64,000 nucleotides of DNA, from contig OZ237740.1 of the NCBI GenBank assembly GCA_965178125.1, positions 1,426,001 to 1,490,000 on the forward strand, written 5' to 3'. Made by a program: the position numbers and the translations under genes. The DNA comes from Bilabrum cf. latius (lineage: Eukaryota). The notes beneath the pieces were generated by a model that was not told where the DNA came from, ran no database searches, and saw nothing but the letters and a program-made list of their open reading frames with translations. This document shows, piece by piece, positions 1-64,000 of the stretch. Every line of letters starts with the position of its first letter. Position 1 is the first letter of the stretch.

Positions 1-542
1 ATGAAGTCACCAAGGGCGTCCGCATCCTGGATGCACCGGCGGCAGGCAGCACTGGCAGCCAATCCGAGACTTCCAAGAAGCGCGACCCGGCGGCACCCAC
101 CCCTGGGTCCCTCGCCCCCATGGAGGGGGTGGGCCCCTCCAGGGTGTGCGGTGCGGCGGCCATCGGGACCACCATCGCGACCCGGGTGCTCTACCTAGCC
201 CAGCCCATGGTGCTGCCCCCATTGCTCTTCGCGTGGCTGGACCAGCGGTCGTCGTGGTGGCAGGGGCTGGCTCGAGGAGGCACGGTGGCGAGAGGGCTGC
301 ACTTCGGGCTGAGAGTTGGCATCATCGGGCTGCAGTCGGCCGTAGCCACGCCCATGTGCGTGGCCCTGTTTGACCCTGTGCAAGCCATGCCCGTGTCCTG
401 GCTGGAGCAGAGCGTCAGGGAGGACGTCCGGGAGGCGCGCAGGCAGCGAGCGCGCTTCGGGCACGAGGGCAAGGATCTGCCGGAGGAGACAATCCGCCGC
501 GCCGAGTCTGAGTCTCCGGTGTATTTCTTCCGTGGTATTTGA
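1..542 (+). CDS. Sideroflexin / mitochondrial tricarboxylate-carrier family protein, 5'-partial
   Basis: Frame is open from position 3. 'TRVLYLAQPMVLPP...ATPMCVALF...VSWLE...VYFFRGI*' resembles the sideroflexin C-terminus (…VYFNKGL). Stop TGA 540-542. Confidence 0.75.
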   Translation, partial: EVTKGVRILDAPAAGSTGSQSETSKKRDPAAPTPGSLAPMEGVGPSRVCGAAAIGTTIATRVLYLAQPMVLPPLLFAWLDQRSSWWQGLARGGTVARGLHFGLRVGIIGLQSAVATPMCVALFDPVQAMPVSWLEQSVREDVREARRQRARFGHEGKDLPEETIRRAESESPVYFFRGI

Positions 543-632
543 GAGCGGAGACGCCCCCTCCTGCCAGTAGTGCGCATTCATGGCTGGTTGCTTGGCGTGC
601 ATGTGCCACGTGGATAGGCCAGTTGCATGGGT

Positions 633-1016
633 TCAATGTCCATCCCCGCTCGCTGCCTCCCCATTGGCAGGCCCTCCAGCCGATGATACTTCCTCCCTTG
701 TGGATGTATCAGCCCCGTCTTCCGTTACAGACTCCCCAGACCCTCCCTCTGACCCGGCTGCCTCCAATAACTTCTTTCTTCGGGCGGCGTTCCTCCTTGC
801 AACTAGCTTTCGGGTCCTCTCCTGCTCCGCGGGCGTCATTTTGTCCCAGTTCGAAATTTGAGACATCGTGCCGTCAGAGTTGAGCACGATTGGACCGAGG
901 TGATCAAACTTCATTTCGTCGGCACTGGGCACCGAGGCTGCCGCACTTCCATCTTCAAGCGCTAGTGTGCCGTCAGCCGAAGTGCCGTCTCCACCAGTGG
1001 GTATTTCACCAGCCAT
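633..1016 (-). CDS. Small conserved hypothetical protein (~127 aa)
   Basis: ATG at 1016, TGA at 633. The core 'KFDHLGPIVLNSDGTMSQISNWDKMTPAEQERTRKLVARRN' resembles an uncharacterised eukaryotic motif family. Confidence 0.6.
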   Translation of the reverse strand: MAGEIPTGGDGTSADGTLALEDGSAAASVPSADEMKFDHLGPIVLNSDGTMSQISNWDKMTPAEQERTRKLVARRNAARRKKLLEAAGSEGGSGESVTEDGADTSTREEVSSAGGPANGEAASGDGH

Positions 1017-1180
1017 AGCCTTGCAGAGGTTCAATGACCAAGAATTTGTAAAGATTGGTACAGCTGCCCACGTGAAAGGCAAGGCAGCCGGTTTTAATCT
1101 TCTTCTTGAAAGTTCAACACAGGCAGCCGGTTGCAACTGCCACTGGCACTGGATTGGATCCACCCGGGCCGGTGGACGCA

Positions 1181-4100
1181 TCACTCTAGCAGCTCATCAC
1201 CTGGTTTGGCAAGTGCTCGTGGTACCTTCTCTCGCACACCCGCCTCATGCCCCGCCCGCGCGCGAAGGTACGCCACCTCGTCCGCCCCGAGCGACGACGC
1301 CCCCACGGCGGCGGCCTCCTCTGGCAGCAGCTCGCCGTCGGCCTCCCGCTCCGATGGCCGCATCCAACGGAACACACCGGCCGTGGGCTCGCCCCGTCCG
1401 CCATACAGGGACTGGTACCCCCGCCCTTTCCTCCACGACCCACCACCCCCTCCATGCCCCCCACCTGCCTGCCCCTGCCCCTGCCCTTGCCCCTGCCCCT
1501 GCCCTCCCTCCAGCAGTGCCCTGTCCCTGCGCCTCGCCTCCGCCGCCTCCCTCGCTGCCATTCTACGGGCCCTCTTCACCCCGGCCTCGCCCCGCTTCAC
1601 CCCCGCGGGCACCTGCTTCGTGTCCCGCACCAGGTCGGGCCTCTCCCTCGCACGCACTTCCCTCGCCCTCGCGTCAGCTGCCTCGGCGCGGTCCGAGGCG
1701 CGAGCGAACACCTCCGCCACCACGTTGTTGAACCCGTTCACAACCACGCTGCCGTGCACAGGGCGCGCGTTCAGCCTCCGCGGCTCTCTCGCTGCCCCCA
1801 CCGCGTGATCGTGACCCGTGCCACTCACGAGCGTGCTGCCCCGCCGGACCACCCCTTGCTGGTGGAGGGGACCCAGCGGCCCGTCAGGGTCCGCCACCAC
1901 CCCGCCCAGCGGCAGGCCGCCCCTCCGGATGGAGGCCAGCCCCGCCCCGCCCCCCAAGTGAGCCTCTCGCAGAGCACGCAGGCCCTCGGGCCCCCGGCGC
2001 CGCGCCTCGAGGTATTCAGCGGCGGAGGGCGCGCGGGAGGCCGGTTGCAGCGGGTCTCTGCGCATGCCTGACGCGGCGCTGACACCTGCTGCCACGGTGC
2101 CGCCGCGCATGAGGAAGTCTCGGTCGTACCCGCGCGTGGGTCGCAGGGGCGATGCCACTACCAGCCCGCTTGTGCGGTACCTGGGATCGTATGTGGCCTC
2201 TGCATGCATCTGGGCCAAGGTCATGCCTTGGTCTTCATCCTCGTGCTCGCCGTACTCTTCATCATCCGTCGGTTCAGGAGACAGGGCCAATGAACCGGTC
2301 GTGCCGCGGCTCTGCATACCTCGGGGCACCAGCGCCATGTGGTCCAGCCCAGGCGCCTAGAAGCCGCCGTCCCCCTCCCCTTCCTCCTCCTGCTCGCCCC
2401 CCCTGCCCCGCATCCACGGTGTCCTCGCGCGGCCGTCAGTGTCATCGCCGCTGCCAGCCCCCACGGGGCCGATGGCACCCCGCCCGTCCCTTGCTGCCCG
2501 CTCGGCCTCGTCCTGCACCGCCTCCATGTCGGCTGCAGCGGCGGGGTCCTCGGTATTGAGCAGAAGAGGCCGCAACGGAAGGCCACCCCCCAACCCGCCG
2601 GGAGCGGCAGCCCCCGCCTGCACAACGGCCTCGCGCTCCCGCAGCCGCCCCAGCCGCTCCGCTCTCGGAGCCACGCCCGGTGCGGGCACAAGGCCCGTGT
2701 GATCCCGGCCCACCCAAGCGCGCCCCCTGCCCACCCTCACCTCCCCGAACCCGTCGTCCTTGACAGCGACCCTCTGGGCGGTGGCCTGCCGGATCACGCG
2801 GTACTCCCCCGGCTGGCCTTGTTCCCCCAGAGAGGGCGCCACCTCGTCGTAGGCGTCCACGCGGTAATACCCCGGCAGGCGGATCACCACGCAGCCGGAG
2901 GTGCCGGCCTGCGGGGGCCCCCTGCCGTCCGGCCCCGTGGCCCCCCGGCCGCCCTCCCCCACGGGCCTCCTCAGGCGCTCCACCTCGGAGGCCCCGACGG
3001 CCTCTGGCACCTTGACCAGCCGCACAGGCACGGGCCCGTCGGAGTCGCCCACCACCCCGAAGCCCTCTCCGGTCGACGGCGCGCCTGGCCCGTCCCCCCA
3101 TTCCACCGCCCCTGTCTGGATCGGGCTTTGTGGAATCGCCTGTCGCTGGCTGCCCAGGGGCACGAGGGCGAGCGCGTCGGTGTGGGTAGATCCGGAGGGA
3201 TCGGTGGAAGACAGCATTGAAGCCGCCGCTGTGGACGAGGCACCCAACAGCGAGGCACTCGGAGGAAGCCAGCCACCGGGACACCTGCCCCTCCCCGGCA
3301 GCAGCAGGGCATCGTAAGCCTCGCCGTGCAGGCGCCTGTGCTCCGCATCATCGTACGGAGCCGCAAGCGCGAAGGATGAACCGCCCCCGCCCCCGCCCAT
3401 CACCCCAGGAGTCCATCCACCCCCGCCCCCTCCGAACATGCCCGCACCCCCGCCCGCGCCCCCAGAGGCACCCTCTCCGCCCGCCAGACTGCCGCCAATC
3501 GCTCCCCCACGGAAGCCTCCCCGCCCACCCCCGGCCGTGCCCCCGTCCGCACCTGACCGCACAGCGTCCTCCTCCCATGGCCCGGCCACTGGCTCCGCCA
3601 GCCTCTTGCGCAGCTCCCTCCTGGCCTGCTCCATGTCCTTAGCAGCTGCCTCCGCAGCCCGGATCTCGTCGTCCTGCTCCTGGAGGGCATCCACTCGGGT
3701 GCGCGCAACTAGCCGCTTGCCGTGGTTGAGCCGCTTCTCGAGCGCGAGCCGGCGCTCCTTGGCCTCGTCGTCCTCCACCAGCACCACGGACTGGGCCCCG
3801 CCAGCGAGGGACCGCCCGCCCACCACCGTTATGCCGCCGTCCGCGTCAACGTTCCCTGCCCCCGCCGCGGCTGCTGCCTGCCTACGGGCCAGCACGAGCT
3901 CCCCGTCCTCCGCGGCCTCTCTCGCCTGCTTCTCTGCGGCTTCCTTTGCTTTGGCCTCTCCGTGTGCGTCGAACACGGCCTGCACCGTAGTATCGTCCTC
4001 GTACTGCCACTGGAACACCGTGGTGGTCCCGCCCGCGCCCAGTGTACTACCCTGCAACTTGGCGGCCTCTACCACGGCTGCTGCGGCAGAGTTCGCACTT

Positions 4101-7100
4101 GTTCTCTCGCCGCCGCGAGACATGCGGCGTGTGCTCCTGGTCCTGGCGCTGTTCAGCCCCGATCCATACTCAGCAGACCCTAGGGCGCTCGATCTGGCAG
4201 TGCTGCGGGCCACCTCCACCTCGCTCGCCGCCACGAATCCGGCCTCAGCCCCGGCCGAGGCGCCCTGCTACACCTGATCGCCCGCTGCCTCCCCGGCCCC
4301 GGAGCCCGCCACCCAGTCGGCCCACTTGCGCCACTGCCGCGCGACGAGGTCTCTGCTCTCCTCCTCGGACAGCCTCACGATCTCGCCCCCCTCTCGACCC
4401 TGCGATCGAGTGCCAGAGCTGCCGCCCCAAGCGACCCACGCGCCTCCGCCCGCGCGCCCAGGCCTCGTGCCTCCGCCACCTCCTCCCGCGGACAGCGCCA
4501 CGAGGATGTCCTCGGCTGCCCCCTCGCCGTCCTCCCCCCCTGCAGCCTCCTCCGCCGCCTCCCGCAGCACCTCGGCCTCGCCCTTCGCGGCCTCCTCTGC
4601 CGCCTGCTGCCACAGATTCACGTACCGGGGTCCATCCTGGGAGCCGCCGGCCCCGTGCGATCCACGCCCGCGACGTATTTGCTTCTTGCGCACGTACACG
4701 GCCGACATCCCACCCCCGCCGCCGCACGCGAACTGCTTGTTGAGCCCGTGCCCCGCACCTCCGCCTGGCCACCCACCCGCCGCGCTGCTCACACGGAACG
4801 GCTGCCTCCCCAATTCCTTCTCCCTCTCCCTCGCGTTGTAGGCCTCCTCCGTGAGGTGCCCCTATCTCCTGAGCGCCTCCTCCCTCTCCTGCTGCACCCG
4901 CCTCCTCCGCTTCTCTCCTGGGGCCAGGTGAGCCTGGAAGGACCTGCCTTCATCCGCGTCGTCCCCGCGCTTCCACGCCGATGTGGACACCTCCTCTTGC
5001 CCTGCCTCTGCACCTGCCCCCGCCTTGCCTTCGCCCTCCCCAACTGCATCCGCAGACTGGTGTGTCCCTTGGCTGGCCTTCCACATCGCCTCGGCCTCTT
5101 CCTCGGACCGTCCGAACTCGCCCGCGCCGCCTCCCTGCCCCACCACGCAGATGATCAAGTCGCCAGGCTCCACCGCGATGATCGTCTCGACGTACCCACC
5201 GCCCCCACCATCCCCGTGCCGTCCTCCAGCAACGCGCCCACCTCCGCCCCCCGCCCCCCACACCTACACCATCACCTCCTTGACGTGCGAGGGCACGCGG
5301 TACACGTGCTGCCCCGCCACCCGGAATACCCGCAGCCCAAGCTGCCGCAGGAACTTGGCACGGTGCTCTCGTCTGTCGCCCAGGCGCACCATCGCACCGT
5401 CTCCCGGCAGGTCCGACTTCACCAGTTTCTCAGGGTCATCCGCTTCATTGCTGCGGAACTCTGCCTCGCGGCGCCGCTCGTTGTCTTCCCTGGCCTCCCT
5501 CGCCAGCCTGGCCCTCTCCTCCCTGTCCAGCTTGGCTTGCAGCAGACGGGGGCCCTCTTTCAGCCAGCGCTCCACGGGCAGGGACACGCCGTCGAACTGC
5601 ACCACGCGCAGCGGAGACTCCTTCGATTCCCAACGCTCGCGCCGCCGCCACCCCAGCCACGCGCCGTCCCCCCATTCGCTCGCGTAGATGCAAGCCTCCT
5701 GGCGAGCACGCGCAGTCTGGAGAGCCGACAGCATCGGACCCAGCACTCTGAGCCTCTCTGGCATCCCAGCTGCCGGCGAGCCGCTGGTGCCTGCTGGCCC
5801 AGTCTCCGATCCTGTGCCATCACCGCGCACCCCCTACAGCTATACCTGGCTGCCACCACCCTCGGACGTGTCCGCCGCCCCTGCCGCTCTCGACCCCCCC
5901 CCATGCGCAGAGATGGGCCGTGACGCGGACTCGCCCATCGCGGACGCTCGCTCTCCGGCAGTAGCCCCTCCCGAAGCATCGTCCGCGCCGCGACCGCCGG
6001 ATCCCCGCTCTTCCTTCTGCACCCGTGGCGCATGCATCGGCCTCGACTCCACCGGCCCGCTGGTGGCAGGCCTCGGGACTGGCACTGGCACGATCCCAGC
6101 GCCCGACGCCCCGTCACCGCCGGCCCCAGACACGGTGGCTGGCCTCTGCATGGCGCCCTCGGGCAGACCCTCCACCACGCTGGAGCGGGGCGCCAGCGGC
6201 TCCACGGGCCCCAGCCGCATGTGACGAGTGGCCTTCCGGCGGCCCCCATGTCTGGCCCTCTGCTTGGTGGGGAGCCGCCTCGAGTCGATGGCGGCGTCAG
6301 GGGGATGCGCCTGTCGCGCCGATAGCTGTTTCATGCGCTCTGCCTCGTCTTCATCGTCCTCGCCGGTGGCCTTGCGGGAGGACGAGGCCCGAGACAGGCC
6401 CAGGGCGGGTATGCCGCCAGCTGCAGGATGGCGACTCGAGTTGGGGCTCGGCGGGCGCGGCGGCTTGCCGGAGGACGCTGGAGCACCGCCTGGCTCCTCC
6501 ACTGCGCTTGGCTTGCCCCCTTTCGACTTGCTCTCCTGCTATCCATCGGATGCACTCCCATTGTCACCCTCCCCTTCTTCTTCTCTTTGTTCCCCAGTCT
6601 CGGCGCCAGGAGCATCCTCGGGCTCCGGCATGGCTTTCTGCAGCCTCCTGCTGTACTCGCGGACAGAAGGAGTGGCAATGGTGGCCCGCACTGCGGAGTC
6701 GAGTGCAGGTGCGCCCCCCTTTGCCTCTCGACTCATGTCACTCGCCAAGCTGCTGCGCCCGCGGCCTCTCCCCCTCTTGCTGCCCTCTGTGTCGCCCCCG
6801 CTCGCCATGCTGTCCCTCCCCCAGTCGCTCTCCGAGTCAGAGCTGAACCCATCCGCTGAGGGGCCCACGCCGAAGGACCGCTCCGAGCCGGTTGGGCTGC
6901 GCGCCCGCTAGCTCGGTCGCCTGCTGTTGCGGATTGCAGCCGCCTTCTTGAGCTGAGCCTCCCTTCGAGCAGCAGCCCTGTCCCGCACGCGCGCGACCGC
7001 CTCATCCCCGGCCCGCAGCGCCGCTCGGTATGCTGCCACTGTCTCGCTGTCGACCCCCCAAAAGAGCGACTGGATTCCCCCGGCCTCGGGTTCAGCAAAC

Positions 7101-10100
7101 TTGCTGCCCTCCTCTCCACTGCCACCACCCTTGCTATCGTCACCATCTCCAGCGTCCGCCTGGGCCTCGCCCCTCGCCAGATCCCACGCAGCCACCGCCG
7201 CCATCTGCTCCTCCACCCTCAGCGCCTCTGCCTCTGTCCTCAACACATCCAGGGGAGACCGACCCGCCACATCGGGGCAAGCTACCTCCGCCCCGAACTC
7301 GTTGAGCAGGGCCAGAGCGCACTGCAGATGGCCCTGCGTGCGCCGACGAGAACGAGGCATGGCGGCGGAGTGCAGCGGAGACTCACCCCTCCGATTTGGC
7401 ACGTGAACTAGTGTGCCTAGCATGGTCACGGCCACCAGACGGATGAAATCAGGGCATGAGAGCGCCTGATCCGGGTACCTGCCAGGCCCCAGCGCCCTGT
7501 CCGCAGCGATCCGTCGGATAGGTTCCCAGAGACGCCGAGTGGGAGCGGGGGGCCACGGCAGCACCGCGTGCAGCGGAACATCCCCGGCGCCGCGCGTGGC
7601 CTCCATCAGCCTGGCATAGTCGTCCCTGACCGGCAGCATGCGAGCTCCGTCCGCCTGGCTTCCAGGGCCACCGCCCTCCGCCTCGTTCGCGTAGTGAGCT
7701 GCGAACAAGGCCGCCTCGCGAAGCCGGGCCGCCCTCCTCTGCCGAGCTGCGGCCCAGGAGCCCTTGCGCCAGAACGGCCTGCCTGCGTCGTCCTCTTCCA
7801 CCGCGGGGCCTCCAGCACGGTCTCTTGACACTCCCCCTTTCCCATACCGATTTCGCCCCCGCCTCCGCCCCTGCCCACCCTCTTCCTGCTCGTGCTCGCG
7901 CTCGTGCTGCTCATGGTGCTCCCCCACAAACACGCGATAGGCCTCCTTGACCAGCGCGTCCGCCCAGCCGAGCCGGAATACCTGCCTCTCCCACTTGTCC
8001 AGGCGCCGGGAGACCTCCCCTCGGTACGTCTCCGCGCACGCTTGCACAAAGGGCACGGACACGACGTGCATGAGCACAGCCTGCCGGCAGTGCCGTAGCA
8101 GCAGCTGCATGAACTCGCTGTGGCCCCGCTCGGCCGCCACGTGCACGGGCGTGTCACCGTACCTGTCTCTGGGCAGCGCGACGGCGCCCCAGTCCACCAG
8201 CAGACACCCAGCCATGGCCAAGTCGCCCCGCCTCGCCGCCCAGTGCAGTGCAGTGCGCCCCTGCCGGTCCCTGCCCTCTGTCCCAGCGCCTGCCTCCAGC
8301 AGCATCATCAGCGCCTCCGCGTGCCCCAGCCGGGCCGCCACCAGCAGAGGGGGGTCCCCAGTGGCAGGAGAAGGTTCGTCAGGGTCCGCCCCGCCGATGA
8401 GAAACCGCAGGATGGCGGGGCAGTCGTTCCTGGCCACAGCCGCCCAGAGAGACACCACGCCCTGGGTGCCGCCAGCGCTCCCGCCCAGCCGCTGCGTGAA
8501 TCCCTCCAGTTCAGTCCAGCCTGGGCCCGCGCCAGGGCCCGGTCCTGCAGGTGCGCCCGGCCCGATGTAGGGGCCACGCAGCTTCAGGTGCATGCGTGGG
8601 ACGGCTGTGTTGCCTGCACCATCGTGCGGTGCACCCATGCCCTATGGCACGCCCGCATCGCTGCCATCTCGGGCATCTGCGACGGGCGGGGGCAGTGCAT
8701 AGGTGGGCGCAGCCGCGAGCATGGGCGCCAGCCTGCCCCCGTTCATGACCAGCAGCTCATAGTCACGCATCGCGTGGAAACCGGCGCTCTCGCGAGCAGC
8801 CTCGTCTCCACCCGCGGCGCCCATCGCGCTCCCCACGCCCCCGTAGGTGGCAGCTGCGGCGGGTCCCGGATGCACCGCGCGCCCCGCCCCCGTCCTCCCC
8901 GAGCTCCCCACGCCCCCGCCCTGCAGCGCCTCCACCACTGCCACCGCATGTGCAGAGGAAGCCGCCTCGAAGTCCTGCTCCATGACACCCCGCCATCCGC
9001 TGCTGCCCACCGCCGCCTCGGCCAGCCAGCCGCCAGTGACCAAGGAGGGCCCCAGCAGCTGCGCCGTGCGCTGCCGGAGCACCTCGGCCTCCACTCCGCT
9101 GTGGGCCCCCAGCAACCCCGCCCGCATCGGGCCGCCGGACTAGGAGCTCCCCGGCCGCATGAGCTCCAGCGCCCGCTCCACGGTCCCCAGCCCGGGGAGA
9201 CCCCCCACCGCAGAGGGGTCAAACCCCGCCCCCGGCCTGTTCCCCCGCTGCGAGCCCTGCGTCATGCGAATCATCGCCGTGGCGAGCGCCTCCCGCTCCT
9301 GCCGCAGCTGGTGCGGTCCCACGGCCCGCGGGCCCCCTGCCATGGAGGGAGGCGCGGCCCGGATGGCGGGCAGCAGCGCCATGCCCGCGTGCCTGACATC
9401 CCTCGCCACAAAGGCGGGCCCGAACACGGCTGACTTTGGGTCGAACCGGGGCTGCCGCTGCAACTCCCTCACGCTCTCCTCGGCGAATGACTTAGAGGAC
9501 ACGCCTGCCGTGGGCACCCTCCGGCCGATGCGCCGCGTGCTGGCTCCTGAGAACTCTGAGAGACCCCCCTGCGACTGCAGCCCGCGAGAGGGGAGGTGCG
9601 ACCTGGAGTATCCGCCCTGTGCCGAGCCAGTGCCGCGGGAGGGCAGCCGGGCCACGCGAGGCGCCATTGCATGGGGGGGCAGGGAGTCGTGCGCAAGCTG
9701 TGCCGCGGACTCCGGGCGGCTGGCGTCCGCGGTGGGGAGCCGCCTCGCCCTCCTCGCAGAGTCCTGGCCCGTGTCCACGGCGCCCTGCACGGAGGCAGCC
9801 AGCCGATTCGCGCGCATGGCGGCGGGCAGCTGGGCGTTCTGCGCCAGCAGAGCACGCATGGCCATGCCTCCGGGACGATCCAGGCCTTCGGACCGCAACT
9901 CCTGCGCGATCTGGCTGCCACCTCCACCCCAGCCCATGCCTCCCCCGAGACCCCCATCGCCACCACCGGAGCCGGCAGATGGCCCCTAGTCTAGTCCAGC
10001 TAGTCGAGGCACCAACGGTCGCTTGCTGAGGCGCGACCCTGCCTTCTCTTCCTCCTCCTCCTCCTCCTCCTCCTCCTCCTCCTCATGCCGCCTATCGCGA

Positions 10101-13100
10101 GCCCGGGCCCGGGCCTTATCCTTTTCCCTTCGAGTGGCCTCCTGCCGCAGCTCGGCTTGGTACAGCGCGTAGTAGGAGGGCGCCGCATCACGGGTGCCCG
10201 GGCGACTGGACTGCTACTCTGCTGCCTCGCCGCTCTCCAGCTCACCGCCCTGGCCCGGTGCCTGCTGGCCCCACCCCCCGTCCACAATTACCATGGTGCC
10301 GCGCTGCCTCTCCCCACTGAGGCCCAGGTCGTATGCAGTGCTGAGCTTCCCTCCAGCTGCACCCGGCCCTCTACCACCCGCTCCCCCGCTCCCCGGCAGC
10401 CCACTCTCCGCTGCCTGTCTCGCCACTGCCTCCGCCTGCATCCTGCCCAGTTCCTCCCTCGTCTCGCGCAGCACCGCTTCGTGCCTCCCCACGGGCCCCA
10501 GCCCAGCCGTCTTGGCCTCGGCCCGTGCCAGGGCCAGGGAGGCCTCCTCGGCCAGGACCCGCCCCCCATCCTCCACCCTGCCCCCTGCCTGGGCCTCCCG
10601 AGCCTCTTTCTCGCGCCGGGCTCGCATCTCCCAGCCCAGCTGCCCGTCCAGCGCCCCACCTGCCAGACCCTCAGTCTGACTCGCGTCGTACTGCGCAGCT
10701 CGGCTGTCAGCAGCCGCCGCCGCTCTCACCCCCTCCGCCTCGGACGTCCCCTGCGCCCCCGCTCCGCCGCCTACTCCACCTCGCCTCGCGTCCCTCGCCG
10801 GCTCGACGAGAGCGCGATACCTGGCTGCAGCCTCAGAGGCCTCCAGGTCGCCCACTCCCACCCGCAGCTCGGAACGCGCGTGCTCCGTGGCGTGAAGCGC
10901 ACGCTGCAGCTCACCCGCGACTTGTTCCTCCACACGCACCTGGCGAGCCGCCGCCCGCTGGGAGGCCCTCACGGCCGCCTGTCGCACCGCGGCTCGAGGC
11001 AGACCCATGGGCCCGCCCCGGGGCGGGGGCTGCCCACTGAACCCTCCCGCCACTCCGCCTGCCGACGGCGGAGCATCTCCCCGGAGCGTCTGCACCAGTG
11101 CGGGGTGCTGCACGGGGTCTAGGCCGGCTCTGACCATCATGCTCAGCAGCACCTGCCCACCCACGCCGCGTGCGAGGCAGTGCCGCACCCACCGGCCCCA
11201 CGCGGGGGGCAGGGGCTCTCCGTTGAGCCCAGTGCTGCTGAGGCGCTGCCGGGGGTCCTGCAGGTTCAGCGGAAGCAGCGGGGGTTCGTGCGAGAACGCG
11301 TCTGCGGCAGAGCGCCCCTTGGTATTCTAGTGGCTGCCCTGCACACGCACACGGAGCGTGCCTCTGCCACCGGCCACCCTGTGCCTGAAATCGGAGTCGG
11401 TGGGCATGGGCTGCAAAGTCGCGGTTAAGGGCCGAGAAGCAGACGTACTACCGAGCTCTTCTTCTTCGTCTCGAGACTCACGCTGGGATCCTTCCCGCGT
11501 CGGTTTCCGGGCCGAGTGCGTAGGGGACATATCCGGGGAAGGGGCCCCGCCCTCCGAGGGACTGCCTCCTCCTCCTCCTCCTCCTCCTTCACCGCTTCCC
11601 GCGCCCGGCCTGATGCCCCCGAGAGGCAGACGGGGGATGCGTGGTGTCAGAGCGAGCGCACCGTGACTGGCTCCAGCTGGCGACCTCGGGGCCAGACCAC
11701 CCCCCGCGCTCAATGGCCCCAGACTCCGAGGCCCTCCCCCTAACCCCCCCCCAGCCCCAGCCCCAGCCCATCCATCCCCAGTGAGAGCAGGTTCAGAGCC
11801 CGCACCTGGAGTGGTAGTCTCTGCGTCCTTCAGGGCAAGCATCGCCGCTGTGTGCACGCGCCCCAGCCCCCGCAGCGCCTGCGGCCCATCTGGCATGCCA
11901 CCCGCCACGCGCAGCGCCGCCACCGCCTCCACCACCTCCATCAGTGCCCCGCACAGCGCGGGCCGGAAGCCCTTCCTGCTCAGCGTGGCTAGCACCTCCC
12001 AAGGGGGCACCCCCCTCCACAGGTTGTCCTCGGCCCATGCGAACCACCCGTGCGGGATGCAACCGGGGGACACGCGCAGCCCAGGGACCCACTCCCGCAT
12101 GCGGGCCAGGGCGCGCCTGGCTGCCTGTGCCTTAGCCGCCTGGCTCGTGCGGCCGATCCCCTCCACCACCCGCTTTTCAACGACCCTACGCAGGCGAGGG
12201 GGGCGGGGCGCCCTCCTGACCGCTCGGGCGGCCTGCCTGGCGGCCCTGGGCAGCTTGGGCCAGGCCACGGGCAGCACCCGCACTTTGTTCTCCGCCAGGG
12301 ACAGACGGGGGACGGACAGACGGGAGCGGGACCGTCCTTTGCGACCGTGCTTGCCGTGCCTCCGCCGGCCCGACCCACCCCTCGCCCCTCTCCCAGTGCC
12401 TCTCGCCGAATCCGCCCCCCTGCCCCGCGCGCTCTCCCTCGCCATCCAGTCGTCCAGGTCATCACCGCTCGAGGCACTCGCCGCACTCGTCACAACGGAC
12501 ACGTCCTCCCGTCCACTGCCCTCCTCCTCGCCACCTTTCATGCCCCCTCTTGACTAGATCTAGCCACCGACCGATGGTACCGTGCCCGCCTCCCCTGTGC
12601 CGTCCCTGAACGAGCCGGGCAAGCGGCCCCCGTCCAGCGCCTCGACCCACTCGCCCTCCAGCTCCACGCGCATCACGAACGTGTCCACCACAGAGGTACC
12701 ACCCTTGCGGTGCTCCAGCAGACGCCAGTTGAGCGCCAGCCCGCGCACAGCCGCCTGCTCCTCCAGCACAGTCACGGCGCTTCCGCCGAAGATCTCTAGC
12801 AGAGCAGCGGCCCCGCGGAGGCGACCGCGCGCGGGCAGCGCAGCACGAGACGCGCCAAGCACTCTATTGCGAGATGCTCTTGGATCGGCAGTGGTGAGAC
12901 CCTGCCGAAGAGAGTGTACTAGCGTAACGTACTCTGCAAAATCCAGAGCCCCGCTTCCATCCTCGTCCATAGCATGAAAGAGGCGCTCTGCCTCGGCTTC
13001 CACGTTCCCATCCACTTCAACATCCTCTGTCTATGCAAGAGCGAGCACGACCTCCTCTAGCTCCAGTCCACCACTCCCGTCCACGTCTAGCTGCGAAGCG

Positions 13101-13290
13101 GCAGAGCGATGGTGCATGCATTGTGAGTTCGGCCTCGAATGAGTTCGGCGGCTTGCGATGTTCAGCCAAGCGGGAAGAACACACTTACTTGCTTAAAAGA
13201 CTGCCTCAGCTCGTCTATCTCTTGCGGCGAGAAATCGTTCTGCAGTGCTACTGGCACCACAAGTGCAGGTTGGGTCTGTGGGAGGCTCAT
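1181..13290 (-). CDS. Giant (~4003 aa) protein with N-terminal EF-hand pair, ankyrin repeats and long low-complexity/coiled-coil regions; requires TAG=Gln
   Basis: Model complement(join(1181..13090,13189..13290)), with intron 13091-13188 (GTAAGT...CGCAG). Thirteen listed minus-strand ORF pieces share one frame and are separated only by TAG (16 in-frame TAG, no TAA/TGA until TGA at 1181). EF hands 'DVDGSGGLELEE' and 'DEDGSGALDFAE'; ankyrin motifs 'GRTALHWAARRG', 'GDTPVHVAAERGH', 'GESPLHSAA'. Confidence 0.8.
10049..10084 (-). repeat. (GAG)n trinucleotide tract encoding poly-Glu in the giant protein
   Basis: Run of (cct)n on the + strand, in frame as GAG codons on the - strand. Confidence 0.85.
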
Positions 13291-13497
13291 AGTATCTCTG
13301 ATGCTGCCGACCGCGAGGCCACGCTGCAGAGACGCCACTTAATCGCAACAAAAATACATGTCGCTTGCAAACGACAACCACGTCGATGGGTATTTTTGGG
13401 AAAACTTACATTTGATACGTTGGATTTGTTGCGTGCCCTTTTTACAGTTGCAGCAACAGTAGTTTCACTTCGGGATCCCGAGGCTCTAGCAGGCAAA

Positions 13498-15612
13498 ATG
13501 CGGGTATTGCTGCTAGGAATAGCCGCATTATGTTGTATCAGTCTCTTTCGAGCGGCAGCTTTCTCTGTATCTGGCTGTAGCATTTGGTACTCGTCCTGTA
13601 TTCTGGCCTTCAGCAGCTTGATGCTCGTTTTTGTTGGCATTCAGCTTCGTACTGCCCTAGACGCTCAACTCAAGTTGGGTAGGGCCAAGTATTCTTGGGT
13701 ATGGGAGCCTGTCGTGTGGGCTGGGAAGGAGCAGGCGGCACGGGCGATAGCTATTCTCGGAGCATTGGTGCTTGCGGCAGATTTGTTCGTCAATGGAATT
13801 GGTCCGGACCCCAGCTAGCTCTCAGGTGTTCCTTTGCATAGTTATATATTTGGCGCTCCGCCGTCCAATTTCGGAATGCATCTAGCGCTTGGATGCGGGA
13901 TGATGCACGACTGCGTTCATGTTGGCTCCAGCTCGGTCGCTCCGCTGCTGCTCGGCGGGGCTGGCACATCCAACGGTGTGGCACGATTCGATGTGGATAG
14001 GACCTCTGTACTGATTGGGGTGGACGGCACTGAGATTCATGTGGACTAGGGTTCCTTCGCGGCGCTTCCTGGAACGTTCTTGGAACGGTACCCGCCGCAG
14101 CTTAGAGTCGTCGCACAGCCCCTTGCATCCGCAGCAAGCAGCTCGGGGCACGTCGTTGCGATGAAAGTGGACTATCGGCAGCCCATTACACCCGCTGATG
14201 CCCCCGCACCTAAGTCGAGGAGCCTGGGAGCAGCCCCTCCTCCTCCTCCTCCTCACCCTCAGCCAGCCGTGCCCCCACCTCGAGCCATGGAGGGGGAGGA
14301 GCTCTCGCTCGCCGCCGCGGGGTGCATGGCCATCGTGCGCTTCTACCTCCGCAGGAACGGGGCAAGACTAGCAGGCACGCAGGCGACTGCTTGCTTCGAG
14401 TTGCGGAGCTCCCCCCCGCTAGCCCCGCAAGCTCCTCCGCCCACGGTTGGTCGGCAGCTCGCGCACGATGTAAACGACCCGGAGCTGTATTGGTGGACGG
14501 CTCAGGCGGCGGGTGGATCTCCCGCGGCTCCGACAGAAGGGGCTCTGGCTGGGCGGCCTCTGCTGCCGGCCCAATGCGGCGGATTCCCTGCCGTGGTGCA
14601 CCAGACCTGGAAGACGAGCGAGCTGCCGGCGTCCTACCGGGAGTGGCAGGGGACGTGGCAGCACGCCATGCCGGGGGTTCGGCTCGCGCTGTGGACGGAC
14701 GAGAGCAACCTGGAGCTGGTGAGGAGAGCGGCCCCGTGGTTCGAGGCCTCGTACCTGCGGCTGCCCAAGCCCATCGAGCGGGTGGACGCGGTGCGGTGGG
14801 TCTACCTGGCGGCCTACGGGGGGGTCTATGCCGACCTGGATTTCGTGGCGATTAGGGACCTCGCTTGGCCTCCCGCCAGCAGGACGGCAGAGGGGCTCGT
14901 CGAGAGAGGGGGCGCGGCGTGTACGGACGCGGCAGAGGGACCACCCCGTGAGGGCGACAGCGATCGGGTGGTGCGATCCATGGCAGACAGCGGCGTGCGG
15001 ATGGGGCCCGGGGCGGGAGGGGCAGGAGTCCCGGAGGGGGGACAGAGATAGGGCCAGGGAGAGGGTTAGGACTAGCCGGGGCTGCCTCTCCTGCCCGGGG
15101 ATGGTAGGGGGGAAGGGGTCCCCGGCTCTTCCCCCACCGGCTCGATGCCCCCGCTCGTGTCCTCTCTGGTGCTGGACCCCGCCTACGACGTGGTGCTGGG
15201 CCTCATGGATGCGTCCCCATGGCAGCGGCCGCACAACCTGCCCAACGCCTGGATGGCCAGCAAGCCCGGGGTGGGGCTCTGGACGGACTGCCTCCGGGAC
15301 CTGGACGATAGGGTCCGCAGCGGGGATGTGGGCGAGCACACGGCGGTGGAGACGGTGGCGGGGCCAGTGGCGCTCAAGGCCTGCGTGCAGCGGCACGGCG
15401 GCAAGTACCGCGTGCTCATGCACAGCCCAGAGGTGCTGTACCCGCACGACTGGTCTCGCAAGGGGCGAGGCGAGGGCTGTGAGACGTGTGCAGAGGGCAT
15501 GCCCAGTGAGGTGCAGGCCAGCAACCCTGGCACCCTCGATGAGGCCCTCCGGAGGCACGCGCCGCTGTCGCACTCCGCAACTTTCTGGACGCACTCTTGG
15601 GCTTCACAATGA
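13498..15612 (+). CDS. Glycosyltransferase family 32 (DXD; OCH1/SUR1-like) with hydrophobic N-terminal segments; requires TAG=Gln
   Basis: ORF pieces ending 13818, 14049, 15051 and 15612 share one frame. TAG at 13816, 14047, 15049, 15067, 15073; TGA at 15610. Motifs 'PAVVHQTWK', 'LWTDE', 'ERVDAVRWVYLAAYGGVYADLD', 'NAWMASKPG', 'TGP-like AGP', 'WTHSW'. Start codon uncertain. Confidence 0.8.
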
Positions 15613-15799
15613 TAACGGGAGCACACATCACCGATTAATTCTAGGAGGATGACAGTACTCCTGTCATCTGATAGCCTCTCGATCCTATCCATGGATTCGT
15701 GACGAGTGCACTCCGGAGGCGAGCACGCTGCTGCACGCCGGCTTCACCTCGCAAGCTCTTGCACGATTGCTGCGATAGATCCACTCTGATCATTTCACT

Positions 15800-17425
15800 A
15801 TGGAGTTGAGAGTTGGAAAGTATTTTACAGTTGGCAAAAAGGTTGGATCGGGGTCGTTTGGAGGTGAGCAGAGACGTAAAATTGCTTCTATCAACGGACA
15901 ATCTGCGAAATCAGGACCCTGTAGACCACCGATTTAGACTCACCCCGCAGAAATTTATAACGGAACTAACGTCAGAAATGGACATAAAGTTGCAATCAAG
16001 TTGGAAAGTATCAAGGCTGCGCACCCGCAGCTGCATTCAGAGTCTCGAGTATACAAAATCCTCTCCGGGGGTCCTGGCATACCCAAGCTTCATTGGATGG
16101 GAGTGGAAGGAACGTACAATGTTATGGTTATTGATCTGCTCGGACTTAGCTTAGAAGATCTGTTCGCCAAGTGCAACAAGCGATTCAGCCTGAAGACGGT
16201 GCTGATGCTCGCAGACCAGATGATCTAGCGCCTCCAATTCATGCACTCGCGCTGTATGCTGCATCGGGACATTAAGCCTGACAATTTTCTCATGGGGGTT
16301 CGGCGGCGGGCAGACTTGGTTCATGTGATCGATTTTGGACTGTCGAAACGCTACCAGGACGCTCGCACCCGGGCGCACATACCGTACAGAGAAAACAAGC
16401 AACTGACTGGGACGCCGCGGTACGCCTCAATTAATGCTCACTTAGGCATAGAATAGAGCAGGCGGGATGACCTGGAGTCGCTTGGGTACGTGTTACTCTA
16501 CTTCTTGCGCGGATCGCTGCCTTGGTAGGGGCTGAAAGCGCCGAACAAGAAGAAAAAATACAAGTTGATCAGCGATACAAAGCTAGGAACTTCACTGGAA
16601 TAGCTTTGTCGCGGAGTGCCAGATGAGTTTAGGTTGTACATGGAGTACTGCAAAGCCCTCCGGTTTACAGACAAGCCAGATTACGCATTTCTGCGCAAGC
16701 GATTCCAGCAGCTCGCGGGGAGGAATGACATCGAGTACGACAGCGTGTTTGACTGGATGCTGCCGCCTCACAACATGCCTAACCCGTAGATCGCCCCAGT
16801 AGTCAGCCAAAGCAAGGCTCCTCAGCGGCGAGCGAGCGCTGATCCTTCCGCAGTAGCAACGGGCGGGGCGGACGGCGGGGCACGGCGCCGGGAGAGGATC
16901 CAGCGCAAGGGTATTTCGAAGAGGAGACTGAGCGTGGACTCGGGCGGTCTTCCTCGCGCCGGAGGGGGCCCTGGGCCCCGAGCTGGGACTGGGGCGTAGA
17001 GCTCGTCGGGCGCTGACATTGGCAGCGCGGCGGGGGCAAGGGGCGGCTCCAGCGGCGGCAAGCGCATGGGCAAGGGGGCAGGGGCTGAGGCCGTTGGTCA
17101 TGACCCACGGCATGGCAGGGCCGCTGGGGGCGAGGCCGAAGGGCCGCGGTCCCGGCATTCCCACCATCACCGACACACACACGGGGGTGGCATCGCGGCC
17201 GGGGGCAGCCGCGGATCCAAGCTGAGCTCCAGCATGATGGCCGCCCCGTCGCACTCGATTTCCTTTGAGGCGCAGGCCGAGAGGAGGGGACGGGCGTTCG
17301 AGCCGGGGCCGGGGATTGCTACGAAATCAAGGAGCGTGGAGTTGTCTCCCTCAGAGGTGGATGGCATCAGGCGGCGCATGGAGGCGCTGATGGGGGACTT
17401 GGGCGACCAGGACGGTTGGATGTAA
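15800..17425 (+). CDS. CSNK1: Casein kinase 1 (~512 aa); requires TAG=Gln
   Basis: join(15800..15863,15951..17425), intron 15864-15950 (GTGAGC...CCGCAG). 'MELRVG...GSGSFGEIY...VAIKLE...HPQL...HRDIKPDNF...DFGLSK...[28 protein letters not shown]...GSLPW*GLK'. In-frame TAG at 16226, 16454, 16526, 16601, 16787, 16997; stop TAA at 17423. Confidence 0.95.
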
Positions 17426-17695
17426 TACGTGGACGCACACACGACGGGGGGACTTGATGATGAGCGACCAGGATGGGATATGCATTGCATTGGTGCGGCA
17501 GTTGCACTTGGCGCCAAGACAAGAAGCAACACTTTTTCATAGTTTGGAGATGCAGCCGAGGTCATGAGGGAGACAGGGAGACAAAATGGGTTTTCGTTTG
17601 CTGTTAGCTACCATTATAAAAGCACAAGTCTCGGAGAACTTGAGAAGCAGCACCCCCGTTGGCTCCAAGACACCCGACCTTGTAGTGGCAAACAA

Positions 17696-20317
17696 ATGCT
17701 CGATTTTGAGTAGTTAAGGTCGCTTCAAAGCCTGAAAGATGCAATTAATAGCACAAAAGACTTTGAATCGACGCAACTGACAGCGGTAAGCAGTCGCAAT
17801 CAAGAACCAAACTCTGGTGACCATCGTAGTCCACCAAGAAGAAAAGCCGTAGCGGTTGAAGAGACCCCTTTGTTGAAACAGCATATCGCTTGGCCCCAGT
17901 CGTGTGGACGTGTGAATGAGTGTGAATCACGGCGAAAAGCAGATCGTACATGTGCAATAGAATCGCCCAGCAGCGCGCAGGACGCTGCAGCCCACGTATG
18001 CAGCAACCGGTTCGGAATCGAGCACCTCAAGTCAAAGCAGAGACGGGCCTTGAAGTGCATGCTACGATTCAGCCCAAACATTGGCCCCGAATCATATTCA
18101 TCCGAGGCAGCTGCTTCCAGTGGGTGCACGTCGTCAGTTCCGTCCAATCAGCGCGATGTGCTGCTGCTCCTGCCAACCGGCTACGGCAAATCTGCGTGCT
18201 ACCTGGCGCCGGCAGGTATGAGCCCGGGCATCACTGTGGTGCTCTGCCCCCTCGTTGCACTGGTTGACGACCAATGCAGACAGGCGAGCGCAGCCAGTCT
18301 CCAGAGCGCTGTCCTGCACTCGGGTATGAGCGACACGGCCCGCCGGCGCGTGCTCGCCCGCCTGTGGGCTGCAGCCAGGGCGCCGATGGCAACGCTGCAG
18401 CGGGCCGCGAAAGTGTACTGCAGCGGTGCACCTGGGGCCAGCGATGAAGCGCCTGCCTCTGTCCTGGACGTGCTTGTCACCACCCCGGAACAGGTGCTAC
18501 ACTCGTCACCCCTGCGCGCGGCCCTCTCCGCCCTGCACGCCAGGAGCCTGCTGGCTCGATTCGTGGTGGACGAGGCGCACGTGCTGGCGCGCTGGGGGCC
18601 TGGCTTCAGGCCCGCTCTGCTGTAGCTAGGATCGATTCGTGCCAAGTGGCCGAGGGCACAGCTGGTGGCGTGCACGGCCACTGCCACGGCTGGTATCGCA
18701 GCCCAGATCGCCGGGTGCCTTGGAATGCGGGCACCGCGGGTGGTAGCTAGCAGGAGGGACCGCTGCAACCTGCGCCTTGAAGTAAAGCGGAGATAGCGTG
18801 GATCCAGTGCGTCGCTGCGGTAGGTGTGTCGTGAGGTGCTGGCGCTGGCTCTTCCAGGCGGGTGTGCACCTGTGAGAGGTGCACCTGTGAGAGGTGCCCT
18901 GCCACTGCCAGTGGCTCGAGAGGCTTGCCAAGGACTCGTGTACTGTCTGACGAGGAGCGAGTGTGAGAGGGTGGCAGCTGCTCTCGGAGAACACTTAGGG
19001 TGTTCTGCAGTCGCTTGCTACCACGCAGGGATGGGGGCAGAAGAACGGGCAGGCGCGGTGAGGGCCTTCGCGCAAGGCCAGGTGAGGGTGGTCGTGGGCA
19101 CGGTGGCGTTCTCCATGGGCATCGACCACAGAGCCGTTCGGTTTGTAGTTCACGCAGGGTGTCCGACGAGCCCTTTGGCCTACATGCAGGAGATAGGGAG
19201 GGCGGGCAGGGACGGGCAGCCGGCTTGCTGTGTGCTGCTGGCAGGAGAGGGTGACCTTGGGCGGGCTGTGGGGCATGCAGGTGCTGACGTGGACGAAAGC
19301 GAGGGCGGGCCGGGATGGGAAGCCCGAGCGATTAGCAGGTACTGCGACTGCTCGTGCGTGTGCAGGCGAGTGCTGCTGCGAGAGCTAGCCGGGGTGGTTA
19401 GTCACGGGTTGCGCACTCTAGAGGACGAGCCCTCGTCGAGGACAGCGGCTGCTGCGGCGGGCGTAGGGGGTTCATTGGCAGGACCTTTGCTGGAGGCAGT
19501 GCAGCTGGACGATGCTGGGCTGCTTGCTGCCGCCATGCAGAGGGACGCTCAGTCGTGGCCCGCCCGGGGATGCTGCGATGTGTGCGATGCGCTGCTGGCC
19601 CGCCGGGGGGACGGGGCAGCGGTGTCGGGGCCACTTGCAGCCCGTGCATGCCTGGGTCCTGGTCCTGATGGTCCTGTTGAGGACTCTGCGGATGCCTGCG
19701 GCCCAACTGCGAGTGCGTGGGACGTAGTCGACATAGGCTCGTGCAAACGAGCGGTGGCATAGGCGCTAAAGGAGTCTGCAGACGTGTCCACCAAACCAGG
19801 CAGCCAGGCGCATACACCGTGGGCTATCCGGCGACGGGCAGTGGAGCTCCTCGCTCTAGAGGCGGCGAGGGGCGGGGGCACTTCTCGCAGCAGTGTGACT
19901 AGTGTGACTGGCAATGGCCAAGCAGGTGGTATTGAGACTCATGTTCGGGACAAGGACAGCATGTTTGGCATCGAGGATGCCATCTACAGCCAGGCAGTAA
20001 GCATTCACGAGCCCAGCACTGGGATGTCCGCACAGGATGGCGTGCGGTTGGCGTACGATGCTCTTGTCCGGTCTGGGGAGTTGCAAGAGCACAGGGCGAG
20101 CTAGCCACTGGCAGGCGCATTGCCTCGGTGCCAGGCGGTGGCGGCACACGTGCTGCAGACTGATATTGGCGACAGGAAGGTGCAAGGGAAGATACACACC
20201 CAAGGGCGTAAACAGGCGCATGGGGTGGAAACTCAGCATCTCATTTTGGTCCCTCGGCACATGCGGGCCACCGGCAGTGGTGTAAAACAAATGAGGGCAA
20301 GTGGCTGCTCGCGGTGA
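17696..20317 (+). CDS. RecQ-family DNA helicase (~873 aa); requires TAG=Gln
   Basis: Motifs 'LPTGYGKSACY', 'PLVALVDDQ', 'VVDEAH..WG.GFRP', 'ACTATAT', 'YHAGM', 'TVAFSMGID', 'YMQEIGRAGRDG', and RQC Zn-site 'CRR...CCDVC'. TAG at 17711, 18623, 18794, 18821, 19760, 20102; TGA at 20315. Start uncertain because the frame is open further upstream. Confidence 0.88.
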
Positions 20318-20417
20318 TCGAGCACAGCTCCGAGAACGGCACTGCCAGTGTGCACTAGACCTGCATGGGCAAAGCATGGGCAAAATCGACGCATAGTATG
20401 CTTGGACGTGTACTACA

Positions 20418-21104
20418 TCAGCTGCACCACGCAGGGAGCTCCAGGAAACCGTCCTGGAACCCACCGGCTGCTTGCACGTCTATCTGTTGCAAAATGTCCC
20501 ACGTCTATTTCTGCCAACCTGGCGACCGTGTCTCAAAATCGAGGCGCAGAAGAGCCCCACTATCTGGGTCCGTCCATGCGACTGGGCTGATAGTCATTGA
20601 TCCCCCGCCTAACTCGCACTGGCGCTGCACGCCCATTCGCCCGTCGTAAAAACTCCCGCCAAACCGGCTCGGCATGCGGGTAGGTGCGCTCCCAACCAGT
20701 TTACACTCGTCAACAAGAAAATTCTAGGGCCAAAATGACGAATTGTACGGCAATGGGAGGAGCCTGCAACCAACAGTATCACTGGAAAGATCCACGAACG
20801 CGGCGGCCACCTTGCCTTGCCATGCCCAAAAAGTGTTCCAAGGAATGTCTGCTTTCGTCGCATTCAGGCGCCAAGCTGCGTATCCAACAGCATTCTCCTG
20901 CCTTGACGCAACAAGGGGGCCATTCCAATCAAAGTAGTAGTTCCCGAATGAGAAATCAACGGCACCAGGCTGGACGTCATCGTGATGCTCCACAAGCGTG
21001 ATTCTCCACATGAGGCTCTTTGGTAAAGCTGCAGGTTTTACAGTATTTCCGTACGCTAGCACTTGCAATATGAAAAGGAAGCACAAGGCATTGCAAACGC
21101 TCAT
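20418..21104 (-). CDS. Putative secreted protein (~228 aa), possibly ependymin-related; requires TAG=Gln
   Basis: Signal-peptide-like N-terminus 'MSVCNALCFLFILQVLAYG'. TAG at 20724 and 20505 read through to TGA at 20418. Ends 'FLELPAWCS'. Confidence 0.55.
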
Positions 21105-21169
21105 TGCAGCGAAAAATGCTCCAGTTGCACTTGAGAGCAATACCTCTATTCACACGCAACCCCCGCCCG

Positions 21170-23344
21170 TCACAGATGTGCTCGTCTCTTGCGGAGCGTG
21201 GAGCCCATGAACACGTGCAGTTCTCTCAGTAGCAGGTGCGCGAGCCCGTCTCCTCGGGTGGGTCTTGGACGAACCCCCGAGGCAGCGCCCCTGGCCTCCG
21301 TCCCATCCACAAGATCGGCGCCCCGGCGCGGGTCGTGGCCCATGAGCGCCAGCACGGGCTCGGTGTGGTCAACGCCGGCCAGCGGCACGGCAGTTACACC
21401 GACAGTCCCGACGAATCCATCGAAGCGCTTGCCTTGCATAAACGCCTGCGAGGCGCCGTGCCTGTCGATGCGCATGCGGGGAGGCACCGCCCTCTCAATG
21501 CCCCCATTGGCACTCTCGATGCCCCCGCTGGCACTCTCGATGCCCCCGCTGGCACTCTCGATGCCCCCACTGGCACTCTCGATGCCCCCACTGGCACTCT
21601 CGCCGACCGTTGCACCCGGCCCGCCCGGCCCCTCATGCTTCCTCCTAGAATGCCCCCCACTGGTAGAGCCCCGGGGAGCCACTACCCCATCCCTGAGCTC
21701 CTGCAAAGCGGCGAGCAGATCCGCTGTGCTGGACGGGGGCACTACACCGTCGGCGGTGCCATGCAGCAGCAGCAGCGGAGGCATTCGGCCGAGAAGAGCG
21801 TGCCTGCCCGGCTCGGACAGGTGCACCGCCATGCGCTGTAGCTATCGCGCAGGCGACAGCCGAGCAAACCCAGCCTCCGTGCCTCCCATCGCGGGCGCCA
21901 TGGGCGACACTCGCTCCACCCCCTTGAGCGAGAGCGGGCCCAGGGCCACTCTCCTCGAGGCTTCGTGTTGGAAGTGACGCTGCACGCAGTACACGCCCGA
22001 CAGGCCCACCACGCCCCGGATGCTCGCCAGGATCTGGTCCGCGGGCTCCTCGTGCGACCAAGGGGACCACGACGATCCGCCCGCTGCTGGTACTCCTCCG
22101 GTGGATTTGCCGGCATAGGGCGCCAAGGCAGCGGGGGCTGCTGGGGGGTGGTGCAAGGTGGAGGTGGTCGGCGCTTTGCGGGCGCCATTAGATGCAGGCG
22201 ACAGCTCGGCTGCCATGCCCGCGCACTGCTCCCCTGCCGCGAGAGCAGCCAGCCGCAGAGCAAGCGTGGTGACCAGGTGGGCCCCTGCCGACTGCCCGAA
22301 GAGCACCACGCGGGAAACGTCGACGCAGGCCGGCACTGACGGCCGGTCGGCCGGGTGCGAGTTAAGTCGCAACTCCCGGTCAAACTGCGAGCCCAGCGCA
22401 GGCGCAGACCTCGAGTTGGCCCCTCGGAATGCATGCGACGCAAATGGATGCCCCTACAGCCGATTCGCCAGCAGGCGGCGGGCACGGGCGAGCGAGTGCA
22501 TATGGCGGGTGGTGGGGTCGTGCACGGTTGCCTGCCCTTTGCTTGTCCGGCCCTGGTTTGAGTCTCCCGTGGCACTCGCTGCCACTGCCACTGAAGTCAA
22601 TGGCTCCAAGTCGCTGCTGCCTACATTGGACGCGCGGGTTTCGGCCAAGCTCTAGCCCGGGTCGGCACCTTCCTGCCGCTGATGGGTTTTGTCCCACCTC
22701 TGCTCCTGCATGCGAGTCTCGCGGCGCATCCAGCAGAGCAGCCTTGCGATGTCGTCAGCCATGCCAGCCGCATCCGAGTGCGGATACACCCGGTACGACG
22801 GGACGAGCACTGCAGTTCCCAGCCTGTCTGCCAGTGTTCGGGCGAGCGACGCGTACTGCCAAGGCTCGCCGAACGCCCAGGCACCCCCGTGCACGTACAC
22901 GAGTGCGGGAATGCGACGCAAATCAGGAGGTTTCGCTCGTGACGGTGCCAGCCCAACCCCATCTCTCCTGACCGAAATTTCCGTTACATGCGCACGGTTC
23001 AGACGAAACCCATAAGGGAGGTAGATATCAACTCTGTGCCGCGGATGCGGGCCGTAGCTGGCCCGAACCGCTGGGCCTGCAGCCAGGCACCGTGCCAATC
23101 TGCCAACAACGCGGGGGCGGCTCAAGCCTGCAAGCAGCTCGGTTATCCCAGCCAGTGGAAACATCCATGCATCAATGCTGGCCCTGAGCCCGATGCTTTG
23201 GTCCTGGAGTGGTTGGACCCCTTCTCGATCTGAGTGGCGAAGCAGGAGCCAAGATCTGGCGAATTGCCAAACTACCGCAGCAGACCCCAGGGATGCGCCT
23301 AGATGCCAGGCATTGCGACCAACAAGATCAATGTACGAGCTCAT
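21170..23344 (-). CDS. Alpha/beta hydrolase, isoprenylcysteine methylesterase (ICME)-like (~724 aa); requires TAG=Gln
   Basis: 'YGPHPRHRVDIY', 'VYVHGGAWAFG', 'GQSAGAH', 'LLLHGTADGVVP', 'DH' lie in four same-frame pieces separated by TAG at 22652, 22454, 21842. TGA at 21170. Confidence 0.82.
21498..21602. repeat. 21-bp tandem repeat, 5 copies (ATGCCCCCRYTGGCACTCTCG), encoding ESASGGI repeats in the hydrolase
   Basis: Units start at 21498, 21519, 21540, 21561, 21582. Confidence 0.9.
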
Positions 23345-23456
23345 TTCCGCGCATGTTTTTGCGCTGATTGGGTTTTGCGTCCACCTCGAACGTTCCACCA
23401 CGAGGTTCGCTGGACAGCGCAGACGCAAAACAAGCTGCTGATAGCGTATAATCATC

Positions 23457-23873
23457 ATGGCATCTGTTGAAGGTGTAAAGCAGGAGAAGTTCGTTGTACT
23501 TGGCACATCTAAGTTCGACGAAACGCTTGAGTCTGCGCAGAAGGCAGCGAAGGAGAACGGTTCCAAGCTTTTCGTGTTTGCGTACGGTGCCGAAGGCGAG
23601 GATGGTAATTCATGGTGCCCAGACTGCGTTGACGCCAAGCCCATTATTGAAGAGGGACTTGCAAAGGTATCGCATGCGGTCGTCTACGCGTCCTGCCCCA
23701 GGGACGAATACAAGAAAGGCGAAGAGTTTCCTTACAGGAGCCATAAAGCTGTAAAGCTTCAGGCTCTCCCACAACTGAATCGAATCTCTGTGGATACTTT
23801 GGAAAGCGAGGCCTCACTGGTTGAGAATGACTGTAAAGATGCAGGAAAGGTAGACGCTGTAATCGACGGATGA
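23457..23873 (+). CDS. TXNDC17: Thioredoxin-related protein 14 (TXNDC17 / DUF953)
   Basis: 'GNSWCPDCVDAKP' active site, 138 aa, TGA stop, no internal TAG. Confidence 0.85.
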   Translation: MASVEGVKQEKFVVLGTSKFDETLESAQKAAKENGSKLFVFAYGAEGEDGNSWCPDCVDAKPIIEEGLAKVSHAVVYASCPRDEYKKGEEFPYRSHKAVKLQALPQLNRISVDTLESEASLVENDCKDAGKVDAVIDG

Positions 23874-24433
23874 ATTGGCAGATCTACAGGCTGCCCCAAG
23901 CCAGTCGTAGATCTTCCAGGACTGCCAGCGACTCTGGATTGATTCACTGCAAATAGAACGTCGATTAATTTCGGTCATCCTGTCATTCTTTCCGTGGCGA
24001 TCAGCTACTGCGTTGCGTCTTGTGGCGCCTCGTCGCTAAACCGGAGCCGCTACTGCTTGCAGTGCGTGCGCTCGTCCTTGCTGAATACGGACTCAGGCTG
24101 CTTGTAAGCTTGCGAGACCAGAATGGACCTAACCCGCGCAAAAGACTCTCCTGTAGCCTCAGGGTGCATCCAGCAGCGTGCCAACGAGTTGGATTGACCA
24201 GACCACATCCGCCAGTGCGTCGCCGTCGTCGCGGGCCATGCAGGGTATCTCCACGCTCCGCAATAGTGGCGAATCGACTAGTTCAACAAGTTGCCAGTCG
24301 TGTCACCGCTCGTACTTCTAGTGGTTCTTGCGCGCTCCTCAAGCAGCCACCGCCACAGGCAGTCCACTAATGCACCCACCCAATGCAGCGTGGGCGCCGG
24401 AATAGCCCTGTTATGCCTGGCCCATGTTTGATA

Positions 24434-24952
24434 TCACTGTCTTCCATCTTTGCTAGAAGAAGATTTTCCACTGCTTTTTGCTAGGCCTGAGAGAATCGCA
24501 GCACCTGGGTCGTGGCTTGGAGCCTCATCCGAATAGGCCTGCTTGCCCTTCGGTCGTGATCGAATGAGGCCTGCGCGGTCAATCTTATTTCCATGTTCAT
24601 CCACAAGCTGTACCGAAGGAGGCCCAAAGATACGATTAACCACGGCCATGGCGAGCACCGCGCCAACCACGAAGACTGTCCCAACTGCAAACGCTCTAGC
24701 GATCATGTTGAGTGCTCCGACGGGCCGACCATGTTCGTCTGTAGGTAAACGGCTCATCTATCCATCTTGCCGACCGTCCGGTGGCTTGAAATCGTTGGAT
24801 TCGCTGCAGCATCGGTGGCATGTGTGGATGCGGCGTCCAAAACTAGGAGCAGCTTTAGCTGCGAGGGCTTGCGACACAGCAGCTGGCAGTCTGCGAGATC
24901 TGCACGCTATGGCCCTAAGAGGTGGCAGATATGAACGCTATACCCGATACAT
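24434..24952 (-). CDS. Hypothetical single-pass membrane protein with mitochondrial-presequence-like N-terminus (~172 aa); requires TAG=Gln
   Basis: Reading TAG at 24938 and 24758 as Gln extends the listed ORF to ATG 24952: 'MYRVQRSYLPPLRAIACRSRRLPAAVSQ...' (Arg/Ser/Ala-rich, no acidic residues). TM segment 'FAVGTVFVVGAVLAMAVV'. TGA stop. Confidence 0.55.
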
Positions 24953-25017
24953 AATCGTGTTACGAGCTCGTTTCTGTCATGGGTGCCGGGCTCCGAGTTG
25001 TGCTTTCGTCAAAGCAA

Positions 25018-25863
25018 ATGATGGCGAACACTAGTCTAAGTTGGGGGTTTGGAACCAGTCTGAGAATGCGCTCACTGCGAATTTCGACCAGAATCTTGCG
25101 TTTCGGTATCAGATGCCCAATCGGAGGTCGTTGGAAAGGCTCACAAGCTGGAGATACATCTGTCGTACCAACATCTGCCGGCAGCGGCGAACTAGAGCCC
25201 AAAAGTAGCGCAGTTGCTGATACTAATGCGACAGGCAGTGCAAGTTACTTGGCTCATTTGGACAAGCTTCGACGTAGAGACATTATTGCCACGCCATTCA
25301 AGTCAAAGGCAGAACAGCAAGAGTACACCTTCAAGGCTGCAACGCGCTTCTGGGGAGTCGTGAGAAGGTAAACCTGCCAATATGTATGACTGTTGCTGGC
25401 ACATAATGTATTGCGCGGGGCTCCATTGACTTGCTTCATTTCACAGATCATTACTGGGGTGACCGTCTTGGTGGTGGGCACTGGTGTGATTGACGCTCTG
25501 CTGCCCCACGACGGCCCACCGTTGCTTGGTATCGAGACAGTCAGCTAGATAACGCCAGAAGGTCTCCCGGAAGGCGAACTGCCACAGTCCGAGCACGACA
25601 TGCGGCTGTACACCCAGCAAGTGGTCGAGCACATCTAGGCTGCAGGCCACACCATGTCCCTGCGCGATAGAATGATCCTCAGGCGGCGGATGGCAGGGGA
25701 GGGCCGGCCCTCGCAGGATGTAGATACGCTGGCTAGGGAGTTGGATCGCCGAAGGGGCAGCATGCGCAGCACTTTGCCACTGGCCGCGTAGCCGTTGCCT
25801 ATGCCTCGGGCCCGCAAAGCGGAAGGGGACACTCGAACTGGCCCCGGAGAGAAAAAACTTTGA
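25018..25863 (+). CDS. Hypothetical single-pass membrane protein, possibly mitochondrial (~252 aa); requires TAG=Gln
   Basis: join(25018..25359,25447..25863), intron GTGAGA...TCACAG. Basic N-terminus. Splicing creates TM 'FWGVIITGVTVLVVGTGVI'. Three TAG in exon 2; TGA at 25861. Confidence 0.5.
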
Positions 25864-26202
25864 AATGAGGATTAAGCAGCGGTGTCGCCTTGTTATGAGT
25901 CGGGCGGGCGTTCAACCGATGACGGGCACTGTATGGAGGGGCGTCCTGTCCACGCGAGGGAACCGGCAGCGCGGACGCTCCCAGCCCGACAGCGACCGTC
26001 CAGCCCGCCAACAAACCCCGACGCCTGGTGCTAAAGCCAGCCAGCATGCTTTCGTACGCTGCTGCACGCACACCGTGCGTACTACATGCTGCCGACTAGG
26101 GGAGTGGATGGACCATTGCTCCGGATCCACGGTCCCGGCCACCAGCAAACAAACTATTATTGTTTGCCGCATGGTTGGTCGGCAAGATTAGCATATCAGC
26201 TA

Positions 26203-27939
26203 ATGCAGTACCCATTGACCTGCGTTGAGTGCGGTGCGCCTGCAAAGAGCATTTACAGGGAGTACAGCAAGGGGAGGGATGGTAGAAACATCAAGCTCAC
26301 ACGCTGCAAGGAGTGTTTCCAATTGATCGACAAATACGTCGAACAAGACGGTGCTCTGATTTGTTTGGATCTAACGCTCCTGAGGACTGCCGCTTTCCGG
26401 CACTTTGTTTTCAACAGGGTCCCCTTTGCCAAAGGCATCACACCTTGGTTCTGTGCGATGACAGTTTTGCTTCTCTTCACATCGGTGTACATGAAAGTAT
26501 ACACACAAGCTGTGTATGAATTCAATGGAGGCCCGCTGCCTGCCCCGGCTCTTGGTTCCATCGTGACATCGTTTGATGGCATGCTTCCAAGCCAGCAGCA
26601 CTTTGACGAGAGCTTCGAGCTGCTCCCGCAAGGACTACAGAAACCGACCACAATGCCAGCTGGCACATCTTTGGTACAGCTTTTGGCCCAGCGGTCCCAA
26701 ACAAACGCAACTTCGTACGAGGACCCGCGCCGGGAGGTCGAACAGCACGATGCGAGCGGAGGAGCGAGCTCCGCACGCGACGATGGCTCCGCTAGCAGCA
26801 CCGATTCGCCCTCTTGGATCTCAGCGATGTCGACTGGCATCGGACAGTTTGAGCCGGCCCACTCGTGGGATCAGCCCCATCCTGCAGACTGGCTGTGGGC
26901 TGCCGCCGGACTTGGCGAACCTCCCGATGCGCAGGACTCGCGGCGAGCATCCATCCCCGCCCGGCCGTGGACCCGCGTGCCTGCATTCTTCTTTGCAGCC
27001 CTGATAGAGAACACTGTATTCGCTCTCACCTGCCTGCTCGCTGCGCGCGGGCTGCAGCTCTCGCACACGGCGCCTGCCAACACGCTGCTGGTGGCGTGCG
27101 CTGGCGTGCTCCCGCTGCAGGGGCTGCTGCTCGATGCACCGCTGCAGCCAGAGGCTGCGCCGCCACAGCAGCCCAGCCATGCAGATCGTCGACGCGGCCG
27201 CGGGTCCTCTGGCGGTCCTCAGGGCCTCATGTCTGTGGTGGCTAGCAGGGTGTGGGCCGGCCTGCAGCCGTCTGCTAGTCGGGGTGCGGGGGGTGGCGGC
27301 AGCAGCAACGAAAGTGCCCCTGGCGAGCTTCCGATGGCCATGGCCCCGCGGGTGGCGCAGACAGGGAATCAGCTGGCGGGCTGGCTCCTCACGCAGTGGG
27401 CCAGGGCACAGTAGCGAGCTGAGGCCGTCGTGGTGAGGAGTGCCGGCCGGGTGGATGACGTGGTGGGGCCTGCTGCCGCCCTGGGCACTTCTAAGGGCGA
27501 CTCAGTTCCGCAGACAGATCCAAACGACGAAGACCACGAGCAGGCTCGATCCAAGCCCATACACTCCGCCGTCCCAGCCGGCAGTAGCAGCCCCGGGCCC
27601 CAGTCCCGCCACCAGGCCCTGCAGGACGACGGCCACGTGCACGTGGGTCTCTTCGGGCCCGTCCTGCCCGCCGTGGATGCCGCGCTGCTGGTCGGTCTCC
27701 TGACGTCCTCGACGCCCCGGCTGCTGTCGCTCCTGTCCGTGGTGTGGGCCTATCCCGCTGGCTTCTTCGTGCTCGTGGCCATGCTGACTCGGGCTGGGAA
27801 CATGGTGGCTGTCAAGGCCGTCCTGCGTTGTGGCTGGGATGCTTCGGCAGTGGTGGTGGCGGCTGGTATATCGGTGGAAATCGCCGTCCGGGTGTGGCTC
27901 TACACCGCTGGCATAGTGTTCGATGTGTTGCTGGTGTGA
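26203..27939 (+). CDS. ARV1: ARV1-like protein (~578 aa); requires TAG=Gln
   Basis: ARV1 homology domain 'CVECG...IKLTRCKEC..IDKYVE.D...LDL.L....AFRH..FN'. TAG at 27412 joins the C-terminal TM segments. TGA at 27937. Confidence 0.85.
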
Positions 27940-28022
27940 TCATGATGGTGCATTTTTGGTGCCATTGCAATGGTGCGCTGGTATGGGAGGTGGATTGCAG
28001 GCGATCGTCACGGGAACAGCGA

Positions 28023-29303
28023 TTATGCGAAGACGGGCGTCCAGGCAAACATTTCAGTCCTGTGCGGCATGGCCAGGAGCTCAATCCCCCGGTCATTGCG
28101 GTCCTTGACACCTGCATCCCGCTGCAGATGCGGCACAGCGCCGTGTTCCCCGTCCAGCAGCCCCTCTGGCACGCCTGCGGGTGCTCTCTCTAGAGCGAGC
28201 AGGTAGTCACGAGCCCGACTCGCCACCTCGGCCTGCTCCTGTGCGCTCCTAGAAGCAACCACCGACAGTGAGGTGATCCTGCGGGTGGCTGCCTCCAGCG
28301 AGAGCACCTCAGTCGTGCGCTGCAGCCACTCTGCTTGCCCTGGGATGTAGCCAGCCGGCATGTCGCCGGGCTGATACATGGCTGCAGCCACGGGAGAGGT
28401 CAGGTGCAGCGCGGGCTTAAACTTGCCGCTGTTCACAATGCGGCGCATCCACTCGAAGGACTGCTGCCGGGGCACATCTTCGGGGTACAGAGTGTCCACA
28501 AACGCCTCAAGCCGGCGCATGGCAGGGCTGGCCCGCCCGTCCCTGGTGTTCCACAGACACACGAACAGAGCTCCCGGTCGCAGACATGCGTGGATGGCCT
28601 CCAGATCAGCGGCCGAATCAAACCAGTGGAAAGCTTGCGCTGCCACCACCACGTCGGCTGCCGGGCGGCCGATCTCGCCCGCGCTGACTGGTAGAGCGGC
28701 CTCCAGTGCGCCGGGAGCCTCCTGCACAGATGCGCGGACGACTGAGCACTCGACCTGCGGCTGTCCACTGGCAGGGCCTCGAGTCTGCCCCCTTGCAGCG
28801 GCAGCGGCAGCGGCAGCGGTGGGGTCGATTGAGCTGCTGCTCACGGTGCTGACCCGGCGGGCTAGCGCGTGGAGAGCTGTACCCATCTCGGCGGGCTCGG
28901 TCGCGAGGTACCGAACCGCCCACCGGGCCGGATCTTCTCCTCGAGACGAGGCTGCCTCTGCCAGCGCACTGCTGGCCCCACCAGGGCCCGACCGTAGACC
29001 TGATTCAGTGAACTTACCCGTCCCCGCGCCCAGCTCCAAAGCTGTGATAGTCCGGCGAGCACCTGGCGGTGATTCCTGGCTCTGTCCAGTGTTTCTTGTT
29101 GGCAGCTTGGCTTGAAGCACCCACTCCCAGAATGCGGATGTGGTGCGGGAGGTGTAGCTCGGTCGGCTTGAGTGGTACACGTTTGCGTCCTGGTACCCGT
29201 CAGCAGCTGCTGAATGCAACCATGCGGCCTTTTGCGGGCTTGACTGTGTCGAGAGGCGAATCCGGCGGCGAAGCAGGCTGCCCCAGCCACTCGTGAGTCG
29301 CAT
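28023..29303 (-). CDS. Class I SAM-dependent methyltransferase (Methyltransf_11/25-like)
   Basis: 'Y..SRPSY', 'LELGAGTGKFT', 'VVAAQAFHWFD', 'LRPGA'. Terminates at TAA (28023-28025). Confidence 0.85.
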   Translation of the reverse strand: MRLTSGWGSLLRRRIRLSTQSSPQKAAWLHSAAADGYQDANVYHSSRPSYTSRTTSAFWEWVLQAKLPTRNTGQSQESPPGARRTITALELGAGTGKFTESGLRSGPGGASSALAEAASSRGEDPARWAVRYLATEPAEMGTALHALARRVSTVSSSSIDPTAAAAAAAARGQTRGPASGQPQVECSVVRASVQEAPGALEAALPVSAGEIGRPAADVVVAAQAFHWFDSAADLEAIHACLRPGALFVCLWNTRDGRASPAMRRLEAFVDTLYPEDVPRQQSFEWMRRIVNSGKFKPALHLTSPVAAAMYQPGDMPAGYIPGQAEWLQRTTEVLSLEAATRRITSLSVVASRSAQEQAEVASRARDYLLALERAPAGVPEGLLDGEHGAVPHLQRDAGVKDRNDRGIELLAMPHRTEMFAWTPVFA

Positions 29304-29858
29304 CACGGCCTTTTTGTCTTACTCAGGGACTGCTTCCGCTTGATTTCACGAATTTCTTCTATGGCGCAATCGTTGAAATCCCGTTCACGCTGCTAGTCAA
29401 CCTCTCCAGGTTCGAGAGGCTCTTCTCCGTAGACTCCCTCAAAACAGCCCTTGCTAACGCACTGGTGCACGCAGTTGTCGCTTTCGAATCGAGGAATCCC
29501 CTTGCACGACTACTTCAGACAAGCTCGCCGCCGAGATTTTAAACTGATACCAGACCGTTTCTGCAAAACTGGAGACTATGCAAGCAACAATCCATGTGGG
29601 GGGAAACATTCAAGCATATTCTCCGTTCGCATCCGGCTCAATCTTACTGCTGAGTATCGCCTAGATGATACCAATACAACACTAAAAAATAATACTAGTA
29701 GCTTTACAATCATTCGCGCGTCAATCACGCAAACTCTACATGCCCTCGCTTGATTCCGGGTGGAATGGTGACGAACCACGATCGAACCTTTCAAGAAGTT
29801 CCTTGGTACCACCGAACGGACCGCAGCTACAACTCAAATAGGACACCATTGAACGGCA

Positions 29859-32800
29859 ATGTCAGACATCTACGAGCGGCAAAAGGAGTGGTTTGATTTA
29901 TCTCGTGCAGCTCATGAGGCCATTAGGATGAGGAACGAAGAGAAAGAGCTTGCTGGCGCAACATTCAGACCTCTAACCAACCCAGACTCAGATGCAGCGA
30001 CCCTTCAGCGAAGCACAATGGTGCTCCCCTTGCTCGCCGGAACGACATCACACCGAGAAAGAGTTAGGACGGCACGACTTCGGGCGGTTGCAGACAGGTG
30101 GTGAGTGCCGACCTCGTGTGCACCCACCAGTGGAGTTCTCGCAAAGTACCTCTGCTGTCTCTCGTCTTTGTCGCCCGTCCACTGCGCGCAGTCGAGAATT
30201 AGCCTCGTCAAAGGCGCCCTCGGATCGCAGGTATTTGCTGAGATCAGCTGCAGCTGTAGAGTCAGGCAAGGGGCTGCCTCGGGCAAGCCGGCTCGTCGCC
30301 CAGTCTACCATCGATTCGCTTCTAAAATTGTTGTCGAACACCCCTGAATACAGTGAATTCGCAGAATCTGCCAGAGAAGAGCGAAAAACGCCGCTTGAGC
30401 TCCATGCCCAGCCAGACGCGAGCCGCAGCTCGAAAGCGCGCATTGGCCAGCGCAGAGTTGCTGCTGGCATGGAAAAGGGCCAGCCGCCGCTCCTTGCAGC
30501 TGGTGCTACAATAGCAAAGGATGATATGCATGCATTGGTTCTCGCATCGGATCCTGGTGGGCAGAGTATCGGCGACAGGCACGACACGCTGCACTCTCTC
30601 GACGCAGAGCTGCAGGGGGAGCGTATGCGATGGGAGCGGTGAGCACATGCAGCCCCGTGCCGGCGGTAGCTGCGTTGGAATATCGTGGATTATAGTTCAT
30701 CCAGCGATCATGTCTTTGCCCCACAGTATTTCTTCGCTTCCATGCCAGCACGCTTCCATGCACCCTATGGCTCCGCACACGCATACGCAGCGAGAGAGAC
30801 GGGTTCCTCAAGCAACTCGAGCAGGCAGCCATTCCAGTGCCAAAGAGCCCAGCCACCGCTGGCAGCTCTCCGCCTCCATCAACCACCACTGGCAGTTGGA
30901 CTAGGGAGGGCGCTGGAGCAGCGATGGATGGTGCCTTCGATGGTACAGGTGGCAGGCACCATGCTGCTGCACCACCACCCAGCAAGTCCCCACGCAGGGC
31001 GGGCATGCCGTTTGTGGCAGCGCCTGCGGAGGTAGTACGCCTCCGATTGCTCGTGAGGCATCAAGCGGGCGAGCTGCGGAAGTTGCGGGCAGAGGCCACC
31101 CGTGCCCGCGAGGCCGACGCATCGACAGCGGGCGATCTCCGCGCTCTGGAGGAGCGCATGCAGGCTCTGGAGCTGGGGCAGTCTGCCACCGCGGGGGGTA
31201 TGGGCGGGGTGTCGCCTTCTGGGGCGAGCCTGCATGCGGCCACTGCGGGGGATCCTGCCCTGGGCTCATCGGAGCCTCCCTCGCCTGGGGTGGGTTGTCC
31301 TGCACCTGGCAGGTCTGCTCCATCGCCCGCGACTCGGCTGGTCCCTCTGGAGGCACTGAAACGGGCCGCCAATGGGTGGCAGGGGCACGCCATCGGGGGC
31401 TACCAGTCGGGCTGGCTAGCGGTTGCATTCGCAGGCGATCGCACGGCGAGGCAAGGGGCTACGCAAGCAGGGGCAGATGAGGTGCGCTTGGGCCTGTCGC
31501 GGCTGGATGCATGGGTGCAGGGCACTGCAGCATCCCTGCCGGGCGCATCCCGCACGTCAGCCGGGTTCGCCCAGGCGCTACGTGCCCCCGCGATGGCAGG
31601 CTGCGTGCAGACTGGACTGGCGGCAGTGGCAGCTGTGGCGCGGGATGCATCCACTCGGTGGGACGCTCTCTTTTGCCTGCTCGTGGGCGGGGGCGACCAC
31701 TGCTTCCCGGGAGAGGGCGCAGGTAAGGGGAATTGGAAGGCTGCACAGGTGCAGGCCGGTTAGGGTGGCGGTGGTTCCGAGGAGGGGCAGCGGGCGGTCT
31801 CGCTGTGCGTCTTGCGCCGGGGCAGTGCCAAGGGCTGGCTGCCGCTGCACAAGACCCGCATCCACCAGCCCGAGCCAGATGATGGACCCCAGTTGCCGAT
31901 GGAGAAAGACACGGAGCACATGGAGCCGGGAGCGGGGACGGGAACGCAAGCAGGGACAGGGGCAGAAGCAGAGGTGCCCACGGACGGTGGCCGGCAGTCA
32001 ACCGGCTCCGGTCGGAGCTTGCTGCTGGAATGTGGGCCCAACCGCGCCGAGTTTGCCTTTGGACGGAGCGAAGAAGCGCAGCTTTGGCGGGGGGCACTGG
32101 GGCGAGCGACAGCAGCGGCCCAGCTGGTGCGGCTGGATGCGAAACGGAGGGCGGAGGCAAGGGCGCGGGCGGCGAGGGAGCGGGCGGAGGGGGCCGGTGG
32201 GGCGGCGGAGGGGGCGGGTCTTGAGCAGGAGGAGGTGGGTGGAGGCTAGCAGCGTGGGCGAGAAGGAGAAGGAGAAGGAGATTCCTCTGCCAGTGGCCCG
32301 GTGGGTCCATCCGCAGAGGCTGTGGCAGAGGCTCGCCGTGAGCTGCTGCTAGCCGCCAGCGCAGAGGGACCCGTGCTCAAGCGGGCTTGGGCCGGGGATC
32401 GACCCGCCCGCGCGCCCAAGTGGCACCTGCGGCTGCTCAGCATGGATCCAAGCCGGCTCAAGCTTGAGTACCACGATGCTGAGCCCGTCCTCTGGGCGGG
32501 TGCTGGGGAGGTGCGCGGTGCCAGCGATGCAGGTGGGAAGAGCAAGGGCAAGGACAAGGACAAGGGGGCGCGAGCTGAAGACAGCGGTTTCTGGCCGGCA
32601 GCTGTCTTGCTAGGAGCTCGCACAGGAGACTCGGAATCGGAATCTCTGTATACCTGTGCGGTTGTCGGCGTCGCGGGTGGTCGCTATGACAGACACCGCA
32701 CCAGTGCCGGTGCCGGTGCCGGCGGTCGAACTGATGGCTCCGCTGTGCATCACAGCGATGGATTCGGAGAGGACGATGGGGAAGACGGTGGGCCCGTGAG

Positions 32801-32933
32801 GGCCCGCGGAGGCGGGTTCTTCGGTGCGATGGTTCTCGCGGAGGAGACAAGGACCGGGTGCCTTGCTTGGGCACTTGCCGTGGCACAGGCAGCTCAGGTG
32901 CCCGTGTTTGGGGACCTAGACTCGCTGTAGTGA
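29859..32933 (+). CDS. Hypothetical coiled-coil protein with possible C-terminal PH-like domain (~943 aa); requires TAG=Gln
   Basis: Tentative join(29859..30100,30192..30638,30791..32933), with introns GTGAGT...CGCAG and GTGAGC...CGCAG. 'TFRPLTN' motif near the N-terminus; 'EGPVLKR...W..RLL...LEYH' near the C-terminus. TAG at 31761, 32247, 32928; TGA at 32931. Confidence 0.5.
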
Positions 32934-33097
32934 CTGTGATCAACCTTATCCATATGAATTTTCTGGTAAACGTGCTGTTTTTGGCCTCAAGCTACGGCAT
33001 CGTGCTCGGCTGTTGTGTGATGAGTGCGCGAGAACCGAGCTATCGATGGGCCGCACACGTGAAATCAAGGGTCAGTAGTAGTAGTTTGCGCGTCGCA

Positions 33098-33936
33098 ATG
33101 TCTGCGCCGCGTCCACCCCCCGGACTTGGGTATTCTCCTAATCCAGCTGATCGCTAGACTTCAAGGTCTCGAGTGCCGGAGCAAGACCGAGACTTCATTT
33201 AGCAGATGCAGCGACGGACTGGTGGATCTTCTCAATCCCACACGTCAGCAAGAGAGTCAGCTGCTGCAACGGCAGATCCTGCAGCGTCTAGACAACTATT
33301 CGATATGATTCGTGGAGGTGGAGGTACGCAGGCAGCTCCAGCAGCTTCGTCATCGTTTGCCTCGTCCAGCGCAACCAGCGGCCCTGCCGTGCGCGGTGCA
33401 CGTCCCGACGGCAGCCAGATGAGAGATGCAGCGCACGCCCACTCACAGATAGTTGGGGCTACGCATGCGACTCATGAGGCTGCTGGTGCAGCTGCTAGCC
33501 GACCAGCAGCACATTCGGACCCACGTGCTGCCGAGGAAGCGTATCGACGCGATCAGGCTGAAGTTCACACTTTTGCGTAGCAGCGGATTGCAAGCTCGGG
33601 CGGGCAATTCCCTACTCGAATTACTTACAAGGGGGCAACGTGGATTCCAGCGAAGGTGGGAGAGCGGATTGTGTACTTGACCGAAGAGAGGCTGCGGTTG
33701 GCACAGGCGCAGAAGCAGCAGCATGCAGCAGCGGCGGCTGGCACCTCTGATGCCGCCAGGCAGGCTGAAATGGCCGCTTAGGCTAAGGCTCAAGCCCAGG
33801 CCCAGGCCCAGGCAGAGGCACAGGCCCGAGCGCAGGCCGAGGCCCAAGCCAAGGCCCAGTATGAGGCCCAAGTGCGGGCCCAGCAGCAGTGGGCGCAGGC
33901 CTATGCGCAGCAGCAACAGCAGATGTACATGCAGTA

Positions 33937-33983
<47 letters not shown>

Positions 33984-36900
33984 TGCTGCAACAGCAACAT
34001 CAGCAGCAGCATCAGCAGCAGCAGGGCCCACCGCCCTCTGCAGGCGATGCTCCGGGCGCGAGGGAGGCGAGGGGCTCTTCGGGCCTGCAGGGGGCGGGGG
34101 GCGAGCACACCACTGCTGCTGCTGCTGCTGCTGCTGGCAGCGACCCATCCCGGCAGGGAAAGGATCGCAAGCAGGGGGGGCGCAGGGAGCGTGAGTCGGC
34201 GTGGAAGCCCGACAGGCACGCGTTGCCAGTGCAGATGACGCTTTCGCAGCGGCTGGTGCGTCCGGGGGGGCACGTGACAGTGCACCTGCAGGGCCCCCCC
34301 ATGAGCACGCAGGAGGACCAGGTAGGCCTGTACAGGGCCCGCGAGCAGGACAGCAACCGGTACATCACAGTCAGGTGAGCTCTCCTCCCCTCTTCAGTTG
34401 CTGCTGCTGCCATGCGTCTCCTCTTGCAATCCGCCTGCCGCTGCCTCGAAGGCACTTGGTTCAGTCTTCTGCTCTTCTTCTATCACTCTTGTCCATCTCT
34501 TCGACATTGGCTCTTGTTTGTTCTACGCAGGTCCCACCGCGCGATGCGACCGGTGGCCCCGGGGGATTCGTCCTACCGCCGCTTCGTCAAGTTCTACGCC
34601 CCCAAGGCCCGCGGCGAGTACGATTTCCGGCTGTATGATGAGGTGGATCCGTTCGAGGCCGCGGGCCCCGACGGGCTGATGGACGAGCAGGATGAGGGGA
34701 GCTTCATGCTCATGGGCTGGTCCACCCCCCTCCGAGTGGAGGTGCAGGGGCGAGACCTCGGCCCTGTCCTCGAGAGGTGCGCAGAGTTCTTGCACGAGGC
34801 GGGGGCGCGGCTGATGCGGGCTGCCAACTATTCGCTGGCGGGGGCCATGCAGCAGCGCATGATGTTCCTGGGCGAGGAGGGGGCCAGCGGAGACGATTCC
34901 CGCCGGGAGGTCCTCGCTCGGTGGGCGGCCAAGGCCGTGGGGCCTGCCGAGTACCCTGCCCTGCAAGCATGGCTGCGGGCGGGTGGCGGCCCCAAAGCTG
35001 GTAGCGCCGGCGAGGAGGATGCACAGGTGCTGCCCATGCCCAGCGCGACCTCGATCGGTAGCGACGAGGACCGGCGCGCGGCACAGGGCCTTGGCAAGGA
35101 CAAGGAGGTGCGCAGCAAGCCGCAGCAGGCGTCTCTCGCCGATACGGGGGTCTGGGGCAAGGCGCTGGGGGCAGCTGCGCAGCTGCGGTCCCTGGTGGCT
35201 CGTGTGCGGGTGGTGGCAGTCAGCGACAAGTTCAAAGAGGCCTGGTGGAGGGCGCTGTGGGCCGCGGTTCAGCTTGCGGCGAGCGCCAGAGTTGCACTTG
35301 CGGTGCAGCACCAAGTCATCCCGGCCATCGCAAACCTTGATGCAGCCGAGGAGCTGGGGAAGGACGCGGAGGAATCCGGAGAACAGGTGCGGGCGTGGCT
35401 GGTGGCCACAGCCAAGGGCAGGCGGGCGAAGGACCCTGAGGAGACTGCCTCGGCCGTGGGGCGGTGGATCAAGGGCATGCGGGCGGCACTGCGAGAGGCC
35501 CCCCCTCCCCAACCTTCGCAGTCCGGGGGTGAGGACGACCCACCCGCTCCCGATGACGGCTTGCAGGCCCGGCGCGCAGAGCTGGCCGAGGAGCTTGGCT
35601 CCTGCCCCGAGCCCCCGATGCTGATGCCTTCCCGGGAGCACCATCTGGTACAGCTGGTGGAGGAGGGCGTGCGGGTCTCGCTGCTCGAGGCCCTCGAGCG
35701 GCCCTACGTGGCCGGCATGCTGCTCAAGCCCGCGGTGGTGGCGGCCATGAGGACGTGGACCGAAGCGGTGTGCCCTCTGACGAGCCGCATGCTGCAGCTG
35801 CCCGCCGTTGGGTCCAAGCCTGACGCGGCGCTCGAGGCGGCGGCAGGCGCCACCGGCTCTGGTCCTGGCAGTGCCCGGGCAGCTGTGCTGGCTGCACTGG
35901 AGCACAGCAAGCGAGCCTTCCTCCCGGGTGCGCTGGGCGAAGGCGGCGATGAGGTCGAGGACGAGGATGAGGACGACGAGGGCGAGTCGGCTGGGGCGTC
36001 CAAGGCAGGGGCTGCCGCTGTCGACAAGGCGCTTCCCGTGGATCCCGCCGTGGCTGTGCTGGCCGCGCTGGCTGCCTCCGGGGAGGGGCTGCCTCTCCCC
36101 GGGAAGTTGCCCGGCGCGATTAAGGGGCGGGTGGCTTCACTGATGTAGACCGTGCTGCCCGCGCTGCTCCCTGGCCCTGCGAGCATCAAGGAGAGGGAGT
36201 CTCTGCGGGCCAGGGTGCAAGAGATTCTGGCGCCGCTCGCCGAGTCGCAGGGGTGCGGCGAGGTGGAGGTGAGCCTGTTCGGTTCCAGTGCCAATGGATT
36301 TGGGACCGCCACGTCTGACGTTGATATGGCGGTGCGTCCGGTGGACGGGGGCAAGCAGGAGTCCTCGTGGGACGGTCCCCTGGTGGTGGAGGAGGCAGGC
36401 AAACTTCTGGAGGACGCGGGCATGGAGGAGGTGCAGGCGCGACCCACCGCCCGGGTGCCCGTGGTCACCTTCCGCGACCCCGTGACTGGGCTGGAGAGCG
36501 ACGTGAGCCCGGGGAACCCGCTGTCGCTGGCCAACACCGCGCTGCTGCGGGCCTATGCCGAGGTGGACCCCCGGCTGCAGCAGGTGGCCTACTTCCTCAA
36601 GCACCTCGTCAAGCAGCGGCTCATCAACAAGCCCATGCAGCACACGCTGTCTTCGTACGGTTACATCCTAATGCTCATCGCCTACATGCAGCGGCGCACC
36701 CCACTGCCCGCGCTCCCCTGTCTGTAGGCGCTCTCGGATGGCTGGGCCGGTGAGGACCTTGCCATGGAGGTGCAGCCGCGGCCAGCTGGAGGTGCTGCCA
36801 CTGGGGGTGCCGGGCGCGGGCGCGGCCCCCTGGTCAAGAATCCCGACGGGCGCCTGTGCGATACGTGGTTCTTGGACCCCCTCCGCAGGCACGGAGGCGG

Positions 36901-38290
36901 CGGGGAGGAGGCGCTGGCCAAGCTGAGGCGGCTGTGTGCGCGCAATAAGGAGAGTGCTGCGGAGCTGCTGCTGGGATTCTTGCACTACTACGGCGTGCAG
37001 CACGACGCGGAGCGGCACGTGGTCTCCATCCGCGCGCTGAGTATCCCGGACGGGGCGCCTGCAGGGGGATTCTTCGAGGCGCCGGTGGCCCCTCTCGTCC
37101 AGCAGCATGGCGGGGACAGAGGTGGCCGAGGCGGTCGGGGGCGTGGGGGCAGGGGAGGCCGTGGTGGCCGGGGCAGGGGCGGCAGGCGTGGCGGCGGCAG
37201 GTCTTCCATGCCCCGGCTCGGCGGGCGCGGGGCCTCAGCTGCGGGTCCGGATCCCGCCTTGGTGCCTGGGTTCCAGCCCGGGAGGAAGGACCCATTCGCC
37301 GGCGAGTTCTCGCTGGGCGGCATGCTCCGGCGCGATTTCAAAGCCGAGTCTGACGGGGGCTCCCAGGGCGATGAGGGCGCCAGCGGCGGTGCCGGCAGAG
37401 GCGGTGCTCCCGTGGATGCGCCCGTCGTGTGGCCCCTGCGCGGCGCGCTGAGCATTGAGGACCCCTTCGAGACTTCGTACGATGTGGCCCACGTACTGCG
37501 GGCAGCCACGTGGATGTCTATCCGAGCCGAGTTCGTCAGGGCCTATGCCGTGCTCGTGGCGCCGAGGGGAGTGCGGAGACCCGCTGCGAGTGCTGGTGTG
37601 AGCGAGCCGCATGCAGCCGTAGATGAGCTGAATGCGGGCGTGGCATTCCCGGCTGGCAGGCACCCTCGGCAGTCGCTGCCCTCGGCTCGCCGCGTGCTTC
37701 GCGTGCAGCAGGACGACAGGTGGTGGGCAGGAGGCGATGACCCGGAGGCCCTCGAGGACGGGATGGACGAGGACGGGGAGGAAGGGGACCCTTTCGCGCC
37801 TGGAGAGCGAGCGCTGGGGGATGGGGGCGGGGGCGGGCGGGAGCCCCAGGAACGGTTCGACGTGTACGTGCCCCCCAGGAAGCAAATGCAGGGGCAGGAG
37901 CATATGCAGGCACAGGCGCATGCTCCTGGGACAGTAGCACAGTCGCAAGGGGGGGCGCAGCCGCAGTACGCATACGTGCAGCAGGTGCAGGGATACCCGC
38001 AGCAGTACATGGCCCAGGCAGCAGGGGCCTACGCGGGCATGCCCGTGGGAATGGGAATGGGGGTGGGGGCTGGCATGGGCATGCAGCAGAGCATGGGTGG
38101 AGGCGTGGGCGGTGCCCCTGGTGGTATGTATGGTGCCGCAGCTGGGACAGCGCCAATGGGCGGTGGCGGGCAGCTGCTCGGAGCCAGCGCTCCTCTTGGC
38201 GGCGCCCCCGCGTGGGCTGGCGGGGTGCCTGGGCAGGACGGTGGTGCTGCGGCACCTGGTCACGTGTGGGGCAGCTGGGGCGGCCAGTGA
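33098..38290 (+). CDS. Cid1-like terminal nucleotidyltransferase (TUTase / non-canonical poly(A) polymerase) with N-terminal poly-Gln (~1678 aa); requires TAG=Gln
   Basis: join(33098..34374,34531..38290). NTase motifs 'LFGSSANGFGTATSDVDM', 'ARVPVV', 'NTALLRAY', 'TLSSYGYILM', 'LPCL*', and PAP-associated 'LSIEDPFETSYDV'. Seven in-frame TAG; TGA at 38288. Confidence 0.88.
33908..34024 (+). repeat. CAG/CAA poly-glutamine tract containing an in-frame TAG
   Basis: 'ATG CAG TAG CAA CAG CAG CAG...' with TAG at 33935-33937. Confidence 0.9.
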
Positions 38291-38459
38291 CAACCAGTTA
38301 TCATGAGTAAACTAGCCAGATTCCATCTACGGCGTTCTAAGATTCAAATCATGCTTTTCGCATCGGGCAAGCCCATGTGACCTGAACCATACGACACCCG
38401 CAGGAGTCACGCCGCGGATACATGTACCCGACAGGCATGCTGGCTTGATATGGACAAGC

Positions 38460-38807
38460 TCACGACGAAGACTCGTCGCCGAAGAGGCCGCCACCTCCGC
38501 CAGAGACGGACTCGTCCTCCTCCTCTTCCTCCTCCTCCTCCTCAGCAGCAGCCGCGCCGGCATCGCCGCCAGCGGCAGCAGCGCCGCCACCGCCGCCACC
38601 ACCGCCGCCGACGTTCACGAGCTTCTTGTAGCCCTCCTCGAGCAGCTCATCGAGGGACTTGTCTGCCATGGCGGCGATGAGGCGGTCGACCTCCTCACCA
38701 TCGACCTCAGCTCCAGTCACGTTGAGCACCTCGGTGATCTTGTCCTTGGTGACCTCAGCCTCCGGGTCCTTAAGCTTGAGCAGCAGGTAGGTAGCTACGG
38801 CGTTCAT
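38460..38807 (-). CDS. RPLP2: 60S acidic ribosomal protein P2
   Basis: 'MNAVATYLLLKL...ITEVLNVTGAEVD...KSLDELLEEG..KL', Gly/Ala hinge, poly-Glu, 'GGLFGD' tail. TGA stop. A TTTGCAG just upstream of the ATG suggests a 5'-UTR intron. Confidence 0.9.
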   Translation of the reverse strand: MNAVATYLLLKLKDPEAEVTKDKITEVLNVTGAEVDGEEVDRLIAAMADKSLDELLEEGYKKLVNVGGGGGGGGGAAAAGGDAGAAAAEEEEEEEEEDESVSGGGGGLFGDESSS

Positions 38808-39294
38808 ATCTGCAAAGTAGAGGAGACGAGACGCAAACAAAAGAGGACGGTCATCTGAAACCATCAGGCGTTCCCGCTACCGTAGAAACACTCTCATTCG
38901 ATATTATCGTCTTGAAACGGCACCCATAAGCCAAATGAAATACGTGATGCATTGATGTTTTTCACGCATCCAGCTTGAATGCAAATGGTAGGGCCTCAAA
39001 CCACTTTTTCGTGAGCAGCGAACACCAATAATAAAATTGCCAGCTCAGCTCCGTCCACCTAGCCACACAATCCAGATTCTAGGCAATAACGATGACCGGA
39101 ATAAATAGCATACACTCACTGCAACTATTGAGCCAACCGAATTAAGCGCAAAGGCAGGAAGACCCTTGGTTACTATGGCTCTAAGGACTGGTGGGTTTTG
39201 ATCCGATCCACTCATCACATTCGTTTGATTTTAATCGGACATGTAGCGTGCGAATAAAAAACGCAACGGACATCGACAACAATTACTGCATTAG

Positions 39295-40780
39295 ATGTCA
39301 GGTAGCCTAGCCGACGTTCAGTAGTTAAGAGAAGAAGTGAGTTTTAGATGTGTTTGTTACTGCGATCAGAGCATATCTGCAAAATTTCGCACATTTTTTA
39401 CTGTTCAACCCTCCGGTATTTTTCTTGCAGCTGGAAAGAATCAAAAAGTCAAATGACCAAGTTGAATTCGAAAATAGGATATTATAGTCTTACCTACAGC
39501 ATCACCGGGCGGAGGATGACGATGACGGGATGCCTGGTTCATCAGACCCAGTCACGCCAGCAAGTCCTGCTCGGCGCCGAAGGGGACGCAAGGCAGCGAA
39601 GATACCGACTAGACTAACAGTCGATTAGCTTCTCGAAGTCGCCCAAAGCGAGTTTGATGAGGCAGTCAGAGAAAAAGGCAAGCTTGAAAGAAATCTGGAA
39701 GAGCAAGTAGCCCGTAACCAGGCCAAGCTGGAAGAGACCAACCTTCGTTTGCAGGAAGTGGGGCGTGAGCTATTGGATTTTAATAAGCAGGTAATTCGCG
39801 ATACTGGTGATGATTTGAGTGGCAAGGTCTAGGCGGAAAAGATAGTGAAGTGGATGCAAGTCTCTGCAAAGCGGAAGCAGCAACAGGTCCAGAAGATTTC
39901 ACTGAAAACAAAGGGCCTGCAACGCTAGCGCAAGCAGCTGTAGTAGCAGCTTAAGGACAAGTAGGAAATGGGCGACGTTCTCCACTACATTGACTTTCAT
40001 CAGTTGCAGATCGAGAACAAGCAGTACATGGCTCGCATCGAGGAGAAGAATGCGCAGTTGCTGCAGCTAAAAGCCAGTACAAGCAGGGCCGTGCAGCACT
40101 TGAATGGATTGAAGAGGAAGCTGAAGGGTCTGCTCGAGGAGCAGGCTTAGTACCGTAAGGATATTCGAAGCCGAACGGACCTGCTGCAGCGGCTCCGCAA
40201 GGAGAACCAAGCTGTGGTGACCCAGATTGAGTCCCAGCAGCGGGCAGGCGAGCGCCTTGACGCCGCCGTGGAGGAGGGCGCCGACCTGCCGAGGGTACTG
40301 GACTACGTGCGCACCAAGTCGGGTCACTACGAGCGCGACGGCTCCAAGAATTCGTGGGCCCGCAAGCTGGAGATCGCCGAGATGGCGGCCCGGCAGGCCG
40401 AGGCCAGGCTGCGCACTGCACGGCGGGCTGCGGTGGCAGCCAAGCATGGGGCCGCGGGCTCATTTTCTGGGAGGAGCGGTGCAGGTGGGACAACAAACGC
40501 AGCAGGCTTGGGCGCCACACGTCTGCTGGAGGAGGACCCAGCGGCCGCCCTGGAGCTCATCGCCGGGCAGCTCGAGGCAGCGGCGGCCTCGGATGGGCGC
40601 AAGGCAGGGAGGCCCGGCCGCGCCGGTGCTTCGGCTGTGGCTGCGAAGCGCACGGGCGTGGCGGGCGCCCCAGTACGCACTGTGGCTGGTGCCCGGGGCA
40701 TGGGTGGCCGCGGCCAGCTGCTTGCAGGCTCCCTGCGTTAGTACAACCCTGCGTGGGGTGGCACCGGGGGCCTCGGATAA
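39295..40780 (+). CDS. CCDC113: CCDC113/CFAP263-like ciliary coiled-coil protein (DUF4201) (~463 aa); requires TAG=Gln
   Basis: join(39295..39336,39431..40780), intron GTGAGT...TTGCAG. 'LTVD*LLEVA', 'EMGDVLHYIDFHQLQIENKQY..RIEEKN..LLQLK', 'LPRVLDYV', 'SWARKLEIAEM'. About 10 in-frame TAG, including TAGTAG at 39941. Stop TAA at 40778. Confidence 0.82.
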
Positions 40781-40911
40781 GCGGTCAAGAGTTGCCTAGA
40801 CTATCTAGTGGTGGATTGCAGGAATCATCCTAGATCATCGTTCAGTGATACAAAGTTACCATTACATTGGCTGCTTGCTTAACTTCAACATATCACAACG
40901 CTCTTAAGCGA

Positions 40912-43900
40912 TCACGCCTTGGCTGCTTTGGGGCTGCCCCAAGACGGGGGACCCGGCAGAGCATCCGGCACGGGTCCGTCTGCCCCACGCAGCGTCTTCC
41001 TGCCCCCAGCCCCGCCCACGCCGGAGCCCTGGTCCAGTCCGAGGATATCCTCTTCCTGTCCCTGTCCCTGCTCCTGCCCCATCTCCTCGTCCTGGAACCC
41101 GAACGTGTCCTCTTCCTCGTCCACCTCTGCGCCTGCCGAGCCCAGGATGCTGTCGTTCACCTGCCTTCCAGCGCCATCCACCCGCCTGTAAGACGCAGCA
41201 GCACCGCCGGCTGACGACCCAGTCCATGATGCCCCAGCCCCAGCTCCCGAGCTAGACTTGCCGCCGCCCGACCTGAACCCGCCCCCCCCGCGACTGATCG
41301 CGCGCCCGGCGGCCTGCACGGCCCACATTCCCGCGCTTCCCATCGCGCGAGCAGCCCCCCAGACCCAAGCCAGGGGAGACTGCCCGCGCCTGCTGCTGGA
41401 CGACCCCACGCCCCCGAGACCGGCGCTCTGCCCCTTGCCCTTGCCCCCAGCGAATGCGCACTGCACAGAACAGAGGGCCGCCACGAGGACGAACACGAGG
41501 AAGAACACCACCCAACCGCTGTGGCTCACGCGGTGGTGCCATTGTGTGTTGGGGCACGGCACCCAGGCCATTGGGTGCTGCACGCCGCCCTGGCACGTGT
41601 CTCCCGCCACCTTGCGGTACCCAGTGGATACCTCGAAGTTGGTACCCACAGGACAGGGGAAAGGGGCCATCTCGGTGTAGTTGATGTGCACGGCCAGGTC
41701 CCGCACGCACGGCCCCCCGTCAAGCTCCCTGGAGTACCCGAAGTCGCACTCGTAGTCTTTCTCCGTGCACGCGCAGTGCCGCACCTCGTGCTTGCGCTCC
41801 ATTTGCTCGCCATTGAAGCACACTGCGTCCCTCTTTCGGCGGACGTACTGCACCTCGTGCCCCAGCAGGCAGCCGTCCTACGAGTCGGTGGCGCTCGGGC
41901 TCCACAGCTCGTAGTCGGACCCATCCTGCCCCGGGCGGTCTGCGCCGATGCACGACCGCGTGTGCAGCCCCTCGAAGTTGAGGTGGAAGATGGATCCCTC
42001 CCGGTTGCCGCCCTTGCCCTTGCGCGTCCCGTAGATCACGAAGGACTGCGACACTGCGTCGGGCTCGATCATGATGTTGTCCACCAGGACGGGCGTGTCG
42101 GTGAACTTGTACGTCTCCCAGGTGAGACCCTCGTTCCACGAGTAGACCACTTCGGTGACCTCTTTCTCGTCAAAGGCCATCACGATGAGCGCCCCATGGT
42201 CCCCGATCTCGTAGATATGCGACCCAGCCGCCACCTCGAACCATTCCTGGCCGCCATCCCGGCTCAGGTACGTGTTGATCTGCTCCTCGAGCAGACACAG
42301 CGAGGGACCCACGCACCCGGTGGCCATTAGCAGGCCAACCGCGTTCTTCACGGTGTAGATGGGCCCATACACGTCCGTAGTGCCGTGCAGGTGCAGAGAG
42401 CAGTGGTCCGACTTGTCATTGCCCCCATGCGGGCACACGATTGGCTCCCCTTTCGAGTTCGTCTTGGGTGCCTTGACATACTCCCACACCCCGCCCTTAT
42501 CGAAGGTGATCACGGTGCGAATATTCTCCTTCGGCCTTGGCTTGGTGCCCCCGCGCTTGGAGGTGGACGTCTTCTTGCCACCCTCGCCCTCCTGCCCCAT
42601 GGGGCTGCCGCCGCCCTGCTCGCGCTCCCACTTCTCGATGTCCGCCGCGTTCTGCACGAAATTGGCCACGTACACGCCCTCCAAGCTGTGCAGCTTCTCG
42701 AAGTCGCACTTGCCGCTTTCGTCGCGCCGGTTGTAGGGCAGCGAGAGGCTGAAGCCCGTCCCCTGGCTGTTCGAGAGGTACACGTTGCCCCAGCGCGCGT
42801 CGTCGCCACCGTGGTTCACGTGCAGGAAAACCGAGTCCTCCGAGGTATCCAGGATGGTGTATGAGTGCTGCTGCATCTCGAAGGGCATGCGAGAGGCCCG
42901 GAACGTGCGGCCGCCGTTGGGCGACAGCAGCAGGCTCACCGCCAGCTTCTCCCCGCCGGCCCCTCGCACGACCTGCATGGTGCTCCCGGTGCTTCCCTGG
43001 GAGCTCCCGTCCTCCTGGACAGCCTGCACCTGTGCTACGGCGAGGTACTTCTCGGTGAAGAGGAAGCGATTCCCCCTGGGCACGAGCACCTTGCGGCTCA
43101 TGAAGCCGTCCACAGAGAGCACAAAGTCCACGCGCACGTCCCAGCTGCCGAACGACTGCGGGCCCGATTGCTCACGGAGAACCGTCGCAAAGATCGAGTC
43201 CGGGGGCAGGCCGTCCGCTGCCGCCCGGGGCAGCGTGTGCGCCCAGTCGAACTGCACCACGTAGTTGGCTACTCGGGTCCAGTCTTCCCCTCCGTTCCTC
43301 GATATGTACAGCTGCTTGAAGCACTCACCCTCCACTTCGGCGCTGACGCACCGACGGGTAAGAGAGGCTGCCATGATGATCTAGCTCGAATGCGGGTGCA
43401 GCTTCACCTCCTGCAGCGACTCGTGGTGAGAGACGGCCTGGTACGTATGACCCGCATCGCTCGTGATCACGTGCAGCCCGTGCTTGCCGACGAAGAATAG
43501 TGTGTTCGGGTCTGCATCCGACTGGATGACCTCCACAATGTGGTTCAGCGAGCGCGCCGTGGGCCTGTGCTTCCACTGCATCCCTTGGAAGCGCTGCATC
43601 TGGTCTGCCCACGACTTGCCCCCGTCCCCGCTCCGCGTCAGCTGCCCTTTGCTGCTCAGCATGAAGATCACCTCTCCTTTCGGGCCCGCCCAGGACAACT
43701 CCTCAATGGGCGAATCCACAGACTTCTCCGTCACGGCAATATTCTGCGACCGCTACGGAGCCGGCTGCTGGGGCTCCGGCGCCGGCGGAGCCGGCGCCGG
43801 CGCAGCAGCCTGCGGTTGCTGGGGCGCGGCCGCGGGCTGCGCCTGCACAGGAGGTGCCTGTGGTGTATACGCCTGGAATTGCTAGTAAGCGGGGGCGTTT

Positions 43901-44169
43901 GCTGCAGGCGGCGCCTGTGTTTGCGCCTGCTGTTGCGGTTGAATGACAGCTCCAGAGCCAGGTTGCTGCTGAGGCACCTGTTGTTGCTACTGCTGCTGTA
44001 CATACGGCTGTGCCTGCTGCTACACAACATTCTATGTAGCTGCCTGCTATGCCGGCTGCTGTACTGGTGGTGTTACCTGCTGATACACCTGCTGTCCCTG
44101 GTTATTGCCCTGTCCAGCACCGAAAGTCAGCAGGCTTGCCGCGATAAGCAGAGCCCCGCAGGATATCAT
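40912..44169 (-). CDS. VPS10: VPS10/sortilin family sorting receptor (~1085 aa); requires TAG=Gln
   Basis: Signal peptide, Gln/Pro-rich segment, Asp-box repeats (SGDGGKSW, SRNGGEDW, TFDKGGVW, SRDGGQEW, SWNEGLTW), 10CC 'CLLG...CACTEKDYECDFGY...GYRKVAGDTCQGG', TM segment, and a cytosolic 'YRRV' plus acidic cluster. TAG at 41878, 43381 and several in the Q-rich region. TGA at 40912. Confidence 0.92.
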
Positions 44170-44615
44170 AGTCCTGCAGCACAGGTCGAATAGGAATTAA
44201 ATAAATAAATCGTAGTATGCAGATGTAAGATACGGGAGCTCAACTTGCCAGATGTTCATCATGAACAACCACTGCTGGCTCTATCACGAGCACAAGGCCA
44301 TTCAGCGACATTGTGAAAATATTCAGGGATTATCTCACACTTTAACGCCAGTATAATACAGTTTAAATCCGAGTACACTATAACGGCCGCGGCTGGCCGC
44401 TAGCTGTAGAACAAATTGGGAGTGGAGAATGGCGACGAAGAAAATACAAATCTGTGTAAAATCAATTGTAACGAGTTGTTTTAATCCCGCCACCGAAGCG
44501 GTAAAGCCAGGCTCGTCTGTGGCGACCCGACCAGTCAGGGCGTGCGTGCTGCTTTAATACCCGATATCCGTGCACAGTAACGAATTTTTTGCCTTTTGTG
44601 AAGCCAATGATCAAA

Positions 44616-46630
44616 TCAAGTGGACATTGCAGCCTGCCCGCTGCCCGCCCCACCAGCCGACGCCCCTGCCCCTCCAGCCGCCGATCCACTCGCCTCCACT
44701 GGTAGGAACATTGTGATGGTCACAGTCATGTTGTCCGCGGAGGTTCCGAAGTGCTTGTGCGCGAGTTTCTTGTTCTCGTCCATGAGCTCCACGCTCAGCT
44801 CCTAGGCGTCCCTCCCGTCGAACCGGGCCGGCGCAAGCACCCAGGCCGAGAGCTCCTCAAACTTCCAGTTGTCCCACACGCCGTCCGAGCACGTGGCGAG
44901 CGCAAACGCCGACTTGTGGACGGGGGTCACGGCTCCCGTCCCTGCATCTGCATTGGCCAATCGCACCCACTTGACCTCGGGGACGTGTCTGCGGTGAGAT
45001 GGTCGATGTATCGAGGGACAGAGTGATGAAGAGGATGGAAGGGAGGGGGGCATCCGGTGCGCCTGCAGGGCACAATAAATGTGACACTATGTAACGAATG
45101 CGGTACAAGCCTCGAACGGCTGGTCTCACGAAACCCCGTAAGACTGTAGGTGGAAGTCCCCAAGAGACCGTGTGAAGGCGAGTGCGTCCTGGAAGCGGGC
45201 CATGGGCGGGGTGGCCACCAGCGTGGCCCACTCGTTGCGCACGTTCTTGTAGTACTGCCCGCGGTTTGTGATGGACAGCTGACGAGACACGGGATCCCTC
45301 GCGAATATGTCGGGGCAATTGGTCTTGGCCGACGTGAGCGTGTCGTACACGAACGACAGCTAAGGCGAGAGCCCGGCCCTGTCGGCCTTGCTGGGGTGAG
45401 AGGCGCGCATGCGCTCGTACTCGCCGGGGTTCTCTGGCCCGTGGTCGGCCGACATTTCCCACCCAGCCACGAGCAGCTTGGGGCTGGCAGCCACGCATGC
45501 CTCGCACCCGTCGGGCACCGCAGACGAGTCTAGGGAGGGCGAGGTGGACGAGGAGGAGCCATCACCTGCGCTGGCCCCTCCCACCGCGGCGCCCACTACG
45601 CCACCAGCGTCCGGCAGCACCGCCTCAGGGCCCATAGCTTCCAGCCCGGACTCGCCCGCGACGGCCTCCTCCCGCGGCCAGGTGTCGATGGGCTGCAGCG
45701 GGAAGGTGTCTGAGCTAGCCCCACACATGACCGCGCTCGAGTCGCCGCAGTTGGCGATGACCATCAGGCGACCGTCCAGCACCGCCACCAGAGTGGCTGT
45801 GGTGCCACCGTGCACGCACATGGCGGGAGCCCCCGGGCCTGCCGATCTCTGCCGGAGCAGGAACCCCCCCGTGGGGTCCTTGACCACGTGCCACCCCTGG
45901 TCCCGGTAGTGCCGGACAAACACCTGCGGGGGAGTTAAGGCGCCTATCGGGAAGAAATGAATACGACGACGCAGCAGGGCTTGGGTAACGTGCGCATGAA
46001 CCGAATGCCAAGGTGCCAAAGGGCTCCAGGAGCTCGCTGCTCTGCCAGCTCCCTGCAGCACAACCACCTCAATAATACAATGCTCACTGCCTCGATGTGC
46101 TCGTGGGCGAGAGCAAACTTCGCGCGAAGCGTCGCTTCGGGATCCGCCCTGAGCTGTTTGAGCGATTCTGCCTTGGCAAACTCCTTCTGAATGCAATCGC
46201 GTGCTGCCTCCCCGGCCTTCCGACCGAGCTCACGACCGTGGCCGTCAAACACGCCAATCACAACGGTACCTCGCCCCAAGTCCGCCTTGAAAAACGCATC
46301 CTAGTTCACCTTACCAGGGACCCCTTCATCAGTGATACCACCCAAGCGAATTGCATACGGGGACTTCACAGAACCACCAGCCAAGGAGCCCCCAGACTTG
46401 GCAGCGCCCGCAGTTTCACTTGACCCTGCGGCCTCTTTCACGCCAAAGGCAGACGATCCAGCAGGTGATGCAGCTGAAAGCCCTCCACCAAATGCTGCGA
46501 GGATATAATTGCATCAATAATCCATCAAGCTGGCCGGAGTCGACATGCGCGCGATAATCTGAAGTGGAATCCGAGTACCGTCTGATTGGCACCCTACGTC
46601 AACGCCAGAGCGCGGTTCGTAAAGCTCCAT
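44616..46630 (-). CDS. PP2C/PPM-family protein phosphatase (~541 aa); requires TAG=Gln
   Basis: complement(join(44616..44988,45130..45923,46088..46494,46579..46630)). 'KVN*DAFF', 'GVFDGHG', 'GGTTAT', 'ANCGDS', 'DH.P', 'LAFTRSLGDF', 'SDGVWD', 'ADNMT'. TAG at 46301, 45360, 44802. TGA stop. Confidence 0.87.
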
Positions 46631-46952
46631 GCAGCGCAAGATCGTAGATTTATTTACATGCACTCAATGATGTTGTCCCAACCACAAAGCATGGCAGCGC
46701 GCTGGAGAAACAACCTCGGATCTCACAGCCAGGAACGTCTGCTGCTCCTGACAGCTGCCTCGTCAGAGCTGGTCGAGCTGATAAATCGCTCGCAGCCATG
46801 AGTACTAACTGTGTCGTAACGTGAGTGGATACAAACTTCTTGCTGGTGCAAGAAGGAAAAGATCGGGGTGGTAGCTCGATCCGGTTCGCACGAATATTGT
46901 AAGGTGTGTTCTTGGCGAAACCGATCCGGTTAAGATCCACTCGAATCAGGCC

Positions 46953-47587
46953 ATGGCCGCCGTGGGTGGTGATGCGGCCGGAGATGACAGTCAATCAGAG
47001 ACACTACTATATGAAGAATAGCTTAGAGGCGTTCGGGCTGTTGTTAAAGATGAAACTGGGTAAGTATTTAGGCTGGACTGCTGCACTCCGAATCCAACGA
47101 TTGGATTCTTACTTTTTCGTGCCGTGCTGCATGGTGAGGCTGTTTTCAACGCAGGAAGGTTGTCTAGTACGTAAAAATGGGATGTCAGGGTCAGATGCGC
47201 GTTACAACCGGGGGGAACTTTATTTTGGAGGAAACTGGCTGCTGCTGCTGCGCAACAGCAATCAACATCCCTTGCTCTGCAGTGGGGGAGATGTCAGTCG
47301 GTACTTCCTTCTCGGATTCTAACGTGTATTTCTCGCCGTGTTCTTGTGGATCATGCTCGGGTGAGGTTCTGACAGTTCGAGGGACATATCGTGGAACGCA
47401 GTTTGCAATGGGTATCGTTTCGGTGAGTGCCGACGAGCTCCAACAAAAAATCTCAAAGGCAAGGATGTGGTGCGATGCACAACCTGACGGTGCGAGCCCT
47501 GGCGGGATTGGGCAAGGCTTTCGAGCGACCGCGTAGACCAGGAATATGGGTGGAGCGGGCGCAGCGGCTGCATCGCAGGGCAAGTGA
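46953..47587 (+). CDS. Small Cys-rich hypothetical protein (~179 aa); requires TAG=Gln
   Basis: join(46953..47059,47155..47587), intron GTAAGT...ACGCAG. 'GCCCCA' and 'CSCGSC'. Three TAG; TGA at 47585. An extra upstream exon from ATG 46798 is possible. Confidence 0.5.
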
Positions 47588-47685
47588 TGGATTTGCGGTG
47601 TTGTATCAGACATATGAGTATGATTTCCAAAACCATATTTGATCTTCATGTGGTGCCTGCACCGGGCAAAGTGAATTGTGCTGCT

Positions 47686-49800
47686 TCAAGAGGCAGCGGC
47701 AGGCGGCAGCTCGACAGCAATGCCGATGCGCTGGCACGCCCCGATACAGGTCTTGAGGGGCTTTTGAAGATCCTCCACAAGCGGACCGAACTATTCTTTG
47801 TATCCATGTTCCATTCCCGCCAGCGCCCCCTCCAGCAGGTGCAGCCTGGTCGCGAGGGCATGCCCGATCCGTTGCGCGTGCTCAGGGGCTGGTGGTGCAG
47901 CGATTCCACCCACCGAGCCCGCAGAGGCCACCATGCGCCAGGCCGCTGCCATGAGCTCTGCATTGGCCGCTGCACTTTCCACGCACCAGGACCGATAAGC
48001 CTCCGGGATGGACATGCGGATCCCGTGCTGATCCACTCCTCCAGCCTCAGCCTGCTCTCCCACACCCCCCGCACGCCCAGCAGCAGTGCGGCGCTGGGCC
48101 AGACTGCCTGCCCTCGAGAGGTGCAGAGAGACGCTTGCAGCTGCTTTTGTGAACGTTGGGTCCGGTGAGAGCACGCGGGCACCCACCATAGTAGTTTTCT
48201 TCGGGTGCTGTGCGACAGAGCCCGTGTGGATGGTACCATTAGGTCGCACCGTTGACCGGCGACCGCTAGCGCCCGGCAAGCGCGGGGGAAGGAGGTCTCG
48301 CGGCAAGCTGTCCCCTTGTCCGCCGTGCTAGCTCAATGACCCTGCGCCCGCACCATCTCGGGCACTACCATTACCAGGCCCGGGCCTGGAGGGCACCAGC
48401 TCCTCCAGGCCCTCCTCGCTCTCCACTGCAGGGCCCCTTGCACCCAGGCCGCACCCTCTCGCCCGTTTCCCGCCGCTCCTATCCTCCTCCAGCACTGCAG
48501 CCCCGTACCTATTCAGTGAGTCAAACACGCCCTCCGCCTCGGCGTCCCGGGCCAGCACACGCACCGCGTCACGGGTGCTGCTCCTGCCCGCACCACCACC
48601 CCCGCCTCGATCGAGAGAACCTAGTGCAGCATCATCGGGTGCGTAAAGGCGGGCCGCCTCCCCAGTGCCAAACCCGGACCTGTATCTGTAGTCCCCACTA
48701 AGTCTCTCCTCCAGTGATGCGGTCAGATCCGTCACGGTAGTTGAGAGTGCTTGTCGAGCACCCGAGTGCCGCGCCTCGAGGACTGCAATCTCTGCCACGT
48801 GCCTGGCATCTTCTCGGAGCCAGGCATCCACAGCTCCACCCTTGATGCCGCGAAAGAATCTATCTGGATTGCCTAGCAAATCCGCGAGCATAGCACTGCG
48901 ACCCGAGGACGTCGTTACGTCCACGCCATCGAGCGCGATGCCTGGCGCTGGCCGGGGCTACCCGCCTGATGGAGCCCCAATCGATGCAACTGCCCCTGAC
49001 ACTTGCGATTCTACTATTCCCCATGTGCGCGCGTCTCTTCCTATGTCTCTGTCCTGTCGCGCTTGCATGTACCGTCCCCAAAACTCCGCTGGAGACATGG
49101 GCTTTGCCGATTTGCTCGGTTTGGAGGCAGCAGGATCGATGGGAGGGGAGACCTTACCCAGCACAAACTTCTGGTAGGCCTTCAAGGTAATTGGTTCCTA
49201 ATAAAATATCTGTGCTGCTTTCGCTTGATCCACGCGGATGGTCGACTTGCCTCCTTTCACCTCGTCGATCCGGCTGTCTGGCGGCTGGGACGGCAGTGTG
49301 GAGCCCGCGGATACTTTCGCTTCCAAACCATGAAGCTTCAGCAAATCTTGCCGTCGTGCCCAAAAGTCATCCTCTGTGACCAATCCACTTTCAACAAACT
49401 TTGAGAACTCCTTGCGCAAGGCTGAGCTGCGCTGCATTGCAGTCGCCCTCAAGGCCGCTTCCGCGCCAGAGTCTACTGAGCTAACCCCAGCTGAGCGGAT
49501 TGACTTAATTGTGACCAATAGTTGAACTACTGCGGCCTTTCGTTCGTCGGCAGAGACCTCCCCAGCCGTGGTAAAAAACCGCAAAACGTGGCCAGGTCCA
49601 TTCTTTGCCTCTGAGAGCAACAATTTTGCTTCGCCTTTGCGCTGCAATATTGAATGCACTTTGCATAAATCAATTATCGCGGTTTTACTCCCATGCGCCC
49701 ACGTTGCTACCCGGGCTTGCTAACTAATCGAAAGGTGCCCACGTCTACCCTTCGTGTCCGGGCCAAGGAGAGGTCCTTTCACGATTTCGCACAACGACAT
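47686..49800 (-). CDS. GTF2H1: TFIIH subunit p62 (Tfb1/GTF2H1)-like, BSD domains (~704 aa); requires TAG=Gln
   Basis: PH-like N-terminus, BSD-type segments 'FVESGLVTEDDFWARR' and 'QIFY*EP...KAYQKFV...MSPAEFWGRY', C-terminal 'ELMAAAW'. TAG at 49720, 49198, 48958, 48328, 47791; TGA at 47686. Confidence 0.75.
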
Positions 49801-50109
49801 TATGCAGTAGTTAGAAGGCCGTGCACTTGCCGCGAGCTGGAGTCTTGAGTTGTTAGCAAATGCGGCTTGGTTGAGAGCAGGAATTCTGGTGTGCAGTGTG
49901 ACGACTTGCTGCTGTGCGAAGTGGCACGGATCCATGCAGCGGACCGTAGACTACCACGGCCCGTGCATGCTGCCCCGCATGTCCACAGCCCATCCTCATT
50001 ACACATCCATGCATCCTCACATGCACAGCCACTCCGCCTCCCTCACTGCCTGCAGCCCTTGTCCTAGCCACGGACTGGCTGTAGGCCACGCGGCGAGAGA
50101 CCACCAGCC

Positions 50110-50157
50110 AGGCCAAGGCAAGGCAAGGCCAAGACAAGGCCAAGACAAGGCCAAGGC
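50110..50157. repeat. Short degenerate (GGCCAAG/GCAAG/ACAAG) tandem repeat in the region upstream of the H1-like ORF
   Basis: 'ggccaaggcaaggcaaggccaagacaaggccaagacaaggccaagg' read directly from the sequence. Confidence 0.6.
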
Positions 50158-50382
50158 GTGTGGCAGACCCGATGAACCCTCGCGCACACGCGCAATGCTG
50201 CTTTCCCCAGCCTCCTGGCCCCCGCCTGCGCTTCGGCGGCGCTGCGAGCTCCGGGTTCGCTGGGCCACATGGAACCTTCCATCCTCGCCGCGGAAAACGA
50301 ACAACCTCCCGTCACACGGCCTTTCCGTGACACGCCGGCCCAATCCTCACACTTACCAACGCAAACACAAACACACACAGAC

Positions 50383-50535
50383 ATGCCAAGCAAGTCAGGA
50401 AAGGCATCTGCAGGAAAGGGCAAGGCTAAGGCCGAGGCCGCGCCCAAGAAGGCCGCCGGAGCCAAGAAGGGAGGCGCCAAGAAGGGAGGCGCCAAGAAGG
50501 GTGCGGCAGCTGCTGCGGCTGAGAAGTCTTCCTGA
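50383..50535 (+). CDS. Very small Lys/Ala/Gly-rich basic peptide (50 aa), histone H1 tail-like
   Basis: MPSKSGKASAGKGKAKAEAAPKKAAGAKKGGAKKGGAKKGAAAAAAEKSS*. Strong AAG/GCC codon bias. Preceded by an acceptor-like '...acacacag' two bases before the ATG. Confidence 0.6.
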   Translation: MPSKSGKASAGKGKAKAEAAPKKAAGAKKGGAKKGGAKKGAAAAAAEKSS

Positions 50536-51189
50536 GTCTAGATGGACACGCGGACAGGCGCCATCGACACGTGGAACATCGCACAGGTCGAGCGGGCCCA
50601 TGCGAGCGGCGAAGCCACGCCAGGATCGCCGCCTTTCGACACCCGAGCTGCTCTTGTTTCTGTGGCTGGATACGCGCGTCTCTTTTGACTTGATACGTAC
50701 ACGTACTATTGCTGCATGATACACACGATACCAGTGATGCCATGGCATTGTGGCTCTCTCCAATGCGATCTCATCGAACACGCGACATCTCCAATCAGAT
50801 CCATCCACACCCGTCCTTGCGACCAAGCCGACCAAGCCGCGCCCTCCACGACCCCTGAGCCTGGACCCCTGTATGATCGCCAGAGTCAGGGCGGCCCTCA
50901 GCTCATCCGTGCTATTGTGCACCGCCATTTATGCACGATTCAATCGCACCGACAAGATTCAATGATCAATCGGCCAACCAGACCTCCAGTCGTGACTGCA
51001 CAGGGCAGTCTGCACCGCCAAGGATGGGCTGGTGCGTACCTCGGCAGGGGACCACACCGAGTCTCACCCCATCCCGACGTTCCTATACGGCGAACTACCT
51101 GCGTCCCCCGCTGCCTCCCTTGGCAGACTAAACCCCCCTCCAGAGCCGCACCGCAGTAGATATCCCTTCCTGCACCCGCACACCGTGCG

Positions 51190-52354
51190 TCAGAATGCCT
51201 CAAGCCACTTCGTGTAGTACACGCATGTCTCAGGGGATACCTTGCTGCTGCCAGGAAAGCAATCCTCTGCCACAGGGCACATGCCGCAGGGCACGCTGGT
51301 CAGTGCAGGCGCGGGGAGCTTCTTCCGGATCCTCTTGTACCGCACGGTGGCCTACATCACCTTTTCCTGGGCGATGGCGCGGCGGACATCGGCGCTGAGG
51401 GCGCTCTCGCCCGCCTTGCGCTCACCGGAGCTTGCAGCGGAGGCACTCTTGCCCGCACGCCCGGAGGACGAAGACGAGGACGAGGACTCCCCGCTGGCGC
51501 TGGCAGCGCCCCCAGCGGCCGGGCCGTCGTCTGGGATCCCCAGCCCGGCGCCAGCCGAAATGTCTGCCGCCCCACCACCCGCGTGCTTGGGTGGCATGGC
51601 GGCGACGGCCCTGTCCATGACCAGCGAGTCGATCACCTGCTGCACGTCATCCGTGCCGAGCGGGATCTTGGACACGCCGCTCTTCCGGATGTGCTCCGCG
51701 ATCTCTGCTCGAGTCTTCATCGAGCCCGCCGGTTGCAGGAATTGAGCAACTGATCTTCGCAAGGAATTTATAAAATGCGTGTCCAATTCGCCATCAGTGT
51801 ACCACGCCCCCCCTGTGACCTGCGCCGATGGAACCAATTCGTACAGCATGTAGATTTTGCGACTCTTGAAAGTCACACTTTTCACGCTCTTGATCAATTT
51901 CTTCCCTTCAAGCCTTTTCAAAGCCTTATTCATCGCAGCAACCTGCAATTTAGTCTGCGACTTGATGGTTCTTGTCCAAATACCGACATCGCCGGCCTCT
52001 CGAATAGCTTTCAGGACCTGCTCGTCTTCCGGAGAAAGGGTTCCCATCTTGTTAGCCATTCTCTCAGAAAAGGCTTTGAAAGATATTTCTCCAGAGGCAA
52101 GCTTCTAGGGCACAATGACCTTCTGCGGGACATCACGGGGCACGTTGTATTTGGGAGGCGAGCAATATGCACGGCAGGCACGAAACCCGTCAAACACCAT
52201 CAGTGTAATGGCTCACAGCATCAATTAGGGACCGGATCGCTTTCATGTGATTCTTGATAGGGCCAAATGATTTCTCCAGCTCTTTCTGTCCAACTCCAGT
52301 GGGGTGCTGCTGGATGAAAGCAAGGAGTTTTCTAGCCGCAGGTTCATCCGCCAT
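51190..52354 (-). CDS. POLR3F: RNA polymerase III subunit RPC34/RPC6 (~356 aa); requires TAG=Gln
   Basis: complement(join(51190..52122,52217..52354)). 'GIWTRTIK', 'LKRLEGKKLIKSVKSV...KIYMLYELVPS..VTGGAWYTDGELD..FI'. The C-terminal 4Fe-4S motif 'PCGMCPVAEDC...SPETCVYYTKWL' lies downstream of TAG 51352. Second TAG at 52105. TGA stop. Confidence 0.92.
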
Positions 52355-52548
52355 GATGCCAGGACCAATCGACTGGTGCGTGCCACAAGTTCGATAGTAA
52401 CTCTATTTCGTTCGTAGAAACTGGATTCAGACGCCAAAGCCCACGATTGAGATCAGTTCTGGCGGCGTGCTTCAGCAGTTGAGCGAGCGCGTCTCACAAT
52501 GCAATGATCGAGCGCAACACCCAAAACAGATTCTCACGCAAAATTTGA

Positions 52549-53997
52549 ATGCTGAAGGGCCTGCATGGCATATAGAGACTCATTGGGTGGGACCCAGGCC
52601 GTCGTGGGGTGCAACACTTGATACGAGAGGGCGAGGCGGGGCTCGTTGGAGCTGCCAGCCTGCTCGCAAAGGCAACTGCAGTCGGGATCTTGACTGGCTT
52701 TCCATGCGTGCAAGCAGAACCTCCGACTGAGAATGACGGAATTTGTGGTGCTGTGTTGCTTGGAATGGCACTGGTGCGATCTGGCATTCGTGTCACATTG
52801 ATGACGGATTCAACGAACGAGGCTGTTGTGGAGGCCAGTGCAGCCTGCGGTCGCAAAATTCTAGGGAATGATGCTGCCCTGGGCGTTGCATGTTTTGCAC
52901 CAATGAGTAAAGCAGAGTACTTTGCAGATTCTGCGGCGGTAGACCCAGCAGGAACACCAGTAAAATGTAGCAAGTCATTCGATCGGCTGGTGCGCGAGAG
53001 CGCAAGTCTGGACTGCCTCATTGCCATTGAGCGAGCGTCCCCAAGCCCTAATGGGCACCCCATGACGATGCGTGCTAGGTCGATGTCTGGCTTGGTTGCC
53101 CCATTGCACTGGATGTTCCCGCGCAACGTTGCAGCAAGCTCTGCAGGAGCTGATCTCGAGCTCGATCGAGATCGGGCCATGCAGGACTCGTTCTTGCGTG
53201 TCGTCCGTCAATCTAGAGCGGGTCATGATGGGGCTGGCGCTGCATCAGTTGGTCCGGTAACTGGCTCCAGCGAGTCCTGTGATGCTATCGGGGCAGCAGC
53301 AACCGCAGCAGGAGCAGGACCAGACAGCCGTGTGGCACAGGCTCCTGTGCCCTGGCCCTGGCGCACGGCTTGCGTGGGTGATGGTGGCAATGAACTGGGC
53401 ATGGGTGCCGTTGCAGAAGCCGTGGAGGCACACGTGGACCGGGGCGCCGAGATCGTCAGTGCGTTCGGGTGCGAGAGCGTGGTAAGCGCTGGAGTTAGCG
53501 AGTGGGGAGCCATGGGCATCGCGGCGGCAATAGCGGACATGTCGGCGGAGGGTGGAGAGAGTAAGGGACTGAGTACCATGAAAGATGCAAAGAGAGGTGA
53601 TGAGGAGGCAGGGGAAGTGCCTGAGAGCGCAGGTGAAGCCAGCGGAGATGAGAGAAGCACAGCTCGAGGGGCACCACCCTCTGCTGAAACGACGAATGAT
53701 GGCAGTCGAAAATCCGACGAATCAGTATTTTCAGGGCGCGACCTAGGGCCCAAAGGTGCTCATTTTGAGCTGCCTTCCGAGCTTATTCTGGCGGCAAGCC
53801 CGCCCTCTGAAGCAGCCGCAGCGGCTCGGAGGCGCTTGCTTCCCTCTGTCGAGCAATACGGGGCGCTTCTCGATGCGTGCGCTTCTGCTGGTGCGAGAGA
53901 TGGGATCCTTGGATCAATTGGCAGGACAGTCGATGGGCTTGATTGGGAAGTTCATGCTCAAATGCTGAGGGCATGCAGAGGCGACTTGTCGGGCTAA
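52549..53997 (+). CDS. DUF4392 / D-glutamate cyclase C-terminal-like domain protein (~482 aa); requires TAG=Gln
   Basis: 'DPGRRGV', 'ILTGFP', 'ENDG..GA', 'IAIER', 'MRARSM', 'GDGGNELGMG', 'VSEWG', 'RDG...VDGL'. TAG at 52573 lies between ATG 52549 and the DPG motif. Stop TAA at 53995. Confidence 0.8.
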
Positions 53998-54262
53998 ATT
54001 GGGGGGTTCTAATTTTAACGCATTTGTAGCGTGCACAATTCGTGGTTTTCGAGAACAGGAGCACCGCAGTCGTTTGTAAGGCGCTGTGTCCGGCCTAGCT
54101 TATTGCAGGTAGGCTCGTTGCCGTATTTCGTTTCTTAACGCTTTACTTGTGGCGTTGTGAGCATCTGTACCCCAAGTAGTAGCATGCACCGCTACCCAAA
54201 CAACGCCGATCTTTCCTTTGATCCCGTGTACCGTGCAGCCCTCTCATCGTTCTGGCGCAGCA

Positions 54263-57200
54263 ATGACATCCGTCCTGAAGCGCCGTCACGTGTTTTCGAG
54301 CGATGTTGGTGTATTGAAGCGTGCTGGCCTTCGCTTGTTCGAGAGACTTGCAGCCTCGGGCATCGGAGCGCAGTCTGTCGGCGAGCTCGAGCAGGTTGGT
54401 CCCACTGTCTCACGGTTGGCGGACTCCCTGCAGCAATCAGAAAAGCTGCGTATATTTGAAGAGTGGTCGCCGCCGCGTAACCCGCCAGAGGAGGTCATCA
54501 GCCTGCGTGGAAAAGGGGTTGAATGCTTCTGCTCGTCGCAGTCCGACGATTCGCACAGCGCTGAAGCAGTCGCGCAGAACGAGGCTAAGGTGCATCCATC
54601 ATCTGGTTGGCAAGCAGGAGGCAAGCGAGGAAAGATGAAGTCCAACTGGGGCGTTGACCTTGGTCGAACCGAGATGATCAGCCAAGTCGATGTCGTCTGG
54701 GGCCAGGTGCAAGTAACGGCTGCCTCAGGAGGCAACAAGGGTGATTCTCTGCCAATCAAGGTTCGCGTCGAGGTGGCATCTCCCAAGGGCGAGTGGGTGA
54801 AGGCATGCGTGATGCGCATTCACAAGGACGACGTGGAGGAGGACAAGAAGAAGGTAGAGGCAGCCCGGCAGCAGGGGGTAAGCACCGGCCGGAAGCGCGG
54901 GAAACGCCGCGGAGGTCCCGCCATTCCGGACGATGATGACGACGATGAAGATGAGGAAGATGAGGAGGACGAGGAGGAGGACAGCAGCGACGACGAGGAC
55001 GATTTCTTCGACGACGACGAGGGCGGGGGCGACGGGCCCGCCGCCTCGGGTCCCAAGCCCACTATCGAGAAGGAGAGGCTCGCCGCGGACGGCGGGTACG
55101 GGCCTGCCCTGCCACCTGAGATGATGGCAGCCCTGGGGCTAGCCCCTGCGCCAGTCGCTGCTGCGGAGGACGAGGCCGATGGCGAGGAGGGCGCTTCTGG
55201 CAAAGGGGGCGCGGCTTCCGGGGCAGGTGCGGGCGGTGATGCTGCCGGTGAGGGCAAGGGGGCCGGGGCCCAGGCATCGGGGGATGGCAAGGAGAAGAAG
55301 ACCAAGACCTTTTAGCAGGTTGTGGGCCGCCCGGTGCGCCGCCGGCTGCGCATCCCAGAGGTGGCTGGCATGCCGGTGTCGATGCGGTTCCGCAAGCCCA
55401 TCCCTGGCCGCCGCATCCGCCTACGCATGGACGGCGTGCTGGAGAGCAACGACGCACAGGCCCACGCCATCGCCGAGGTGAAGATCGTGAGCCCCATGGA
55501 CGCCGAGAAGGCTCCCTCCGCGGCCCGCTCCGTGGCTGCCCTGCGTGACTGGCTAGCGGACATCGTGGCCATGTGCGCCGACAGCCGAGGCGCGGGGGAG
55601 AGGACCCGGGCTGCCGCCTTGCGGGCACTGGCTGCGCTGGCGGCCTCGAGCGGCAGCATGGCGGCCATTCTGGCGCTGGTGGAGGCTTTGACAGCGGGGG
55701 AACGCGGCGTGCTCCAGTAGATGCAAAGCCAGCCCGCCGGAGGGTCGGACGGCTCGGGTCTTGCGGGGGACAAGGACCTGGCCAAGGTGCTTGACCAGCT
55801 GGCACTGGATCTCCGCAAGCAGGAGAGACGCGTGAATGCCGAGGTAACCAAGGCAGAGCTGAAACCGCCCGTGCTGCAGGGGGGCGGCGGCGGGGCTGCA
55901 GTGGTCGAGTTCCAGCCAAAGTTCGACGGCAGCTTCACGGGTGTCCCGAACCGCTACATGCAGCTGCAGAACGGGGACCAGGACGCCTATTCGCAGAGCA
56001 GTAACGCCACTGCCTTCACGCTGGCGGGTGGGTTCACGCATGGGAAGGCATCGTGGGAGTTCCTGCTGGTAAACGACACCACGTCTTAGTGCTCGTGCTT
56101 CGGAATGGGTCTCAAGCCTATCGTGGACACAAACTACTCGTCTAGTCCCCAGATGCTGCTCTACAGGTCGTTCAATGGACAGAGGTACGACCGTGGCCGC
56201 CCCCTGTCCACGCCCGCCATGCCCAAGGTTAACAAGGGCGACCGCATTCGCTTCGACCTTGACATGGATGAGGGCACGTGCAGCGTGGCTGTGAACGGGA
56301 GGCCCGCTGGCGTCGCATTCACTAACCTCAAGGGCCTCGCTATCTGGCCATGCGCGCATGCCTACAGCTCCAGCCGCACGATGCGGATCCTGGCCATCCA
56401 GGGCCCGCCGGAGTTTGCGAATGGCTGCGGCATTATTGGTGTCGCAAGCGGAGGAACCTCTGAGGCCGGCAAATCGCAGGGCAGCGGAGGTAGCATGGGT
56501 GTGCGTGTGGGTCCGCTGGGCGAATACCACCGGGTGGCGCAGGCTCTGCAGCTCGATGCCGTCCCCGAGTCCGCGCTGTACGTGCCCGCGGGAGTGCTCG
56601 GCAGACGCGGGGCGGAAGGAGCCCACCCGGACGATGACGCGGCGGAGGGCGTAGTGGCGCAGGTGCAGGTACGTTCCCCCAAGGACGGTATCGACGGTGA
56701 CTTGCCGAGGCCGCGACCTGGCTAGGTGGGGAACGCCGGTGCCGGCATGGATGCCGACCGGCTGCGTACGCTGCGTAAGAAGAATCTGAGCGCGCCGGAT
56801 CACAGCCTGAGCATGCGGTGTCCCGAGGAGAAGGAGTGCCTGCGGCACGTGGGAGCGCTCACTCTGGCGAGCTACAAAGCTGGTGACGACAGCCCGGAGC
56901 CTGAGTCCAAGGCCGCAGAGAAGGGCGATGATCCTGACGCAGACTCGGACGAAGACGAGGCAAAGAAAAGCAGCAAGTCCGAGGACAGCGGGGCTCCGAC
57001 CGGCGCTGCCCTCCGAGCCATCGGGGCGTCCTGCGCTAGCCTGGCCCAGGCCTTGGCGAGCACCTCCCAGGAGGAAGGCGAGGAGCCCGCATCGGGGGCT
57101 GCTGGAGGATCGGACAAGCCGAGCAAGTCCCGGGTGCAGGCTCCCTCGAGCTGTGATCTTGCTAGCGTGCTGCCTCTTGCATGGGACGCAGCAGAGAGGC

Positions 57201-59398
57201 CCTACTGCTTCACGGCCTTCCACCTGGGCCGCAGGTTCAAGCGGTTCTCGACGCAAGCGGGCTTCTCGGCCAGCCTGGGCGTGCTGGTGGACGACGACGG
57301 CGAGGACGACGAAATCACCAACGCGGCCCCCCCACGCATCGCCGGTGTGATCGAGGTCATCGGTGACGGGAAGGTGCTCTGGAGAATGGACAGGGCCGTA
57401 GCCCCGGGGGACACGTTCGATGTGGACGTGAGCGTGCTGGATATCGATGTCCTGGTGCTGCGAGCAGGGTCTGCGCACGCCGATCTGGGCGTGAACGCTG
57501 TGTTCGTGAAGCCTGCTGTGGAGGTTTGCGACGACTGGACCTGTGCCGGGTGGAGAAACGACCGGTTTCAGCTCAATTGCGAGATGTGGGGGAATTTCCG
57601 CGGCAGGATGCCCGTGCTGAACGCGGCTGCCACCACAGGTGATGGTGGTTCCGGCGGCGCTGCTGGCGGCCCCTCCTCTGGAGCAGGCGGCGACTCTGCC
57701 AAGGCGCGGGCAGCCCCAGCAGGCACCCCGCATGCCATTGCGGCCTAGTTGCTCTCAACCGCTAGCTCTGTTGCCCTGCAGCACGCCCGTGAGATGCAGG
57801 TGGAGGCGGCCAAGAGGGGTCCCTCCGAAGAGGGCGAGTCTCCCTGGGACCTCGAGAGCCCCTATGCCATCGAGCTGTCCGGAGATGGCCTGGCGGGGCT
57901 GGCCAACGCAATGGTCAGGCTGCGGGCCGCGGTGCGGAACCCGTCGACCCCTGCAGACCTGAAGGACTGGGCCGCGGGGGCGCTGACCGACCTCTTGTTG
58001 GTCACTTTTGCGAATCTGCGGCGGCTGGTGGTGTCTCGCGTGGATGCAGCGGAGGCCGAGGGGCTCCATGGGCTGTCAACGCAAGAAAAGGCGGCCCGTG
58101 CCGCTCGGGCTGCGCTGCTCACAGGCGGGGCGGCAGACTCGGCAGCAGCAGACACGCCGGCGGGCGCTGCTTCCATGAGCACAGACCGCCTTGAGGCAGC
58201 GGCTGCCACTGGCACGTTGCAAGGGCTCGCTTCCGTCCTCCACGCACTTGTGGGCGACGCGATGCTGCCCGGGCAGGTCCGGGAGCGAGCCTCCAAGGCG
58301 CTGCAGGCAGGGCAGTCGCTTCTATTCAAGTCAGAGCGGGACGCGCGCGAGTTCGTGCGCGAGCAGCTTGGACTCGGCGAGGAGGCCGAGGAGGTGAGCG
58401 GGGGCATTTCCGCGGCTGCTGGTGAGGCCGTGGGTGGCGGCAGCGGGGCAGTCGTGGAACTGGAGTTCTCTTGGCCGTCCAGCCTCCTCACACCCGCAAC
58501 GGATCCGGCGAGCAAGAGCAAGGGCGGCAAGGGCAAGGGGGACGATGCCTCCGCGGGCGAGCTGCCCCACGAGGCGGTGCTTGACACGGCGCTGCTTCGG
58601 CTGCGCCTCGAGTGCTAGCGGAGGGGCCTGCAGCACCGCGTGATCGGCCACTGGCCAGCACGCGCCTACCTGGTTGTGTGTCTGCCCACCCGCGAGGAGA
58701 TGCAGGCCTTCGTGGGCACCTTGGGGACTGAGGGAATGGACGACGGGCAGGACACTGGGGAGGCCGCGGGGGCCAACCCGTGGGAGGCTGTGGGGGTGCA
58801 GCTGGGGGGCAAGGGAGCAGCGGTCGCGGCGCAAGCAGGCTTGGTCAAGGACAGCGGGGGTGGGTCAACTGCAGCCTCCGCGACGACGGCTGTGGGCAAG
58901 GGGTCATCTGCCCCTGCCAGCGCGGCGGCGGGAGCTCCGGCTGGGGTAGTGCCTCCACCTGCCAAGGGGGGCATCGCGGCCGCAAGCACGGTGGCAGGGC
59001 CGAGCAAGGGCGGTGATGGTAGTGGGCCCGCTGGCAGCGGCGGGAAGCATGGCGCGGTGTCCACGGACCTGCACAGCATGCGGGCGAGGAGGGGGGGGCG
59101 CGGTCGCAGGGCCCGCCTGCCGGTGGAGGGTGCCCTGGGTCGTGCGCTGGTGGGGGCGGGTCTGTGGGACTGGCAGGACCACGCAGGTAGCAAGCTGGCC
59201 GACGTGCCCCTCAGCGTGGAGCCGAGCCCCGAGTGGTCCCGTAAGTACTTCCTACCTGCGCAGCCACTTGCATGCGTCCGCTTGTACGCCGCGGCAAACG
59301 ATGGTGCTGATTCCACCATGAAGCGCGTGGTCGAGTCGATCCAGGACTTCTTACCAGCAGCCGGGCCGGTCCGAGACGCGGCCGTTGCAGTTGCCTGA
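54263..59398 (+). CDS. Large (~1711 aa) protein with discoidin/F5-8-like, SPRY-like and NPCBM-like segments; requires TAG=Gln
   Basis: Seven same-frame ORF pieces separated by TAG at 55313, 55718, 56087, 56723, 57746, 58616; TGA at 59396. SPRY-like 'GKASWEFLL...CFG...GDRIRFDLDMDEGTCSVAVNG...GVAFTNL'. NPCBM-like 'FSASLGV...EVIGDGKVLW'. Acidic tract. Confidence 0.72.
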
Positions 59399-59544
59399 AT
59401 GCGCACTAGTGGTGTTGGCGGGTGTGGATGCATCGATTGTGCTTTGCGCCTTGGAACTTTGGACATCAGCCTATGACATCCAAACCGGAACAACTTGTTG
59501 AACGGCGCCACGCGCGGTCAACCCGCTGGTATTATTCGGGCGGC

Positions 59545-61569
59545 ATGCGAAACTTCTGCGTCCTTGCGGCATTACCCATAGTAGTGTTCGGTGCTCAAGT
59601 ATCTCAGACGAGGTCCTACGAGGCTGTGAGGCGGGCTTTCGAGCAGCCCGGGTGTGCCAGCTCGCGGCTGTTGGGGAGACGTCACCAGCGCATTTTGCGT
59701 GGCCTGCAGGACAGCGTACCCGTTTGCAATGCAGCTGTCCAAGATTGCTCCATAGACAATTATGCTTCGTCGGATATTTATGCTATCGAATGGGCCAACT
59801 ACACAACGACAACAGCTGGTGGACCTGAACGGGTAACCTGCACCTTCGGCGATCAGTATCGCACGTACGTCGTGCCTGGCACTGCAGGGACAACGAAAGC
59901 CATCTTGTACTTCTCCGGTGGCGGTGTATGTCTCTCAGCGCAAAGCTGTGGCCTCCTATCACCTCTTCAAGGCCCTTTTGATTTGCCTGCTGGAAGCTTG
60001 GGCCCTCTTCAATTCACCACGGCCTCTATCCCTTCCTCGGATGCTAGCGATGCATTTGAGCATGTTGACACCGTGATGGAAGGGGGCCATCTCATATTTG
60101 TGCCGTACTGCACCGGTGACGTGTAAGTTTATGCTTGCGCACAAGCTCGATTGTGCAGTTGTGCTATCCCATCGTATTCAGTGATAGTAATCCCTGTATT
60201 GTTTAAAAAACCTCTCAGGTTCATGGGTAATTAGGTCCACACGTACGAGGCGCAATTGCCATCTCTTGGGGTAGGCATGACCATCGAAGAGGCGAACTGG
60301 CAGCGCGCCGCAGACCTACTCGCTGGCGCGAATAGGACCTTTGACGGGAGTCGAATCGCAACTGTTGATACGCAAACAGGCACGGCGAGTACGACGATTC
60401 GGCACCTCGGACGTGGTGTTGTCAAGCAGGTGCTAGACCTCCTCGGCGGCAGCCCTGACCCCGCCACCGGTGCCGTGCGAGGCGTCGGTATTTTGCCGGA
60501 TGTCCCTGACCAGCTCGCCGTGATGGGCTGCTCGGCCGGGTCGATGGGAGCACAACTGGCTGCTCCCTTGCTCTACTAGTGGGCAAAAGCCGTGGGTGTG
60601 GGCTCTCTCTCGCTGGTGGCCGACAGCTTCATCGGGGCCTTCGAACAGACCGCCACCCTGCAGGGCGCCGTCCGCTCGTTCGCGGGGTGCGGCCTGTTCC
60701 CGCTGGGGGCCAGCGGGGCCACACCCAGCGATGATGAGGACGGAGGGGGCAGTGCCTGGGCTTTCGGGTCCCTGCGGGCCGCGGTGGTGGCAGGCGGCTA
60801 CACCCGCGAGCGATGCCTTGAGGGGACCATGGAGCTCAACCTGCCAGTCATACTAGCGGCGGCAATGGCGGGAGTGGCGGATGACACCGATGATGATGCG
60901 GTCCCCGTGTCCTTCGCCAGCGTGAACATTGAGGGCGATTACCAGCAGGTGGGCTACAACCAGATAATGACCAAGCCTTGGCCCCAGGGCCTGGATGCTG
61001 CTGCGTCCTACGTGGTGGTCGAGACGCTGAGGGCGGCCTTCGATCGGAACTTTGACGCTGCCGCTTTCAACCCTGGGCCAGACGAGCTGTCAGAGGCCTT
61101 CAGGGAGGCACTGGAGGAGTGGGGGCCCCTTCGAGACGCGGGGATGCGCGCTCTGCAGGAGAGCGGGGCGGCCGTGTGGATGGGGGACGGCACCGCCCAC
61201 TGCGTGTCTCCGTACGCCGAGCGGTTCACCGAGATGGAGTTCCTTACGGGGAAGACCCCGGCAGCCTTCGTGGGTGACGTGCTCCGTCTGCAGGCAGAGG
61301 CAGTCGCGGGTATGGAGGACGATGGCACTGGCAGCGGGGACTACGACCCGGCCGTGGTGCAGGGGGCCAGCCGGTGCGCGCCCTGCCTGCTGGGGCTGGA
61401 ATTCTGCCAGGATGCAGCAAGGGTGCAGGGCGGGCCGGCAGAGAACGGCTGTGGTACTGCAGGCGACGACGATGAAGGAGAGGACGGAGCCAGTCGTCGG
61501 AGCCCAGCTGTGTGGCAAGGGTGGCTAGTCGCGCCGCTTTGCGTGGCTGCATGGGTCCTAAGCCGCTAA
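59545..61569 (+). CDS. Pectinacetylesterase/Notum-family esterase, secreted, possibly GPI-anchored (~642 aa); requires TAG=Gln
   Basis: join(59545..60122,60219..61569), intron GTAAGT...TCTCAG. Signal peptide, 'YFSGGGVC', 'FVPYCTGDVFMGN*', 'GCSAGS', 'ADS', 'AHC', hydrophobic C-terminal tail. TAG at 60232 and 60577; stop TAA at 61567. Confidence 0.8.
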
Positions 61570-61767
61570 ACAGTCGCTCGACCCATTCGTTGCTATTACA
61601 TTTTAACAATTGCTTCTCCCATAAATCGCTCATGCACCTGCATAATTGCCAGTTGTTGTCGGGGGCCTGCAGTGCCGTCAAACTGCACGTTACCTAGGGA
61701 ACATGAAGACAAAAACAAGATTCTCGAGGAGAACCCGAAAATACTCGAAAAAAAGCGCAGCACAGCA

Positions 61768-62593
61768 ATGGAGGTGTACAAGTGCCTTGCTTCTGATGAT
61801 GAGATGTACTCCTCGGCCATGCGCCCGAGCCCCGTTAAGGAGCTGGGGACCTGCACGATCAACGGAAAGGAGGTGAGCTGGGATTGCACCAGTTGCGGCT
61901 TGCAGCTGCTCGAAACTCGACTGTTTCCAACTTTTTCTTTGGATCCTCTCCGGTTTATTTTTATTTGCCATTCGAATCATTGCAGATGCCCATCCTTGTG
62001 AGCATCAGCGCCACTGAGACCACCGAGGACAACACCGGTGGAATCGAGGGCGAGGATGTGGATGATGCCGAGGAGCGCAAGCTGAACTATTTCTGGCAGA
62101 TGCCCCACATGGAGAATGATCACACCGATTCTCTGCTCACCAAGGGCAAGGACCCCAAGGGGAAGGCTGTGAGTGCAACCGTGCATTCGGTCAAGATTCT
62201 GTTGGGTTGCTGCTGAGAATCGCATGTTGGCCTTCCATTTCTAGCTCATTTCGTGCGCAGCTCTCTAAGTTCAAGAACTGGGAGACGTACTACTTCAAGC
62301 CGTACGGCAAGTCTGTGATCGCTTCGCTGCAGAAGGAGCACGGCGTCGAGAACGTGGATGTAGAGGAGGTGCAGAAGGCGCTCATGAAGCTGCACGGCTG
62401 GGTCAAGGAGAACAAGGGAGAGCTCTCCATCTTCGGCCCTGCCCAGTACGTCGGTGACGACTCGATCGACCTGACCATGCCGGGCAAGAGCGCCAAGGCT
62501 GTGCGCGCCGTGTCCACCCTGGCCTTCCAGATCTACTCGGCTGAGTGCAACTTCTTCGTGTTCCGCCCCGCCTGCAAGCCCGAGAAGTTCTGA
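61768..62593 (+). CDS. TPT1: Translationally controlled tumour protein (TCTP)-like (~206 aa)
   Basis: join(61768..61872,61986..62168,62261..62593), two GTGAG...GCAG introns. 'MEVYKCLASDDEMYSSA', 'EGEDVDD', 'YFKPYGK', C-terminal 'EKF*'. No internal TAG. Confidence 0.75.
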
Positions 62594-63116
62594 GATGTGT
62601 GCAGTTTTGATGGCGTGTTGGGCGCTCCGGCAGCCTACCGACTTCAGGGTTTAACTTGCTTCTTGAGTTGAAATGGACAGCCAGCGTTCAGTAGAAGACA
62701 ACTCGGACCGCTGCTGCGGCGTGCCACACGCTGTGCGGTGTAGGACTCGTACAAGACGCTTTGTTCGCCACCGCGAATGAATTTTGCCATGATACTGCCT
62801 CAAACCCACAACTGCAAGCACTCAACACGCCCGTCCGACGCGTATTCGGAGCCACTGCCAGTGCCAGCATCCAGCGCAAACAACACAGATTTAATTGATG
62901 CAGCAAAGTGCCGCAAAGACAGTATGCACAGTTTGCAAACTTCATCCTAGCAAGTACAAGTGCCCGCGATGCTCCGTCCAGACGTGTTCTTTGGGCTGCG
63001 TCTTGAGCCACAAACAACAGACTGGCTGCAGCGGCAAGAAAGAAGCTGTTCCGTTCATTGCTGTCAAAGAGTATACCGACAAGAAATTCCACAGGGACTA
63101 TCATTTGTTAGAGTCT

Positions 63117-64000
63117 ATGGCGCAAGCATCTGATGCTGCACGGCGGGATATTCGGCAGTATGGCACTCAAATCGGTGCGAGCCGGCAACGCGGACGGAAA
63201 AAGCAGCCAGAAACGTCAAAATGGAACGAATCACTGCAAATGGACGGGCTACAAAACTCCCCAAAGCTCCCTACTCTGCCAAGACCGCTGTATCGTCTCG
63301 TGATGGCAGCAAGACAACGGGGAATCGATCTGCGTCTCATGCCAAAGGGGATGGTGAAGAGGGATACGAATACAACGCGGTTGTGCTCGTCTCGAAGTTT
63401 GTGCGGTATATTGCCAAGTAGAGGATCTGTGCTGGCTCATAGGGTTGCCAACGGGAACAGACCCTCACCTGGGACGTCTGTCGTTGTTAGTCCAGCATAC
63501 GCAGCGGGGCGACTAGCGTACGGTCTGGTTGGGACGCAACCGACTGGCGTTTCGGAGTCAGATCAAAAGCGACGGCAGCCTAGCTCTATAGCACCTCACT
63601 CGCAGAGTGAAGCGATAGATCGATCACGAGCATCAAGGAGGCGGTCCAACCGGAAGCGGCGCCGCATCGAGGTCGAGACCCGCACGGTTGCAAGCACGGT
63701 CACACCGCAGTCTGGAGAAGAGTTGCGAGCAGAAAATGAAATAGAAGATCCACGAGAATCAAAGAAATCAAGAGTAGGGCAGCTGGAGAGCCAACCGGGC
63801 AGGTTGGTTGGGCCGAAGGATACCGCCGCAGACCAGCAGTCGGCTGGGCCGAAGGATACCGCCGCAGACCAGCAGTCGGCTGGGCCGAAGGATACCGCCG
63901 CAGACCAGCAGTCGGCTGGGCCGAAGGATACCGCCGCAGACCAGCAGTCGGCTGGGCCGAAGGATACCGCTGCAGTCAGGCAAACTCTTGAGTCTGGCAC
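63117..64000 (+). CDS. Hypothetical protein, 3'-partial, containing 12-aa tandem repeats
   Basis: Frame is open from ATG 63117 to the window end with no stop. Basic NLS-like 'RRRSNRKRRR'. Repeats of GPKDTAADQQSA. Confidence 0.45.
   Translation, partial: MAQASDAARRDIRQYGTQIGASRQRGRKKQPETSKWNESLQMDGLQNSPKLPTLPRPLYRLVMAARQRGIDLRLMPKGMVKRDTNTTRLCSSRSLCGILPSRGSVLAHRVANGNRPSPGTSVVVSPAYAAGRLAYGLVGTQPTGVSESDQKRRQPSSIAPHSQSEAIDRSRASRRRSNRKRRRIEVETRTVASTVTPQSGEELRAENEIEDPRESKKSRVGQLESQPGRLVGPKDTAADQQSAGPKDTAADQQSAGPKDTAADQQSAGPKDTAADQQSAGPKDTAAVRQTLESG
63810..63974. repeat. 36-bp perfect tandem repeat, about 4.6 copies
   Basis: Unit GGGCCGAAGGATACCGCCGCAGACCAGCAGTCGGCT at 63810, 63846, 63882, 63918, with a partial copy at 63954. 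Confidence 0.95.

Follow-up and report, generated by a model that had tools for sequence, protein, structure and literature searches.

A probable nuclear genetic code with UAG as a glutamine codon and UAA and UGA as terminators, examined in a 64-kb window

Almost every long open reading frame (ORF) in the stretch of DNA analyzed here (64 kb, referred to below as the window) is interrupted in frame by TAG, which raises the questions of whether UAG is a sense codon in this organism, which residue it encodes and whether UAA and UGA still terminate translation. The window is GC-rich eukaryotic nuclear DNA (58-72% GC) with approximately 24 recognizable genes and GT..AG introns. The reading that we favor, with a probability of about 0.88 on the evidence of this single 64-kb window and its ~24 genes, is a nuclear code that uses UAG as an ordinary Gln codon and terminates mainly at UGA and less often at UAA. 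These assignments agree with NCBI table 15, and under them UAG accounts for about 11% of the Gln codons in the window.

Gene content and in-frame TAG

When TAG was read through, 21 stop-to-stop ORFs contained 93 in-frame TAG, with at least one in 20 of the 21; two further ORFs, at 62120-62593 and 62895-63998, carry none. The initial annotation had put the in-frame TAG at roughly 90, which matches our recount of 90 in 20 ORFs. The 93 include at least three non-coding TAG, namely those at 15935 and 30693, which are intronic and removed in spliced contigs, and that at 15776, which lies 24 nt upstream of the casein kinase 1 (CK1) start Met. The first two TAG of the RecQ ORF are probably also upstream of its coding part, and the single TAG of the 60S acidic ribosomal protein gene is found at residue 9, before both the first Met and the Pfam match at residues 50-141. 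The features and their coordinates are collected in Table 1.

Table 1. Features of the 64-kb window, with in-frame TAG and terminators
Feature	Position	Strand	In-frame TAG	End	Structure or remark
Giant ORF, 4003 aa	1181-13192	-	16	TGA	EF-hand, ankyrin repeats, Gly-rich domain
Glycosyltransferase ORF	12928-15612	+	6	TGA	DXD sugar-binding region
CK1 gene	15800-17425	+	six coding: 16226, 16454, 16526, 16601, 16787, 16997	TAA (17423-17425)	exon 1 to 15863, intron 15864-15950 (87 nt), exon 2 from 15951
CK1 motif GIEQSRRDD	16454-16456	+			invariant Gln is TAG (homologue columns)
CK1 motif LPWQGLKA	16526-16528	+			invariant Gln is TAG (homologue columns)
RecQ-family helicase ORF	17426-20317	+	7 in stop-to-stop frame	TGA
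Alpha/beta-hydrolase ORF	21170-23731	-	4	TGA
Gene without known family	25040-25863	+	3, in exon 2	TGA	87-nt intron 25360-25446
Arv1-like gene	26035-27939	+	1 (27412)	TGA
Methyltransferase ORF	28023-29318	-	0	TAA (28023-28025)
Gene without known family	29853-32933	+	coding: 31761, 32247, 32928	TGA (32931-32933)	introns 30101-30191 and 30639-30790; TAG 32928 followed at once by TGA
Cid1/MTPAP-like nucleotidyltransferase gene	32735-38290	+	5 in Q-rich N-terminal part (one in a poly-Q run), 2 in nucleotidyltransferase part	TGA	single gene; intron 34375-34530
60S acidic ribosomal protein gene	38460-38903	-	1 (38877)	TGA
CCDC113/CFAP263-like axonemal coiled-coil gene	39341-40780	+	9	TAA (40778-40780)
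Sortilin/Vps10 receptor gene	40912-44196	-	8, six in Q-rich N-terminal region	TGA
PP2C phosphatase ORF fragment	45126-46229	-	1
ORF, 769 aa	47686-49995	-	6	TGA	no Pfam family
RNA polymerase III subunit Rpc34 (RPC34) gene	51190-52212	-	2, one at 51352-51354	TGA
D-glutamate-cyclase-like (GLUCM) gene	52549-53997	+	1	TAA (53995-53997)
ORF, 1745 aa	54161-59398	+	6	TGA	weak SPRY match
ORF, 480 aa	60127-61569	+	2	TAA (61567-61569)	no Pfam family
zf-HIT/BCD1 gene	62895-63998	+	0		continues past the window edge

Reading TAG as sense yielded longest ORFs of 4003, 1745, 1303 and 1094 aa, against a maximum of 733 aa under the standard code, which breaks the 4003-aa ORF into 17 pieces. With TAA as sense the top ORF was still 733 aa, and with TGA as sense many ORFs appeared, none longer than 1033 aa. 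In the bodies of 13 ORFs supported by Pfam or PDB matches (12,756 codons), TAG was counted 63 times and TAA and TGA not at all, along with 427 CAG and 84 CAA. Frames bounded by TAA and TGA partly build in the absence of internal TAA, and for this reason a test of both flanks and checks of the ORF ends were added. Sites with coding-like flanks free of TGA and TAA on both sides numbered 29-72 of 754 for TAG, 0-2 of 371 for TAA and 0-6 of 1336 for TGA, the ranges varying with the threshold and the coding-score classifier being a weak one that passes only 29-72 of the ~90 ORF TAG.

Splice joints allowed TAG to be followed into transcripts. Six joints skip 87, 87, 87, 91, 152 and 156 nt, in line with the introns of ~90-160 nt described in the initial annotation; all six, GT..AG or CT..AC, were seen in run X5 and three in run X6, and none of the six in the collinear contigs of run X1. 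One of these introns (34375-34530) links the Q-rich part of the Cid1/MTPAP-like gene in frame with its nucleotidyltransferase part. Among the pieces listed, at least 12 TAG lie on three X5 contigs bearing a splice joint, with no other letter at any of them, the skip being shown directly for records 9 and 13 and linked through matching depth for record 14; the CK1 TAG at 16454, on record 9, belongs to this group. At least six more TAG are on unspliced X5 contigs, so that X5 contigs cover at least 18 of the 35 ORF TAG in 15001-35000 among the pieces listed. Altogether, these observations support the view that TAG is unedited in spliced RNA, where the RNA nature of the runs is judged from the splice joints, the run labels reading "RNA? 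(a guess)" and, for X5, "probably DNA". Persistence of TAG in the spliced contigs answers the U-to-C editing alternative that had been raised for this DNA, within the limits of Logan contigs, which lose rare variants and could therefore hide partial editing.

Residue and terminator assignments

The CK1 gene provides the clearest columns, as the TAG at 16454 and 16526 both align where Q is found in 119 of 119 homologues, and Q also stands at the GIEQSRRDD site in both PDB alignments shown. Summed over 13 alignable TAG columns, the log-likelihood was -31.6 for Q, -49.5 for A, -49.7 for S, -52.6 for E and -57.8 for L, which puts Q 18 log units ahead of the next residue. In CCDC113, Q is found in 41 of 57 homologues at TAG 39626 and in 37 of 57 at TAG 39926, Glu is the commonest residue at three TAG columns, and others hold M, A or W. 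A relative 98% identical to the window RPC34 (P0179) has Q at the site of TAG 51352, where the standard-code call of the same gene in the database (P0180) stops. Additionally, positions within three residues of a TAG are 10.0% Q compared with 4.7% overall, and some TAG sit within poly-Q runs. The claim that UAG encodes Gln is thus supported by the alignment columns, the 98%-identical relative and the Q-rich surroundings, and the related claim that TAG falls at conserved Gln sites and in poly-Q tracts is borne out by the alignments and the residue context.

Twenty ORF ends were available for the question of termination, 15 at TGA and five at TAA, and at none of them was TAG needed as the terminator. 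The coding score drops past each of the 20 ends, with downstream scores of at most 0.08; in the last 50 codons before the stop the score was at most 0.05 at six of the 20. The RPC34 TGA gives the same C-terminus as in homologues, and the TGA of the 60S acidic ribosomal protein gene comes six residues beyond the end of the Pfam match. For GLUCM, the TAA lies seven residues past a Pfam match that reaches position 289 of 291, and X5 record 13 is collinear across the methyltransferase TAA. Together with the absence of TAA and TGA from the 12,756 homology-supported codons, these ends uphold the earlier proposal that UAA and UGA still act as stops.

Two readings would do away with a Gln codon altogether. 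An unchanged code, with the TAG explained as assembly errors, pseudogene lesions, intron sequence or sites edited to CAG in RNA, is scarcely credible: it accounts for the two intronic TAG among the 93, but not for hits in 20 of 21 ORFs, CK1, Rpc34 and RecQ among them, with no TAA or TGA lesions, nor for the presence of 100% of the sampled words in four DNA-like runs or of TAG without other letters on spliced contigs. It is highly improbable that UAG stands for one of the residues assigned to it in other lineages (Glu, Leu, Ser or Tyr) instead of Gln. UAG is known to be read as Leu, Ser or Glu elsewhere, according to PMC11687900, and Glu prevails in the three CCDC113 columns mentioned (18/39, 35/57 and 48/57 lettered rows), but the two invariant CK1 columns, the log-likelihood sums, the Q in the near-identical relative and the TAG within poly-Q runs all speak against it.

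The remaining alternatives concern the stops. In a table-6-like code, UAA and UAG would both encode Gln with UGA as the sole stop, and high GC would make in-frame TAA rare; coupled reassignment of the two UAR codons is far commoner, as PMC5304391 and PMC11687900 describe, A-ending codons are disfavored here (CAA/CAG of 84/427), and past the CK1 TAA no TGA or TAA interrupts the frame for 963 codons, with a slightly positive score (0.06-0.08). However, that frame runs through RecQ, and if the TAA/TAG ratio (63 TAG) followed the CAA/CAG ratio, about 12 TAA would be expected in the 12,756 codons in which none was found (Poisson P ~4e-6). The five ORFs that end at TAA lose their coding signal there, with no GT splice donor at any of the five terminal TAA (5 of 5 examined), the GLUCM TAA follows the end of its domain closely, read-through of the CCDC113 TAA opens 882 codons in a frame opposite the sortilin gene, and no long ORF gains length when only TAA is read as sense. 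We therefore regard a table-6-like code as very unlikely. An ambiguous code, in which UAG would be Gln within genes and a context-dependent terminator near some 3' ends, is also unlikely, if a little less so. It has precedents: ambiguous stop/sense codes are reported from some ciliates (Condylostoma, karyorelict type) and, for UAA, from Blastocrithidia. Consistent with it are the TAG-TGA tandem at 32928-32933 and the final CCDC113 TAG (40739), which comes 12 codons ahead of the TAA and where 49 of 57 homologues are gapped. These two TAG mean that UAG may have some terminal use, but no ORF end calls for it, TAG is scattered over full gene lengths (e.g., 16 in the 4003-aa ORF), and the tail of P0002, the closest CCDC113 relative, appears to be of similar length when compared by eye, unaligned.

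Under the preferred reading, with UAG as an ordinary Gln codon and UAA and UGA as stops, a tRNA-Gln of its own, with a CUA anticodon, would decode UAG. This anticodon would pair with UAG and not with UAA, and the tRNA would have arisen from tRNA-Gln(CUG) via a single anticodon change. The release factor eRF1 would have lost recognition of UAG while keeping that of UAA and UGA, as in Iotanema spirale, for which such a loss is proposed in PMC5304391. Most TAG would probably derive from CAG by C-to-T changes at weakly constrained or Q-rich sites. We infer this mechanism in its entirety, because the 64-kb window contains no tRNA gene, no Rfam match and no eRF1 gene.

Relation to known codes and possible origin

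Codes of the table 6 type, with both UAA and UAG as Gln, occur in many ciliates, some Ulvophyceae, hexamitin diplomonads, Streblomastix and an aphelid. The window has UAG as Gln in common with them, and here too the new Gln codons gather in Q-rich and variable regions, but TAA is never in frame and closes five of 20 ORFs. The window also appears unlike the macronuclear DNA of ciliates, in view of its high GC, its introns of 87-156 nt and its CCDC113 match, which was weaker to the chain of 8tek, presumably a Tetrahymena entry, than to two other axonemal entries.

The type of code proposed here is already known from Iotanema, Protocruzia and some phyllopharyngean ciliates, and is rare, with reports so far limited to a few unrelated microbes. 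In the fornicate Iotanema spirale, UAG is Gln and UAA and UGA are stops (Panek et al. 2017, PMC5304391). All three assignments are identical to those of the window, as would be the predicted tRNA-Gln(CUA) and UAG-weakened eRF1; unlike in Iotanema, the evidence from the window is genomic, from a 64-kb multi-gene contig with introns in a genome of 58-72% GC. Protocruzia tuzeti and two phyllopharyngean ciliate lineages likewise read UAG as Gln and keep UAA as a stop (McGowan et al. 2024, PMC11687900); as in the window, UAG has parted from UAA there and the amino acid is Gln. The same paper describes reassignment of UAG alone, with UAA kept as a stop, in the rhizarian exLh (Leu) and in Scotinosphaera (Ser); these agree with the window except in the residue, Leu and Ser being 26 and 18 log units worse than Gln here.

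The window looks like a further lineage with UAG as Gln, possibly an undescribed one. It is a more tentative proposal that the decoupled code arose here independently once more, in a GC-rich flagellate with introns that belongs to neither ciliates nor fornicates and may be a stramenopile; we would give this somewhat short of even odds. All four CCDC113 homologues with a name come from stramenopiles, a weak hint, by sequence similarity, of a placement in that group. No description of such an organism was found in the literature covered, which was incomplete, and a search naming stramenopiles returned no nuclear code change there.

Having more GC than UAA, the other UAR codon, UAG should not vanish by mutation pressure in a GC-rich genome. 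An independent origin in such a genome, if true, would argue against simple codon capture and favor an ambiguous-intermediate or tRNA/eRF1-driven route. On the practical side, a standard-code annotation of this assembly would be badly fragmented, as with the Rpc34 call that stops at a TAG and the 17 pieces of the 4003-aa ORF. Few cases are known in which UAG and UAA have different meanings, according to PMC11687900, and such cases are relevant to the usual coupling of the two codons. With genomic DNA, a GC-rich genome and near relatives in public data (P0179 and run X7), the change could be dated, and the same case could yield the tRNA-Gln(CUA) and the eRF1 changes by which UAG is set apart from UAA and UGA, a pair that would be of interest for engineered amber suppression.

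In-frame TAG in the window

No stop-to-stop frame in the window exceeds 733 aa when the standard code is applied; with TAG read as sense the top frames reach 4003, 1745, 1303 and 1094 aa. Reading TAA as sense instead leaves the maximum unchanged at 733 aa. Reading TGA as sense opens many frames, all of 1033 aa or less, as is expected of the stop triplet that GC-rich DNA (58-72% GC in this 64-kb window) holds most often. In stop-to-stop frames with TAG read through (ORFs hereafter) there are 93 in-frame TAGs in 21 ORFs, with at least one in 20 of the 21; a set of 20 ORFs holds 90. The 93 include at least three non-coding TAGs, namely those at 15935 and 30693, which are intronic, and that at 15776, just upstream of the start of the casein kinase 1 (CK1) gene. 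Thirteen ORF bodies are supported by Pfam or PDB matches; over their 12,756 codons, TAG occurs 63 times and TAA and TGA never, alongside 427 CAG and 84 CAA, and TAG makes up ~11% of the Gln-type codons (63/574).

A flank test independent of ORF delimitation was applied to all TAG, TAA and TGA triplets of either strand, a pass requiring both flanks (30 or 50 codons each) to be free of TGA and TAA and coding by a codon log-odds model. Depending on the threshold, 29-72 of 754 TAG, 0-2 of 371 TAA and 0-6 of 1336 TGA triplets passed. The three triplets contrast clearly even though the classifier is weak, recovering at best <80% of the ORF TAGs. The two TAA triplets passing at the loosest settings were one antisense to another gene and the CK1 terminator, which scored just 0.06-0.08 downstream. 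The TAA at 60124, in the same frame as the ORF ending at 61567, was also considered as a sense codon and was rejected, as it fails the coding test (0.05 before, -0.13 after).

The genes are of types usual in eukaryotic nuclear DNA (see table). Matches of the CCDC113-like protein to chains of axoneme structures fit a flagellum-bearing organism. ARAGORN found no tRNA genes in the window and Rfam searches of it matched no family; no Pfam family was found for seven of the ten smaller ORFs or for six long ORFs. A possible identity of 59311-61569 as a pectin-acetylesterase-like gene had no Pfam support and was dropped.

Features of the window (window coordinates)
Feature	Position (strand)	Remarks
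4003-aa protein with EF-hand, ankyrin and Gly-rich domains	1181-13192 (-)	one unbroken 12-kb frame, no intron evident; EF-hand pair N-terminal; ankyrin repeats at residues ~1580-1700; weak Gly-rich-domain match; long low-complexity stretches
CK1	15800-17425 (+)	TAA end, 17423
RecQ helicase
Arv1		TGA end, 27937-27939
Methyltransferase		TAA end, 28023-28025
Q-rich ORF joined to Cid1/MTPAP-like nucleotidyltransferase ORF	32735-38290 (+)	156-nt intron, 34375-34530
CCDC113/CFAP263-like axonemal protein	39341-40780 (+)	TAA end, 40778
Sortilin/Vps10 receptor
PP2C
Short frame	50176-50535 (+)	strong coding score; Lys/Ala/Gly-rich tail (KKGGAKK repeats), then TGA at 50533
RNA polymerase III subunit Rpc34		TAG at 51352-51354
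60S acidic ribosomal protein
D-glutamate-cyclase-like protein (GLUCM-like)	52549-53997 (+)	TAA end, 53995
zf-HIT/BCD1 protein
Further ORF		TAA end, 61567
87-nt intron	15864-15950	RNA-supported joint
87-nt intron	25360-25446	RNA-supported joint
87-nt intron	29561-29647	RNA-supported joint

Glutamine at UAG, termination at UAA and UGA

The initial annotation read UAG as glutamine at conserved Gln sites and in poly-Q tracts, and both parts of this reading were borne out. TAG was entered as X in the alignments to avoid bias. In CK1 aligned to solved CK1 structures, X faces Q in GIEQSRRDD and LPWQGLKA, and these two columns hold Q in 119 of 119 homologues; at three further TAG columns of CK1 the residue varies. 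This alignment used 119 of the 120 listed homologues. P0059, the top CK1 match at 484 bits, was left out and rejected as a close relative, since its score stems from an internal duplication. Among 57 CCDC113 homologues, Q occupies two TAG columns in 41 and 37 sequences, Glu is commonest at three, and M, A or W at three more; one further column consisting mostly of gaps was skipped. Summed over the 13 usable TAG columns, the log-likelihood is best for Q (-31.6), followed by A (-49.5), S (-49.7), E (-52.6) and L (-57.8). Additionally, the Rpc34 TAG corresponds to Q in P0179, a relative with 98% identity found in a public assembly, and P0180, the standard-code call of the window's own Rpc34, terminates at that TAG. 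Q accounts for 10.0% of the residues up to three positions away from a TAG versus 4.7% overall, and TAGs lie inside Q runs in the sortilin N-terminus and in the 32735-34378 ORF.

The same annotation kept UAA and UGA as stops, and the ORF ends support this. Of 20 ends, 15 are TGA and five TAA; the coding score drops past each of them (downstream ≤0.08), and GC at the first and third codon positions likewise falls. Because introns here begin GTGAG or GTAAG, a stop triplet could itself be intronic; no GT donor was found before the TAA at any of the five TAA ends. The GLUCM-like TAA lies seven residues past a Pfam match that reaches position 289 of 291, and the Rpc34 TGA gives the same C-terminus as in homologues. 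Readthrough of the CK1 TAA would fuse CK1 to RecQ, and readthrough of the CCDC113 TAA would append 882 codons in frame opposite the sortilin gene.

A code in which both UAA and UAG encode Gln (Table 6) predicts in-frame TAA: with a TAA:TAG ratio equal to that of CAA:CAG (0.20), ~12 internal TAA would be expected in the 12,756 codons, and none was observed. TAA marks five of the 20 ORF ends instead, and the Table 6 code is therefore rejected for this window. UAG may also terminate in some contexts, as a TAG stands immediately before the terminating TGA at 32928-32933 (+) and the last CCDC113 TAG is only 12 codons ahead of its TAA. However, no ORF needs TAG as its end, and the TAG preceding the TGA may be left over from an earlier TAG stop or simply encode a C-terminal Gln.

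TAG and introns in public sequencing runs

The stretch is present in seven public runs, none of them recorded as RNA, and four (X1, X5, X6 and X7) were compared over 15001-35000. Contigs of X1 are collinear with the window and show none of six joints seen elsewhere; joints skipping 87, 87, 87, 91, 152 and 156 nt occur in X5 (6/6) and X6 (3/6), and the skipped segments have GT..AG ends, or CT..AC in a minus-strand gene. X5 and X6 carry another organism label and come from another study, and their RNA type is only guessed (X5 is tagged 'probably DNA'); on the strength of the splice-like joints, we take both to contain cDNA. Exactly half of the RNA-supported introns (3/6) are 87 nt long, with 5' GTGAG or GTAAG and 3' GCAG or ACAG.

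The X5 contig bearing the CK1 joint matches 15742-15861 and 15949-17067 with no other letters and carries seven TAGs, both invariant-Gln sites among them. At least 12 TAGs, among the pieces listed, lie on three X5 contigs that also bear a joint; the skip is visible in the listed pieces for records 9 and 13, and record 14 was tied to the 30637>30790 joint by matching depth. With at least six further TAGs on unspliced X5 contigs, the pieces listed cover at least 18 of the 35 ORF TAGs of 15001-35000. Since TAGs persist without other letters on spliced contigs, editing of TAG to CAG is not the explanation, at least in the dominant RNA form.

The contigs also bear on individual genes. The 156-nt intron that separates the Q-rich ORF from the Cid1/MTPAP-like ORF is removed in X5 and X6 contigs, which joins the two in frame into one product of ~1,800 aa whose N-terminal half is poly-Q. 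Arv1 and the methyltransferase gene are convergent with ends 83 nt apart, and their 3' UTRs probably overlap, as a single 4.5-kb X5 contig spans both gene ends. X5 and X6 contigs diverge from CK1 at 16184 and 16222 into a different CK1-like sequence, perhaps that of a paralogue or of another organism sequenced in the same runs. An X6 contig of depth 3.6 has a single-base deletion at 17206, within the C-terminal tail of CK1, which is either a variant or an error at low depth. A contig of X7, labelled a protist metagenome, matches the 849 nt of 34146-34994 at ~92% identity, with 63 letters that differ and 16 gaps, its indels concentrated in the intron, and a related species is therefore present in that environmental sample. 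The organisms of P0179 and P0002 are further near relatives.

Decoding and placement

The decoding outcome is read directly from these data, and from it we infer the machinery. Sixteen TAGs in the single 4003-aa ORF mean that UAG decoding must be efficient, which would favour a dedicated tRNA over near-cognate readthrough. According to PMC5304391 and PMC9161772, a CUA anticodon lets a tRNA read UAG and not UAA, and a tRNA-Gln(CUG) is one change away from such a tRNA; they also describe an altered eRF1 GTS motif in Iotanema spirale. Such a tRNA(CUA), one change from tRNA-Gln(CUG), would read UAG here.

The named CCDC113 homologues (4/57) are all stramenopiles (two Triparma, a pelagophyte and Aphanomyces), a weak hint of stramenopile affinity that is biased by how candidates are chosen. 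The TAG-free methyltransferase ORF met only generic methyltransferase clusters in the ESM Atlas (Mollusca, Ascomycota, bacteria), which are uninformative for placement. The high GC, ordinary introns and long multi-gene contig of the window are unlike a ciliate macronucleus. A fornicate origin may be considered.

In-frame TAG is real, and UAG as Gln is the right code reading for this window. It is of a rare but known kind: PMC11687900 lists the same assignments, UAG as Gln with UAA still a terminator, for Iotanema spirale, Protocruzia tuzeti and two lineages of phyllopharyngeans, as well as UAG as Leu in a rhizarian and as Ser in Scotinosphaera. Full-text searches of open-access articles found no description of UAG as Gln in an organism of this sort. 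As the code type is already known, the present organism is at most one more case of it, and one that may represent an independent, undescribed origin of the code.

Follow-up and report, generated by a model that had tools for sequence, protein, structure and literature searches.

In-frame TAG codons read as glutamine in a casein kinase 1 gene and across a GC-rich stretch of probable stramenopile nuclear DNA

The window analyzed here, a stretch of 64,000 nucleotides of genomic DNA, carries on its forward strand a spliced casein kinase 1 (CK1) gene of 512 amino acids that begins at an ATG at position 15800 and ends at a TAA stop at positions 17423 to 17425. Six TAG codons stand in its frame, at residues 92, 168, 192, 217, 279, and 349 when counted along the frame of exon 2. 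In the layout given below, the column counts come from 118 homologues, that is, the 120 listed matches minus P0003 and P0004, and the relative is the organism represented by metagenome loci L001 and L040. P0003 and P0004, the top two CK1 matches and by bit score the candidates for close relatives, were dropped as internally duplicated transcript assemblies.

15800 to 15863, plus strand: CK1 exon 1; translation from the ATG at 15800 gives 21 codons and one further base, which opens a Glu codon split by the intron; junction taken from contigs of runs X5 and X6
15864 to 15950, plus strand: CK1 intron; 87 nt, GT..AG, phase 1; skipped by one contig each in X5 and X6
15951 to 17425, plus strand: CK1 exon 2; encodes the kinase domain, a low-complexity tail, and the conserved C-terminus ...DGWM, and closes with TAA
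16226 to 16228, plus strand: TAG in a variable column (N 68, S 22, C 10, L 9, A 8, T 1 of 118 homologues); CAG in the relative
16454 to 16456, plus strand: TAG where EQSRRDD has its invariant Gln (118 of 118 homologues); CAG in the relative; the PDB CK1 chains shown have Gln
16526 to 16528, plus strand: TAG where LPWQGL has its invariant Gln (118 of 118 homologues); CAG in the relative
16601 to 16603, plus strand: TAG in a variable column (A 44, V 42, L 13, S 8, T 5, I 4); His in the relative (CAC in L001, CAT in L040)
16787 to 16789, plus strand: TAG directly beyond the kinase domain; ACC (Thr) in the relative, in a diverged region
16997 to 16999, plus strand: TAG inside the low-complexity tail, 141 codons upstream of the conserved C-terminus

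When TAG is read as Gln, positions 15953 to 17425 form a single open frame of 490 codons with a TAA at its end. Neither TAA nor TGA occurs within these 490 codons, compared to 28 occurrences in the 978 codons of the two other frames. At that stop density, arithmetic from the frame counts puts the chance of an open frame as long as that of CK1 at about 7e-7. The exon junction was placed from X5 and X6 contigs that join 15861/15863 to 15949/15951 (cut at +2), and both exon 1 and the position of the intron are also present in L001. The initial annotation had listed the four TAGs at 16226, 16454, 16526, and 16601 with sequence contexts that proved exact; exon 1, the intron, and the two tail TAGs at 16787 and 16997 are additions to it.

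By the ranking of PDB matches, the product is closer to CK1 than to other kinase groups. The frame scores 70.4 bits with Pfam Pkinase, for which the cut-off is 31.7, and a phmmer search of PDB aligned residues 1 to 271, with no frameshift in the gene and no gap in the alignment, to rice CK1 3sv0 (E value of 2e-121), the best match, and then to human CK1 delta. Among the 60 listed matches, the best 38 were CK1, Hrr25, Yck, or Gilgamesh chains with E values from 2e-121 to 5e-84, and TTBK and VRK chains came next, from 3e-36. The catalytic motifs of CK1 are the Gly-rich loop, the VAIK lysine, the HRDIKPDN loop, DFG, and the sequence S-I-N in place of APE. All of them are intact in the translation, with the GSGSFG(E)IY motif straddling the exon junction. 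Across the full kinase domain, the protein is 62 to 67% identical to CK1 delta/epsilon, Hrr25, and plant CK1-like kinases. Unlike these known CK1s, it has a lineage-specific tail of about 220 amino acids, which is rich in Gly, Ala, and Arg and common only to the close relative, and its gene contains six TAG codons. Among proteins of 153 to 489 amino acids, the search found no CK1 that was nearly identical.

A scan of metagenome contigs recovered 43 CK1 loci. L001 and L040, two of these loci, share a stretch of 782 nt in which they differ by 3 mismatches, and they were attributed to one relative, whose CK1 is 83% identical to that of the window in the best segment and whose GC content, 0.51 to 0.54, is lower. 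The order of the CK1 and RecQ genes is kept in L040. None of the six TAG positions of the window gene is common to both organisms: of the four sites in the kinase domain, three are CAG in the relative and the fourth encodes His. The relative has TAG codons at other places, for instance at the codon corresponding to window position 16217, three codons upstream of 16226, where the window has CAG, and its CK1 tail has TAGs of its own. Past these, the relative ends in ...RMEALLGPLGEGDGWM-TAA, and the DGWM-TAA ending is the same in the window. The coding frames of the relative contain 12 and 3 TAGs but no TAA and no TGA in 1188 codons, compared to 3 to 6 TAAs in each of its noncoding frames, and both of its genes end in TAA.

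Alignment with the homologues separated the TAG sites into two kinds. It had been proposed that all four kinase-domain TAGs lie at near-invariant Gln residues. This holds for 16454 and 16526, in the motifs EQSRRDD and LPWQGL, with Gln opposite the TAG in every one of the homologues. It does not hold for 16226 and 16601, which fall in variable columns. The assignment of TAG to Gln itself is borne out by the two invariant columns, by CAG in the relative, and by the pooled column test described below. In the tail, the sequence after the TAG at 16997 has a GC content at third codon positions (GC3) of 0.79, compared to 0.48 after the TAA.

Comparison with the relative shows that the kinase is under purifying selection. 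Over the kinase domain, pN is 0.090 and pS is 0.868. With pS above 0.75, synonymous sites are at saturation, and these proportions are therefore given in place of dN/dS. Downstream of the first TAG, the values against the 83% identical relative are 0.072 and 0.897, which is the purifying selection that the initial annotation had asked about. Its view that this is no decaying pseudogene agrees with the lack of frameshifts and with a pN far below pS. CK1 therefore appears, from its substitution pattern and intact structure, to be an ordinary, functional, spliced gene under strong constraint.

A second line of evidence came from public contigs of four runs compared over positions 15400 to 17700, where X5 and X6 belong to a study other than the probable source of the window. 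The X5 and X6 contigs show no differences from the window, lack the 87-nt intron, and contain the six TAGs; one X5 contig (15742 to 15861 joined to 15949 to 17067) spans all six. Contig ends at 15632, 15742, 17478/17495, and 17549 correspond to the end of the upstream gene, the end of CK1, and the start of RecQ, those at CK1 lying 53 to 70 nt past its TAA. Ends at gene boundaries are the pattern expected of transcripts, and the locus is therefore likely to be expressed, although the library type is a guess and X5 is labeled "RNA? (probably DNA)." If these runs are DNA, the intronless form is a DNA variant and no proof of expression. Conservation of the intron in the relative counts against an intronless DNA allele that is otherwise identical to the window. 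If the runs are RNA, the six TAGs in the contigs mean that no U-to-C editing takes place. The objection that the locus might be silent is thus weakened by identical intronless contigs in two runs, to the extent that the guessed library type is right. X7 and X8 contain relatives that are about 92 to 94% identical in DNA.

The use of TAG within genes is not confined to CK1. The window has a GC content of 0.63 (0.54 to 0.73 in 2-kb segments) and few introns, and with TAG read as Gln it contains 15 long frames that hold 78 in-frame TAGs; Pfam supports 11 of these frames. The frames that were characterized besides CK1 are the following.

17564 to 20317, plus strand: RecQ-family helicase; 6 in-frame TAGs, TGA end
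39341 to 40780, plus strand: CCDC113/CFAP263 frame; 9 in-frame TAGs, TAA end
40915 to 44196, minus strand: sortilin/Vps10 frame; 1094 amino acids, 8 TAGs, TGA end; Pfam Sortilin-Vps10 with 307 bits
Longest frame: 4003 codons, 16 TAGs, ankyrin and EF-hand domains
SPRY protein frame: 1745 codons, 6 TAGs
Further frames with TAG as Gln: Cid1-like poly(A) polymerase, Arv1, alpha/beta hydrolase, DXD glycosyltransferase, D-glutamate cyclase-like

The long frames run from stop to stop and so include some noncoding 5′ sequence; counted in this way, they contain 78 TAG, 493 CAG, and 129 CAA codons, so that TAG makes up about 11% of the Gln codons. The terminator is TGA in ten of them and TAA in four, and the last frame extends beyond the window. 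A codon-score test, with the score trained on frames defined with TAG as Gln, found coding sequence on both sides of 28 of the 754 TAG sites, compared to 0 of 371 TAA and 0 of 1336 TGA sites. UAG occurs in frame in many unrelated genes and is aligned with Gln, and UAA and UGA are kept as terminators, which is the pattern of a table 15-type code. A tRNA scan found no tRNA genes in the window or in L001/L040, and an Rfam scan of the window gave no matches.

To find the residue that TAG specifies, homologue columns were pooled from CK1, sortilin, and CCDC113, which together provided 14 TAG columns with an occupancy of at least 80%. The log-likelihoods were -41.1 for Gln, -65.5 for Ser, -66.4 for Ala, and -70.3 for Glu, which makes Gln the best by 24 log units. 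Opposite TAG, the homologues have Gln at a frequency of 0.285 and Glu at 0.154, compared to 0.249 and 0.127 opposite CAG and 0.06 and 0.457 opposite GAG. The profile of TAG columns matches that of CAG and not that of GAG, and TAG is therefore read as Gln. Individual columns vary; for scale, ordinary Gln codons of the query match Gln in 21% of homologue residues on average. Some CCDC113 TAG columns favor other residues, namely, Glu at 208 (114 of 120 homologues), Trp at 270 (92 of 120), and Met at 164 (90 of 120). With CCDC113/CFAP263, the window includes a ciliary gene. In sortilin, five TAGs fall within a Gln-rich N-terminal stretch, and two lie in the sortilin domain, where P0123 (97% identical) has Gln and Gln, P0124 (81%) has Ser and Gln, and the Cafeteria protein P0126 has Asp and Gln. 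RecQ contributed less, since the window and L040 proteins are only 41% identical and most TAG pairings are unreliable; 5 of 16 sites pair TAG with CAA, CAG, or TAG. Taken at the sequence level, these data show TAG to be in frame and sense across the window, with the meaning Gln, in a code that two members of the clade share.

The same proteins suggest where the organism belongs. The best named match of sortilin is Cafeteria roenbergensis, with 52% identity, and other named taxa reach at most 42%. In a quick IQ-TREE analysis of this single gene, the window grouped with P0123 and P0124 (support of 100), and that group was sister to Cafeteria plus P0125 and P0127 (SH-aLRT of 91) inside a clade with support of 100. 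The named matches of CCDC113 are nearly all stramenopiles. On this single-gene evidence, the window organism appears to be a stramenopile related to the bicosoecid Cafeteria.

The reading that we consider best, with a probability of about 0.9, is that the window is GC-rich, intron-poor nuclear DNA of a stramenopile related to Cafeteria, that UAG encodes Gln while UAA and UGA are stops (the table 15 pattern), and that CK1 is functional, its six TAGs being Gln codons that interchange with CAG. One other reading is that UAG is ambiguous, that is, Gln inside genes but also a context-dependent terminator, as in Condylostoma, karyorelict ciliates, and Blastocrithidia. TAG does lie at or near the end of two frames: orf30525 ends in TAG-TGA, and a TAG precedes the TAA of CCDC113 by 12 codons. 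Moreover, coding-like sequence was present upstream only at 15 of the 754 TAG sites, and the 3′ ends of genes, as seen in putative transcripts, come from the CK1 region alone. However, no long frame needs TAG as a stop. All 14 complete frames reach TGA or TAA, and GC3 after these terminators falls to 0.42 to 0.64, whereas the tail after the last TAG, measurable in 13 frames, continues in 11 of them for at least 70 codons with a GC3 of 0.52 to 0.85 (0.63 to 0.85 in 10 of these 11; GLUCM has 0.52 throughout). CK1 and its relative share a C-terminus and a TAA well past their last TAGs, and the giant frame has 16 TAGs to read through. A second role of UAG as terminator is therefore unlikely. The converse reading, that UAA and UAG both encode Gln (NCBI table 6) and TAA is merely too rare in a GC-rich genome to be seen, draws on the low count of TAA, the least frequent of the three triplets on the plus strand of the window (194, compared to 386 TAG and 684 TGA), and on reports that UAA and UAG mostly change together (PMC11687900 and PMC5304391, in the passages on stop reassignment). 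Rarity does not explain the less GC-rich relative, which has no TAA in 1188 coding codons but 15 TAGs, nor the 3 to 6 TAAs of its noncoding frames. In addition, GC3 falls after the TAA that closes four frames of the window, none of the 371 TAA sites has coding sequence on both sides, and the TAA of CK1 is conserved in the relative right after DGWM, with window contigs ending 53 to 70 nt later. The absence of TAA inside coding frames, including those of the less GC-rich relative, means that TAA is a stop rather than a rare Gln codon, and a table 6 code is very unlikely.

That TAG is sense but specifies another residue, such as Glu (as in peritrich ciliates), Leu, Ser, or Tyr, finds some backing in CCDC113, where column 208 is Glu in most homologues, column 201 is Glu or Asp in 109 of 120, and column 49 has Glu as its commonest residue (47 of 109), with E in both PDB chains aligned there. 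Set against these are the two CK1 columns in which every homologue has Gln, a log-likelihood for Gln that is ahead of Glu by 29 and of Ser by 24, CAG or CAA rather than GAG at TAG sites in close relatives, and the five sortilin TAGs within a stretch that is itself Gln rich. We regard a different residue as highly improbable. Finally, six premature stops under the standard code could mean that CK1 is a decaying or silent pseudogene, that its TAGs are corrected by U-to-C mRNA editing, or that they are assembly errors. None of these fits a gene without frameshifts and with pN far below pS, in a window where nearly every other gene has in-frame TAGs too and with a relative that has TAG at different positions. 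The X5 and X6 contigs, which match the window letter for letter at each of the six TAGs and are free of the intron, speak against error and, if they are RNA, exclude editing. This set of explanations has almost no probability left. The preferred reading, UAG as Gln with UAA and UGA as stops, is thus larger than one gene: as judged from sequence comparison, it is a lineage-wide change of the genetic code. Two lineages with saturated synonymous sites have this code in common, and it is therefore an old, stable trait in which TAG and CAG replace each other over time.

How UAG came to be decoded as Gln may be suggested from what is known of stop codon reassignment (PMC5304391, in its discussion of mechanism). 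A tRNA-Gln with the anticodon CUA would decode UAG but not UAA, and such a tRNA probably would have arisen from a duplicated tRNA-Gln(CUG). The N-terminal domain of eRF1 would have lost recognition of UAG and kept that of UAA and UGA.

Nuclear code changes are rare, and still rarer are those in which UAG and UAA part ways. In the main texts of the openly available full-text literature, we found no nuclear reassignment of stop codons or of UAG in stramenopiles; the only stramenopile items concerned mitochondrial codes. The stramenopile case is probably a new independent origin of a known code type. We lean slightly toward the view that it is the first nuclear stop codon reassignment known in stramenopiles: a GC-rich flagellate clade, sister to the Cafeteria group, in which UAG but not UAA is Gln, in a manner that does not fit simple AT-driven codon capture, since GC pressure should favor TAG as a stop and not make it rare, and that represents an independent decoupling of UAA and UAG. 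The clade would comprise two or more deeply diverged members, given the saturation of synonymous sites between them. If this is true, the stramenopile case could test whether tRNA-Gln(CUA) and particular eRF1 substitutions recur, and its GC-rich genome could test the role of base composition in stop codon capture. There is also a practical consequence. Gene calling with the standard code shortens or fragments the proteins of this clade, and its genomes and metagenome bins need table 15; the public sortilin relatives P0123 and P0124 begin at internal Met codons.

Comparison with the nearest relative that has a name shows both likeness and difference. The nuclear genome of Cafeteria roenbergensis/C. 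burkhardae has a GC content of about 70%, and the passages of the genome report that deal with annotation give a nonstandard code for the mitochondrial genome only (Hackl et al. 2020, PMC6972860). Like Cafeteria, as described there, the window is GC rich and has few introns. The Cafeteria sortilin, however, is full length in the public record with no apparent truncation caused by TAG.

Codes of the same type are known from distant eukaryotes. A change of UAG only, to Gln, has been reported in Iotanema spirale, Protocruzia tuzeti, Hartmannula sinica, and Trochilia petrani, and the sections of the same survey on split stop codons give UAG separated from UAA also in a rhizarian (as Leu) and in Scotinosphaera (as Ser) (McGowan et al. 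2024, PMC11687900). The fornicate Iotanema resembles the window in that UAG is Gln and UAA is a stop, and the predicted mechanism, a tRNA-Gln(CUA) together with an altered eRF1, is the same; its eRF1 carries T32G in the GTS motif, according to the part of the report that treats this protein (Panek et al. 2017, PMC5304391). The two differ in that Iotanema belongs to Metamonada and, in that account, is known from transcripts alone, whereas the window is genomic DNA of a stramenopile with a GC content of 0.63 and with TGA as the main terminator (10 of 14 frames). The phyllopharyngean ciliates H. sinica and T. petrani and also P. tuzeti have the same code table as the window, and it was deduced likewise, from internal UAG at conserved Gln columns; for H. 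sinica as well as T. petrani, the passages on these species report no evidence of a context-dependent UAG that serves as both stop and sense (PMC11687900). These ciliates, as presented in that survey, have UAA as the dominant stop and belong to a group of frequent code changers, compared to the mostly TGA stops of the window and its stramenopile flagellate lineage. Table 6, with both UAR codons as Gln, is listed there for many ciliates, hexamitid diplomonads, Streblomastix, ulvophycean green algae, and Amoeboaphelidium (PMC11687900). Table 6 systems share with the window the change from stop to Gln and the interchange of TAG with CAG, but unlike them, the window has not reassigned TAA.

Short pieces of other casein kinase 1 (CK1) genes in the public sequencing runs X5, X6, and X7 matched the window CK1 gene at 16180-16230 and 16384-16428, with 5 to 6 mismatches per 40 to 45 nt. 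The depth of these pieces was 70 to 588, compared to 3 to 14 for the window's own contigs in the same runs, and the codon at the EQS Gln, which is TAG in the window (16454), was CAG in them. Therefore, the window organism apparently makes up a minor part of these samples, alongside a dominant organism with a standard-looking CK1.

Downstream of CK1 lies the N-terminus of a RecQ-family helicase. The gene order CK1-RecQ is common to the window and the metagenome locus of a relative, L040, where this N-terminus is kept as NAGFSFAVSYH.

Window 17564-17700 (+): RecQ-family helicase N-terminus, MRETGRQNGFSFAVSYH...
L040, about 1321-1400: counterpart of the RecQ N-terminus
Window 1181-13192 (-): one open frame of 4003 codons with 16 TAGs, when TAG is read as Gln

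By happenstance, CK1 and RecQ are in the same frame on either side of the TAA at 17423. Upstream of CK1, a DXD-glycosyltransferase frame is closed by tandem stops, TGA TAA (15610-15615, +). An X5 contig ends at 15632, only ∼20 nt past these stops, which suggests that 3′ UTRs are very short. Elsewhere, orf30525 ends in TAG TGA (32928-32933, +), and in CCDC113 a TAG precedes the TAA by 12 codons (40739-40780, +). These end-proximal TAGs may be chance occurrences, or they may once have been stops, with translation now continuing to a back-up stop close by.

The 4003-codon frame encodes an EF-hand pair at its N-terminus, ankyrin repeats at residues ∼1580 to 1700, and very long low-complexity stretches rich in Gly, Ala, Arg, and Glu. 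Tandem peptide repeats occur in other genes: at least four copies of the 12-residue unit GPKDTAADQQSA in a zf-HIT/BCD1-like gene (63700-63998, +) that extends beyond the window edge, and ∼5 copies of the 7-residue ESASGGI near the C-terminal part of an alpha/beta-hydrolase frame (∼21300-21500, -).

Finally, the predicted starts of P0123 and P0124, public relatives of the window sortilin/Vps10 protein (97% and 81%, respectively), are internal Met codons that, by comparison with Cafeteria, the nearest named relative, lie far into the Vps10 domain. Such starts would be expected from standard-code gene calling if in-frame TAGs lie upstream, and hence this clade is probably represented by truncated proteins in public annotations.

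Follow-up and report, generated by a model that had tools for sequence, protein, structure and literature searches.

Results

The DNA examined in this work is a single stretch of 64 kb (hereafter the window; positions are counted from its first letter) with a GC content of 63%. It carries, among other genes, a casein kinase 1 (CK1), a RecQ-type helicase, a methyltransferase-domain gene, a CCDC113/CCDC96 coiled-coil gene, a sortilin, the RNA polymerase III subunit Rpc34/RPC6, a D-glutamate-cyclase-like gene (PF14336, former DUF4392) and a lineage-restricted 'PAE-like' gene. Read-through of TAG is needed for long ORFs to appear: the longest reaches 4,004 aa with TGA and TAA as stops, versus 734 aa when TGA and TAG are the stops or when the standard code applies. 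Pfam families were matched in 12 of 16 long ORFs, GC3 per ORF is 0.52-0.82, and a count over these 16 ORFs gave 85 in-frame TAG, 552 CAG and 134 CAA codons.

A census of 19 spliced gene models within the window (16,462 codons) gave 84 in-frame TAG, no TAA and no TGA; the models are bounded by TAA and TGA, so that the zero counts are partly built in and draw their weight from ORF lengths, homology and off-frame controls. Read in its two other frames, the same DNA holds 172 TAG, 94 TAA and 498 TGA in total, that is 86, 47 and 249 per frame versus 84, 0 and 0 in frame. TAG thus accounts for 84 of 780 glutamine codons (10.8%) if it is counted as one. Coding-potential scores trained on the window (codon log-odds and a 3-periodic Markov model) separated the frames weakly, with an in-frame mean of 0.08 bit per codon, and several genes scored in frame no better than out of frame.

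The amino acid assigned to TAG was read from alignments with homologous proteins, in which four TAG codons fall on glutamine:

16454..16456, + strand: in-frame TAG of CK1 at an invariant Gln (HLGIE-Q-SRRDD), aligned to rice CK1 3sv0_A (E = 4.7e-123)
16526..16528, + strand: in-frame TAG of CK1 at an invariant Gln (LPW-Q-GLKA), same alignment to rice CK1 3sv0_A
41878..41880, - strand: in-frame TAG at sortilin residue 773, Q in 5/5 homologues including Cafeteria roenbergensis (P0143)
43381..43383, - strand: in-frame TAG at sortilin residue 272, Q in P0140 (a relative 97% identical) and P0142

At sortilin residue 272 the match is partial, with Q in two of the five homologues and S, D and K in the remaining ones; a Q-rich tract of the same protein contains six TAGs. 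Other TAGs fall on variable positions: three further aligned CK1 codons face N, A and A in the rice protein, and that of the D-glutamate-cyclase-like gene faces E or T in homologues.

These codons are present as such in RNA. A spliced contig (run X5, record 9) covers positions 15949-17067 with no differing letter, and spans six in-frame TAGs, among which those at 16454 and 16526 are unchanged. Since the spliced RNA is identical to the DNA across all six, RNA editing does not account for them. A reading in which the in-frame TAGs would never be translated in this form, owing to editing, pseudogenes or assembly errors, is extremely unlikely. This is a formal possibility, given that contigs can hide minor edited forms, but four DNA or RNA runs showed no letter differing from the window, TAG falls on conserved glutamines, and 17 of the 19 models carry at least one TAG yet contain neither TAA nor TGA in frames of up to 3,978 codons. 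The contigs, which were compared over 15-35 kb only (the spliced ones coming from runs X5 and X7), are all identical to the window and show neither TAA/TGA nor TAG/CAG variation.

The original prediction had stated that TAA is missing from the coding frames although CAA is in use, and that a table-6 code, in which both UAR codons mean glutamine, should have left internal TAAs. Both points were confirmed: the spliced models contain 132 CAA and no TAA, against about 20 TAA predicted. Its broader wording, no internal TAA at all, holds for spliced coding frames but not for the genomic frame, where two in-frame TAAs (60124 and 25369) lie between coding parts, both of them intronic. The claim is based on about 20 genes in one 64-kb window, and a sense TAA rarer than roughly 1 in 5,000 codons lies below the reach of a census of this size.

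A table-6 type of code (as in ciliates, Hexamita and Dasycladales) might still be proposed if TAA were too rare in GC-rich DNA to be met in frame, and if the genes ending in TAA were read through to the next TGA. The high GC3, under which NNA codons are under-used, goes in this direction. Codon usage nevertheless argues against it: with CAA/CAG at 132/564 (CAA being 19% of CAR), 19.7 internal TAAs would be expected, and the probability of finding none is 2e-8. Even the lowest NNA/NNG ratio, TTA/TTG at 17/165, predicts 8.7 where none is seen (P = 3e-4), and the 94 off-frame occurrences show TAA to be common in this DNA. Together with the gene ends described below, this makes sense reading of both UAR codons very improbable.

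Five gene models were predicted to end in TAA, and all five do so where they had been placed, each TAA closing the named ORF (the TGA-terminated RecQ ORF that follows CK1 is listed with them):

17423..17425, + strand: TAA terminator of CK1; GC beyond it goes from 0.66 to 0.53; not in a GTRAG splice site
17426..20317, + strand: RecQ-type helicase ORF in the CK1 frame, ending in TGA, with Pfam DEAD and Helicase_C matches
28023..28025, - strand: TAA terminator of the methyltransferase-domain gene, with a TGA 5 codons later
40778..40780, + strand: TAA terminator of the CCDC113/CCDC96 coiled-coil gene; GC from 0.73 to 0.45
53995..53997, + strand: TAA terminator of the D-glutamate-cyclase-like gene (PF14336), at the end of the Pfam profile
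61567..61569, + strand: TAA terminator of the lineage-restricted 'PAE-like' gene; GC from 0.67 to 0.47

GC over the next 150 nt drops after all five, from 0.57-0.73 to 0.45-0.56, as it likewise does after 12 of 15 TGA ends. By our tally, three of the five TAA ends are backed by homology; CK1 and CCDC113 have low-complexity C-terminal tails, whose ends no homology fixes. For the TAAs at 53995 and 61567, the prediction that they sit at the expected protein end and are followed by AT-richer sequence was borne out by the ends of relatives and by the fall in GC. The PF14336 match stops at residue 475 of the 482-residue protein, where it reaches position 289 of the 291-position profile, the domain ending 7 codons ahead of the TAA, and a relative 82% identical (P0003) has the same terminal residue. 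The 'PAE-like' protein shares its terminal residue with a relative 93% identical (P0260). Both relatives were called under the standard code, and a shared end therefore marks some standard stop at that place, whichever of the three codons it is. The 'PAE-like esterase' label itself found no support in Pfam, no family being matched even at E<=1; among 1.84 billion representatives, the gene has close-lineage relatives only.

These ends also bear on the table-6 code. The TGA that follows the methyltransferase TAA after 5 codons would accommodate it, and this end alone cannot tell a TAA stop from a sense TAA. At CK1, by contrast, the next in-frame TGA (20315) is the end of the same-frame RecQ ORF; with TGA as sole stop the two genes make one ORF of 1,555 codons, only the TAA splits them, and reading it through would create a CK1-RecQ fusion. 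The contigs did not resolve the end of the CK1 transcript, nor CK1 and RecQ as separate mRNAs. In the 'PAE-like' gene the next in-frame TGA lies 144 codons past the TAA, so that read-through would add 144 AT-richer codons to a protein whose counterpart P0260 (93% identical) stops where the TAA lies. Past the PF14336 TAA, three more in-frame TAAs follow at 5, 7 and 47 codons, and the CCDC113/CCDC96 gene has a second one 34 codons past the first.

Three introns are relevant to the in-frame TAAs and to the splice signals:

15864..15950, + strand: 87-nt CK1 intron, RNA-verified (contig joint 15861/15949, cut +2)
25360..25446, + strand: 87-nt intron, RNA-verified, with an in-frame TAA at 25369-25371; skipped by X5 and X7 contigs, GT..AG ends
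60123..60218, + strand: 96-nt predicted intron with an in-frame TAA at 60124-60126; boundaries GTAAGT...TCTCAG, GC 0.41

The GC of the predicted intron resembles that of the RNA-verified ones, and the 5' splice motif GTRAG was common to 7/7 introns examined. It might be argued that TAA is unassigned and avoided rather than a terminator, and that the five genes end elsewhere, for example because unannotated 3' introns bypass the TAA. That the two other in-frame TAAs are intronic would suit such a scheme, as would the coverage of the RNA contigs, which was 15-35 kb, and their failure to settle the CK1 3' end. On the other hand, none of the five terminal TAAs lies inside a GTRAG donor; two of them mark the residue at which a relative's protein also ends, one comes directly after a complete Pfam profile, and all five are followed by a change in composition. 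We thus regard an avoided, non-terminating TAA as highly unlikely.

The 20 tabulated gene ends comprise 15 TGA and five TAA, and none requires TAG. The figure of 22 TGA ends given originally was not fully reproduced, fewer genes having been modelled here: 15 are tabulated, to which the PP2C gene adds one more. A TGA end at a conserved C-terminus, and an end in which TAG and TGA stand together, are the following:

51190..51192, - strand: TGA terminator of RNA polymerase III subunit Rpc34/RPC6, at a conserved C-terminus
32928..32933, + strand: TAG directly before the TGA terminator of an expressed three-exon gene (RNA contig record 14)

Rpc34 aligns with human RPC6 (7a6h_P) to residue 315 of 316 and ends 2 residues after the shared WLE. 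This match, the absence of in-frame TGA and the 15 TGA ends among 20 indicate that UGA is a terminator and not a tryptophan codon.

The statement that no gene needs TAG as its stop is true of the 20 tabulated ends, with one reservation: at the ...TAG TGA end at 32928-32933 a TAG stop is possible. The TAG at 32928 could either still act as a stop or be left over from an earlier one, two possibilities that are indistinguishable here. An ambiguous code of the Condylostoma, karyorelictid or Blastocrithidia type, with TAG mostly sense but a stop near mRNA 3' ends, or with a dual TAA, would make use of this expressed gene and of a CCDC113 TAG 13 codons ahead of the TAA, since on DNA alone termination is possible at both. 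Yet TAG is not depleted near gene ends: the last 30, 50 and 100 codons of the 19 genes contain 3, 4 and 7 TAGs versus 2.9, 4.8 and 9.7 expected, a small sample. Moreover, TGA and TAA never occur in frame, unlike in codes without a dedicated stop, and the ends defined by homology (Rpc34, PF14336, sortilin and the 'PAE-like' relatives) fall on TGA or TAA. With TAG needed at 0/20 ends, context-dependent decoding is unlikely.

The best named match of the sortilin is that of Cafeteria roenbergensis (Bicosoecida), 52% identical. In a sortilin tree, which is a quick, unfinished tree of one gene, the window clade was sister to the Cafeteria clade (SH-aLRT 90), and both lay in a 7-row clade with a support of 100; CK1 homologues gave taxonomically mixed matches. 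The Cafeteria genome is similarly GC-rich, at about 70% according to an excerpt of its genome paper (PMC6972860). The full-length model of the Cafeteria sortilin has Q where the window has TAG, and in the excerpted text a non-standard code is brought up for the mitochondrion alone (PMC6972860); from these two points, the nuclear code of Cafeteria appears to be standard. Database proteins of the window organism's relatives appear as truncated fragments. A metagenome scan with the PF14336 protein returned 78 pattern matches and no relative. The same scan with P0142 found two distant loci, L001 (GC 0.67) and L002 (GC 0.65), whose sortilin matches have no in-frame stop and hence offer nothing for a shared code change.

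Discussion

Our results support, within the 64-kb window, the interpretation first drawn from this DNA, namely that UAG encodes glutamine while UAA and UGA are stops. The window is very probably GC-rich, intron-poor nuclear DNA of a flagellate, probably a Cafeteria-related stramenopile, that uses this code. The arrangement is that of Iotanema spirale, which we take to be NCBI table 15. This type of code is rare yet already described, and seems unreported in the lineage. Our literature search found no nuclear UAG reassignment in stramenopiles or bicosoecids; it mostly lay outside subscription journals and did not extend to supplementary files, and such a report may exist. One candidate report was rejected because it concerns a plastid.

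By analogy with codes of this kind in the literature, UAG and not UAA would be read by a tRNA-Gln whose anticodon is CUA, as C34 cannot pair with A by wobble, and eRF1 would have lost recognition of UAG but kept that of UAA and UGA. Such an asymmetry between tRNA and eRF1 would explain the uncoupling of the two UAR codons in this direction. Excerpts of PMC5304391 and PMC11687900 describe UAG-only codes and state that UAG, unlike UAA, is read by a CUA anticodon. No tRNA gene, Rfam family or rRNA was found in the 64-kb window, and eRF1 is not among its genes.

The comparisons below draw on excerpts of the cited papers. Iotanema spirale (Fornicata; Panek et al. 2017, PMC5304391) also has UAG as glutamine with UAA and UGA as stops, and UAG is a minority glutamine codon in both organisms (about 8% in Iotanema versus 10.8% here). 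It is, however, an unrelated anaerobic metamonad with UAA as primary stop, in contrast to the window with its 63% GC and its 15/20 TGA and 5/20 TAA ends (PMC5304391). Protocruzia tuzeti and two phyllopharyngean ciliate lineages likewise read UAG alone as glutamine (McGowan et al. 2024, PMC11687900), and the mechanism proposed for them, a CUA-anticodon suppressor tRNA unable to read UAA, is the same as that considered for the window (PMC11687900). These ciliates have 27-54% GC, with UAA dominant and UGA the rarest stop, whereas the window is GC-rich and TGA-dominant (PMC11687900). The table-6 codes of many ciliates, hexamitin diplomonads, ulvophycean algae and Amoeboaphelidium (rejected as the source of the window because its genome is about 40% GC; PMC10608142) share the change of UAG to glutamine, according to the excerpted literature, but UAA is also glutamine in them, whereas the window has no in-frame TAA for about 20 expected and TAA closes genes. 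In the rhizarian exLh (Leu) and in Scotinosphaera (Ser), UAG was uncoupled with UAA kept as a stop, as in the window (PMC5304391, PMC11687900); the amino acid is a different one, since TAG of the window aligns to invariant glutamine. Split meanings of UAG and UAA are thus described, in these excerpts, for Iotanema, a rhizarian, Scotinosphaera, Protocruzia and some phyllopharyngeans, and one ciliate gives the two codons two different sense meanings (PMC5304391, PMC11687900).

Codes that split UAG from UAA are few, and offer a natural test of why the two tend to be reassigned jointly. An additional independent case, in a GC-rich stramenopile with TGA as main stop, would widen the compositional range of UAG-only reassignment and would be relevant to whether codon capture or an ambiguous intermediate is the better model. 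It is possible, although we stop short of favoring it, that this is the first nuclear code change in stramenopiles, in which a small GC-rich, Cafeteria-related clade changed UAG to glutamine after its split from standard-code Cafeteria. This clade would comprise the window organism and relatives whose proteins are about 97% and 81% identical to its own. If this is true, UAG should have been a common stop in a genome of 63% GC, not a vanishing codon; the change would then speak for an ambiguous-intermediate route driven by a tRNA rather than for codon capture, and the TAG-TGA tandem at 32928 could be the relic of a former UAG stop.

Neither the standard code nor table 6 will give a correct annotation of the window organism. 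It was also seen in sequencing runs that carry the names of several other organisms, which suggests that it may be easy to culture.

Gene content of the window and in-frame stop codons

The window has a GC content of 63% (40,504 G+C of 64,000; range 0.54-0.73 in 2-kb windows) and carries tightly spaced eukaryotic genes on both strands. The longest open reading frame (ORF) is 734 aa under the standard code and likewise 734 aa with TGA and TAG as stops; taking TGA and TAA as stops yields ORFs of 4,004, 1,746 and 1,304 aa. Pfam matches (E<=0.001) were obtained for 12 of 16 such ORFs.

Pfam matches in the long ORFs of the window
EF-hand/ankyrin
DXD glycosyltransferase
Casein kinase 1 (CK1)
DEAD/Helicase_C (RecQ-like)
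Alpha/beta hydrolase
Arv1
Methyltransferase
Cid1-type poly(A) polymerase
CCDC113/CCDC96
Sortilin/Vps10
D-glutamate-cyclase-like PF14336
SPRY

Six of 80 further ORFs, lying in the gaps, also contained families (sideroflexin, DUF4787, acidic ribosomal P protein, PP2C, Rpc34 and zf-HIT/BCD1); tRNA genes and Rfam families were not found in the 64-kb window. Several genes have unusual features. The stretch 1181-13192 (minus strand) is one unbroken ORF of about 3,978 codons with 16 in-frame TAGs; it encodes ankyrin repeats, two paired EF-hands and extended low-complexity tracts rich in Gly, Ala and Arg. The alpha/beta-hydrolase gene (21173-23731, minus strand) encodes a tandem repeat of four SASGGIE copies followed by a variant fifth, SANGGIE, and the zf-HIT/BCD1 gene, which continues beyond the window, encodes at its end four tandem copies of GPKDTAADQQSA (63700-64000, plus strand). 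Acidic ribosomal P proteins customarily end in GFGLFD; the one encoded here (38460-38503, minus strand) ends in ...GGGGGLFGDESSS, a few residues beyond that family end.

For the codon census, we assembled 19 gene models, splicing exons across the verified introns and one predicted one; the start of each model was set to the first Met following the nearest stop upstream. In 16,462 codons we counted 84 in-frame TAG, 0 TAA and 0 TGA, against 172, 94 and 498, respectively, in the other two frames of this DNA combined. The two zeros are partly built in, since TAA and TGA set the limits of the models. TAG is equally common in and out of frame, and TAA and TGA are excluded from the frame. The choice of boundaries cannot yield stop-free runs of up to 3,978 codons together with homology.

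These counts bear on a code of the table 6 type, in which UAA as well as UAG would encode glutamine. As the original prediction had argued, such a code should leave internal TAAs: 19.7 are expected from the CAA/CAG usage, against none seen (P(0) = 2e-8), and even TTA/TTG, the NNA/NNG pair with the lowest ratio, still predicts 8.7 (P = 3e-4). The accompanying claim that internal TAA is absent holds for coding codons but had overlooked two in-frame TAAs, at 25369 and 60124, which lie in a verified and a predicted intron, respectively.

Introns and RNA contigs

Between 15 and 35 kb, contigs of the sequencing runs X5 and X7 omit six short introns with GT..AG ends, all of which are retained in contigs of X1, likely the DNA source run; differing letters relative to the window were reported in none of four runs.

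RNA-verified introns
15864-15950, 87 nt, in CK1
25360-25446, 87 nt, containing TAA 25369
29561-29647, minus strand, 87 nt
30101-30191, 91 nt
30639-30790, 152 nt
34375-34530, 156 nt

All six have a GTGAG or GTAAG donor and a CAG acceptor. Three are exactly 87 nt long, and the 156-nt verified intron and the 96-nt predicted one are multiples of three too; apart from one TAG, the intron of CK1 contains no in-frame stop. The predicted intron belongs to the PAE-like gene (59311-61569, plus strand), where TAA 60124 lies in the same frame between two coding parts, within a GTAAGT donor. A TCTCAG acceptor follows 96 nt after this donor, the interval is AT-richer (GC 0.41), and the predicted splice would join ...YCTGDV to FMGN....

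TAG as a glutamine codon

Homology argues that TAG is a glutamine codon in the genes of the window; of the 780 Gln codons in the 19 models, 84 are TAG. Five CK1 TAGs fall within the alignment to rice CK1 (3sv0_A, E = 4.7e-123): two stand on invariant glutamines (HLGIE-Q-SRRDD and LPW-Q-GLKA) and three at variable positions, opposite N, A and A. Of the sortilin TAGs, the one at residue 773 is Q in all five homologues, including that of Cafeteria, and the one at residue 272 is Q in the homologues P0140 (97% identical) and P0142 and S, D or K in others; a Q-rich N-terminal tract contains a further six. The only TAG of the PF14336 gene is opposite E or T in distant homologues.

In-frame TAGs could also reflect RNA editing, pseudogenes or assembly error, readings that the RNA contigs and the conservation contradict. 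Indeed, six CK1 TAGs are unaltered in a spliced RNA contig (X5 record 9), so that, within the limits of the contigs, editing is not the explanation.

Database proteins of close relatives (P0140 and P0141 for sortilin, P0003 for PF14336, P0260-P0265 for the PAE-like gene) are fragmentary or lack their N-terminal part, and the initial M of some corresponds to T or L in the window. Such broken proteins are expected if standard-code gene callers cut genes at in-frame TAGs, which hints that these relatives may have the same code.

TAA as a terminator

Among 20 tabulated gene ends, 15 are TGA and five TAA, and all five TAAs are where the original prediction had placed them. With TGA as the only stop, TAA occurs in real genes in three settings: before the start or the homology, in introns, and at the 3' end. 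In the PF14336 gene (TAA 53995), profile position 289 of 291 is reached at residue 475 of 482; P0003 (82% identical) ends at the same last residue and remoter homologues 0-20 residues later, and three more in-frame TAAs follow within 47 codons. The PAE-like protein (TAA 61567) ends at the last residue of P0260 (93% identical), beyond which the frame is TGA-free for 144 codons and GC falls from 0.67 to 0.47. Beyond the CK1 TAA (17423), this frame reaches a TGA only after 964 codons, where the RecQ-like helicase ends, and read-through would join two unrelated enzymes. At CCDC113 (TAA 40778), a second TAA comes 34 codons on, and GC is 0.73 before and 0.45 after the gene end. The methyltransferase end (TAA 28023, minus strand) is uninformative, since TGA comes five codons later. 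A GTRAG donor overlap was sought at the five terminal TAAs and found at none. The reading of TAA as a terminator and UAG as glutamine is supported at window scale.

TGA ends are exemplified by Rpc34, which stops two residues past the WLE shared with human RPC6 (aligned to residue 315 of 316); in PP2C, outside the 20, the terminal TGA comes downstream of an intron with a TGA in frame. Arv1 (plus strand, TGA 27937) and the methyltransferase are convergent, with 83 nt between their stops, and their 3' UTRs probably overlap, because one X5 contig (record 13) covers both genes.

A context-dependent code, in which TAG is sense but also terminates near 3' ends, would fit an expressed three-exon gene ending ...TAG TGA (32928-32933, plus strand). 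The TAG at 32928 could still be a stop, or it could be left over from an earlier TAG stop beyond which the gene was lengthened by the smallest possible amount. Against such a code, in-frame TAA and TGA are absent, and the last 30, 50 and 100 codons contain 3, 4 and 7 TAGs versus 2.9, 4.8 and 9.7 expected, which is no depletion towards the 3' end.

The label of PAE-like esterase did not find backing, as no Pfam family matched at E<=1. The motifs GGGxC, YCTGD and GCSAGS may hint at a serine hydrolase. Only six matches, all short fragments (45-94% identity), were found among 1.84 billion representatives, and the gene looks lineage-restricted.

Relatives of the source organism

The best named sortilin match is Cafeteria roenbergensis (52% identical), above which stand three relatives at 97%, 81% and 54%; all others are at or below 52%. 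In a quick maximum-likelihood tree of 24 sortilin sequences, the window groups with two close relatives (support 100), as sister to Cafeteria plus two other sequences (SH-aLRT 90), both groups lying within a 7-row clade (support 100). CK1 matches were taxonomically mixed and gave no placement signal. The source organism is probably related to Cafeteria, the wording being kept at this level because the evidence comes from a single gene. Like the window, the Cafeteria genome is GC-rich (about 70%; PMC6972860).

DNA of 52001-62000 occurs (70-100% of sampled words) in runs labelled with four organism codes from four studies, and in smaller shares in 'protist' and 'algae' metagenomes. This would suit a bacterivore living in cultures of other organisms, and the source organism may often be present in them.

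Comparison with known codes

A CUA anticodon is described as decoding UAG and not UAA, and a UUA anticodon as decoding both (PMC5304391, PMC11687900), so UAG can be reassigned alone. From this published behaviour, a tRNA-Gln(CUA) and an eRF1 without UAG recognition would be expected in the genome; the window contains neither gene. The first cases of UAG reassigned while UAA still terminates were published in 2017, for Iotanema (Gln) and a rhizarian (Leu) (PMC5304391), and later ones are Scotinosphaera (Ser), Protocruzia (Gln) and three phyllopharyngean lineages (two Gln, one Leu) (PMC11687900). The uncoupling of the two codons is therefore not new in principle; what differs is the lineage, here probably Cafeteria-related, and the composition. 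In the literature covered, which included few subscription journals, we saw no report of a changed nuclear code in stramenopiles or bicosoecids. The ciliate UAG-only cases described use UAA most and UGA least as a stop (PMC11687900), whereas three quarters of the genes in the window end in TGA.
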